14,072 nucleotides of DNA from a virus. The position numbers and the translations under genes are program-made. The notes under the pieces were generated by a model. It was not told where the DNA came from. It searched no databases and saw nothing but the letters and a program-made list of their open reading frames with translations. Of this stretch, positions 1 through 14,072 are shown one piece after another. The DNA lies in the IMG/VR virus record IMGVR_UViG_3300043446_004346, positions 1-14,072 of that record. One strand, given 5' to 3'. Each line of letters opens with the position of its first letter. Positions within the stretch are counted from its first letter, which is position 1.

Positions 1-127
1 GCGTCAGGTTCATATTTAATATAATAATAACCACCACCGTATCTATTAAACATTAAATAAATACCATCTGCCCTTTGTAGATACGAAAAAGGTCTGCCTA
101 CACTTGATCCTGACTGAAAAGTAAATA
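1..127. repeat. Terminal overlap, copy A (identical to 13946..14072); signature of a circular molecule
   Basis: Read directly: gcgtcaggttcatatttaat...ctgactgaaaagtaaata occurs at both ends with no mismatch. Offset 13945 nt. Confidence 0.95.
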
Positions 128-224
128 ATATTTTTCTAGGTTGTTCAGGTTTGTCAAATGCAGTCAATTGCTTTTTAGCAATCAAATTAACCTTAAGCAA
201 ATCACCAATGTTTATTTCAGGCAT
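1..224 (-). CDS. N-terminal part of a 132-aa ORF split by linearisation (MPEINIGDLLKVNLIAKKQLTAFDKPEQPRKILFTFQSGSSVGRPFSYLQRADGIYL...); continues at 13771..13945
   Basis: ATG at 224..222 lies 1 nt after the stop of the 226..921 ORF. The frame stays open to position 1 and joins the 13771..13998 track ORF once the 13945-nt offset is applied (399 nt in total). Confidence 0.7.
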   Translation of the reverse strand, partial: MPEINIGDLLKVNLIAKKQLTAFDKPEQPRKILFTFQSGSSVGRPFSYLQRADGIYLMFNRYGGGYYYIKYEPD

Positions 225-225
225 A

Positions 226-921
226 TTATTTCCTTAACATTTTAAGTAAGAAATTAAATTGCATTTTGTCATTTTCCGCCATTTCGCACAATAACAATAG
301 ATCATCCCCAAGTTGTTCATCACATTTTTTAAGTCTTTCAATTGCATTTGCAATTTTTTCATCATTGCTATCAGCTTCAACACCTGAAACGTGGGTAACT
401 TTTTGTTGTTGTTGCGGTGTAACTAAATTTGCTACTACATTCATAAGCATTTGTCTTACTGCAGGGTTACCCATTAAACCTGATAAAAGATTATTTTCGG
501 GTTCTTCTTCTTCCTCCTCATCTTCTTCCTCTAATTGCATTTGAAGTGCTGCAATTTGACTTTTAAGTGCAGTTATTTCATTTTGCATTTGTGGGTTATA
601 CATTCCAACTTGCTGCTGCATTAAACCATAATTTGATCTATTAAGTTGAAATGTGATTGTATTGTGTGCTTCTTTTTTCTTGCCTTTATCTCTTAATATG
701 ACAAGTAAATATGTGTTTGTGTTATCAGGGTTTGACATTACACTAGCCAGTGCGTCAGAAAGATGCTGCCTTCCTGTTATTTTATCATCACCATCATAAG
801 AAAACCTTCTGCAGGTTTCATCTATTTTATGTCCTGCATATACTGAATATGCAGCTTCATCATACTGATCATAATATGACAGTACACCTTCTGCGTCGTG
901 TAGTTCAGGTTTATAAGGCAT
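226..921 (-). CDS. Hypothetical acidic coiled-coil protein (231 aa), possible scaffolding or assembly factor
   Basis: Long ORF in the structural block. It has a heptad-like stretch NEITALKSQIAALQMQLEEEDEEEEEEPE, no TM segment and no enzyme motif I recognise. The function is a guess from position and composition. Confidence 0.7.
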   Translation of the reverse strand: MPYKPELHDAEGVLSYYDQYDEAAYSVYAGHKIDETCRRFSYDGDDKITGRQHLSDALASVMSNPDNTNTYLLVILRDKGKKKEAHNTITFQLNRSNYGLMQQQVGMYNPQMQNEITALKSQIAALQMQLEEEDEEEEEEPENNLLSGLMGNPAVRQMLMNVVANLVTPQQQQKVTHVSGVEADSNDEKIANAIERLKKCDEQLGDDLLLLCEMAENDKMQFNFLLKMLRK

Positions 922-938
922 ATATTATACATTTAAAA

Positions 939-956
939 GTGAAAGAAAAGTGATTA
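939..956 (-). promoter_or_regulatory. Conserved intergenic motif, copy 1 (plus-strand GTGAAAGAAAAGTGATTA; reads TAATCACTTTTCTTTCAC on the coding strand)
   Basis: 18-nt string identical to 3498..3515. It sits between the stop at 963 and the ATG at 921. Confidence 0.6.
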
Positions 957-962
957 ATCCTT

Positions 963-1388
963 TTAAGCATAATAAACACCAAAGCAAACACTATAGTTAC
1001 TTGCTGAAATACTACTGTATGCACTAGGTGTTAAAATGTATGACTTTGACCATACAATTTGCTGCCCTGCAAATGGAGTAATTGCAAATGCGTATGGATC
1101 AGCACTAGATGAATTTGAAGCAATTCTGTTAAGTTCTAGTACTGGTATTCGGTTTACACTTTCCTTGTCATTATAATAAAGTACCAAGTAAGTATTTTTC
1201 ATATTTGCTAGTGAAAGCAAAGGGTTACCACTTAAAATACTGTTTGTTAATACGTTGGGAGTATATGTAACTAGATTAAGCATTGATACAAAACGCAATT
1301 GCGGTTGATCTGCAAAATAAAATCTTGTACCTGTGCTGCTTTGTGGTACTATACACTCTATAAATTCATATTGATTAACCTTATTCAT
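963..1388 (-). CDS. Small beta-rich structural protein (141 aa); candidate single jelly-roll capsid or penton protein
   Basis: ORF directly downstream of the 222-aa capsid candidate. It has no TM and is rich in V/I/Y/T/N/S, with short alternating beta-like segments. The fold assignment is inference only. Confidence 0.65.
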   Translation of the reverse strand: MNKVNQYEFIECIVPQSSTGTRFYFADQPQLRFVSMLNLVTYTPNVLTNSILSGNPLLSLANMKNTYLVLYYNDKESVNRIPVLELNRIASNSSSADPYAFAITPFAGQQIVWSKSYILTPSAYSSISASNYSVCFGVYYA

Positions 1389-1460
1389 ATCGGTTTTTTA
1401 CAATTTTAAAAAATAGGGCTTCTATTTTTAACGTGCCATCGCCCATTGCAATACAATTTA

Positions 1461-2129
1461 TTAACGTACTGGAGTAACGTTTTGTGCCAAGATACCACGC
1501 ATAACCACAACAATTTTTGGTGCAGTTCCTGCCTGTAGTGTACCAATTGCTGCAGGAAGTTGAATAGTCAATTGATTATTCTTACTACCTACTAAAACAA
1601 TGTTTGGTTCTACTGGATAATATCCACTTTCAGTACCATCATTTTGATCAAGACCAGTGTTTGCAGTACCAGTGTAAATACCAGTTTGTGAAACACCTAT
1701 CCACAAATGACGATAAATATCCCATGAAGGCATGATCTGCCTGTTGTTTACAGTAAGTTGCAATTGACCATTGTAAAGGTTATACAATGCTGCAGATGCA
1801 CCAGCAGTACTGAAAACAGTTGCGTTTGGATATGTATAAAGTGGGAATGCAGTTGTAGTTGATGCTGCAGGTGCTGCAACAAAAATTCCAATTTGAGCAA
1901 CTACAAAAGCATCTTGCAAATTAAGCAAATTGTTTGTTACTGGTTGATAGTTATTTTGGTTGTCATTTACCAAAATGGGAATATGATATGAAGTTGTAGA
2001 AGTACTCATCAAAACTTCACTTCTAAGATAAGACTGGCTAAGAATAGCTTGATTAACGGAAAAACCTGCAGATTGTACAAGATTTTTTGCGTTATCAAAC
2101 ACTAACCTAGCATTCATTTGACTTGCCAT
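1461..2129 (-). CDS. Putative major capsid protein (222 aa, beta-rich, jelly-roll-like)
   Basis: It lies in the centre of the structural block and is flanked by the only sizeable intergenic spacers in that block. It has no TM and a beta-strand-rich composition (e.g. AFVVAQIGIFVAAP, LQLTVNNRQIMPSW, KIVVVMRGILAQN). No sequence family was recognised from memory. Confidence 0.6.
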   Translation of the reverse strand: MASQMNARLVFDNAKNLVQSAGFSVNQAILSQSYLRSEVLMSTSTTSYHIPILVNDNQNNYQPVTNNLLNLQDAFVVAQIGIFVAAPAASTTTAFPLYTYPNATVFSTAGASAALYNLYNGQLQLTVNNRQIMPSWDIYRHLWIGVSQTGIYTGTANTGLDQNDGTESGYYPVEPNIVLVGSKNNQLTIQLPAAIGTLQAGTAPKIVVVMRGILAQNVTPVR

Positions 2130-2164
2130 TTTCTTTTAGTTTATTTGTTTTAAAATTTTAAATA

Positions 2165-2587
2165 TTAATAATCTTCGTCCATTCCTGCCAAAACAGAAAG
2201 GTTATCAGGTTCATAACCTGCAACTACCGAAAGATCATCACCTGCCATAACTGAAACAGGAATTTCCATAGCTTGATCAATTGCACCTAGTACATTTGTT
2301 GCTTGTAGCAAACCAAGTCCACCTGCTGCAACCATTCCATCACCGATATTTTTACCAAATGATCCTTTAATGATGCTAGGGAAAAATGCACCAAGTGCAA
2401 TTACACCTGCTGACTTAATTTTTGCATCAAGATTTGGTAAAATCTTAGGTGAACTGGTGATCATTCTTGCTGCTGCTGCACCTACCACAAGTCCTGCTGC
2501 ATCCATCAAAAACGATTTTGAAATTTTTCCTACACTTCTTCTACGAGAACGGCGGTAAGATTTTGCCCTTTTTCTTCTTCTTGCCAT
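2165..2587 (-). CDS. Membrane protein with polyarginine N-terminus (MARRRKRAKSYRRSRRRS), Gly/Ala-rich TM core and acidic repeated C-terminus
   Basis: Hydrophobic segments GLVVGAAAARMI, AGVIALGAFFPSII and GMVAAGGLGLL. The C-terminal near-repeat is DDLSVVAG / DNLSVLAG. Confidence 0.7.
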   Translation of the reverse strand: MARRRKRAKSYRRSRRRSVGKISKSFLMDAAGLVVGAAAARMITSSPKILPNLDAKIKSAGVIALGAFFPSIIKGSFGKNIGDGMVAAGGLGLLQATNVLGAIDQAMEIPVSVMAGDDLSVVAGYEPDNLSVLAGMDEDY

Positions 2588-2631
2588 TTTTTTTAGTTTT
2601 TAATTGGTTTTGTGATAACTATATCAAGATT

Positions 2632-2886
2632 TTATTTATTATGAAATTTTCTCATAGCAGAAATGTTTTCTGCATAAAGTTTTAATTCCTTTTCAGATAC
2701 TTTTTTTAATTTAAAACTAGAATAACTTCCAATTATTCTAAATACTGCAGGTTTATAACTAACCTTAAAAGCATTAATACCTTCAATCAATGCTTCTTCA
2801 GTATCAGCAAAAAAATTCAGATCATCACGATATGGAAATTTAACTAAATATCCACCGTATTTTATGTTTACAACTATATTGTTCAT
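2632..2886 (-). CDS. Hypothetical protein (84 aa)
   Basis: ORF with a 4-nt overlap (2883..2886) with the upstream gene. No recognisable motif. Confidence 0.55.
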   Translation of the reverse strand: MNNIVVNIKYGGYLVKFPYRDDLNFFADTEEALIEGINAFKVSYKPAVFRIIGSYSSFKLKKVSEKELKLYAENISAMRKFHNK

Positions 2887-3206
2887 ACAAAAAATTTTAC
2901 TTTTCCTATTGATTTAAAACCACTTACTACTCTAATATTAACATTATGGCTTTTTGTGTCAGTGTGCATTTCACTTGATGACTTCTTTTTTCTAGCTTTT
3001 ACTTTTGTAGCTTTTACTGCACTTTTCTTTTTTACTTTACCAACACTAGCAACTTTCGATCCACTTCTTTTTTTGCTATATGATATTGCCCATGCTTGTT
3101 TTACTGCCTGTGCTTGTGTTAGCTTAGGGTTTTTCTTCCTTAATTTTTTGGCTTCCGCAACTACTGCTTTGAATTTTGCCCTAGCTGCTCGTTGTTTTGC
3201 AGTCAT
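2883..3206 (-). CDS. Lys-rich histone H1-like basic protein (107 aa), probable DNA-binding or condensing protein
   Basis: AKQRAARAKFKAVVAEAKKLRKKNPK...KVKKKSAVKATKVKARKKK. Very high K/A/R content and no TM. Confidence 0.7.
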   Translation of the reverse strand: MTAKQRAARAKFKAVVAEAKKLRKKNPKLTQAQAVKQAWAISYSKKRSGSKVASVGKVKKKSAVKATKVKARKKKSSSEMHTDTKSHNVNIRVVSGFKSIGKVKFFV

Positions 3207-3209
3207 TTT

Positions 3210-3491
3210 TTATTTTTTTAAAGTTTTTTTACACCAGTGTAACATTTCCTTTCCTCCCCACAATTGATAAGAAATATAACCACATTTAGACTGATCACCT
3301 ACATAAACTTTTGCTCTTTCTAAATATGAATATATTTTATTAACCATTTTTTCATTCAATCCTTTTTTGTTGATCAACATTCTAGCGGTTTTTACACCAG
3401 TACTGTTTTTACAACTTCCCTTTTCCATGTTTAATATAAGTCCTTCAATTGCGTTTTTTGTTGCCTTTACTGGGTAATTATAATACAACAT
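3210..3491 (-). CDS. Small conserved phage-type protein (93 aa) with an ...ARMLINKKGL...YLERA...YQLWGG...W signature
   Basis: ORF preceded by motif copy 2. From memory, the signature resembles a module seen at the N-terminus of head-maturation proteins of tailed phages. Not verified. Confidence 0.6.
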   Translation of the reverse strand: MLYYNYPVKATKNAIEGLILNMEKGSCKNSTGVKTARMLINKKGLNEKMVNKIYSYLERAKVYVGDQSKCGYISYQLWGGKEMLHWCKKTLKK

Positions 3492-3497
3492 ATAAAG

Positions 3498-3515
3498 GTG
3501 AAAGAAAAGTGATTA
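3498..3515 (-). promoter_or_regulatory. Conserved intergenic motif, copy 2 (GTGAAAGAAAAGTGATTA on plus)
   Basis: Identical to 939..956. It overlaps the stop codon of the 378-aa gene and ends 6 nt before the ATG at 3491. Confidence 0.6.
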
Positions 3516-4649
3516 TTTTTTTGCTATTAAATAAAGTGCAACTGCACCACCAACAATAAAAGGCAAATAGTTTTTCTTACCTTCTGCCTGATTAAATATT
3601 TTATCTACTTCACTTTGTTGCACCTGTTGTAATTTTTCCCCGCTTTCCAATTTTTTTTCAACTACATTTTTAACTTGTTTTGCAAGTACTCTTTTCCCAA
3701 CTTCCCCTACTTCCTTTACATCAATTCCAATTTTTCCTAGAAATTCTGCAACTTTTATAAGTATTGGTGCTGCAGTAACTGTAGCTGCTGCAGGTGCTGC
3801 TGCAACAACACCGATCTGTCCTTCGCTAGGAAATTCAATGTCATCACCAAGCAATCTCTTTTTTGCTGCACCTTGATTAACTTTTCTAAGAAGTTCATTT
3901 GCATCACCTCCTAAATTGTTCCACCAATCCACAGTAGCACTTGCCTTTGTGTCAAAAGCATTTTTTAACTTCGTTGCTAATCCCATAAAATTTAGTCCAA
4001 CTAGCAAAAGAAATGATCCCCTTGCAGGTGCTAAACTTATTCTTAATACTGTTTTTTTAACTGGTTTTGGTGCTGCAGCTTGTTTTGCTGCACCTATACC
4101 TGATACTTGATATAAAGGCATATTTGGCTTTTTATCTATTTTATGAAAATACGTTTTTCGTTCATTAAATCTGCTAAGTACTGGATCAACAAAATATTCA
4201 TTTCCGTTACGATCTTTTATTACTACAAAAACATGATGCGGAATTTCATCTAATAATTTATAACTAGCAAAACGAAAATTTAGATCATTATTGATCAATC
4301 CTTTTCTTTTTAAGCTATCCAGTACACCCATTGAAAACAAAGCATATCCTTTGCAATCAAATCCATCACTAGCAAGTGCAAGTAATGCACTAGGTGACAT
4401 GATCCGTTGCGACTGATCACTCTCTATTTTGTAACGGACATTTTGTTTAAGAAATTTGAAAACTTTCTTTGCAGTTTGAATGCCATCACCTGCGTAAAAA
4501 TCTTGACTAATTTTATCATATTCATTTTTATACTGGTTATGTGCTTTCAGCATTGCAGTCATAATATCAGGGACTTGTTGATCACGCACCAACAATTTAC
4601 GTTGTTTTTCAAATGGAGTAAGTCTGCCTAATAATGCAATGCGATCCAT
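3513..4649 (-). CDS. Papain-fold (transglutaminase-like) cysteine peptidase domain fused to C-terminal membrane anchors (378 aa)
   Basis: Cys-His-Asp pattern: GFDC99KGYALF, about 40 aa, then HH139VFVVIKDRNGNEYFVD155P, which matches the transglutaminase-core layout. TM-like segments LRISLAPARGSFLLLVGLNFMGL and NYLPFIVGGAVALYLIA. The ATG shares 1 nt with the upstream stop (TAATG). Confidence 0.75.
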   Translation of the reverse strand: MDRIALLGRLTPFEKQRKLLVRDQQVPDIMTAMLKAHNQYKNEYDKISQDFYAGDGIQTAKKVFKFLKQNVRYKIESDQSQRIMSPSALLALASDGFDCKGYALFSMGVLDSLKRKGLINNDLNFRFASYKLLDEIPHHVFVVIKDRNGNEYFVDPVLSRFNERKTYFHKIDKKPNMPLYQVSGIGAAKQAAAPKPVKKTVLRISLAPARGSFLLLVGLNFMGLATKLKNAFDTKASATVDWWNNLGGDANELLRKVNQGAAKKRLLGDDIEFPSEGQIGVVAAAPAAATVTAAPILIKVAEFLGKIGIDVKEVGEVGKRVLAKQVKNVVEKKLESGEKLQQVQQSEVDKIFNQAEGKKNYLPFIVGGAVALYLIAKK

Positions 4650-5083
4650 TAAAAAAGTTTTGATGAATATTCAAACGGAATTATCAAACCATCAATGTTT
4701 GTAGTTCCTTTAATCGTATATTTTGCACCTTTTGCAAATGCACCTTTTTCGGTTATTAATGACAATAAACCGATATTAGGTTTTGCAAATACACTCAAAT
4801 CGCTTTCACTTTTTGGTCGAATAGTTTGCACACCAAAACTTGCAAAATCAGCAACATATTTTCCGTTCACAAAAACTTCACCACTTATTGCGTTTATAGT
4901 TCCAGTAGTGTTTGTAGGGTTGATTACTTTGAAAATAATTTCTATTCGCTTTGAAATTCCACTTCCTGTTATGCGAATATTTTTAAAGGATAATTTTGTT
5001 TTGTCACCTAACTGCTTTTTACCATATAACCAGTATATGATGTAACCTGCAAACAGGTAAAAAAGCAAATTTTTGTTTTTCAA
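4649..5083 (-). CDS. N-terminally anchored LEA_2 / WHy-like beta-sandwich protein (144 aa), TTG start
   Basis: TM LLFYLFAGYIIYWLY followed by IEIIFKVINPTNTTGTINAISGEVFVNGKYVADF...YTIKGTTNIDGLIIPFEY, the typical LEA_2 pattern. The ORF has no ATG codon at all. The start codon at 5083..5081 is TTG. Confidence 0.65.
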   Translation of the reverse strand: MKNKNLLFYLFAGYIIYWLYGKKQLGDKTKLSFKNIRITGSGISKRIEIIFKVINPTNTTGTINAISGEVFVNGKYVADFASFGVQTIRPKSESDLSVFAKPNIGLLSLITEKGAFAKGAKYTIKGTTNIDGLIIPFEYSSKLF

Positions 5084-5100
5084 AATTTCTAACTTTTAAC

Positions 5101-5108
5101 CAAAACTA
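5101..5108 (-). promoter_or_regulatory. Candidate Bacteroidota -7 promoter box (TAGTTTTG = TAnnTTTG) for the late structural unit
   Basis: Exact match to the TAnnTTTG consensus, ending 17 nt upstream of the TTG start (5083). The nearest upstream TTTG is only 12 nt away, so the -33 element is poor. Confidence 0.35.
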
Positions 5109-5114
5109 TTGAAT

Positions 5115-5260
5115 ATTTTTCAAAAAAAAAAATATTAGGTCGGAAAAGTTGAAAAGAAGGTCAGTATCTAGGTTCACTTTCCCCTGTAGGGGGAAAGTGA
5201 CCTGCTGCCATCTTTCCAAGTGTTTTTTGACCTTACCAAAACTGACCTGACCTGTCCTTG
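5115..5260. promoter_or_regulatory. Origin-like or regulatory hub: A11 tract, GGTCR/TGACC iterons and a GC-topped hairpin
   Basis: A11 tract at 5122..5132. GGTCG at 5138 and GGTCA at 5159. TGACC at 5198, 5228, 5243 and 5248 (tgacctgacctg). Hairpin at 5171..5202. Confidence 0.5.
5171..5202. repeat. Inverted repeat or hairpin: TCACTTTCCCC (5174..5184), loop TGTAG, GGGGAAAGTGA (5190..5200); extends to GG/CC with one bulged T
   Basis: Perfect 11-bp stem read directly. Its arms contain the half-motif CACTTTC, which is related to the conserved intergenic motif. Confidence 0.8.
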
Positions 5261-5270
5261 TTTCATCTAA

Positions 5271-5290
5271 ATCACTTTTCTTTCACCTTT
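5271..5290 (+). promoter_or_regulatory. Conserved intergenic motif, copy 4, inverted orientation (ATCACTTTTCTTTCACCTTT on the plus strand)
   Basis: The 20-nt string equals the reverse complement of 3496..3515. It is the only copy that reads TCACTTTTCTTTCAC on the plus strand. Confidence 0.6.
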
Positions 5291-5291
5291 G

Positions 5292-5319
5292 ATAATAAAA
5301 AAAGGGCAAAATTGCCCTT
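5292..5319 (-). terminator. Intrinsic terminator of the early unit
   Basis: Stem AAGGGCA (5302..5308) / TGCCCTT (5313..5319). On the minus strand it is followed by TTTTTTTATT. It lies 29 nt downstream of the stop at 5348. Confidence 0.65.
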
Positions 5320-5347
5320 CTCTTGTTTTCCAGTGTTGATGCTAATA

Positions 5348-5539
5348 TCAAAAATCGTTTCTAAGGTACCTGCGGTGCGAAAATTTGCTGCTTTTTGCAA
5401 AATATAGGTTCATGTACCATGCACCCTCTTTTTCGGCAAATTTGGCAAAATTTTCAAGGTGTGAAATATTGCGGTATTTTCTAGGTCTTTTTTCCTTGTT
5501 AGGTTCAAAAAAGACAATTGCATTATAAATTTGTTTCAT
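5348..5539 (-). CDS. Hypothetical basic protein (63 aa)
   Basis: ORF bracketed by motif copy 3 upstream and a terminator downstream. No recognisable domain. Confidence 0.55.
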   Translation of the reverse strand: MKQIYNAIVFFEPNKEKRPRKYRNISHLENFAKFAEKEGAWYMNLYFAKSSKFSHRRYLRNDF

Positions 5540-5563
5540 TTTTAAATTTTTTCTAATTTTGAA

Positions 5564-5580
5564 TTGAAAGAAAAGTGGTT
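5564..5580 (-). promoter_or_regulatory. Conserved intergenic motif, copy 3 (degenerate: TTGAAAGAAAAGTGGTT on plus)
   Basis: The core TGAAAGAAAAGTG is shared with copies 1 and 2. It lies 25 nt upstream of the ATG at 5539. Confidence 0.45.
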
Positions 5581-5607
5581 TTTCGTTTTCGGAAGATCAT
5601 TTGTCGG

Positions 5608-5639
5608 TAGGCACTGGAAACAGTGCCTATTTTTGTTTG
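5608..5639 (+). terminator. Hairpin with plus-strand terminator geometry (TAGGCACTG-GAAA-CAGTGCCTA + TTTTTGTTTG), overlapping the ATPase stop codon
   Basis: 9-bp stem at 5608..5616 / 5621..5629 with a GAAA loop. The T-run follows only on the plus strand. On the minus strand it follows the TAG stop directly but lacks a U-tract. Confidence 0.4.
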
Positions 5640-6583
5640 TAAAGTTCACCGACTTTTATAATGTCTGACTTCTCAATCCACTCTTTTATAATCTTTTTTG
5701 CAGTTGTTGTGCTTTTACCTGTAAATTCTGCTAAATCATTTACAATATCATTATACTTTCTAGGTTCTACCAGTATGCGACTGATCAGCGACTTTTTTTC
5801 CATTCCGTAAATTAATCCTGTAGATTTTTTTTCAGTATGAATTTGTTGCCATTCATTGCCCTGATATTGTATGCTTATTGGATCGAAATCGTCAGTGCTT
5901 CTCAAAAATGTAGGATGTAGATCTATTGTTTTTTGCTCTTTATTTTTTTCAATCCTAAGTACTGCATTTGCTTTGCGGTCTAAATATGATCCTATATGTC
6001 CAATACTATTTTGATCTTTTTTACCCAAATGCAAAACGCAAATGATTAAAAGATCATGCACCTTAGTAATTTTTTTTAACCACTGAATAAGATAGAATGA
6101 CTGTTCAACACTGTTGAAATCACTGATTAAATCAAGTATTCCATCAATGACCAGTATTGAACAGTCCTTATTATCAGAAAGATAAATTTCAGTCATCTGC
6201 ATTATATCTGCAGGTTTATCCTCCCTAAATAAAAAACTGTCAAAATTGTGCGGAAAATGATCATACAACATTTGTTTCCTTGTACGATCTAAGTTTTTAT
6301 AGTAATCGTAATCACTACTTTCCGTATCAATATAGCACAGTCTTTTTCTATCTTTTGGAAAATTTAATTTCATTCCGAAAATATCCCATGTAGTGTAGGC
6401 AGTTGCAATGGCACCAGTTACAAATAATGTTTTACCTTGTTTTGGTAATCCACTAAAAACAACAATGCTTTGTGAAACACCTATTGTTTTACCATTGATA
6501 GTAAAAAGAATATTTTCATCTTTCGGTTGATAATCTTGCTTAAATTTTCTTTGTGATAGTTTCTCTTTAAGATCATTTGTCAT
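5627..6583 (-). CDS. RecA-fold RepA/DnaB-like (AAA_25-type) replication ATPase or helicase with C-terminal winged-helix domain (318 aa)
   Basis: Walker A GLPKQGKT and Walker B SILVIDGILD. LIICVLHLGKKD...GHIGS...ANAVLRIEK resembles the RepA-like sensor region. The C-terminus LAEFTGKSTTTAKKIIKEWIEKSDII is HTH-like. Confidence 0.8.
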   Translation of the reverse strand: MTNDLKEKLSQRKFKQDYQPKDENILFTINGKTIGVSQSIVVFSGLPKQGKTLFVTGAIATAYTTWDIFGMKLNFPKDRKRLCYIDTESSDYDYYKNLDRTRKQMLYDHFPHNFDSFLFREDKPADIMQMTEIYLSDNKDCSILVIDGILDLISDFNSVEQSFYLIQWLKKITKVHDLLIICVLHLGKKDQNSIGHIGSYLDRKANAVLRIEKNKEQKTIDLHPTFLRSTDDFDPISIQYQGNEWQQIHTEKKSTGLIYGMEKKSLISRILVEPRKYNDIVNDLAEFTGKSTTTAKKIIKEWIEKSDIIKVGELYKQK

Positions 6584-6586
6584 TGG

Positions 6587-6826
6587 TTACTTTTCTAAGA
6601 AACTGCAAAATTCCTCTGCTATTTGGAATGCCGCTTGAATAGCGAATTTACGATCTTCAACACTATCAACAATGTTATCATCACTGATTATCATTGCTTT
6701 TAGTATTTCCAGTGCCGCTACTTCCTGTTTTGTCATCCCTGCTAGAATGATCATTTGGTTGCTGAACTTGTCCATAAATTGCACTGGTTGTGCAGGTAAA
6801 TCCTTGTTTGTTTGTTGGCTTTGCAT
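6587..6826 (-). CDS. Hypothetical protein (79 aa; the true start may be an internal Met)
   Basis: ORF ending 3 nt before the ATPase ATG. An in-frame stop lies immediately upstream of its first ATG. It overlaps the zinc-ribbon ORF by 146 nt. Confidence 0.55.
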   Translation of the reverse strand: MQSQQTNKDLPAQPVQFMDKFSNQMIILAGMTKQEVAALEILKAMIISDDNIVDSVEDRKFAIQAAFQIAEEFCSFLEK

Positions 6827-6953
6827 CTTTTATTTTGTTTATGATTAAGCAATAAGGGCAAACAGTTGATCCATGTTTGCCCATGTGGTAAGTAACAGTA
6901 AAATACTTGTTACACTGGCAGCATCTCATTTGATCCATTTTTCTTTGCTGCAA
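6681..6953 (-). CDS. Zinc-ribbon protein (CxxC...CxxC: CCQCNKYF...VCPYC); the C-terminal half is low-complexity and overlaps the next gene
   Basis: The four-Cys ribbon lies in the first ~36 aa. The rest (KPTNKQGFTCTTS...TGSSGTGNTKSNDNQ) lies out of frame over 6681..6826. Confidence 0.5.
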   Translation of the reverse strand: MQQRKMDQMRCCQCNKYFTVTYHMGKHGSTVCPYCLIINKIKDAKPTNKQGFTCTTSAIYGQVQQPNDHSSRDDKTGSSGTGNTKSNDNQ

Positions 6954-7137
6954 CTAAATCCTCGTATTTGCAAAAATCATCCATTGCAAATTTGATAGAA
7001 TATTTGTGTAAGAAATACACTTTAAATAATCCATCATGCGGAATTTCTTTTTGGCTTAAAATGATGAAGGGATGTCCATTTGAAGTTTTTAGTGCTTCGC
7101 ACCAGTACTGCTTACCATTGTGTGAATACTTGTTCAT
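6910..7137 (-). CDS. Hypothetical protein (75 aa)
   Basis: ORF with a 4-nt overlap with the upstream gene (7134..7137). No recognisable motif. Confidence 0.55.
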   Translation of the reverse strand: MNKYSHNGKQYWCEALKTSNGHPFIILSQKEIPHDGLFKVYFLHKYSIKFAMDDFCKYEDLVAAKKNGSNEMLPV

Positions 7138-7415
7138 GCTAGGTTTGTTTTAAGTGATTGAATATTTAAATGTAGTTGATCTATTGTGTCCGCAAAAAGA
7201 CATTTTAATTCATTTTCCAGTACAAATGGCAAATCTGATTGATAAATAGTATAATGTTTACCGTCTGCAAAAAAATGTATTTGTATGTTATTAAACTGTT
7301 TTGCTTTGAGCAAATTTTGAAATTTTACAATCTTTTCTTCCTGAAATTGTATTTCATCAAACAATTCCTTTAAATCATTAAACATTGTGTATAAGTTTTT
7401 GCATTTGTAATTCAA
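7134..7415 (-). CDS. Hypothetical protein (93 aa as tracked; more likely 83 aa starting at 7385)
   Basis: Met11 at 7385 gives an ATGTTTAA-type 8-nt overlap with the upstream stop (7378..7380), which is more typical than a 38-nt overlap. Confidence 0.55.
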   Translation of the reverse strand: MNYKCKNLYTMFNDLKELFDEIQFQEEKIVKFQNLLKAKQFNNIQIHFFADGKHYTIYQSDLPFVLENELKCLFADTIDQLHLNIQSLKTNLA

Positions 7416-7581
7416 AATACCTACCGAATTGGAATGATATGTGCATTAAATGATGTTCATTTTCATAATACAGGATAAATTTAGTGTTATCCCCTACAAT
7501 TGTATCATGTCTGATATTGTAGTTTTTCAAAAATTGTTCCCATAACCTGTCTAGGTCATAAGCAATAACGATACTAGCCAT
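7378..7581 (-). CDS. Hypothetical protein (67 aa)
   Basis: ORF that starts 2 nt after the stop of the 39-aa micro-ORF. Confidence 0.55.
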   Translation of the reverse strand: MASIVIAYDLDRLWEQFLKNYNIRHDTIVGDNTKFILYYENEHHLMHISFQFGRYFELQMQKLIHNV

Positions 7582-7583
7582 AA

Positions 7584-7703
7584 TTAAAGTTTTTTTCTAA
7601 ATAATGAAATAATTTCTAGTGTTATCAGTGCCACTAGGTATAAAGGAATGCAGATTAGGATAAAATAAATTACTGATAATATCCAAGCTAATAACCTGAT
7701 CAT
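7584..7703 (-). CDS. Hydrophobic micro-protein, 39 aa (MIRLLAWILSVIYFILICIPLYLVALITLEIISLFRKKL), not in the ORF track
   Basis: Hand-translated. The TAATG junction couples it to the preceding 25-aa ORF. One long TM-like stretch and a basic C-terminus. Confidence 0.45.
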   Translation of the reverse strand: MIRLLAWILSVIYFILICIPLYLVALITLEIISLFRKKL

Positions 7704-7780
7704 TACATAAAATTATCTGCAAAACATATTGCTAAGGATAGCAAAAATAAGATCAGGACTTGTTTTTGTGTCTTTGTCAT
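7703..7780 (-). CDS. Hydrophobic micro-protein, 25 aa (MTKTQKQVLILFLLSLAICFADNFM), not in the ORF track
   Basis: Hand-translated. It is the first ATG after the candidate early promoter, and its stop overlaps the next ATG by 1 nt. Confidence 0.35.
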   Translation of the reverse strand: MTKTQKQVLILFLLSLAICFADNFM

Positions 7781-7816
7781 GTGGTTTTTGTTTTAGTTAA
7801 AAATCATTTGTCATGT

Positions 7817-7846
7817 CAATATTAAGATATTTTCCACATTTCCAAA
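7817..7846 (-). promoter_or_regulatory. Candidate Bacteroidota-type promoter of the early unit (TTTG, 18 nt, TAATATTG)
   Basis: On the minus strand: TTTG (7846..7843), an 18-nt spacer, then TAATATTG (7824..7817), one mismatch to TAnnTTTG. It lies just downstream of the late terminator. Confidence 0.4.
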
Positions 7847-7849
7847 AAA

Positions 7850-7882
7850 AAATATAAAAAAAGGGATCGTTGAAACGATCCC
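7850..7882 (-). terminator. Intrinsic terminator of the late structural and lysis unit
   Basis: Stem GGGATCGT (7863..7870) / ACGATCCC (7875..7882) with loop TGAA. On the minus strand it is followed by TTTTTTTATATTTTTTTTT. It lies 26 nt after the lysozyme stop. Confidence 0.75.
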
Positions 7883-7908
7883 CGCCCTATTCTCTCTGAA
7901 AATCAAAC

Positions 7909-8412
7909 CTATTTGAGAAATAATTCCTTTTCTAGCTGCCTTCTTTTAGTCAGTCCTGCACTTATTTTGCCGTTTATCTTATTCCACCTTAAAAACTGAT
8001 CAGCAACCTCTGATTTTGGCTTATTTTGGTTTAATAACCTAAGTAGTGTACTGCTTTGAAATGCACCTAATCCAATGTTATAAGCTAAACTGGTTAGTGC
8101 AGCTAATTGGTTAGCATTTATAGGTACTTTAATTAACTTACCTAGTGCGTATTGTCTTTTCTCAATATCCGTTTTTAGCCATCTTTCTGCAGTCGGTTTA
8201 TCAATTGTATCACCTTCTTTTATTGGTTTATTGGTGTCAGGGTTTATTGTAGTACCATAACCAATTGTCCAAATACCTGCGGTGTCAGGGTATGCCTTTA
8301 ATCTTTCGCCTTCAAAAACTTTTATAATATCAAATGCTTTCACCTTCTTTGCAGATAAGAGTAAAAAAATAACAATTGCAGCTATTATAATCCATTTCTT
8401 ATTGGACATCAC
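7909..8412 (-). CDS. GH24 (T4-type) lysozyme with N-terminal signal anchor (167 aa)
   Basis: FE34GERLKAYPD43TAGIWT49IGYG aligns residue for residue with the T4 lysozyme E11/D20/T26 motif. The N-terminus WIIIAAIVIFLLLSA is hydrophobic. Confidence 0.9.
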   Translation of the reverse strand: MMSNKKWIIIAAIVIFLLLSAKKVKAFDIIKVFEGERLKAYPDTAGIWTIGYGTTINPDTNKPIKEGDTIDKPTAERWLKTDIEKRQYALGKLIKVPINANQLAALTSLAYNIGLGAFQSSTLLRLLNQNKPKSEVADQFLRWNKINGKISAGLTKRRQLEKELFLK

Positions 8413-8560
8413 TGTCTTTTGCTAGTAATCCTGTAATAAGTATCCCAATACCTGAAACTACCTTTACCCAATCTTTTTGTGCAACACCATCACCAATTAG
8501 GGGTAATCCTGCAACTGATCCGAAAAAGCTAGTTTTAATGTTTTTTAGTATTCTTTTCAT
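8399..8560 (-). CDS. Holin-like small membrane protein, 53 aa (MKRILKNIKTSFFGSVAGLPLIGDGVAQKDWVKVVSGIGILITGLLAKDSDVQ), not in the ORF track
   Basis: Hand-translated. It overlaps the lysozyme start by 14 nt. The pattern KxxKT(S/T)xxG...G..LAKD resembles small proteins I recall next to endolysins in Bacteroidota phages. Not verified. Confidence 0.55.
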   Translation of the reverse strand: MKRILKNIKTSFFGSVAGLPLIGDGVAQKDWVKVVSGIGILITGLLAKDSDVQ

Positions 8561-8780
8561 CTTTTAATTTTTTATATTTTAAATAATTCAATGAAATAGT
8601 AACAATACAACTAACTGTAGATGCACTGGCAAATATGATCTTTGTCAGCTCGTCAATTTCTTGTAATCCAATTGCGGACAATAAAACGGTGCAGATTGTT
8701 GATACTACTGCAGGATCAGTTTGTTGCGTCATTGCTAGTTTCATCTTTTTGAAATTTTGCTGCAATAATGTTATAAGCAT
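8535..8780 (-). CDS. Two-TM class II holin-like protein (81 aa as tracked; probably 65-69 aa from Met at 8732 or 8744)
   Basis: TM1 AVVSTICTVLLSAIGL, TM2 IIFASASTVSCIVTISLNYL, basic tail KYKKLKDEKNTKKH. The upstream 54-aa ORF ends at 8716, which favours an internal start. Confidence 0.6.
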   Translation of the reverse strand: MLITLLQQNFKKMKLAMTQQTDPAVVSTICTVLLSAIGLQEIDELTKIIFASASTVSCIVTISLNYLKYKKLKDEKNTKKH

Positions 8781-8880
8781 TTATAACAGTTGCAGATTGA
8801 TCTAAAGTTGCAAAAACACCTTTACTTGTTGATAAGTCTAGTGCTGCTTTTAAAACTTCTAATGCTTGTTTTTCGTTCAT
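8716..8880 (-). CDS. Helical small protein, 54 aa (MNEKQALEVLKAALDLSTSKGVFATLDQSATVINAYNIIAAKFQKDETSNDATN), not in the ORF track
   Basis: Hand-translated. It fills an otherwise empty 111-nt gap and starts 11 nt after the stop at 8892. Confidence 0.5.
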   Translation of the reverse strand: MNEKQALEVLKAALDLSTSKGVFATLDQSATVINAYNIIAAKFQKDETSNDATN

Positions 8881-8891
8881 TTGTTCTTGTT

Positions 8892-9161
8892 TTATTGGTT
8901 AATAATTGTTAATCCTAAAGTAGTTGCAATATAATTATATGCGTAATCATTTGTTGTATAGTTATTATATTCAGGTTCACCCATTGTTACAGTACCAGTA
9001 GCTAGACTTTCACCCAATTGCCCTTGATTATCTGCACAAAGATTGTAACTAAATGATGCAAAACTTTCAAAGTTATCATAGTTTCCGTAACATGATAGCC
9101 ATACTGCTTCTGTTACTACACCATTATTCCAAATTTGTACTGGTTCAATTTGCTTTGCCAT
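8892..9161 (-). CDS. Hypothetical protein (89 aa) downstream of the spike gene
   Basis: ORF that overlaps the spike 3' end by 17 nt. It is Y/N-rich with no TM. It may be a spike accessory protein, judged by position only. Confidence 0.55.
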   Translation of the reverse strand: MAKQIEPVQIWNNGVVTEAVWLSCYGNYDNFESFASFSYNLCADNQGQLGESLATGTVTMGEPEYNNYTTNDYAYNYIATTLGLTIINQ

Positions 9162-12100
9162 ATAATTGTTTTAATTCTTCTATTTGTGCTTGTTGTTCTT
9201 GAATGGCTTTTATCAGCATTGGCACAAATACTGAATATTTTACTGATTTAGTAGTTGTTTCTAATTGATTTCCTTTTTTATCTATGTCAAAAGTTTCTTC
9301 AATCATTGAAGGAAATATTTCTTCTAATTCCTGCGCAATAACACCTATTTGTTTTATTTCACTACCAATTAAATTATAATTTCTAATTTTTACTTTCAAT
9401 AATTTATCAAGTTTAGGTGTTGCATCAATTATATTCTCTTTTAATTTTATATCAGATAAAGAACCATAACTATTATTTGCATTTTGGATATTACCATTAC
9501 CTATAATTTTGATATTAGTTGTACTACCAATATCACTATAACCAATAAAATGATTCCATCCAGTACCTGAAGCTGTATAAGACAAACTTGTTATTACACT
9601 TCCAGTAAAACTTGCAGTTGATTTTTCAGCATAATAAATAGATTCAGTAGTAGATGCGCCTTTGCTATATACTAATGCAGTTGGCGAACCACTCCCTATT
9701 CCGACATTGCCGCCCGAAGATATTCGGATGCGTTCGGTATCTGCAGTTGCAAATATTAATGGATAACTTCCGATTACATCTATTACTCCATATTCTCCAG
9801 CTGAATAAGAAGGACCTGTGTATCCTATAAGCATTTGTCTTGCTGCACTGTTCTTGAAATATAAAAGAGAAGTTGCAGTACTTACTGTATTTTCAATAGT
9901 TAATGTAGCATTTGCACCTGTCACACTTGAACTGAAGCTAGTTGAACCAGAATTATTTATTTGTAATAATGCTGCGTTATATGCCTGATTAACTATTCTT
10001 AATGGAGTTCCTGCCCCCAATTGAATATCGTTTACTGAACCTGCATAATTTAAATTAATAGCTAAAGGATAATTAGTAACAATTGTTGCATTCGACGTAA
10101 TATTTGAACTAAAAGTAGATGCTCCAGTTGCATCAATTAATAACCTCCTACCAAATGTACCACCTGACTTTGTATATAATTCAAAACCTCCTGATGTATT
10201 AAGATTAAATCCAAATGCCTTATCACCTGCAAAGTTTGCAAATTGTGCCTGTAATCCACTTCCGTAAGTATCTGACAAAGTATTTGATACCATGTAAGAA
10301 ACTGCTCTTTGTCCTGCACCTGTTGCATCAATCTTAAATGATCTACCTGCAATTAAACTTTCACCTGTTGCACCTTCTGAAGGGTTATTTGCTAGTACAC
10401 TTGCGTTGAATGATGCCTGACCATTGTTTTCCAATGTCATTGAAAGTGTAGCTGATCCACCTGCGGAAGTGTAAAATTTTAATCTTCCGTTTCCACTGTT
10501 AGCACCATCTAAGGTTGCAGCTATATAAGGGTTAGCATTTCCTAAACCAAAATTGATTGTTGTAATTGCTGCACCTGTTGAATAGTAATTATTTGTTAAT
10601 TGTAATGCAGTAAAAGACGCTGCATTACCTGTAAATATTGCATTGAGTCCATTCAATACACCAGTTAAAGTTGCTGCACCAACTACATCAAGTGCAACAC
10701 TAGGTGTTTTACCAATTCCCACATTTCCATAAAATCTTGCAGTTTTATCGTTTCTAGTCCAAAAAATGTCTGCACCGTTTGTATCTGCAACATTAAAGGC
10801 ATAATCACTAGCACCAGTTGAACTACCTTTTACATATAATGTTACGTTTGTAACTGGAGTATTATCCCCAAATACTGCCGATCCATTCTTTGCAATGCTA
10901 AATCTATCCACCCAAGATTGTGATACTGCAGATGCTGAACTTTGAAATCTTGCTAAATACAATGTAGTATCTGCGTCAGTTGATCTGACAAGTAAACCTT
11001 GTGAACTATCTTCTATATTTGTAACTGATAAGGCATAACCTGCCAAAGTTCCGCTAAATGCTGCAGTTGTACCATTTAATGCACCAGTTAATGTACCACC
11101 TGTTAAAGGCAAATATCCACTTAATGCACTGCCATAATTAGGTATATTTAATGTATTTCCTACAAATGTTGCAGCACCACTGCTACCAGTTGTTGTGAGT
11201 GATATTGTTGCCTGTTTGCTATTTAATTGTGTTTGTATAGCACTTGTAACACCTTTTACATAACTTATTTCAGTTAATGAAGGGTAAGTAGCGGTAGTTA
11301 GTGATCCTATTGTTGATCCAGTTGCGGTAAAATATGCTAATTCATTTATAGTACCTGTACCAGTTACAGGGTTAGTTAATGCTCCCTGATATTGCGGTAT
11401 ATTTAATGTATTTCCTACAAATGTTGCAGCACCACTCGTACCAGTTGTTGTAAGTGATATTGCATTTTGTTTGCTATTAAATGTACTCCAATCACTTGAT
11501 GAAAGTTTACCTGTATTTGTTGCAGATGCTACAGGTAAGTTAAATGTATGTGTACCACTGGAAGTTGAAATATTAAAATTAGTACCTGATGTACCAGTAA
11601 CTAAAAATTGTACTTGTTCAGTTGCACTATTTATTGCAGTAATTCCAGTACTAAATGTAGTTGCAATTTGTGCTAATCTTGTTGATTGGGTATAAAATGT
11701 TATTGTTCTACCATCATGTGTTACATAAAACCTTATTGCTAATCTATCAGTAAGTGTTAATACAGTTGCAGGTACTGCAATTGATGTATAATAAAGATCA
11801 ATAGAAGTACCACCAGTAATTACTTCGGGGTTTGATGAACTACTGGCAATTAATGAAAATGTAGTTCCATCGTATTTGTATAATTCAACATAAAAACTAG
11901 GGTTACCACCTGTTGAATTACTACTAAAATATGCTTGTATATTCCAGTTACCTGCAGGTATATTTAAAAGTGCAGGATCACCTGCATTTGTAATAAATTG
12001 TGCTATATATCCGTTAGCACTTATTGTAAAGTTTGCTGCAGTTCCAGTATTTGCAGTTTTACTCATTTGATAATAAGTATTTCCGCCAAAACTTCCCTGA

Positions 12101-12468
12101 CTTGTACCACCGTTCAAATAATAATTAACAGATGATCCACCTCCTGTATTTGGAAAATCTGCTAAAGTACCATCACCCCTAATATATTGTGAAACTGTAC
12201 CTGCACCAGTAACATTTAATGATCCACTACCTGTTATTGGTGAATTTGCTACATTAAATGCACTAGGCATTGATAAACCTACGGAAGTAACTGTACCTAC
12301 ATTACCTATTAAATCCCATGTTGAACCAGTATCCCTGTACCAAAGTTTTGTGTCAGTTGATACAAATAACCTGCCTGTTATACCTGCTGCAGGTCTATTT
12401 GCAAATACATCCGAATAAAACATCGGTGTACCAAACTGGTTCAATACTGAATAATCAACAACAATCAT
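9145..12468 (-). CDS. Receptor-binding spike or fibre (1107 aa) with C-terminal S74 intramolecular-chaperone autoproteolytic domain
   Basis: The C-terminus LS|SDIKLKENI...IGVIAQELEEIFPSMI...VKYSVFVPMLIKAIQEQQAQIEEL matches the Peptidase_S74 pattern (9148..9456). The body is long and G/S/T/N-rich and beta-helix-like. An 85-aa internal repeat carries SLTTTGxSGAATFVGNTLNIPxY. Confidence 0.85.
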   Translation of the reverse strand: MIVVDYSVLNQFGTPMFYSDVFANRPAAGITGRLFVSTDTKLWYRDTGSTWDLIGNVGTVTSVGLSMPSAFNVANSPITGSGSLNVTGAGTVSQYIRGDGTLADFPNTGGGSSVNYYLNGGTSQGSFGGNTYYQMSKTANTGTAANFTISANGYIAQFITNAGDPALLNIPAGNWNIQAYFSSNSTGGNPSFYVELYKYDGTTFSLIASSSSNPEVITGGTSIDLYYTSIAVPATVLTLTDRLAIRFYVTHDGRTITFYTQSTRLAQIATTFSTGITAINSATEQVQFLVTGTSGTNFNISTSSGTHTFNLPVASATNTGKLSSSDWSTFNSKQNAISLTTTGTSGAATFVGNTLNIPQYQGALTNPVTGTGTINELAYFTATGSTIGSLTTATYPSLTEISYVKGVTSAIQTQLNSKQATISLTTTGSSGAATFVGNTLNIPNYGSALSGYLPLTGGTLTGALNGTTAAFSGTLAGYALSVTNIEDSSQGLLVRSTDADTTLYLARFQSSASAVSQSWVDRFSIAKNGSAVFGDNTPVTNVTLYVKGSSTGASDYAFNVADTNGADIFWTRNDKTARFYGNVGIGKTPSVALDVVGAATLTGVLNGLNAIFTGNAASFTALQLTNNYYSTGAAITTINFGLGNANPYIAATLDGANSGNGRLKFYTSAGGSATLSMTLENNGQASFNASVLANNPSEGATGESLIAGRSFKIDATGAGQRAVSYMVSNTLSDTYGSGLQAQFANFAGDKAFGFNLNTSGGFELYTKSGGTFGRRLLIDATGASTFSSNITSNATIVTNYPLAINLNYAGSVNDIQLGAGTPLRIVNQAYNAALLQINNSGSTSFSSSVTGANATLTIENTVSTATSLLYFKNSAARQMLIGYTGPSYSAGEYGVIDVIGSYPLIFATADTERIRISSGGNVGIGSGSPTALVYSKGASTTESIYYAEKSTASFTGSVITSLSYTASGTGWNHFIGYSDIGSTTNIKIIGNGNIQNANNSYGSLSDIKLKENIIDATPKLDKLLKVKIRNYNLIGSEIKQIGVIAQELEEIFPSMIEETFDIDKKGNQLETTTKSVKYSVFVPMLIKAIQEQQAQIEELKQLYGKAN
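11141..11462. repeat. Two 67-nt near-identical direct repeats (11141..11207 and 11396..11462), period 255 nt, inside the spike gene
   Basis: ggtatatttaatgtatttcctacaaatgttgcagcaccact(g/c)(c/g)taccagttgttgt(g/a)agtgatattg, read directly. It encodes the duplicated 85-aa module. Confidence 0.85.
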
Positions 12469-12866
12469 TTATATAACTTTCTTATAATAGTAAGTTTGTT
12501 TCCTGTGTTTACCAAATTGGTAAAAATAATATCGTATTGTGTAGTATCTATTTCACCAATATTTCCTTGAATTCTCAAAGATTGATTAGGTACTAACAAA
12601 ATACCTTCTACAGTTAAATTAGTAGTTCCAGTATTTATAAACGAAATTTCGTTACAATCACTGCTAACTTTTTGTGAAGTATAAAAGTCTTTTACTTCAA
12701 TATAATATTTTTGAAATGCTCTGCCAGTTGATGCACTTGTTGTATTAATTCGTGCATATTCCTGCCTCCATTGCTCTTGCTTTGTTTTTCCATAATCAGG
12801 AAAACTAGCTTTAATTTTTTCCTGCTTATCCATAACCTGTACTTTCAAATGCTGAACTTTTGCCAT
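12465..12866 (-). CDS. Beta-rich protein (133 aa) directly upstream of the spike; candidate vertex, penton or spike-adaptor protein
   Basis: ATGA overlap with the spike gene. The C-terminal half is beta-like (ISFINTGTTNLTVEGILLVPNQSLRIQGNIGEIDTTQYDIIF). The function is inferred from position only. Confidence 0.6.
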   Translation of the reverse strand: MAKVQHLKVQVMDKQEKIKASFPDYGKTKQEQWRQEYARINTTSASTGRAFQKYYIEVKDFYTSQKVSSDCNEISFINTGTTNLTVEGILLVPNQSLRIQGNIGEIDTTQYDIIFTNLVNTGNKLTIIRKLYK

Positions 12867-12877
12867 AGTATTTTATT

Positions 12878-13774
12878 TTATCCGTAAATAGGAAATTCCC
12901 CAACTTTTTTTCCTTTTGCTGCAATTGGTAGTGGTTTTTTAACTACTGATGCTGCCTTTACAACTGGTTTTGCTGCAACTGGTATTGGTTTTGGTGCAAT
13001 AAAAGTTGATGCTGCCTTTGCAACAGGTTTTGGTGCAACTATATTAACAGGTGCAATTGCTTTTGGTACTGGTTTTGCAACTGTTTTTGGTGCAACTGCT
13101 TTTGTTATTGATGCAGGTACACTAGGTTTTTTTGCAACTGGTAGTGGTTTTGCTGCTACTGGTGCAGTTTTTTTTACTACTGGTGCAGGTTTCTTTGCAA
13201 CTGGCACTGGTTTTTTTGTTGCAACTGCTTTTGTTATTAATGCAGGTACACTAGGTTTTTTTGCAACTGGTAGTGGTTTTGCTGCTACTGGTGCATGTTT
13301 TTTTATTACTGGTGCAGGTTTTTTTGCAACTGGTGATACTTCCTTTTTTAATATTTTTTGCGGTTCTGCCTTTTTAATTGTAGGCGGTACAATATTAACT
13401 GGTTGTTGTCCAGTTGAAAGTTTTTTAATTGCTTGTTCAATTGGTGCAACTGGTTTTGTTGCTTTTGCTTTTTTTCTTTTTACCTTTTGACCACTAGGAA
13501 GGGTTACAGTTTCAACTTCTTCCGATACTGGACTGATCATTTGTTCAATAACTTGTTGTGGTGCTTTTTCAACAACTTTTGGTGCAATATAATCAACTTG
13601 TGCCTGTTGTACTGGTGCAGTTGTTTCTGCGACTTCTGTTAATTTTTTAAATTCACCTTCAGTTAATTTTTCAGGTGTAGGTACAATAACTTTACCTTTT
13701 GGCTTTTTCTTAAAAGCAAATAATGCAAGTGCTGCACCACCAAGCAATAATAAAGGCAAATAATTTTTTTTCAT
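12878..13774 (-). CDS. N-terminally anchored Pro/Lys/Ala/Val-rich repeat protein (298 aa)
   Basis: TM LPLLLLGGAALALFAF followed by KKPAPV / AAKPLPVAKKPSVP periodic repeats, including a 43-aa tandem duplication. It is polycationic and extended, similar to TonB spacers or AlgP / H1 tails. Confidence 0.75.
   Translation of the reverse strand: MKKNYLPLLLLGGAALALFAFKKKPKGKVIVPTPEKLTEGEFKKLTEVAETTAPVQQAQVDYIAPKVVEKAPQQVIEQMISPVSEEVETVTLPSGQKVKRKKAKATKPVAPIEQAIKKLSTGQQPVNIVPPTIKKAEPQKILKKEVSPVAKKPAPVIKKHAPVAAKPLPVAKKPSVPALITKAVATKKPVPVAKKPAPVVKKTAPVAAKPLPVAKKPSVPASITKAVAPKTVAKPVPKAIAPVNIVAPKPVAKAASTFIAPKPIPVAAKPVVKAASVVKKPLPIAAKGKKVGEFPIYG
13092..13333. repeat. Tandem direct repeat, period 129 nt (13092..13204 and 13221..13333 are near-identical)
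   Basis: gcaactgcttttgttatt(g/a)atgcaggtacactaggtttttttgcaactggtagtggttttgctgctactggtgca... read directly in both copies. Confidence 0.9.
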
Positions 13775-14072
13775 TTTCTTTTTATTAATTCTTTAATAAC
13801 AATAATCCCAAAAATATAGATCAATACTATTTTACCGTATTTATCAAAATAGTATGAAAATGCACCTTTCTGCTCTATTAATTGTTTTTCAGTTTCCTGC
13901 TTTTGTTTTTCTGCAATTATTTTAATATCACTGGTAAATTTGAATGCGTCAGGTTCATATTTAATATAATAATAACCACCACCGTATCTATTAAACATTA
14001 AATAAATACCATCTGCCCTTTGTAGATACGAAAAAGGTCTGCCTACACTTGATCCTGACTGAAAAGTAAATA
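13771..14072 (-). CDS. C-terminal part of the junction-spanning 132-aa ORF with a C-terminal TM anchor (IVLIYIFGIIVI); the track shows only 13771..13998
   Basis: The frame stays open upstream of the tracked Met (..FTFQSGSSVGRPFSYLQRADGIYLMFNRYGGGYYY..) to the window end and continues at 128..224. Confidence 0.7.
   Translation of the reverse strand, partial: FTFQSGSSVGRPFSYLQRADGIYLMFNRYGGGYYYIKYEPDAFKFTSDIKIIAEKQKQETEKQLIEQKGAFSYYFDKYGKIVLIYIFGIIVIKELIKRK
13946..14072. repeat. Terminal overlap, copy B (identical to 1..127)
   Basis: Same 127-nt string as 1..127. An ORF reads through the junction in frame only if the molecule is circularised. Confidence 0.95.

Follow-up and report, generated by a model that had tools for sequence, protein, structure and literature searches.

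Genome form and gene organization

The window, which is the whole stretch of 14,072 nucleotides that was analysed, is a complete circle of 13,945 bp with a 127-nt end overlap; the exact repetition of its first nucleotides at its end indicates a circular or circularly permuted genome of that size. The JGI contig Ga0485268_001147 (L088) is a rotation of the window, the same circle opened at another break point. All real genes are on the minus strand, and the AT skew of the window is strong. The original prediction had placed about 30 ORFs on one strand with ATGA-type junctions. The single strand and the junctions held (4-nt overlaps occur at 13771/13774, 12465/12468, 7134/7137 and 2883/2886, among others), as did the sizes given for the largest ORFs after the spike (378, 318 and 298 aa), but the count fell to 26 genes here and 25 by JGI. 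An ORF of 75 aa at the end of the window proved to be part of a 132-aa gene that runs across the junction of the circle. The features are collected in Table 1.

The 26 co-oriented genes form an early and a late unit. The early unit extends from about 7750 to 5300, comprises the small ORFs together with genes for a DnaB/RepA-like helicase and for a basic protein of 63 aa, closes at a terminator and is followed by an iteron-rich intergenic region. The late unit (morphogenesis and lysis) starts at 5108, crosses the window junction and closes at a strong terminator at 7862. It encodes, in order, TM-bearing proteins, a transglutaminase-like cysteine peptidase and two very basic proteins, followed by a highly conserved 222-aa protein and a beta-rich one of 141 aa. 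An acidic protein, a candidate vertex adaptor and the spike with its S74 cap come next, and holin-like ORFs and a signal-anchored GH24 endolysin come last.

Table 1. Features of the window, in order of position
Feature	Position	Strand	Basis or description
End overlap	1..127	.	Identical to 13946-14072; exact 127-nt direct repeat
231-aa acidic protein, candidate scaffolding or assembly protein	226..921	-	Poly-Glu tract, pI 4.7
141-aa beta-rich protein, candidate second capsid or penton protein	963..1388	-	AF2 model
222-aa candidate major capsid protein (MCP)	1461..2129	-	AF2 model, Foldseek, conservation
140-aa protein	2165..2587	-	Directly upstream of 222-aa capsid-candidate gene
107-aa Lys-rich protein	2883..3206	-	pI 11.6; in 60 loci, length variable
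378-aa transglutaminase-like (papain-fold) cysteine peptidase	3513..4649	-	Hydrophobic central and C-terminal segments, TM-like
144-aa protein, candidate virion membrane protein	4649..5083	-	Hydrophobic N-terminus, LEA_2/WHy-like beta-sandwich
TAGTTTTG box, putative promoter	5101..5108	-	T-run before; head of late unit
Candidate origin or regulatory region	5150..5320	-	Iterons, hairpins, inverted motif
Basic 63-aa protein	5348..5539	-	pI 10.1; between helicase and iteron region
DnaB/RepA-like (AAA_25) helicase, predicted, 318 aa	5627..6583	-	Walker A GLPKQGKT
Small early ORFs, 67, 93, 75, 90, 79 aa	6587..7581	-	In 10-53 relatives
TATTTTTG box (Bacteroidota -7-type TAnnTTTG), putative promoter	7742..7749	-	Intergenic, upstream of early replication unit
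Intrinsic terminator of late unit	7862..7883	-	9-bp GC-rich stem then TTTTTTT; 26 nt past endolysin stop codon
GH24 endolysin	7909..8412	-	N-terminal signal-anchor (SAR-like) TM segment
Small lysis-region ORFs, 54, 81/69, 53 aa	8399..8880	-	Hydropathy
1107-aa spike or fibre	9145..12468	-	C-terminal Peptidase_S74 chaperone at 9307-9456
133-aa protein, candidate vertex or spike-adaptor	12465..12866	-	Overlaps spike start
298-aa protein	12878..13774	-	N-terminal TM anchor, pI 10.4
132-aa junction-spanning gene	3' part 13771..14072; upstream continuation 128-224	-	Circular translation, JGI gene call

Replication, lysis and membrane-associated proteins

The genome has one real Walker A motif, and the 318-aa protein that carries it is the sole P-loop ATPase. 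A RecA-fold ATPase had been predicted, and the protein matched AAA_25 with an E value of 1e-5, as did 16/16 relatives (best 6e-9), and a PHROG primase/helicase family with 5e-8. Its C-terminal region, judged by eye, is apparently DNA-binding (HTH-like), and a gut homologue adjoins a primase gene on an integrative element. By its sequence the protein is a replicative DnaB/RepA-like helicase. We also considered an FtsK/HerA packaging ATPase and rejected it, since the only ATPase present is of the replicative AAA_25 type, with primase/helicase relatives found in replication contexts. The small early ORFs are probably regulators or replication accessory proteins; the one of 90 aa is Zn-ribbon-like (weak Zn_ribbon match) and the others had no family matches. 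The 63-aa protein, kept in 55 loci and in the distant L084, L085, L090 and L091, is a candidate initiator or regulator. Five AGGTCA iterons lie at 5158-5253, where 5/6 of the AGGTCA hexamers of the window cluster, and the same region holds a perfect hairpin (5175-5199), a 21-nt motif present as an inverted copy (5270-5290) and a terminator hairpin with a T-run (5302-5319). GGTCA/TGACC clusters and the hairpin are conserved in about 30 relatives. Replication would be of the theta type, starting from the iteron origin and carried out by the phage helicase with host enzymes.

These data bear on whether the window could come from a tailless ssDNA phage with a lifestyle like that of FLiP or PhiCjT23. 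A packaged genome of single-stranded DNA would account for the lack of a packaging ATPase, for all genes lying on one strand and for the Arg-rich 140-aa protein. The Finnlakeviridae, comprising Flavobacterium phages FLiP (PMC5894146) and PhiCjT23 (PMC9719478), resemble the window in having a small circular genome, an absent packaging ATPase and no tail; they contain lipid and infect Bacteroidota, and for Bacteroidetes the existence of ssDNA phages as large as 17 kb has been proposed (PMC5894146). Genes on one strand, the AT skew and the Arg-rich N-terminus of the 140-aa protein would also fit. However, besides its ssDNA genome FLiP has a double jelly-roll capsid protein and a rolling-circle Rep of the HUH type, whereas no HUH Rep was found in the window using Pfam or PHROGs, no similarity to FLiP-group or microvirus proteins was seen, and a DnaB-like helicase adjoining an iteron cluster is typical of theta-type dsDNA replicons. 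We consider the ssDNA reading unlikely.

The lysis cassette agreed with the GH24 lysozyme and holin-like ORFs that had been predicted. The endolysin matched Phage_lysozyme (E 1e-41) and the PHROG endolysin family phrog_7 (1e-53), and is about 49% identical to R-type endolysins. Among the small ORFs beside it, which are kept in 58-59 loci, that of 81 aa has two TM segments (holin-like) and that of 53 aa has one. The holin role is assigned from these features and from position, because the small ORFs had no family matches. Exit from the cell would be by holin and endolysin.

At least eight TM-bearing ORFs had been claimed for the structural block. Using a hydropathy scan followed by inspection, we found six to eight TM-like ORFs genome-wide, and since three of these are lysis proteins (two holin-like, plus the endolysin), about five are left in the morphogenesis block, namely those of 132, 298, 144, 378 and 140 aa. 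The one indication of an internal lipid membrane, which would hold the TM proteins, is the presence of TM-bearing small proteins in the structural block. The 132-aa protein has its TM segment at the C-terminus. The 144-aa protein, kept in 63 loci, matched LEA_2 (E 4e-4); its positional counterpart in the distant relative L087, just upstream of the transglutaminase-like gene, gave no BLASTP match to it but had an independent match to LEA_2 (0.003). The papain-fold peptidase of the original prediction was recovered as the 378-aa protein, with DUF553 matched in 14/16 relatives (best 9e-9) and C99, H139 and D155 invariant. Relatives also match Transglut_core and Tox-PLDMTX, and in L087 the peptidase and membrane portions of the counterpart are split from each other. 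We propose that this protein is a membrane-anchored virion enzyme for entry or maturation, which may aid crossing of the cell wall during entry.

Several basic proteins accompany these. On composition, the 107-aa protein is proposed to be a DNA-condensing core protein. The 140-aa protein combines an Arg-rich N-terminus with hydrophobic segments rich in Gly and Ala and with an acidic tail, and is proposed to link DNA to membrane or capsid; its median identity is 76% over 79 loci, and it is also present in L084, L085, L087, L090 and L091. In the 298-aa protein the N-terminus alone is conserved (7 loci), and the tail consists of Lys/Pro/Ala-rich 7-aa repeats, seen in the DNA as 21-nt repeat families; we propose a membrane-anchored DNA-binding protein. 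With no packaging ATPase to pump the DNA in, the Lys- and Arg-rich proteins probably condense it, and it would become enclosed while the capsid assembles.

Capsid candidates and spike

The AlphaFold (AF2) model of the 222-aa protein, built from a shallow alignment and of only moderate confidence (pLDDT 67, pTM 0.68), is a single beta-sandwich of about 7-8 strands. When this model was searched with Foldseek, viral jelly-roll capsid proteins led the list, among them chains of PBCV-1 and SGIV (E about 1e-3), and the best E value against BFVD was 5e-5; with E values of about 1e-3 to 5e-5 and TM-scores of 0.24-0.46, all of these are weak matches. From the model we infer a single-jelly-roll major capsid protein. 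The 141-aa protein, with a median identity of 77% in 75 loci, was also modeled from a shallow alignment as a single beta-sandwich, again with moderate confidence (pLDDT 71), and had no significant Foldseek match; viral jelly-roll capsid proteins also made up most of its weak matches. The two proteins have no detectable homology to each other, and no sequence or profile link of either to any known capsid protein emerged from comparisons with PDB sequences and PHROGs or from hhalign. The 231-aa acidic protein is kept in 71 loci, with weak PHROG and Pfam matches; its slot in L087 is occupied by a 247-aa positional candidate that had no BLASTP match to it but a C-terminal likeness by eye.

Single-jelly-roll capsid proteins, a circular dsDNA genome and an internal membrane characterise Sulfolobus polyhedral virus 1 (SPV1), which is not known to have a packaging ATPase and whose DNA is condensed by a basic protein. 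This member of the Portogloboviridae (PDB 6oj0) gave the PDB fold match of highest probability for the 222-aa model (6oj0_A, probability 0.98, E 5e-3, eighth by E value) and the top match for the 141-aa model (6oj0_A, E 0.07). Both matches are weak (TM-score 0.38-0.45) and come with no sequence similarity, and SPV1 differs from the window in its archaeal, hyperthermophilic host and its genome of about 20 kb.

The original prediction had drawn an analogy to phages of the PRD1, PM2 and FLiP type. If the window were a PRD1/PM2-type (Bamfordvirae) phage, it would encode its double jelly-roll capsid protein and its packaging ATPase in forms too diverged for recognition. The window resembles PM2 in genome size, circularity, vertex spike, many TM proteins and lysis cassette, and the Corticoviridae and Autolykiviridae (Vinavirales; PM2, NO16) and Tectiviridae (PRD1) are likewise tailless, with genomes of 10-15 kb, vertex spikes, numerous small membrane proteins and a lysis cassette. 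The double jelly-roll protein of FLiP is also undetectable by sequence (PMC5894146), and one of the 16 helicase relatives had a weak match to FtsK_SpoIIIE (E 0.005). Nevertheless, neither the double jelly-roll capsid nor the FtsK/HerA-type packaging ATPase of those groups was found in the window. No ORF can be a double jelly-roll protein, as the candidate MCP is 222 aa long (about 210-290 aa across the family) and models as one sandwich, and no other beta-rich ORF is of sufficient length. To our knowledge, the smallest double jelly-roll protein is P2 of PM2, with 269 aa. The capsid proteins of PM2, PRD1 and FLiP were missing from the best 50 Foldseek matches of the 222-aa model, the ATPase is of the AAA_25 type in all 16 relatives, and replication in the PM2, NO16 and PRD1 groups relies on either a rolling-circle Rep or a polymerase that is protein-primed, where the window has a DnaB-like helicase and iterons. 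A Bamfordvirae phage is thus very unlikely, and a single-jelly-roll capsid is preferred.

The spike had been predicted to end in an S74 domain, and Peptidase_S74 was located at residues 1005-1054 (Pfam E 4.7e-10). The C-terminus of the spike shares 49% identity with the fibre chaperones of cyanopodoviruses. Across the family the first 55-85 aa are conserved and the middle is variable, with relatives matching the N-terminus only. The spike would be held by its conserved N-terminus, its variable distal part would recognise the host, and its folding would involve the self-cleaving S74 intramolecular chaperone. In the alignment of the 133-aa protein, about 65 aa at the C-terminus form a conserved core. 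The protein is found in L084, L085, L087, L090 and L091; it and/or the 141-aa protein may build or occupy the capsid vertices.

The best PHROG matches of the spike are annotated as tail fibre proteins (1e-23), as might be expected if the window were a minimal tailed phage with genes for an HK97 capsid, portal and terminase that had diverged past detection. Yet terminase, portal, tail and HK97 capsid genes were unmatched in Pfam, PHROGs and PDB sequences, with permissive thresholds in the first two, in agreement with the prediction that terminase, portal, tail-tube, tape-measure and HK97 genes are lacking. Besides the spike, the three ORFs of at least 298 aa are the helicase, the transglutaminase-like membrane protein and the low-complexity repeat protein, and the capsid-candidate models are beta-sandwiches, not HK97 folds. 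A tailed phage is close to excluded.

Family, host and known relatives

The window is not a lone oddity but a member of a very large family, unannotated in IMG/VR and other metagenome collections. The 222-aa protein has 1,523 homologues, unnamed and on contigs of up to about 13.6 kb, which form 933 clusters at 50% identity. Relatives are syntenic contigs of about 11.5-13.9 kb, more than 20 of them circular, with L090 and L091 as more distant syntenic circles. Nearly every gene of the window is common to the 80 IMG/VR loci of the family, 19 of which have k-mer-sized end repeats (21 relatives in all). The proteins of 222, 141 and 140 aa are the best conserved (70-77% identity), and the distal spike is variable. 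Megablast and tblastn against 50,697 phage records gave no match, consistent with the claim of no close described relative, and no cultured or published relative of the family was found among phage records, PHROGs and PDB sequences. None of 114 diverse homologues of the candidate MCP had a PHROG match, and no window protein that was searched matched a PDB sequence.

The window might instead be a plasmid or a phage satellite that borrows a helper capsid, the 222-aa protein then not being a capsid protein. The helicase and iterons are plasmid-like, and the capsid assignment is built on weak fold matches. The helicase has homologues, AAA_25 'primase/helicase' ATPases of 25-32% identity, on Bacteroidota plasmids (Bacteroides, Phocaeicola, Parabacteroides, Prevotella) and a gut integrative element, but it is all that these have in common with the window; their other genes include those for integrase, ParA/ParB and methylase, and they lack any virion or lysis module. 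Using Pfam and PHROGs, we found no integrase, partition or mobilisation gene in the window. It encodes a receptor-binding spike of its own, capped by a phage-type S74 chaperone, as well as a complete holin-endolysin cassette, and its late operon is long and strictly conserved. Size is tightly held among the circular relatives, and 185,579 species genomes (GTDB) contained no integrated copy, the four GTDB matches being whole small contigs. A plasmid or satellite is highly improbable. The prediction of a new tailless lineage agrees with a self-contained virus-like genome devoid of tailed-phage hallmark genes, and we consider that the window, complete and circular, is probably the genome of a lytic, icosahedral phage without a tail, uncultivated and from a large, so far undescribed aquatic family (about 11.5-14 kb), its host most likely among the Bacteroidota.

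A Bacteroidota host, as originally predicted, is plausible on indirect evidence. Shine-Dalgarno-like motifs precede none of the 22 genes predicted (ORFs of 50 aa or more that start with ATG) and 0-1 per genome in 22 relatives, TAnnTTTG boxes head both units, and helicase homologues were found only in Bacteroidota plasmids (18/18 plasmid records) and in Flavobacterium and Olleya phages. The family-wide lack of Shine-Dalgarno motifs and the plasmid records together make the Bacteroidota the most likely host group from sequence. Enrichment of TAnnTTTG in intergenic DNA across the family is modest. Counter to this assignment, the GC content of one relative is 54%, and relatives binned into MAGs carry the labels 'Proteobacteria' or 'Parvibaculum', although binning of 8-12 kb viral contigs is unreliable.

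The Matsushitaviridae, Sphaerolipoviridae and Simuloviridae (Helvetiavirae), which include Thermus phage P23-77 (17 kb circular dsDNA), are likewise tailless with small circular genomes. They resemble the window, as predicted from its genes, in having small beta-barrel capsid genes next to each other, right after a small membrane-protein gene. A number of further small membrane proteins, spikes at the vertices and lytic enzymes associated with the virion are also common to both. In P23-77 a packaging ATPase is encoded just upstream of the capsid genes, whereas the window has none; VP16 and VP17 of P23-77 have no profile similarity to the capsid candidates (hhalign probability <1%), and the 222- and 141-aa proteins are not detectably related to each other. 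Known Helvetiavirae hosts are thermophiles and haloarchaea, whereas the family of the window is aquatic and probably infects Bacteroidota.

Genome form and gene content

The first 127 nt of the window are identical to its last 127 nt, an overlap as long as an assembler k-mer, and an identical 13,945-bp circle is present as JGI contig Ga0485268_001147, opened elsewhere, inside the spike gene. Because the two ends are the same and the JGI copy has another break point, the window is a complete circular or circularly permuted genome. It contains 26 genes at a GC content of 29-37%, with every long ORF on the minus strand, and gave no matches in a tRNA scan or an Rfam scan. One ORF of 75 aa was cut by the linearisation of the window; the true gene encodes 132 aa with a C-terminal TM segment.

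When every ORF was searched against Pfam and PHROGs, matches were found only for the endolysin, the spike and the helicase, plus weak transglutaminase and LEA_2 matches. The endolysin is of the GH24 type (E 1e-41 in Pfam, 1e-53 in PHROGs). The 1107-aa spike ends in a Peptidase_S74 intramolecular chaperone (E 4.7e-10, Pfam), and its C-terminal third resembles phage tail-fibre PHROGs (E 1e-23). The RecA-like AAA_25 match of the 318-aa protein is weak for the window copy and is found in all 16 of 16 relatives. The papain/transglutaminase-like domain of the 378-aa protein likewise gave a weak match in the window, with DUF553 matched by 14 and Transglut_core by 10 of 16 relatives, and residues Cys99, His139 and Asp155 are invariant across the relatives. 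All four functions named in the original prediction, a RecA-fold ATPase, a GH24 lysozyme, an S74 spike and a papain-fold peptidase, were thus borne out by Pfam and PHROGs. Its statement that terminase, portal, tail and HK97 genes are absent also held, with none detected at E values up to 0.05 in Pfam and 0.01 in PHROGs; neither database gave a match to a terminase, portal, tail tube, tape measure, HK97 capsid, double jelly-roll capsid or HUH Rep protein.

Hydropathy analysis identified TM-like segments in 6-8 ORFs. Three TM-bearing ORFs belong to lysis (a two-TM holin-like ORF, a one-TM ORF and the signal-anchored endolysin), and about five TM-bearing proteins, conserved among relatives, lie in the morphogenesis block. 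At least eight TM ORFs had been predicted for the structural block; several are indeed present, but the number there is about five, and 6-8 is the count for the whole genome. Judged by their sequences, the TM-bearing morphogenesis proteins would be compatible with an internal lipid membrane.

Several genes contain repeats or overlaps. In the 298-aa protein an N-terminal TM anchor leads into tandem 7-aa Lys/Pro/Ala/Val repeats, an arrangement reminiscent of a membrane-anchored histone-H1-like tail; the corresponding 21-nt repeats of the gene include a 129-nt duplication with 95% identity, and relatives conserve only the N-terminal 45-56 residues. The spike gene has a 107-nt internal direct repeat (84% identity) that duplicates the shaft segment '...SLTTTG(T/S)SGAATFVGNTLNIP...', a sign that the fibre grows by repeating modules. 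A Zn-ribbon-like ORF of 90 aa shares 146 nt with a 79-aa ORF in another frame, and both have translated matches in 45-53 relatives; the two could be genuine overlapping genes, or the overlap could come from a wrongly placed start codon or from a frameshift site.

The ATPase, the candidate capsid proteins and known virus groups

The 318-aa protein is the only genuine P-loop (Walker A) protein in six frames. Its relatives include a 'DNA primase/helicase' of Flavobacterium podophages, a hypothetical protein of an Olleya phage, and 'AAA family ATPase' or 'bifunctional primase/helicase' genes on plasmids of Bacteroides, Phocaeicola, Parabacteroides and Prevotella; it is also similar to DnaB-like PHROGs. 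A match to FtsK was seen in one of 16 helicase relatives and was weak. In a human-gut integrase/ParAB element the helicase homologue adjoins a primase gene; this element has nothing further in common with the window. By these similarities the 318-aa ATPase is predicted to serve replication and not packaging. Two human faecal 'Bacteriophage sp.' records of 13.5-13.8 kb, MT836017.1 (L001) and MT836458.1 (L002), were rejected as relatives, the helicase being all that they have in common with the window. In L001 there are genes for an integrase, ParA, ParB, a primase and a DarB-like methylase/helicase, and by appearance it is an integrative or plasmid-like element of Bacteroidota, not a phage.

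No packaging ATPase of the FtsK/HerA superfamily (A32-like) was found among the window proteins by six-frame inspection for Walker A motifs. FLiP and the 'Odin' group are small tailless viruses that lack a packaging ATPase (PMC5894146). The 107-aa protein of the window is very basic (pI 11.6) and the N-terminus of the 140-aa protein is Arg-rich. Because the window has no packaging ATPase, encodes these two basic proteins and has the TM-anchored 298-aa protein with its Lys/Pro/Ala repeats, we infer that the DNA may be condensed and enclosed during assembly.

The 222-, 141- and 140-aa proteins are the most conserved of the family (median identity 70-77%), while in the spike conservation is confined to the first 55-85 residues; shell and receptor-binding proteins usually differ in this way. 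An AlphaFold2 model of the 222-aa protein, of moderate confidence (pLDDT 67, pTM 0.68), has an N-terminal helix followed by a sandwich of approximately 7-8 strands. Its Foldseek matches in the PDB are mostly viral jelly-roll capsid proteins, including capsid chains of PBCV-1 and Singapore grouper iridovirus; the match of highest probability (0.98), a weak one, is the SPV1 capsid protein 6oj0_A, and scores against the PDB are weak throughout (E 1.6e-3 or worse, TM 0.24-0.45). Against BFVD the best match had an E value of 5e-5 and a probability of 1.00, and was followed by more capsid proteins. The model of the 141-aa protein is beta-rich (pLDDT 71) and gave no significant Foldseek match, the top one being SPV1 at E 0.07.

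Sequence comparisons gave no such matches. The 222-aa family had none among PDB sequences at E values up to 10, whether searched with a single sequence, a shallow profile or a diverse profile, and 114 diverse 222-aa homologues had none in PHROGs. Profiles of the helicase and the 378-aa protein gave no meaningful match to solved structures. Using hhalign, no similarity was detected between the profiles of the capsid candidates and VP16/VP17 of P23-77, or between the 222- and 141-aa profiles themselves. On the best-supported reading of the predicted fold, the 222-aa protein would be a single-jelly-roll major capsid protein; vertex or second shell proteins would be the 141-aa protein and perhaps also the 133-aa product of the gene immediately ahead of the spike gene.

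The original prediction had drawn an analogy with the PRD1/PM2/FLiP type, and membership of these groups fails on the double jelly-roll capsid protein and on the FtsK/HerA ATPase. For the capsid type of the Bamfordvirae (Tectiviridae, Corticoviridae, Autolykiviridae, Finnlakeviridae) there was no capsid match in Pfam or PHROGs, and the capsid proteins of PM2, PRD1 and FLiP were not among the best 50 Foldseek matches of the 222-aa model, which is of moderate confidence. The jelly-roll-like capsid matches obtained by structure prediction and Foldseek, weak as they are, belong to a single beta-sandwich and not a double one. A double jelly-roll is very unlikely for the 222-aa protein because of its size and its model, and no other beta-rich ORF in the window is long enough to form one. 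The window also lacks the FtsK/HerA packaging ATPase, a trait of Bamfordvirae that is absent in FLiP and the Odin group. In lifestyle the window would be like small tailless phages with vertex spikes.

The nearest architectural analogues of the window appear to be single-jelly-roll viruses. Helvetiavirae (Matsushitaviridae, Sphaerolipoviridae, Simuloviridae) have two adjacent vertical single jelly-roll major capsid proteins; the window has adjacent beta-rich 222- and 141-aa proteins with jelly-roll-like models and weak capsid fold matches. The capsid-gene neighbourhood of P23-77 is similar to that of the window, but the two have no sequence relationship, and P23-77 carries a packaging ATPase gene next to its capsid genes whereas the window has none. 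In the Portogloboviridae, SPV1 builds its capsid from single-jelly-roll proteins, is not known to encode a packaging ATPase and has a basic protein that forms its nucleoprotein core. Among PDB entries SPV1 is the match of highest probability for the 222-aa model and ranks first for the 141-aa model, both matches being weak. The window has no packaging ATPase and encodes basic proteins; there is no sequence homology to SPV1, and the host domain differs.

The HK97-fold capsid, portal and large terminase of Caudoviricetes were not found, and the ORF sizes and models are incompatible with them. Microviridae and other ssDNA phages have an HUH rolling-circle Rep and an F-like single-jelly-roll capsid protein of 400-550 aa, whereas the window gave no Rep or F-protein match in Pfam or PHROGs and, at 13.9 kb, is two to three times the size of a microvirus genome. 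We rated the window as a probable tailless icosahedral phage with a jelly-roll capsid.

Relatives, distribution and host

In a collection of 5.8 billion proteins, the 222-aa protein had 1,523 homologues, all unnamed, with identity of about 70% among the best 120 listed of the 1,523; the maximum size of the contigs bearing them clusters at 12-13.6 kb. One cluster member is from Tara Oceans. The 141-aa protein had 187 homologues. A profile search of 1.84 billion cluster representatives placed 933 clusters (50% identity) in the 222-aa family at E values up to 1e-3, of which 528 pass E 1e-10; members are nearly all 210-290 aa. A scan of IMG/VR found 80 loci in which nearly all of the window genes are conserved. 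Nineteen of the 80 have k-mer-sized end repeats, a sign of circles of 11.7-13.6 kb.

We defined this uncultivated family by the 222-aa protein and looked for a syntenic late block (TM/LEA_2-like, transglutaminase-like, basic, 140-, 222- and 141-aa, acidic, adaptor and spike genes) on a circle of about 11.5-14 kb. This arrangement is common to the window, the 80 IMG/VR loci and the fetched loci L003, L084, L085, L090 and L091, and is found in part in L087. Gene order is kept in L084, with 49% identity in the 222-aa protein, and in L085, which has 54% GC. L090 and L091 are circular, with 39-43% GC, and keep the whole late-gene order with the lysis enzyme swapped: unrelated genes with weak GH108-like and phosphatase-like matches (L090 10858-12221, L091 857-1483) stand in place of the GH24 endolysin, and their spikes are only 465-522 aa. 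These differences would indicate modular exchange of lysis and receptor-binding genes. The most distant relative found, L087 (NZQM01000196.1, 1-11770), has 28% identity in the capsid candidate. Its transglutaminase-like gene is divided into a peptidase and a membrane portion, and downstream of the capsid-candidate gene lie two beta-rich ORFs; a different early module carries a 311-aa protein without a family match. The assignment of L087 to a Parvibaculum MAG is probably a binning artefact.

Among 185,579 species genomes, the only occurrences of the 222-aa family were four small contigs, present whole in MAG bins, with no integrated copies. Whole-genome megablast and tblastn of the 222- and 378-aa proteins against 50,697 phage records gave no match, nor did a distant-relative scan with P0402. 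No cultured, classified or published relative was found in INPHARED to August 2025, PHROGs v4, Pfam, the PDB or the searchable full-text literature; full-text searches returned no description of the 222-aa-protein family, and one may exist outside the literature searched. The published 'Charybdis' elements were checked and proved to be unrelated, 4.6 kb in size and archaeal.

Near-absence of Shine-Dalgarno sequences is characteristic of Bacteroidota. None of the 22 predicted window genes has a Shine-Dalgarno-like motif upstream of its start, and the relatives, including the one with 54% GC, have 0-1 such motifs in about 13-27 genes each. The helicase has homologues in 18 PLSDB plasmid records, every one from Bacteroidota, and the cultured phages matched are exclusively Flavobacteriaceae phages. 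The endolysin is uninformative on the host because its homologues come mostly from phages of Proteobacteria and other phyla, not Bacteroidota. The Shine-Dalgarno absence, the plasmid and phage helicase relatives and the -7-type boxes make the Bacteroidota host of the original prediction likely.

It is possible, and we propose it tentatively as a reading that may well fail, that the family is an unrecognised global lineage of membrane-containing phages of mesophilic Bacteroidota with a single-jelly-roll capsid and no packaging ATPase. If so, it would either parallel, in bacteria, the single-jelly-roll viruses of archaea and thermophiles (Helvetiavirae, Portogloboviridae) or represent an icosahedral capsid that arose independently, would rank as at least a new family or order, and would bear on the origin of double from single jelly-roll capsids. 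A single-jelly-roll capsid round a membrane, built without an ATPase motor, would extend this architecture from extremophile hosts to common mesophilic bacteria, and would make both ATPase-independent genome encapsidation and the single-to-double jelly-roll transition tractable to study. Tailless phages are badly under-sampled, and marker-based surveys miss any that lack both a recognisable double jelly-roll capsid protein and a recognisable packaging ATPase. The window genome has neither, yet its candidate capsid protein represents more than 900 clusters (50% identity) in public metagenomes; current annotation and taxonomy may therefore overlook a sizeable share of aquatic phage diversity, with Bacteroidota as the probable hosts. 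Searches for viruses could use the 222-aa protein family as a new hallmark profile.

Origin-like region and expression layout

A 264-nt intergenic region lies downstream of the helicase gene and the conserved basic 63-aa gene. Five of the six AGGTCA hexamers of the window fall within 96 nt of this region, which also holds a perfect 10-bp hairpin. In about 30 relatives, GGTCA/TGACC clusters and this hairpin are found again at the corresponding intergenic position. On these motifs the region is a candidate iteron-type origin, a reading that favours a theta-replicating dsDNA genome.

Positions of features in the window
Feature	Position	Strand	Remarks
Candidate second capsid/penton gene (141 aa)	963-1388	-	
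Candidate major capsid gene (222 aa)	1461-2129	-	
TAGTTTTG box	5108-5101	-	precedes late genes
Candidate iteron origin	5150-5320	-	AGGTCA hexamers, hairpins, inverted 21-nt motif copy, T-run
Perfect 10-bp hairpin	5175-5199	-	in origin-like region, beside AGGTCA hexamers
Terminator hairpin with T-run	5319-5302	-	after early genes
Overlapping 90- and 79-aa ORFs	6587-6953	-	
TATTTTTG box	7749-7742	-	precedes early genes
Strong terminator	7883-7862	-	end of late genes, after endolysin
Spike gene direct repeat	11121-11227 / 11376-11482		
298-aa gene	12878-13774	-	
21-nt repeats of 298-aa gene	~13063-13354		
75-aa ORF	13771-13998		cut by linearisation
132-aa gene	13771-14072 joined to 128-224	-	
21-nt motif AATCACTTTTCTTTCACCTTT (coding strand)	935-955, 3494-3514, 5270-5290 (inverted), 5565-5578 (variant)		repeats

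The late genes span the window junction up to the endolysin. On the coding strand, three of the six TAnnTTTG matches are intergenic, compared with 13% of the sequence, and across the family the intergenic enrichment of this box is modest; matches to sigma-70-type promoters showed no enrichment. The exact 13-nt core CACTTTTCTTTCA of the 21-nt motif was found in only two of the 87 fetched loci. In the window the motif has four matches against 0.4 expected: copies stand 2-10 nt ahead of the start codons (ATG) of the 93-aa and 231-aa genes, the 63-aa gene has a variant in front of it, and an inverted copy lies inside the origin-like region. By its placement, the motif could be a regulatory or translational operator site.

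Follow-up and report, generated by a model that had tools for sequence, protein, structure and literature searches.

Several described phage systems come close to the arrangement analyzed here. The promoters of T7, T3, SP6, and K11 consist of a conserved sequence of ~20–23 bp that is repeated in short intergenic spacers. They are directional and combine a conserved initiation region with a specificity region further upstream, which varies among related phages, and a promoter copy is present at the replication origin. The T7 promoter contains CACTATA-G, i.e., CAC followed by four nucleotides and a purine. In the MotA-box middle promoters of T4 and the Ogr/Delta late promoters of P2/P4, a phage-specific element takes the place of the host upstream element, whereby several copies precede late or middle genes. 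The middle-promoter class of T4 also forms part of two origins, ori(uvsY) and ori(34). A further layout is known from lambda oop/cII, P22 sar/ant, and the convergent promoters of coliphage 186, where a promoter past a small gene is directed back over this gene and has its own terminator, at a site next to replication and regulatory regions. The P1 c4 and P4 CI systems combine one inverted copy of a sequence with several direct copies. The housekeeping (sigma-A) promoter of Bacteroidota has a −33 TTTG and a −7 TAnnTTTG box.

Here, we analyzed a window of 14,072 nt (the whole stretch of DNA under study), which derives from an uncultured phage, probably of Bacteroidota. Since positions 1–127 of the window are identical to 13946–14072, the genome is a complete circle of 13,945 bp. 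All genes are located on the minus strand. The motif M1, TCACTTTTCTTTCAC in gene-strand orientation, has three exact occurrences and one degenerate copy. A re-scan recovered the sequences at all four positions listed in the initial annotation, namely GTGAAAGAAAAGTGATTA at 939–956 and 3498–3515, TTGAAAGAAAAGTGGTT at 5564–5580, and, inverted relative to the genes, ATCACTTTTCTTTCACCTTT on the plus strand at 5271–5290. The distances to minus-strand start codons had been given as 6, 17, and 25 nt, whereby the first two values are correct and the third one measures 24 nt. The full M1 spans ~22–28 bp and leads from an A-rich stretch through TCACTTTYCYTTCAC to CTTTA(A). It is pyrimidine-rich, does not contain any G, and shows near-maximal information content over CACTTT..TTCACCTTTA and low information content in the flanks.

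Copy A (935–956, minus strand, TAATCACTTTTCTTTCACTTTT) is full and is located a few nucleotides past the stop codon of a 141-aa gene, with the 15-nt motif ending 17 nt 5′ of the ATG of a 231-aa gene (226–921). Copy B (3494–3515, minus strand, TAATCACTTTTCTTTCACCTTT), also full, overlaps the TAA of a 378-aa gene and lies 6 nt 5′ of the ATG of a 93-aa gene (3210–3491). Copy C (5564–5578, minus strand, CCACTTTTCTTTCAA) is truncated and precedes the ATG of a 63-aa gene by 24 nt, within the leader; it carries the 5′ block of M1 and lacks the ACCTTTA core. Copy D (5270–5291, plus strand, AATCACTTTTCTTTCACCTTTG) is full and inverted, lies between a bidirectional terminator, T1, and origin-like iterons, and is directed towards the 63-aa gene, with no ORF downstream of it. 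The identity between 3494–3514 and 5270–5290 is 21/21 nt, and that between 935–955 and 5270–5290 is 20/21 nt. That such a repeat exceeds chance, as had been estimated before, was borne out by dinucleotide shuffling: the core CACTTTYYYTTCA has four matches compared to 0.03 ± 0.16 expected, and none of the 200 shuffles reached four. With three mismatches allowed, the M1 15-mer yielded five matches versus 1.17 expected, which is a far weaker test than the core.

In ~120 relatives, M1 copies occur at the same four syntenic sites, also where helicase identity is only 58–72%. An equivalent of copy A was detected in 63 of 71 relatives by a strict pattern, whereby the misses listed are 1-nt-shorter or T-rich variants. 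Copy B is present in 77 of 83 relatives and truly missing in two genomes (L078 and L274), copy C in 79 of 86 when the search is anchored on the 63-aa gene, and copy D in 80 of 81 and in distant families too. Full sense copies follow directly after or overlap a stop codon, 5–25 nt 5′ of the ATG. A scan of 185,579 reference genomes gave 84 scattered single matches, nearly all within long ORFs on the opposite strand, and only one phage-related locus; a host-genome motif was thus ruled out. The initial annotation had named absence or loss of position in relatives as the finding that would speak against a phage-specific regulatory element, but the motif is conserved there in sequence and in place and, as a motif, does not occur in the reference genomes. 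Judged from its sequence, M1 is a real control element.

Further sequence families (at least 8) were found through the 63-aa protein. In distant families the layout of M1 is kept, but the sequence is different. The 5′ block of 12–14 nt varies by family (ACCTGTAT, CACTTGCAT, CATCTGCT, CAATTGCT, ACCTGTGT, or ATTTTTT), and within a single genome C, D, and the sense copies all carry the same block. The 3′ core, ACCTTTA plus purine, is constant and has the form [CG]ACCT[TA][TC]R across families. Copy C is in every case truncated just before the core, a cut-off shared by at least 8 further families. Across families, the sense copies are located 5 to ~50 nt before the ATG, ahead of structural genes, and shift between gene junctions by lineage, whereby the junction before the capsid-like gene is favored. 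In L332, L362, and L290, the sense copy and the capsid-like gene downstream of it are 45–50 nt apart, and the leader contains a GC hairpin; in L294 and L283 a sense copy lies 22–26 nt before this gene, without a GC hairpin. The spacing of the two CAC elements is 7 or 8 nt, and both forms occur together in some genomes, so that the evidence for co-evolution within the close family is weak. Co-variation among the copies would be just as likely if M1 acted purely as an operator or through RNA pairing. That the blocks are family-specific points to a putative phage-encoded reader of M1.

In order to place M1 in its context, the surrounding elements have to be considered. The conserved 63-aa gene (5348–5539, minus strand) has copy C upstream and T1 and copy D downstream. 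Its product is the only small non-structural protein shared with the distant family L283/L284, at 52% identity. In deep relatives it is thus better conserved than the helicase (40%), and the succession of 63-aa gene, terminator, and D is preserved. A confident AlphaFold2 model (pLDDT 78) has a beta-beta-alpha-beta core; fold and sequence searches with the protein gave no significant match, and no DNA-binding fold was detected in it. T1 (5295–5330, both strands) is an intrinsic terminator composed of an A-run, a stem at 5302–5319 (AAGGGCAAAATTGCCCTT), and a T-run. It has equal folding energy on either strand, with conserved A-/T-runs on both sides, lies 12–16 nt past D in the direction of D, and is predicted to terminate the transcript of the 63-aa gene. 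A second intrinsic terminator, H1 (5606–5641, plus strand, GGTAGGCACTGGAAACAGTGCCTATT followed by TTTGTTTGTA), abuts the helicase stop codon, ~330 nt downstream of D in D's direction. It is antisense-only: on the gene strand there is an A-run before the hairpin and no U-tract after it, and the U-tract is present on the antisense strand only. H1 is more stable as antisense in 64 of 65 unique relatives (−16.8 versus −11.6 kcal/mol), with 125 G:U pairs on the antisense strand versus 18 on the gene strand, and the arrangement recurs in distant families. Between H1 and C there is a second conserved element, M2 (5596–5606, minus strand, CGACAAATGAT; TTGACAAATGAT in relatives), which occurs again at the helicase start codon (6572–6582) and in the second intergenic region (7803–7813, within 7723–7908). 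Of the conserved elements, D alone has the orientation needed to feed T1 and H1. Antisense transcription across the region of the 63-aa gene is implied by the sequence.

On its other side, D directly adjoins an origin-like region (5130–5262) with iterons and a central hairpin (5171–5202), but is directed away from the iterons. The latter read GGTCA(G) on the gene strand (TGACC on the plus strand at 5228–5232, 5243–5247, and 5248–5252), with inverted iterons on the plus strand at 5137–5141 and 5157–5164, after which there is an AT-rich stretch. In relatives, the element order and the iterons are conserved and the hairpin has the loop CTAYAG. The hairpin is strand-symmetric, and its stem changes by compensatory substitutions. 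The half-motif CACTTTC is present in both hairpin arms of this genome, as had been noted, but the link to the origin that was drawn from it is not supported: the arms are not conserved in sequence and the iterons (GGTCAG) are a different repeat. Since the stem differs in relatives and changes by compensation, the resemblance of the arms to M1 is coincidental. M1 as an origin iteron was also ruled out, with iterons of GGTCA(G/A) compared to M1 units of TCAC(C)TTT.

Host-type boxes were found at both large intergenic regions, as an exact match at 5101–5108 and as a 7/8 match in 7723–7908, which fits a Bacteroidota host. The −7 box at 5101–5108 (TAGTTTTG, TAnnTTTG, minus strand) lies upstream of a 144-aa gene. 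It is the only exact intergenic match, and it is presumed to be the host-type promoter of the structural operon. M1 itself was rejected as a Bacteroidota sigma-A promoter, since it has no G and no TAnnTTTG box alongside; thus, it represents a signal distinct from the host promoter. It was likewise rejected as a Shine–Dalgarno sequence or other simple ribosome-binding site, in agreement with the initial annotation, as it is pyrimidine-rich, varies in its distance to the ATG from 5 to ~50 nt, and has an inverted copy without an ORF. No ORF of the genome matched an RNA polymerase family in Pfam, PHROGs, or NCBIfam, and no sigma-like or DNA-binding protein was recognized among the ORFs. A single ORF is large (1107 aa), and this one resembles a tail fibre.

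A promoter or activator site is the best supported of the options offered at the outset. To the favored reading, in which M1 constitutes the phage group's own promoter class, a specificity block joined to an initiation core, and an antisense RNA is made from one of the copies, we assign about an even chance. M1 would then be a directional two-part element, used by host RNA polymerase together with a probably phage-encoded, putative specificity factor. The 5′ block of 12–14 bp (TCACTTTTCTTTCA, with an A-rich stretch before it) would be the recognition site of the factor, and the 3′ core, ACCTTT plus purine, would be the site of melting and initiation, so that transcripts would begin at or just past the conserved purine. 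Copies A and B would provide extra transcription of two structural-gene blocks within the long operon that starts at the 5101–5108 promoter, and their transcripts would have very short leaders. At copy B the ATG is only 6–8 nt past the CACC of the core, so that a start there would give an almost leaderless mRNA; this counts against the reading, as does the fact that no RNA polymerase, sigma-like, or DNA-binding protein was recognized in the genome and that the 63-aa protein gave no informative fold match. The stop-codon-adjacent copies with variable distance to the ATG fit a promoter rather than a ribosome site. C, as a block alone, would serve the 63-aa gene as an operator within its leader. 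D, full, reversed, and beside the replication origin, would start an antisense transcript, whereby one part would end at T1 to give an RNA of ~30–40 nt and the remainder would run antisense over the 63-aa gene, C, and M2 to end at H1 after ~345 nt. A good terminator within 12–16 nt of D is an odd design for a promoter. Here, we infer initiation at M1, the position of the start site, the existence of the factor, and the role of the antisense RNA from the layout of these elements.

Compared to the T7-type promoters, M1 (CACCTTT-A/G) shows the same geometry of CAC, four nucleotides, and purine, as well as the repetition in short spacers, the directional two-part structure, and a copy at the origin. 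Unlike in these phages, one M1 copy is antisense, and no single-subunit RNA polymerase gene fits or was found in the 13.9-kb genome; thus, the host enzyme must serve. Like the MotA and Ogr promoters, M1 would be a phage-specific element with several copies ahead of genes of one class and one copy beside an origin-like region, but no host-type downstream box (TAnnTTTG) adjoins any M1 copy, and D is directed away from the iterons and runs straight into a terminator. The position of D past the small gene, with its own terminator next to replication and regulatory regions, resembles the oop, sar, and 186 systems. The predicted antisense RNA differs from those in that it spans the entire 63-aa gene plus leader and in that its promoter would be of the same class as the structural-gene promoters. 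The Bacteroidota housekeeping boxes occur in the two large intergenic regions and not in M1.

It is possible, though not probable, that M1 is an operator only and not a promoter, at which a phage DNA-binding protein reads two tandem TCAC(C)TTT units 10–11 bp apart. The binder might be the 63-aa protein or else an early protein specific to the family, repressing or blocking transcription and joining the origin complex, whereby C and D would autoregulate the 63-aa gene, possibly by looping. The two units indeed form a direct repeat, which is a perfect tandem in L068 (TCACCTTTTT TCACCTTTAT); C falls within the leader of that gene and D beside the origin; the block co-varies among the copies; and deep relatives keep the order described above together with a 63-aa protein that is better conserved than the helicase. 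However, this explanation accounts neither for the conserved antisense-only terminator downstream of D nor for the full copies just before the most expressed structural genes. As to the binder, no DNA-binding fold was detected in the 63-aa protein, and it is unlikely to read the block since it has stayed conserved across families with strongly differing blocks.

Rather improbable is a pairing at the RNA level as in P1 c4 or P4 CI, in which an RNA complementary to M1 would pair with the leaders after A, B, and C and thereby control translation or stability. Such an RNA could arise from gene-strand read-through over D or could correspond to the 3′ portion of the antisense RNA (anti-C, ~30 nt before H1). 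In this case the pattern of one inverted and several direct copies would be the same as in P1 and P4, D is complementary to B over 21/21 nt and to A over 20/21, the targets adjoin start codons, and from family to family the block changes in concert in C, D, and the sense copies. Because copy C has a C where A and B have a T, anti-C could pair with both variants by G:U wobble. Against it, gene-strand D sits past a strong terminator, and a search for a small-RNA promoter found none. D versus A gives C–A mismatches in many genomes, a 1-nt bulge results where spacer lengths are mixed (L263, L264, L231), several families have the sense copy 45–50 nt from the ATG with a hairpin between, and an Rfam search returned no match.

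Even less is to be expected of an element acting in the mRNA, i.e., a G-free, unstructured ribosome-standby site, an S1-type enhancer, or an RNase site in a host that does not use Shine–Dalgarno pairing. We consider this very unlikely, although the sense copies lie just 5′ of start codons, M1 is without G, and only 2 of the 23 genes have a Shine–Dalgarno-like sequence. The inverted copy is equally conserved (80/81) and yet has no downstream ORF, the distance to the ATG varies from 5 to ~50 nt, a family-specific block of 12–14 nt would be unexpected if host ribosomes read the signal, and the motif is absent from host genomes. Finally, there is very little likelihood of a Ter/Tus-type polar barrier to replication forks, with convergent C and D trapping forks beside the origin, effectively unidirectional replication co-oriented with transcription, A and B as back-ups, and the 63-aa protein as a barrier autoregulating via C as Tus does via TerB: M1 is non-palindromic and present in both orientations, C and D converge about the 63-aa gene next to the origin, and a rightward fork would be co-oriented with all genes, but the conserved core is missing from C, the sense copies change gene junction by lineage and favor the one before the capsid-like gene, no homologue of Tus or RTP was found, and the antisense-only terminator is left unexplained.

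If M1 is indeed the promoter class of this phage group, with sense roles for A and B and an antisense role for D, it would constitute a single switch that raises expression of the late genes and at the same time either lowers that of the 63-aa gene or activates or primes the origin.

Re-reading of the window sequence confirmed the sequences and coordinates that the initial annotation had given for M1, a repeat of about 20 nt. GTGAAAGAAAAGTGATTA lies at 939–956 (copy A) and at 3498–3515 (copy B) on the minus strand, a degenerate copy at 5564–5580 (copy C, minus strand) and an inverted copy at 5271–5290 (copy D, plus strand). In a repeat search of the window, 3494–3514 and 5270–5290 were identical at 21 of 21 nt, and 935–955 and 5270–5290 at 20 of 21 nt. 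The core CACTTTYYYTTCA occurs four times versus 0.03 occurrences expected from dinucleotide shuffles, and none of 200 such shuffles gave four, which agrees with the earlier estimate that such a repeat is not expected by chance; a looser test was weak (15-mer with three mismatches, 5 matches vs. 1.17). The M1 finding is real and non-random. For the distances to the start codons, the values of 6 and 17 nt stood, and the third had to be corrected from 25 to 24 nt. Two candidate features were discarded, namely a fifth, inverted copy near the helicase start, which sits in the coding sequence for ...KGEKESSIII*, and a small gene-strand ORF after copy D, whose ATG is not conserved.

Bases 1–127 of the window recur exactly at 13946–14072 as a 127-nt terminal direct repeat, and the window therefore represents a circularly complete genome of 13,945 bp. 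All plausible genes are located on the minus strand, hereafter the sense strand, and family searches recognised genes for a lysozyme (7909–8412), a DnaB/RepA-like helicase (5627–6583) and a tail-fibre-like protein of 1107 aa. GenBank phages yielded no nucleotide match to the window, and a search for cultured relatives with the capsid-like protein yielded no match either. Primase-helicases of Flavobacterium and Olleya phages are distant matches to the helicase, as are human-gut contigs; three of these contigs were fetched and set aside, their architecture being different, with genes on both strands, 44–52% GC and no comparable repeat. A Bacteroidota host is likely because Shine-Dalgarno-like sequences are found at only 2 of 23 genes, Bacteroidota-type -7 boxes are present in both large intergenic regions (TAGTTTTG at 5101–5108; TAATATTG, with TTTG 18 nt upstream, in 7723–7908), the helicase shows the said similarity, and a Bacteroidetes MAG bin contains a fragment related to the phage. 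Short ENA contigs considered as transcript assemblies turned out to be ordinary metagenome contigs.

Three further features were seen in the window. The gene for a 298-aa protein (12878–13774, minus strand) is made of 21-nt (7-aa) tandem repeats and contains a 121-nt block twice (13084–13204 and 13213–13333, 95% identical); this repeat-rich product may have an extended form and either belong to the virion or be anchored in a membrane. A zinc-ribbon-like small ORF, read from the sequence at about 6830–6938 (minus strand, ATG at 6938, MDQMRCCQCNKYFTVTYHMGKHGSTVCPYC...), overlaps the end of a 75-aa ORF and continues, in another frame, into a 79-aa gene, and is possibly a small regulator or a primase-type zinc finger. 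Past the capsid-like 222-aa gene, a spacer of 72 nt (1389–1460, minus strand) contains the hairpin AAAAATAG-AAGCC-CTATTTTT and, after it, TAAAATTG, which agrees with the -7 box at 7 of 8 positions; the spacer may constitute an attenuator with an internal promoter after the capsid gene.

For the analysis of close relatives, 80 viral contigs with a helicase 58–72% identical were fetched and more were added via the 141-aa protein, giving 119 non-redundant loci. M1 is found at the same four places: copy C past the helicase, within the leader that precedes a 63-aa gene (5348–5539, minus strand); copy D, inverted, about 290 nt beyond C and past the terminator of that gene; copy B in overlap with the 378-aa gene's stop codon; and copy A preceding the 231-aa gene. 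Anchored on the 63-aa gene, D was present in 80/81 and C in 79/86 loci, and by a strict pattern A was present in 63/71 and B in 77/83, the misses at A and B being mostly 1-nt-shorter or T-rich variants; copy B is genuinely missing in two loci. The information content is near-maximal over CACTTT-YYY-TTCAC-CTTTA and low in the flanks, and an A-rich stretch lies 5' of every copy. With four syntenic sites kept, the proposal of a phage-specific regulatory element was borne out, and M1 is a cis-regulatory element that an uncultured group of phages has conserved. A spacer variant, CAC-N7-CAC or CAC-N8-CAC, is common to all copies in L067, L233, L265 and L068. That spacer length evolves strictly in concert in the close family is only partly true, since both variants are mixed in L263, L264 and L231, which makes co-variation in the close family the weaker evidence.

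Convincing co-variation of the 5' part of M1, the block, comes from distant families. In the loci L283 and L284 the 141-aa protein is only 33% identical and the 63-aa gene is homologous; behind the latter, a terminator precedes an inverted TTACACCTTTAA, after which come iterons that differ in sequence and a hairpin whose loop is CTACAA. Sense copies in these loci stand upstream of two genes, the capsid-like one and the homologue of the 133-aa gene. A metagenome scan with an alignment of the 63-aa protein yielded at least 8 more sequence families. The 5' 12–14 nt of M1 are family-specific (ACCTGTAT, CACTTGCAT, CATCTGCT, CAATTGCT, ACCTGTGT, ATTTTTT), and any one genome carries the same block in C, in D and in its sense copies. 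Across families the 3' core, [CG]ACCT[TA][TC] plus a purine, is constant, and copy C always ends just 5' of it. In L332, L362 and L290 a full sense copy stands directly after a stop codon, 45–50 nt upstream of the capsid-like gene, whose product (MASxVGTRLAFEKAK) is the homologue of window 1461–2129; in L294 and L283 a sense copy lies nearer to that gene, at 22–26 nt, and the leader has no GC-rich hairpin. Such a hairpin (GCCCTGGGCGAACGAACAGGGC, then AAAAACAAAATG) is conserved in L332 (about 5390–5430), L362 (about 5915–5955) and L290 (about 6280–6320), and may act as a 5'-end stabiliser of the late mRNA.

An alignment of 54 relatives gave a fixed order for the region around C and D on the sense strand. 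The helicase stop codon within an A-run is followed by the hairpin H1, a second conserved element, M2 (TTGACAAATGATC), copy C, the 63-aa gene, the bidirectional terminator T1 (5295–5330) with runs on both sides, and the inverted copy D. Then come three GGTCAG iterons, a hairpin with the loop CTAYAG whose stem varies by compensatory substitutions, three inverted iterons, an AT-rich stretch, the -7 box and the 144-aa gene. Judged by its layout, the part with iterons, hairpin and AT-rich stretch (5130–5262) looks like a replication origin. M1 is not an iteron of it, the iteron sequence in this alignment being different. The initial annotation had also linked M1 to the origin hairpin (5171–5202) through the half-motif CACTTTC. 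These arms occur only in this genome, those of relatives being, e.g., CACAGGTCAACCC or CACTTGCCCCCC, and the link is therefore coincidental. In many relatives (L003, L016, L244, L247 and others) extra genes, such as a cytosine-methyltransferase-like ORF (THGSLFSGIGGFDLAAEWMGW), have been inserted past the helicase stop and ahead of the H1/M2/C module, a place that looks like a cargo-gene hotspot.

The top terminator-like site of the whole window is H1 (5606–5641), on the plus strand and thus antisense to every gene. Among 65 unique relatives, the antisense fold is the stabler one in 64, with a mean folding energy of -16.8 kcal/mol vs. -11.6 kcal/mol for the sense fold, and with 125 G:U pairs vs. 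18. A G:U pair on one strand is an A-C mismatch on the other. Some of these pairs arise where the stem extends into the U-tract, and others are clearly internal, e.g., GGGGTGGG with CCATCCCT. The U-tract is present on the antisense strand only, T1 and the origin hairpin have no such strand asymmetry in folding, and the design of A-run, hairpin and GACAAA(T/C)GA recurs 5' of the 63-aa gene in distant families. From the asymmetry, the antisense-only U-tract and the recurrence it follows that selection has retained a terminator serving transcription that crosses the 63-aa gene in the antisense direction. Copy D is the sole conserved element oriented to start transcription toward H1.

M2, (T)TGACAAATGAT, is found on the minus strand at 6572–6582, where it makes the helicase start (ATGACAAATGATCT, MTND), at 5596–5606, after the post-helicase hairpin, and at 7803–7813, 4 nt past a -7-like box in the 7723–7908 intergenic region. 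It is kept at all three places in relatives and occurs as GACAAACGA upstream of the 63-aa gene in distant families. M2 could be an early-transcript start, an operator or a translational operator.

The 63-aa gene is always located between C and D, and its product is the only small non-structural protein common to the window and the L283/L284 family, with 52% identity vs. 40% for the helicase. An AlphaFold2 model, good for residues 5–47, has a confident beta-beta-alpha-beta core (pLDDT 84–93 at residues 1–40). Neither Foldseek (PDB, BFVD) nor HMMER (PDB, NCBIfam) returned anything significant; the best matches, none with E below 0.01, were phi29 p56, ribosomal eL38/LX and uncharacterised microvirus proteins, so the protein was dropped as a recognisable DNA binder. 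The non-significant matches comprise ribosomal proteins that are small and bind RNA, namely eL38 (E 0.17) and, by Foldseek, LX, as well as the microvirus proteins (BFVD, E 0.04, TM 0.6), and an RNA-binding role is conceivable. A conserved protein is an unlikely reader of a block that varies; the core may be what it reads, or it may be no more than the target of the regulation.

M1 was rejected as a host-genome motif, since CACTTTYYYTTCACCTTTA has 84 isolated matches in 185,579 species genomes, never more than one per genome; nearly all are within long ORFs on the opposite strand, and one locus is phage-related. It was likewise rejected as a Bacteroidota sigma-A promoter, containing no G and no TAnnTTTG. 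Scans with Rfam, tRNA and sigma-70 models gave nothing relevant, and sigma-70 promoter-like matches were at shuffle level (60 vs. 64). A resemblance of M1 to the 3' end of 16S rRNA or to the T7 epsilon enhancer was considered and set aside.

The most economical reading, to which we give an even chance, is that M1 represents the phage group's own promoter class. The family-specific block would be read by a putative factor and the constant core would be where initiation occurs. Copies A and B would boost two blocks of structural genes, copy C, consisting of the block, would be an operator in the 63-aa leader, and copy D would start an antisense RNA ending at T1 or H1. This reading would account for M1 being directional, for where its copies sit, for co-variation in two parts, for the shortened copy C and for a terminator that works in antisense only. 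The geometry of CAC, 4 nt and a purine recalls T7-type promoters as generally known, but family searches of the ORFs found no polymerase encoded in the phage genome, so the host enzyme must be used. A trans-acting factor for M1 was not found in the genome. Against the promoter class it speaks that mRNAs from copy B would be almost leaderless and that a terminator lies 12–16 nt past D. A pure operator, at which M1 would not initiate transcription, is a doubtful alternative. It is improbable that M1 acts by RNA antisense pairing of the P1 c4 or P4 CI type; no Rfam family matches M1. For a translation or processing element the chances are very slim, and the earlier rejection of a simple ribosome-binding site holds, as M1 is pyrimidine-rich, lies 5–50 nt from the ATG and has an inverted copy without an ORF. 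A Ter-like polar fork barrier is scarcely credible.

Beyond the promoter class as such, we regard it as a rather unlikely extension that an undescribed clade of small circular phages redirects host transcription via a minimal factor and that an origin-side promoter couples the late switch to origin control. In such a clade (12–14 kb, genes all on one strand, host probably Bacteroidota), a so-far unrecognisable factor would read the family-specific 12–14-bp block plus a universal ACCTTTA-purine initiation core, and the promoter, which every lineage would keep next to its origin, would give a dedicated antisense or primer RNA across the universally conserved 63-aa gene. The promoter-origin logic would be T4- or T7-like, but without a phage polymerase.

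Phage-specific promoter or operator repeats with an antisense unit are of a known kind; what is new in detail is the sequence of M1, its co-variation in two parts and the conservation of an antisense terminator. Even if the promoter reading is false, M1 is still a well-defined marker of the phage group. If it is true, it would provide a promoter class whose specificity part can be separated from its initiation part, with RNA 5' and 3' ends predicted exactly, and short orthogonal promoter/factor pairs would be possible genetic parts for Bacteroidota. Promoter recognition in Bacteroidota is already unusual, and the family-specific blocks hint at a putative phage factor that retargets the Bacteroidota RNA polymerase. 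An antisense transcription unit would then be predicted over the group's most conserved small gene, and the result would be the first regulatory map for abundant, uncultured small freshwater phages.

Follow-up and report, generated by a model that had tools for sequence, protein, structure and literature searches.

Predicted jelly-roll capsid genes on either side of a conserved hairpin element in a group of small circular phage genomes from aquatic metagenomes

The window, the whole stretch of 14,072 nt analysed here (IMG/VR record IMGVR_UViG_3300043446_004346), carries a 127-bp terminal direct repeat and is thus a complete circular genome with a unit length of 13,945 bp. Two adjacent genes at positions 963–2129, ORF222 and ORF141, lie within a conserved core that runs, in order, from an ORF378-like gene to ORF140-like, ORF222, ORF141 and ORF231-like genes and on to ORF133-like and fibre genes. 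The features of this core in the window are as follows.

226–921, minus strand: ORF231, acidic and coiled-coil-like, directly downstream of ORF141
963–1388, minus strand: ORF141, 141 aa, ATG start; proposed minor (vertex or penton) capsid protein
1389–1460: spacer of 72 nt between ORF222 and ORF141
1408–1450, minus strand: conserved spacer element of about 45 nt, comprising a short G+C stem, a loop and a U-run
1461–2129, minus strand: ORF222, 222 aa, ATG start; proposed major capsid protein (MCP)
2165–2587, minus strand: ORF140, with an Arg-rich N-terminus (MARRRKRAKSYRRSRRRS), a Gly/Ala-rich hydrophobic middle and an acidic C-terminus
3513–4649, minus strand: ORF378, transglutaminase/papain-like in its N-terminal region, with hydrophobic segments towards the C-terminus
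9145–12866, minus strand: vertex/receptor-binding module, ORF133 followed by the fibre gene
9145–12468, minus strand: fibre, 1107 aa, with a C-terminal Peptidase_S74 intramolecular chaperone domain
12465–12866, minus strand: ORF133, small and conserved, ahead of the fibre gene

The two adjacent ORFs named in the initial annotation are both present on the minus strand and conserved, and they are real genes rather than chance reading frames. Homologues of ORF222 (218–222 aa) and of ORF141 (138–142 aa) align end to end with an invariant M1, indicating that the gene starts are correct. A word-indexed search returned 1523 homologues of ORF222 and 187 of ORF141, and the ORF222 family, which is uniform in length, is represented by 946 clusters at 50% identity. 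Divergence is faster in ORF141, which has fewer detectable homologues than ORF222 and lower bits per residue in distant relatives. The genes are neighbours in all 70 of 70 non-truncated IMG/VR relatives, ORF141 also lies directly downstream of the MCP gene in relatives with 28–50% MCP identity, and the order Arg-rich membrane protein, ORF222, hairpin and U-run, ORF141, ORF231-like is retained down to 28% identity. With the pair inside a conserved core extending from ORF378-like through fibre, its placement at the centre of a structural block was reasonable. The gaps within the gene run 226–5083 measure 41, 72, 35, 44, −4, 3, 21 and −1 nt, so the 72-nt spacer, which had been described as unusually long, is the longest in this run but not in the genome, where gaps of 264, 186, 111, 87 and 83 nt occur elsewhere. 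Codon usage, used as a stand-in for expression level, did not set ORF222 above ORF141.

Both proteins had been described as soluble and beta-rich, and the models agree: AF2 with DSSP assigned seven to eight strands to ORF141 and, to ORF222, about nine together with a helix at the N-terminus, and the only TM-like segment in either protein is the hydrophobic core strand 68–86 of ORF222. Modelled as monomers, both were predicted to be jelly-roll-type beta-sandwiches, and their structural neighbours in Foldseek were overwhelmingly viral capsid proteins, all of them weak matches. The ORF222 model (pLDDT 69.7, pTM 0.71) is of medium confidence; the alignment behind it was shallow, with identities of 67% or more throughout. 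It places a helix at residues 2–20 and strands at about 29–40, 47–50, 73–85, 122–127, 130–137, 170–180, 186–190 and 205–216, several of them 11–13 residues long; about a third of it is coil or low in confidence, including a variable loop at 145–166. The matches listed for ORF222 in the PDB are essentially all viral capsid jelly rolls (picornavirus VP2, tymovirus, circovirus), none with E <1e-3 and with TM scores of 0.25–0.39, the best TM scores belonging to iridovirus double-jelly-roll (DJR) MCP chains (prob 0.85–0.93, TMq 0.38–0.39). Six BFVD matches fell below 1e-3 and were mixed (one capsid protein, plant-virus movement-type proteins and uncharacterized proteins), the best scoring TM 0.46/0.48 with prob 1.0; TM reached a maximum of 0.48, and the match with the best TM is a viral protein of 211 aa that carries no name. 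Just above 1e-3 came a ranavirus MCP fragment and CRESS capsid proteins. By sequence, ORF222 had no match in Pfam, PHROGs, NCBIfam or PDB: a Pfam scan of 113 diverse relatives gave three single chance-level matches only, and sequence and profile searches of PDB chains (phmmer/hmmsearch, E up to 10), including a search with a 113-sequence profile, returned nothing relevant.

The initial annotation considered ORF222 short for a double jelly roll and took PM2 P2 to be the smallest of that class. The second point needs correction, as P5 of PhiCjT23 is smaller at 239 aa (PMC9719478), and therefore the size of ORF222 alone does not exclude a DJR; the first point holds in that ORF222 behaves as a single jelly roll both in AF2 and in coevolution. 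Among 258 sequences, antiparallel coevolution ladders were found at 75–212, 82–208 and 87–205 (strands D–I), 88–171 and 92–170 (D–G), 30–215 (B–I) and 125–187 (E–H), in a noisy analysis whose raw scores were dominated by indel columns and which was restricted to low-gap columns. Since residues 30 and 74–92 coevolve with 169–218, the two halves of the protein appear to share one sheet and not to form consecutive barrels. One jelly roll rather than a minimal double fits the medium-confidence model and the noisy coevolution signal.

A very compact MCP of the FLiP/PhiCjT23 kind, forming trimers and accompanied by ORF141 as penton, is the least probable of the alternatives in our estimation. ORF222 is just 17 aa below the smallest solved DJR MCP, PhiCjT23 P5; PhiCjT23 is a Flavobacterium phage likewise without a packaging ATPase (PMC9719478, PMC5894146); the highest-TM PDB matches are DJR proteins; the coil or low-confidence third of the model could hide strands; and one relative has a rolling-circle Rep, like FLiP-like phages. 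However, the roughly nine predicted strands, several of them long, and the ladders that join the N- and C-terminal halves in one sheet argue for a single domain, hhalign and hmmsearch comparisons with the FLiP and PhiCjT23 proteins gave probabilities of at most 0.2%, and chains of both phages are absent from the top 50 Foldseek matches of ORF222.

A different kind of shell is suggested by the lowest PDB E-values of ORF222, which belong to picornavirus, tymovirus, circovirus and geminivirus coat proteins, and by the frequency of CRESS capsids in the BFVD list. Like the ‘horizontal’ jelly rolls of microviruses, CRESS-DNA viruses and ssRNA viruses, ORF222 might form a membrane-free T=1 to T=4 shell directly on the nucleic acid, with ORF141 as a decoration protein or spike base; the Arg-rich protein gene that adjoins the MCP gene and the rolling-circle Rep of a relative would suit such a particle. 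We regard this as very unlikely: TM scores are lowest for exactly those matches (0.2–0.3) and DJR halves score higher, a genome of 13.9 kb is too large for a T=1 shell of a 222-aa protein, as inferred from microvirus and CRESS capacities, and no Pfam match to any single-jelly-roll (SJR) coat family was found. MCP variants fused to transmembrane helices and small membrane proteins also argue against it, as they indicate a membrane.

ORF141 was modelled as a beta-sandwich with pLDDT 81.9 and pTM 0.79. Its best Foldseek match is the SPV1 capsid chain 6oj0_A (E 9.7e-3, prob 0.92, TM 0.39). Phage cement proteins and DJR MCPs come next; the list also includes TNF-like, cupin and CBM matches, and P23-77 VP17 far down. 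No match to ORF141 was found in Pfam, PHROGs, NCBIfam or PDB sequences, and homology of either protein to a non-capsid family was likewise absent from these four collections. The two proteins are unrelated, with no profile similarity between them in hhalign. From size, gene position and analogy, ORF141 would most likely be a penton protein.

Jelly rolls are common outside capsids too, and this, together with the weak fold matches and the membrane anchoring of the ORF222 domain in some relatives, leaves some room for a reading in which neither protein belongs to the shell, which an unannotated ORF would provide: the two could be assembly factors, or could act in an unconventional, for instance pleomorphic, particle as membrane-associated matrix, lectin-like or receptor-binding proteins. 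We consider this decidedly unlikely. Family-library scans of the genome’s larger ORFs detected no other capsid candidate, portal or terminase, and the rest of the conserved core offers no substitute, consisting of TM-bearing transglutaminase-like, Arg-rich membrane and acidic coiled-coil proteins, an ~80-aa domain and the fibre. Moreover, ORF222 is strongly conserved and constant in length, and its gene is followed at once by a terminator, a combination typical of MCP genes. The proposal of a jelly-roll capsid pair made in the initial annotation is thus supported in part, namely in the predicted folds, the conserved module and the lack of another capsid candidate, while ORF141 could be a penton, a second MCP or another minor protein.

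The spacer between the genes holds an element that is more conserved than the coding DNA. In the window, GGGC at 1444–1441 pairs with GCCC at 1419–1416, enclosing a conserved loop of 21 nt (GAUGGCACGUUAAAAAUAGAA, 1440–1420) and followed by a U-run at 1413–1408; an additional helix between 1450–1448 and 1436–1434 is possible. Mean pairwise identity of the element is 87.6%, compared with 75% for the MCP gene and 56% for its third codon positions. Pair 17–40 of the stem varies among GC, UG and CG, and pair 10–23 is GC in 16 sequences and CG in nine, with none unpaired. The element occurs in one copy per genome, on the sense strand only, and 69 of the 70 matches to its pattern in IMG/VR belong to the present phage group; distant relatives have plain hairpin and T-run terminators at the same site after the MCP gene. 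Rfam contained no family matching the element at gathering score, the single match to the spacer being at chance level (E=2). The window’s own hairpin is weak, with 4 bp and a 21-nt loop: RNAalifold retained the 4-bp stem alone, and a consensus terminator scan did not call it because the loop is too long. A mini-ORF in the loop was rejected, its ATG not being conserved, and a promoter is not favoured, as it would leave the covarying pairs unexplained. The element is a candidate new regulatory RNA and a specific nucleotide probe for the phage group, and the presence of a terminator-like hairpin between ORF222 and ORF141 points to unequal dosage of the two proteins.

Dosage bears on whether ORF222 and ORF141 together might build pseudo-hexameric capsomers of vertical SJRs, as in P23-77, HCIV-1 and reportedly SSIP-1, with a different protein, for example ORF133, as penton. 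Such a two-MCP system would account for the conservation of adjacent jelly-roll genes as a pair, and it recalls SSIP-1, whose adjacent structural genes of 210 and 211 aa are said to encode two MCP types (PMC6356626); the unnamed best-TM match of ORF222 in BFVD is also a 211-aa protein, and P23-77 VP17 does appear in the ORF141 list, albeit at low rank. We nevertheless think it unlikely, given that the FtsK/HerA-type ATPase that accompanies the MCP pair of that group is missing here (PMC8812541), that neither sequence nor profile similarity to any solved SJR MCP or to SSIP-1 gp45/gp46 was found, that the intervening hairpin indicates unequal dosage, and that ORF141 is penton-sized at 141 aa and diverges faster than its neighbour. 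The comparison with sphaerolipovirus-type capsids drawn in the initial annotation is therefore apt in that both proteins are jelly-roll-like by prediction, but fails for the packaging ATPase.

The remaining core genes are shared across related genomes. In L006, L007, L009 and L010 alike, an ORF140 homologue lies immediately upstream of the MCP gene, as in the window, an ORF231 homologue occupies the position after ORF141, and ORF133 precedes the fibre gene. From its composition we propose that ORF140 is a DNA-binding, membrane-associated virion protein. ORF231 has weak, sub-threshold family matches, and an assembly or scaffold factor is our guess. Homologues of ORF378 are present in all distant relatives; its weak Pfam matches (Tox-PLDMTX and the transglutaminase-like DUF553) and a TM-like segment at 279–297 make a virion-associated wall-degrading or membrane protein possible. 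The fibre matches Pfam PF13884 (E 4.7e-10) and PHROG tail-fibre families. No packaging ATPase is encoded in the window genome, where ORF318 (AAA_25/DnaB-like), situated in the replication region, is the sole P-loop protein. No Rep was detected in the window with Pfam, PHROGs or NCBIfam; in the complete relative L010, a Rep_1 (rolling-circle) initiator replaces ORF318 and there is no credible P-loop protein. The window phage also encodes a lysozyme and several small membrane proteins, and its ORF107 has 32 K+R in 107 aa.

Members of the ORF222 family occur on circular contigs of 11.7–13.9 kb and never on contigs above about 18–22 kb. The phage group is apparently large, widespread in aquatic metagenomes, tailless and undescribed. 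Literature searches returned no published description of it; the 4.6-kb ‘Charybdis’ elements found there are something else, and gut ‘Bacteriophage sp.’ contigs of 13–15 kb share the helicase and have no homologue of the MCP or ORF141. GenBank phages gave no match by tblastn to ORF222 or ORF141 (E up to 1) or to ORF231 or ORF378, and none to the whole genome by megablast. A scan of GTDB genomes for a host or prophage matched only four short MAG contigs and yielded no host; SD-less A-rich leaders and the nearest helicase relatives suggest a Bacteroidota host. Phages that lack a tail and contain a membrane are believed to be plentiful in water but are poorly sampled, and capsid proteins are the main markers for finding and classifying them. 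The ORF222 family comprises hundreds of 50%-identity clusters despite having no library match, and with no counterpart in Pfam, PHROGs, NCBIfam, PDB or GenBank phages, the whole group would be missed by marker-based surveys. The initial annotation took such a capsid arrangement to be unusual in a Bacteroidota-like phage; jelly-roll capsids as such are not unusual in Bacteroidota phages, as FLiP and PhiCjT23 infect Flavobacterium and SSIP-1 is reported to encode two MCP types (PMC6356626).

We give an even chance to the explanation that ORF222 is a single-jelly-roll MCP and ORF141 a minor or penton protein. In the working model built on it, in which we infer capsid role, stoichiometry, membrane and packaging mode, ORF222 would consist of a single eight-stranded jelly roll preceded by a helix, and ORF141, a smaller jelly-roll protein, would most likely form pentamers at the fivefold vertices, closing them and bearing the fibre. 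An alternative candidate for the vertex is ORF133, conserved ahead of the fibre gene; in PhiCjT23 the vertex protein is a small beta-barrel rather than a jelly roll (PMC9719478). A lipid vesicle carrying the small membrane proteins would serve as the support for shell assembly, with the MCP turned so that its N-terminus faces the membrane. N-terminal transmembrane helices are present in distant MCP homologues, and such fusions, along with the several small membrane proteins, hint at a membrane. As no packaging ATPase is encoded, the genome in this model would be condensed by the Arg-rich ORF140 and the Lys-rich ORF107 instead of being pumped in. The spacer hairpin and U-run would end or attenuate transcription, so that more MCP is made than ORF141 or the products of the genes that follow.

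SPV1 provides a precedent: its membrane-containing capsid has hexamers and pentons of SJR proteins, and the virus lacks a packaging ATPase (PMC8459092, PMC8812541). We tentatively suggest, as a possibility well short of an even chance, that these are the first bacterial viruses built like SPV1, with SJR hexamers, SJR pentons, an internal membrane, a protein-condensed genome and no packaging ATPase. If so, the SPV1-like group would be large, globally distributed and aquatic, with 946 MCP clusters at 50% identity, on circular genomes of 12–14 kb with exchangeable replication modules; Bacteria would harbour what has been proposed as the ‘ancestral state’ of Singelaviria, the single-jelly-roll realm; and a new, highly conserved structured RNA element after the MCP gene would control capsid-gene dosage.

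Comparison with known virus groups places the window phage apart from each of them. Microviridae and CRESS viruses differ from it in that no coat-family match was found, the genome measures 13.9 kb and no Rep was detected, Rep_1 being present in one distant relative. The Finnlakeviridae-type phages FLiP and PhiCjT23 are tailless, contain lipid in the virion, have small circular genomes and lack a packaging ATPase (PMC9719478, PMC5894146), with small structural genes after the MCP gene and, in PhiCjT23, an MCP close in length to ORF222. They also infect Bacteroidota, the suggested hosts of the window phage, and share a rolling-circle Rep with one of its relatives. Their MCP, however, has two jelly rolls, and both prediction and coevolution give ORF222 one; no sequence relation is detectable, the window genome is 1.5–1.8 times larger, and it encodes a helicase-like replication protein instead of a Rep. 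The pentons that accompany DJR MCPs (PRD1 P31, PM2 P1, FLiP P12) are SJRs of ~120–150 aa encoded near the MCP gene, from which the fivefold vertex is built and to which the spike is attached (PMC9719478). In size, predicted fold class and gene position ORF141 is like them, but not in sequence.

Helvetiavirae/Singelaviria (P23-77 VP16/VP17, IN93, SH1, and HCIV-1 with VP7/VP4 and the VP9 penton) are comparable to the window phage and its proposed capsid gene pair in that their vertical SJR capsid proteins come from adjacent genes; their penton is a distinct SJR protein of ~146 aa that has a helix at its N-terminus, and they possess an internal membrane (PMC6414509, PMC12714852). They differ in their FtsK/HerA packaging ATPase, encoded beside the MCP genes and absent from the window phage and L010, and in genomes of 17–30 kb and extremophile hosts; the window phage shows no sequence or profile similarity to them (GenBank phages, PDB chains), and in its gene order the larger gene comes first and a terminator-like element separates the two. 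Salisaeta phage SSIP-1 is membrane-containing and tailless, has a Bacteroidota-related host and carries gp45 (210 aa) and gp46 (211 aa) side by side, reportedly as two MCP types (PMC6356626); as far as PDB searches show, none of its MCP folds has been solved. Its genome is 43.8 kb, and no sequence similarity to the window phage was found.

SPV1 (Portogloboviridae) infects an archaeal hyperthermophile; its genome is 20 kb long and its capsid (T=43) measures 87 nm. The window phage has no sequence or profile match to VP4 or VP10 in PDB and a weak structural score, and it encodes a lysozyme and a long S74-type fibre. In SPV1, VP4 hexamers form the facets and VP10 SJR pentons the vertices, the capsid encloses an internal membrane, and the DNA is condensed by a basic protein in the absence of a packaging ATPase (PMC8459092, PMC8812541). 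The window phage, too, is predicted to encode two SJR-like proteins and, like SPV1, has no packaging ATPase and encodes Arg- and Lys-rich proteins that are putatively DNA-binding.

A 127-bp direct repeat at the two ends of the window (positions 1–127 and 13946–14072) indicates that the window is a complete genome with a unit length of 13,945 bp, probably circular. The minus strand encodes all of its substantial ORFs. The pair of genes that the initial annotation had singled out as possible jelly-roll capsid proteins, ORF222, which we propose as the major capsid protein (MCP), and its smaller neighbor ORF141, is present as described, with 72 nt between the two, and both gene models are sound, since their homologues align over the full length and share an invariant initial methionine. 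Neither protein has a TM-like segment, save for a hydrophobic core strand in ORF222, consistent with their earlier description as soluble. The spacer, described as unusually long for this genome, is indeed the longest within the gene run 226–5083, but the genome also has gaps of 264, 186, 111, 87, and 83 nt.

Features of the window discussed in the text
963–1388, minus strand: ORF141, 141 aa, smaller neighbor of the proposed MCP
~1450–1408, minus strand: spacer element, at the same place in relatives L001, L002, and L014-L093
1461–2129, minus strand: ORF222, 222 aa, proposed MCP
2165–2587, minus strand: ORF140, directly upstream of ORF222; Arg-rich N-terminus and Gly/Ala-rich hydrophobic body
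3513–4649, minus strand: ORF378, 378 aa; transglutaminase/papain-like region and hydrophobic segments
5627–6583: ORF318, AAA_25/DnaB-like P-loop protein
9145–12468, minus strand: fibre protein, 1107 aa, with a C-terminal Peptidase_S74 chaperone domain
Also in the window: a lysozyme with an N-terminal signal anchor, a Lys-rich protein of 107 aa, and several small membrane proteins

We found neither an HK97-type capsid protein nor a portal or terminase in the window, whose sole genuine Walker A motif lies in ORF318. The transglutaminase/papain-like matches of ORF378 are weak, with Cys (FDCKGYA), His (PHHVFVV), and Asp (FVDP) in the expected order; its hydrophobic segments are C-terminal, and it is a core gene kept to the most distant relatives, apparently as two ORFs in one of them (L009). 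ORF298 (12878–13774, minus strand), which had no family match, is Pro/Lys/Ala/Val-rich with a hydrophobic N-terminal segment and contains an internal duplication, APVAAKPLPVAKKPSVPA[LS]ITKAVA being present twice.

Neither ORF222 nor ORF141 matched Pfam, PHROGs, or NCBIfam, the six-frame translation of 50,697 GenBank phage records (E up to 1), or the sequences of all PDB chains in single-sequence or profile searches. Both proteins are nevertheless strongly conserved, and their families are unrelated to each other at the profile level. ORF222 had 1523 homologues in a word-indexed collection, most at ~70% identity and 218–222 aa, on contigs reaching at most 12–14 kb; an exhaustive profile search found 946 representatives of 50%-identity clusters, 142 of them below 1e-30 and nearly all 210–290 aa long. 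For ORF141, 187 homologues were detectable. Every source labels these proteins "hypothetical protein" at most.

Structure prediction supported the jelly-roll fold proposed for the pair, AlphaFold2 and Foldseek consistently returning jelly rolls of capsid flavor; the main weak points are that structural scores are low throughout and that the ORF222 model (pLDDT 69.7, pTM 0.71), folded from a shallow alignment, is of medium confidence. That model has strands at approximately 29–40, 47–50, 73–85, 122–127, 130–137, 170–180, 186–190, and 205–216, an N-terminal helix (2–20), a second helix (111–119), and a disordered loop (145–166). The ORF141 model was better (pLDDT 81.9, pTM 0.79), with 7–8 strands. 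In Foldseek searches of the PDB neither protein had a match below E = 1e-3, and virtually all matches listed for ORF222 were viral jelly-roll capsid proteins (picornavirus VP2, tymovirus, circovirus, geminivirus). Against BFVD, a set of predicted viral structures, ORF222 had six matches of mixed kinds below 1e-3 (one "Capsid" entry, plant-virus movement-type proteins, and uncharacterized proteins), with CRESS capsid proteins and a ranavirus MCP fragment just above that threshold; its best match by TM was an unnamed 211-aa protein (TM 0.46/0.48, prob 1.0). The best match of ORF141 was a capsid chain of Sulfolobus polyhedral virus 1 (SPV1; 6oj0_A, E 9.7e-3, prob 0.92, TM 0.39), followed by jelly-roll cement proteins of two phages, giant-virus double jelly-roll MCPs, and cellular TNF-like and cupin folds.

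Could ORF222 be a double jelly roll? Chains of iridovirus double jelly-roll MCPs scored highest in the PDB by TM and probability (prob 0.85–0.93, TMq 0.38–0.39), and the earlier argument that 222 aa is short for this fold is outdated, as Flavobacterium phage PhiCjT23 has an MCP of 239 residues, fewer than the minimum then assumed, whose structure is solved as a double jelly roll (PMC9719478). Against this reading, profiles of ORF222 and ORF141 found nothing among all proteins of PhiCjT23 and a second Flavobacterium phage, FLiP (hhalign probability ≤0.2%), chains of these two phages fell outside the top 50 structural matches of ORF222, and both strand count and coevolution pattern favor a single barrel. 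As a separate check on the fold, mean-field coevolution analysis of 258 family members (effective number 132), restricted to low-gap columns, had among its top pairs antiparallel ladders joining strands D and I (75–212, 82–208, 87–205), D and G (88–171, 92–170), B and I (30–215), and E and H (125–187); the signal is noisy and partly shares information with the AlphaFold2 input. These ladders follow the BIDG/CHEF wiring of a single jelly roll across the whole chain, unlike two consecutive barrels. We therefore regard a double jelly roll as very unlikely. ORF222 is best explained as the MCP, a role we consider likely, with a single jelly-roll fold.

Taken together, the evidence is best explained if ORF141 is a second, smaller jelly-roll virion protein. 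Of the two arrangements raised initially, a capsid of two single jelly-roll proteins or a capsid protein with a penton, we favor the latter because ORF141 is near the size of known single jelly-roll pentons (~120–150 aa), its gene adjoins that of the MCP, it diverges faster than the MCP, and it is placed behind a terminator-like element, although none of these four reasons settles the matter. A capsomer of two MCPs, as in P23-77, HCIV-1, and reportedly the Salisaeta phage SSIP-1, is possible (PMC6414509, PMC6356626), as is a vertex built from ORF133, a small gene product; as PhiCjT23 shows, a fold other than the jelly roll can serve as the base of a penton (PMC9719478).

Gene order is kept in relatives at 70%, 50%, and even 28–35% MCP identity: an Arg-rich membrane protein, the MCP, the spacer, and homologues of ORF141 and of the acidic ORF231; farther along, a small gene of the ORF133 type precedes the fibre gene. 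The ORF141 homologue lies directly behind the MCP gene in every one of the 70 untruncated IMG/VR loci. Terminal repeats occur in 18 of 80 related IMG/VR loci, with unit lengths of 11.7–13.5 kb. An additional ORF of 155 aa (7944–8411) separates the ORF141 and ORF231 homologues in L009, the most distant of the relatives examined. ORF133 (12465–12866, minus strand) has a conserved ~80-aa C-terminal domain with the motif CNxIxFINTGTT and always lies ahead of the fibre gene; fibres range from 370 to 1107 aa among relatives, with the N-terminal ~55 aa constant.

In close relatives the spacer contains a sense-strand element of ~45 nt (consensus UUGGAAAGGGGGAUGCCACGUUAAAYAUAGAACCCCUAUUUUUU), composed of a 4–5 bp G+C stem, a conserved 21–22 nt loop, and a U-run. 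Across 59 dereplicated genomes, the element averages 87.6% pairwise identity, compared with 75% for the MCP gene, 56% for third codon positions of that gene, and 83.7% for its best 45-nt window. The innermost stem pair varies (G-C, U-G, C-G), and alignment columns 10 and 23, linking the 5′ flank to the loop, are G-C in 16 sequences and C-G in 9 with no exception, a pairing that would give a pseudoknot-like helix. Two covarying-cell measures exceeded all 500 shuffles and all slid controls, while RNAalifold retained the main stem alone; the covariation is only suggestive because the sequences are related and the helices short. Rfam gave no match. A 22-nt degenerate pattern of the element matched 70 times in 2.9 million IMG/VR contigs; 69 matches fell in this phage group, one per genome and adjoining the MCP or ORF141 gene, and the other, within an unrelated ORF, arose by chance. 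At this position, more distant relatives have strong terminators of the ordinary hairpin-plus-T-run type; in the window, the spacer hairpin is weak and was not called by a consensus terminator scan. We hypothesize that the element acts as a terminator or attenuator, so that the MCP would be made in excess, and that in one clade its loop took on a sequence-specific role, such as protein binding, a pseudoknot, or 3′-end stability. Contig ends fell within 100 nt of the element in six of 69 IMG/VR contigs (L101, L107, L108, L126, L128, L133), where roughly two would be expected; the excess probably arises in the assembly graph, from a sequence common to co-occurring strains, but may mark a real genome end or nick site.

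The replication module is exchangeable between relatives: in L010, a complete 12.8-kb genome, a Rep_1 rolling-circle initiator (10869–11828) replaces ORF318. No credible P-loop protein was found in that genome, implying that the morphogenesis module works without a virus-encoded packaging ATPase, as in FLiP-like phages (PMC5894146) and SPV1 (PMC8812541). Whether some or all of these phages package ssDNA is a question that follows from this swap. Among distant MCP representatives, about a dozen (P0267, P0299, P0319, P0324-P0327, P0334, P0350, P0353, P0357, P0373, P0378; L010 3073–3942) have an N-terminal extension of 50–95 aa with one or two predicted hydrophobic helices, which would anchor the jelly-roll domain in a membrane and suggest that the MCP N-terminus faces it.

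The nearest isolate relatives of ORF318 are primase/helicases of Flavobacterium and Olleya phages. Bacteroidota largely lack Shine-Dalgarno-led initiation, and such a motif occurred in only one of 23 genes (25 nt upstream of each), the leaders being A-rich; this pattern and the ORF318 relatives both fit a Bacteroidota host but do not prove one. The lysozyme, a generic Gram-negative phage enzyme, is uninformative on the host. A scan of 185,579 species genomes yielded no prophage and only four short MAG contigs. Three unannotated "Bacteriophage sp." records from human faeces (MT836017, MT836458, and MT836227; 13.5–14.8 kb) encode a ~30%-identical ORF318 relative and no ORF222 or ORF141 homologue, and may represent another small-genome phage group with a common replication gene.

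No description of this phage group was found in the literature searched, GenBank phage records, or curated families. The jelly-roll fold class and the idea of an MCP plus penton, or of two single jelly-roll MCPs, are already known; new, within the resources searched, are the two protein families, how large and widespread the group is, the conserved spacer element, and the combination of this capsid pair with the lack of a packaging ATPase in a bacterial setting. Membership in each known family fails at the sequence level and, for the helvetiavirus group, also on the ATPase missing from the window phage. The closest architectural analogue of the proposed capsid is SPV1 (Portogloboviridae), which has single jelly-roll hexamers and pentons, an internal membrane, a basic DNA-condensing protein, and no ATPase (PMC8459092).

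Follow-up and report, generated by a model that had tools for sequence, protein, structure and literature searches.

The window analysed here, a 14,072-nt stretch of viral DNA (IMG/VR record IMGVR_UViG_3300043446_004346), is a circular contig with a genome of about 13,945 bp, since its bases 1-127 are a copy of bases 13946-14072. It comes from a Bacteroidota phage with a small circular genome. The G+C content of the genome is about 33%, and all plausible genes lie on the minus strand. Read in the coding direction, the gene order begins with a group of small early genes (7581 down to 6587), followed by a predicted ATPase gene (6583-5627), a 63-aa ORF (5539-5348), and a non-coding stretch (5347-5084) that contains the element described below, after which genes for membrane, capsid-like, fibre, and lysis proteins continue around the circle to 7909. 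An ORF beginning at position 223 crosses the contig junction, and the stretch from 54 to 225 is therefore not intergenic. The initial annotation had placed the element in the largest non-coding region, which holds only approximately: the gap at 5084-5347 measures 264 nt, and that at 7582-7908 is longer (327 nt), though it contains possible mini-ORFs.

Protein families were scanned with Pfam, PHROGs, and NCBIfam across a set of ORFs that includes every one above 100 aa and lacks two of about 75-85 aa. Among the scanned ORFs we detected no polymerase, primase, HUH Rep, integrase, or terminase, and no FtsK/HerA-type packaging ATPase. The early ORFs other than the ATPase are only 63-93 aa long. 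The last of them, the basic 63-aa ORF (5348..5539, minus strand), is kept in relatives and has no protein family match in the libraries scanned. The first late gene (4649..5083, minus strand) starts with TTG and encodes 144 aa with an N-terminal hydrophobic segment that is likely membrane-spanning, along with a weak LEA_2 match under the Pfam cutoff. A conserved 222-aa protein with more than 1,500 metagenome homologues gave jelly-roll capsid matches; we did not retain it as a structurally identified capsid protein, as these matches are weak and derive from a structure model of medium confidence.

The non-coding stretch opens, along the coding strand, with the intrinsic terminator of the early genes (5293..5319, minus strand), which reads AAGGGCAATTTTGCCCTT followed by a T-run, whose stem appeared in our scan, and which is kept as GGGGCAATTTGCCCCTTTT in relatives. 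It is followed by a box, AAAGGTGAAAGAAAAGTGATTT (5269..5290, minus strand), that is near-invariant in the alignment and includes a GGTGA/GGTCA repeat-like word. This box forms an inverted repeat with a left copy at 5565-5581, being itself the right copy (IR-R), and the two copies co-vary between clades. Next is an upstream repeat array (5228..5257, minus strand) reading GGACA, GGTCA, GGTCA, GGTAA, and GGTCA on the coding strand, two of these being degenerate copies that appear on the opposite strand as TGTCC (5253) and TTACC (5233). A central palindrome, or hairpin, occupies 5170..5203, belongs to neither strand in particular, and comprises 14 pairs, interrupted by a single bulged base and topped by a C-run/G-run and a loop of 5 nt. 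Beyond it lies a downstream array of opposite polarity (5138..5163, minus strand), with TGACC at 5159-5163 and CGACC at 5138-5142 on the coding strand and a middle site that is degenerate in the window's clade. The stretch closes with a T-rich late promoter region (5084..5137, minus strand) that holds an A11/T11 tract at 5122-5132 and the -7 box TAGTTTTG at 5101-5108.

The sequence words listed in the initial annotation are all present where it placed them: the A11 run (5122-5132), GGTCG at 5138 and GGTCA at 5159, TGACC at 5198, 5228, 5243, and 5248, and a perfect 11-bp stem (5174-5184 paired with 5190-5200, loop TGTAG), which we extend to the 14 pairs given above. The TGACC at 5198 forms the base of a hairpin arm, and the outer ends of the hairpin are themselves repeat-like, with GGTTCA on one side and TGACC on the other. 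In the window the hairpin and its repeat arrays together take up about 120 bp, and in relatives they can reach about 135 bp; counted with the upstream GGTGA box, the module measures roughly 150-160 bp and has strict dyad symmetry.

These features are far from chance expectation. The word GGTCA/TGACC occurs 11 times in the unique 13,945-bp genome, with five occurrences within 150 nt at the element, a density reached in 0 of 200 dinucleotide-preserving shuffles, and the element is the only repeat cluster of the genome. A perfect stem of at least 11 bp with a loop of 3-8 nt arose in 12 of 200 shuffles, or roughly 0.06 per genome, which agrees with the earlier rough estimate of far fewer than one such stem by chance. 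Folded as DNA, positions 5150-5225 reach -18.5 kcal/mol (z = -5.5), and none of 200 shuffles folded as well. A covariance model of the hairpin finds one copy per genome.

To place the element among relatives, an ATPase scan of viral contigs yielded 80 loci at 58-72% identity, on contigs mostly of 12-13.7 kb. Synteny of the ATPase gene, an optional insertion, the 63-aa ORF, a gap of about 270 nt, and the 144-aa gene holds at 66 of the 80 loci; in the window and these 66, the element lies about 280-1,500 nt past the ATPase stop codon, beyond the 63-aa ORF and the terminator. The 63-aa ORF itself was found by tblastn at 74 of the 80 loci, and in co-directional genomes it is always immediately upstream of the element. 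Across about 70 related metagenomic phage genomes, with ATPase identity down to 46%, the order of the elements is kept, including the location between early terminator and late promoter to which the initial annotation had drawn attention. We aligned 63 unique gaps (the window and 62 relatives), and the architecture is kept in all 63 of these co-directional gaps as well as in distant relatives at 46-52% ATPase identity. On the coding strand the aligned modules run as follows: the terminator GGGGCAATTTGCCCC and then a T-run; the box AAAGGTGAAGGAAAAGTGA; a pair of GGTCA direct repeats with a 10-nt period (L072 and L074 have four copies), then a third copy beyond them; the hairpin; three TGACC repeats; and a T-rich stretch ending in TAnnTTTG about 20 nt ahead of the start codon.

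The polarity and spacing of the repeats are equally regular. Among 61 relatives, GGTCA outnumbers TGACC by 183 to 4 upstream of the hairpin, whereas TGACC outnumbers GGTCA by 139 to 2 downstream of it. The typical number is three per side, to which the hairpin base and the upstream box add further iteron-like words; the repeats share an extended consensus, (A/T)GGTCA(G/A)TTT. Their spacing is fixed, with upstream copies 54, 44, and 28 nt ahead of the hairpin and downstream copies 7, 19, and 29 nt past it. In distant genomes the whole module takes the form of nested inverted repeats centred on the hairpin. Other, distant relatives at 46-52% identity (L086-L090) keep the terminator, repeats, hairpin, opposed repeats, and T-rich promoter, and in two of these (L087 and L090) the hairpin sequence is entirely different, while the closest relative (L088, 82%) has a stem that differs from that of the window by paired changes. 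Two further relatives at 46% ATPase identity (L091 and L092) have divergent early and late modules and code on both strands. In both, the repeat-hairpin module sits in the spacer between these modules, directly upstream of the late genes. In L092 this puts the module about 1.2 kb upstream of the ATPase gene, and in L091 several kb separate it from that gene.

Other database comparisons defined the reach of this family. Searched by megablast with the entire window, 50,697 phage records yielded neither a match nor a cultured relative, and a literature search for an account of the family returned nothing relevant. Protein-level ATPase matches in human-gut records labelled 'Bacteriophage sp.' were dropped as comparators, being higher in G+C and not syntenic; one such gut record that we read (L081) has, by eye, an apparent primase-type gene after the ATPase gene. 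An apparent clustering of contig ends within the element was set aside as a sampling effect of short contigs, because a similar cluster occurs on the upstream side of the ATPase gene.

The hairpin combines conserved pairing with variable sequence. Relatives carry 34 distinct hairpin sequences, in which 527 of 531 predicted pairs are Watson-Crick and the remaining four, all G-T, close the loop. The hairpins are about 32-50 nt long with loops of 3-5 nt (TAAA, TAC, TATA, CTACA, and others), and a one-base bulge is constant, always on the 3' arm of the coding strand. The base is conserved as GG(A/T)CA ... TG(T/A)ACC and the top as a C-run, a loop near TANA, and a G-run, and about six pairs between base and top vary freely. 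RNAalifold identified compensatory changes at 7 of 13 pairs. In a model-guided alignment of 61 sites, 94.2% of cells pair compared with 81.9% in shuffles, and the covariation score is 0.312 compared with 0.097, neither value being equalled in 500 shuffles; controls slid along the sequence were 34-60% paired. The covariance model also recovers the site in distant genomes outside its training set. The conservation on which the initial annotation had staked its reading is thus strongly borne out, down to compensatory change in the hairpin. Pairwise comparison in the main clade gives a mean identity of 0.79 and 0.85 for the two flanks, 0.65 for third codon positions of the ATPase gene, and 0.495 for the stem interior. 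It follows that purifying selection acts on the flanks, whereas the interior of the stem may change freely, or is even driven to do so, as long as its pairing is kept. Similarity between stem interiors correlated weakly with everything tested (rho at most 0.19), and no partner of the variable stem emerged.

The element is a conserved cis-acting DNA structure, and several observations argue for a role at the level of DNA rather than RNA. The hairpin lies past a strong terminator and ahead of the next promoter, neither strand has a T-run after it, its pairs include almost no wobbles, and in the two relatives with divergent modules it occupies the spacer between them, a position difficult to square with a function carried on a transcript. 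A GC-rich hairpin with compensatory changes, located 3' of an operon, could in principle be a terminator, an attenuator, or a small RNA hairpin, but an intrinsic terminator consists of a GC-rich hairpin with a T-run, which this hairpin lacks, and the canonical terminator stands about 100 nt upstream. Only 4 of the 531 pairs are G-T, all of them next to the loop; the region had no Rfam 15 match at E up to 1 and no tRNA or tmRNA by ARAGORN; and in L092 the divergent spacer places the hairpin upstream of the late promoter. We consider an RNA element hardly credible on these grounds. The locus is a clean natural example of selection on DNA secondary structure in an apparently untranscribed stretch.

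The T-rich end of the module carries TAnnTTTG, the -7 box of the Flavobacteriia sigma-A promoter (PMC9723704), which is almost invariant among the aligned relatives. The A11 tract, proposed in the initial annotation as a DNA-unwinding tract, lines up with TTTGTTTTTTTG, the -33/spacer part of the conserved, Bacteroidota-type late promoter (TTTG ... TAnnTTTG), and the homopolymer is not preserved in relatives; what survives of the proposal is that the AT-rich surroundings could melt. The interval 5058-5137 is the fourth to fifth least stable 60-80-bp window of the genome, and not the single least stable; the T-rich stretch at 5084-5137 is also a candidate DNA-unwinding stretch.

The same arrangement bears on whether the element is a control region of the late promoter, in which GGTCA/TGACC would be activator or repressor sites timing the early-late switch and the palindrome would be architectural. 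The initial annotation had offered an operator as its alternative, which we keep under consideration because the element is always found right against the late promoter: the early terminator lies on its other side, its last TGACC adjoins the -33 element, and it stays directly upstream of the late promoter even where the early module is inverted. That the module moves with the start of the late operon in L091 and L092 is likewise compatible with a transcriptional role. However, a dyad module of about 150-160 bp far exceeds what a sigma-A-type promoter (TAnnTTTG) usually needs, the upstream array is more than 100 bp from the start site, and the early promoter region has no repeat cluster. A regulator that binds duplex DNA would also leave the pairing of the hypervariable stem unexplained, and, as described below, the flanks co-vary with the winged helix of the helicase and with none of the small early proteins tested. 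We regard transcriptional control as the element's main function as rather unlikely, while noting that such a role could coexist with a role in replication.

The candidate partner of the element is the 318-aa ATPase (5627..6583, minus strand), which is predicted to have a RecA/DnaB-type helicase core and a C-terminal winged helix (approximately residues 263-317). In sequence libraries it shows a weak AAA_25 match and a PHROG primase/helicase match. Since an alignment-profile search against PDB sequences found nothing, we turned to a fold search with an AlphaFold2 model (pLDDT 89), in which a RecA-type core is followed by three helices and a beta-hairpin. Its fold matches in the PDB are the RadA/Sms helicase, KaiC, RadA/Rad51, and DnaB, and those in BFVD are mainly phage primase-helicases and replicative helicases. 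The best viral match is a protein of the same size from Olleya phage Harreka_1, encoded beside an annotated 'replication protein'. From these modelled features, the ATPase is a candidate initiator-helicase that may bind the repeats.

Co-variation between the repeat flanks and phage proteins was assessed with Mantel tests in the main clade, two early ORFs having too few homologues. The winged-helix domain of the ATPase (residues 255-318) showed the strongest co-variation with the repeat flanks among the proteins tested (rho 0.39, p = 0.0005), ahead of ATPase residues 101-250 (rho 0.26, p = 0.0055) and residues 1-100 (rho 0.19, p = 0.02). The directly adjacent 63-aa ORF (rho -0.04, p = 0.69) and 144-aa gene (rho 0.12, p = 0.11) gave lower values, as did a 79-aa early protein (rho 0.03, p = 0.35) and the 222-aa capsid-like protein (rho 0.06, p = 0.29), and a 378-aa late protein reached rho 0.23 (p = 0.006). 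The gradient along the ATPase could partly reflect physical linkage. The result lends indirect support to a functional link between the repeats and the winged helix. The recognition helix showed no clear change in a clade with apparent GGTAA rather than GGTCA repeats, as assigned by eye.

Taken together, these observations lead us to favour, by a modest degree, the interpretation that the element is a dyad-symmetric replication origin, acting at the DNA level, for a self-loading helicase-initiator. We infer a course of binding, melting, hairpin extrusion, and replication start, in which the RecA/DnaB-type ring helicase, as the sole recognizable replication protein of the phage, would bind the GGTCA pentamers through its C-terminal winged helix. 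Because the repeats oppose one another across the palindrome, two helicase assemblies could load symmetrically around it. Once the duplex opens, each strand of the palindrome may fold into a hairpin, giving a cruciform that would stabilize the open state and could offer a junction of single- and double-stranded DNA for helicase entry or host priming, with the T-rich late-promoter stretch as the easiest nearby DNA to melt. In a more speculative and less likely extension of this reading, the variable stem could act as a replicon-specific 'barcode' for initiation specificity or for incompatibility among co-infecting relatives; alternatively, template switching within a strand as it is replicated could maintain its perfect pairing. 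The position of the site against the late promoter could, in addition, couple late transcription to replication.

Several observations count against an origin: the centre is a GC-topped palindrome where an AT-rich core of the SaPI type would be found, relatives with divergent modules keep the element by the late promoter and not after the ATPase gene, the last repeat adjoins the -33 element, the recognition helix is without clear change in the apparent GGTAA clade, and the AT-rich stretch is not the least stable of the genome. Nucleotide skew, which the initial annotation had named as a check, is compatible with an origin without being diagnostic. The detrended cumulative GC-skew reaches its minimum no more than about 2% of genome length from the hairpin in 8 of 15 circular genomes, all of them relatives, and no more than 11% from it in 12 of the 15, but the maximum lies at about 0.25 of the circle and not at 0.5; both cumulative and third-codon-position skew were left out as evidence because gene composition dominates them. 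A DnaA-dependent origin was rejected, with no DnaA-box cluster near the element: one-mismatch matches to TTATCCACA number 6 in the window compared with 5.7 expected, and none falls within 5000-5650.

A different kind of replication or packaging function would follow if the virion DNA or a replication intermediate were single-stranded and the hairpin acted in that form, whether as the nick site of a rolling-circle origin, in complementary-strand priming, or as a packaging signal. A hairpin conserved in structure with a constant bulge is typical of single-stranded hairpins recognized by proteins, the genome is small and circular with its genes on one strand, and neither a terminase nor a FtsK/HerA-type ATPase was detected, the 222-aa protein having only weak matches to jelly-roll capsids. 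On the other hand, no HUH, Rep_trans, or other rolling-circle Rep was found in any library for the scanned ORFs and the other early ORFs are of 63-93 aa, some relatives code on both strands, and the near-exclusive Watson-Crick pairing fits a duplex palindrome that folds on both strands. In a rolling-circle origin a conserved nick sequence would occupy a loop of about 9-13 nt, and the iterons would all lie to one side, whereas the loops here have 3-5 nt and no conserved nonanucleotide, and opposed repeats stand on both sides. The nick-site hairpin entertained in the initial annotation is thus unlikely, and we judge a single-stranded role of any of these kinds to be quite improbable.

Sites of site-specific recombination with arm-type sites bear a loose resemblance to the element, and its short-spacer inverted repeat, conserved inner CCCC-TANA-GGGG, and flanking repeats might suggest host Xer-type multimer resolution or an attachment site, with the repeats as accessory sites. 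No integrase or recombinase was detected in the scanned ORFs, however, and the bacterial and archaeal genomes searched, whose single match is a 5.7-kb contig of a Bacteroidetes metagenome-assembled genome, revealed no integrated copy. A host recombinase would moreover need conserved arms, yet the arm interiors are hypervariable, and we therefore find a recombination site very improbable.

If the element is an origin, the pairing of a compact, bounded cis site with a candidate partner protein makes replication directly testable in a phage family that is large, abundant, and uncultivated, with circular genomes of about 12-14 kb. A minimal replicon made of the ATPase gene and about 270 bp is conceivable and, if it works, could provide a small vector for Flavobacteriia.

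Known replicons offer several partial precedents for such an origin. In the core origin of SV40, opposed GAGGC pentanucleotides position two helicase hexamers head to head, and next to the pentamers lie an AT tract and an imperfect palindrome, which melts. That origin lies between the early and late transcription units, as does the element in the two relatives with divergent modules. SV40 differs in being a eukaryotic virus with an SF3 helicase and another DNA-binding domain, in having its pentamers inside the central palindrome, and in having no hypervariable stem. In the plasmid RSF1010, RepA is a RecA-fold hexameric helicase of the AAA_25 kind, and the origin likewise joins iterons with inverted-repeat hairpins that act once the duplex is open. 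Unlike the phage, RSF1010 has its iterons bound by a distinct initiator, RepC, and supplies a primase of its own, RepB', whereas no primase was detected in the phage; its iterons are 20-bp direct repeats. Its oriV carries two separate 40-nt hairpins, ssiA and ssiB, on opposite strands (PMC8567376), in contrast to the single central palindrome of the phage.

The closest design yet described is that of SaPI and related PICI elements. Rep helicases of SaPIs recognize their penta- or hexanucleotide iterons by a winged helix, and these iterons, six to twelve in number, form two opposed sets downstream of rep (PMC9371898). A hexameric helicase with a C-terminal winged helix is a feature that the phage shares by prediction (a RecA fold and a winged helix), along with short iterons in two opposed sets and the lack of a known separate loader. 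As to position, the SaPI origin lies immediately downstream of rep, close to its 3' end, which compares with about 280-1,500 nt past the ATPase stop codon in the window and 66 relatives and with the remote sites of L091 and L092. The differences are substantial: SaPI Rep is an SF3/AAA+ helicase and the phage ATPase has a RecA/DnaB-type (AAA_25-like) fold; the SaPI centre is AT-rich, whereas that of the phage is a GC-topped palindrome conserved in structure, with the AT-rich stretch displaced to the late-promoter side; and in the phage the 63-aa ORF and the terminator intervene between the ATPase gene and the site, which in some relatives do not adjoin at all.

For the palindrome, the nearest counterpart is the putative origin of pRN1, a stem-loop past the rep terminator that is variable in sequence and conserved in structure (PMC4234260). 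The integrity of that stem is required, and a mutation that restores it rescues replication (PMC4234260). In the phage we find the same succession of a terminator, a structure-conserved stem-loop, and well-conserved flanks, and in both systems the replication protein has, or is predicted to have, a helicase and a winged helix, the pRN1 stem-loop lying downstream of the orf56/orf904 operon. At about 100 nt and with a large loop, the stem-loop of pRN1 is bigger than that of the phage, which measures about 32-50 nt, has a loop of 3-5 nt, and carries a conserved bulge. The pRN1 protein joins a prim-pol to an SF3 helicase, while the phage ATPase is RecA-type and has no prim-pol domain; and opposed iteron arrays, which the phage has, are not described for pRN1.

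By analogy, then, the phage element appears to combine the SaPI and pRN1 designs with a different class of helicase. Were this so, the design of opposed short iterons and a self-loading helicase would extend from SF3 enzymes (SaPI, polyomavirus) to a RecA-type helicase. We advance as a tentative possibility the full conjunction, namely that this is the first described origin for a self-loading helicase-initiator of RecA/DnaB fold (SF4-like), in which opposed pentamers flank a cruciform palindrome with a fast-diversifying paired stem.

The 63-aa ORF, the last of the early genes (window 5348-5539, minus strand), and the early terminator downstream of it (5293-5319, minus strand) are enclosed by an inverted repeat of 13-17 nt. 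The left copy (IR-L, 5565-5581) and the right copy (IR-R, 5269-5285) are spaced approximately 280 nt apart and read AAACCACTTTTCTTTCA and TGAAAGAAAAGTGATTT, respectively, on the coding strand of the window. A comparison of relatives found that the two copies co-vary between clades (TTTTCTTT, TTTCCCTT, TTTCCTTT, and TTTCTTTT). The pair may act as paired protein sites, in DNA looping, or through long-range pairing.

We also identified a second hairpin, conserved in structure, at window 5600-5640 (TAGGCACTG-TTTC-CAGTGCCTA), in which the stop codon of the ATPase gene (5627-6583, minus strand) forms part of the base. The stems of this hairpin differ among relatives and carry compensating changes, with A-C mismatches in some, and after it comes a motif that is near-invariant across relatives (CTTGACAAATGATC; CCGACAAATGATC in the window). 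On the coding strand, the hairpin is not followed by a T-run. Between the ATPase stop and this hairpin lies an insertion hot spot, where many related phages (L003, L007, L011-L013, L016, L022, L025, L038, L043, L057, L063, L067, L076, and L077, among others) carry approximately 0.1-1.2 kb of extra sequence, which in L059 and L061 was judged by eye to contain additional ORFs. In the insertion-bearing relatives, the 63-aa ORF stays linked to the repeat-hairpin module (GGTCA/TGACC repeats around a central hairpin, within the non-coding gap 5084-5347) downstream of the insertion site.

Two related contigs have irregular assemblies in this region: L043 contains an inverted duplication (~9160-9418), folding back at the early terminator, and the 3' end of L035 falls inside the central hairpin. 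Across the relatives, clustering of contig ends at the repeat-hairpin module had no significance after allowing for sampling bias.

The second non-coding gap of the window (7582-7908), which extends from the lysozyme gene to the first early gene, contains no repeat cluster. A terminator after the lysozyme gene (GGGATCGTTTCAACGATCCC followed by a T-run) gives way to AT-rich sequence that may contain mini-ORFs (25 and 41 aa), and this gap is presumably the early promoter region. In the relatives L091, L092, and the contig of P0119 (ATPase identity of ~45%), the early and structural modules are on opposite strands, and AT-rich spacers hold TGTATACA palindromes adjoining the early genes, where they are likely operators.

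The assembly of the window closes into a circle, its ends overlapping by 127 bp (1-127 = 13946-14072). Despite its intergenic appearance, window 54-225 is coding, as an ORF beginning at an ATG at 223 runs across the junction into 13998-13771.

A 222-aa protein (window 1461-2129, minus strand) is very strongly conserved, with over 1,500 homologues in metagenomes; its identity across the phage family is approximately 70%. Its predicted structure, of medium confidence (pLDDT 66), matched only viral jelly-roll capsid proteins, and these matches were weak (best E = 0.002). Combined with the abundance of predicted membrane proteins in the phage and with the lack of a detectable terminase among the scanned ORFs, these matches suggest a virion without a tail that possibly contains a membrane. 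The phage nevertheless encodes a fibre protein of 1107 aa with a Peptidase_S74 chaperone domain.
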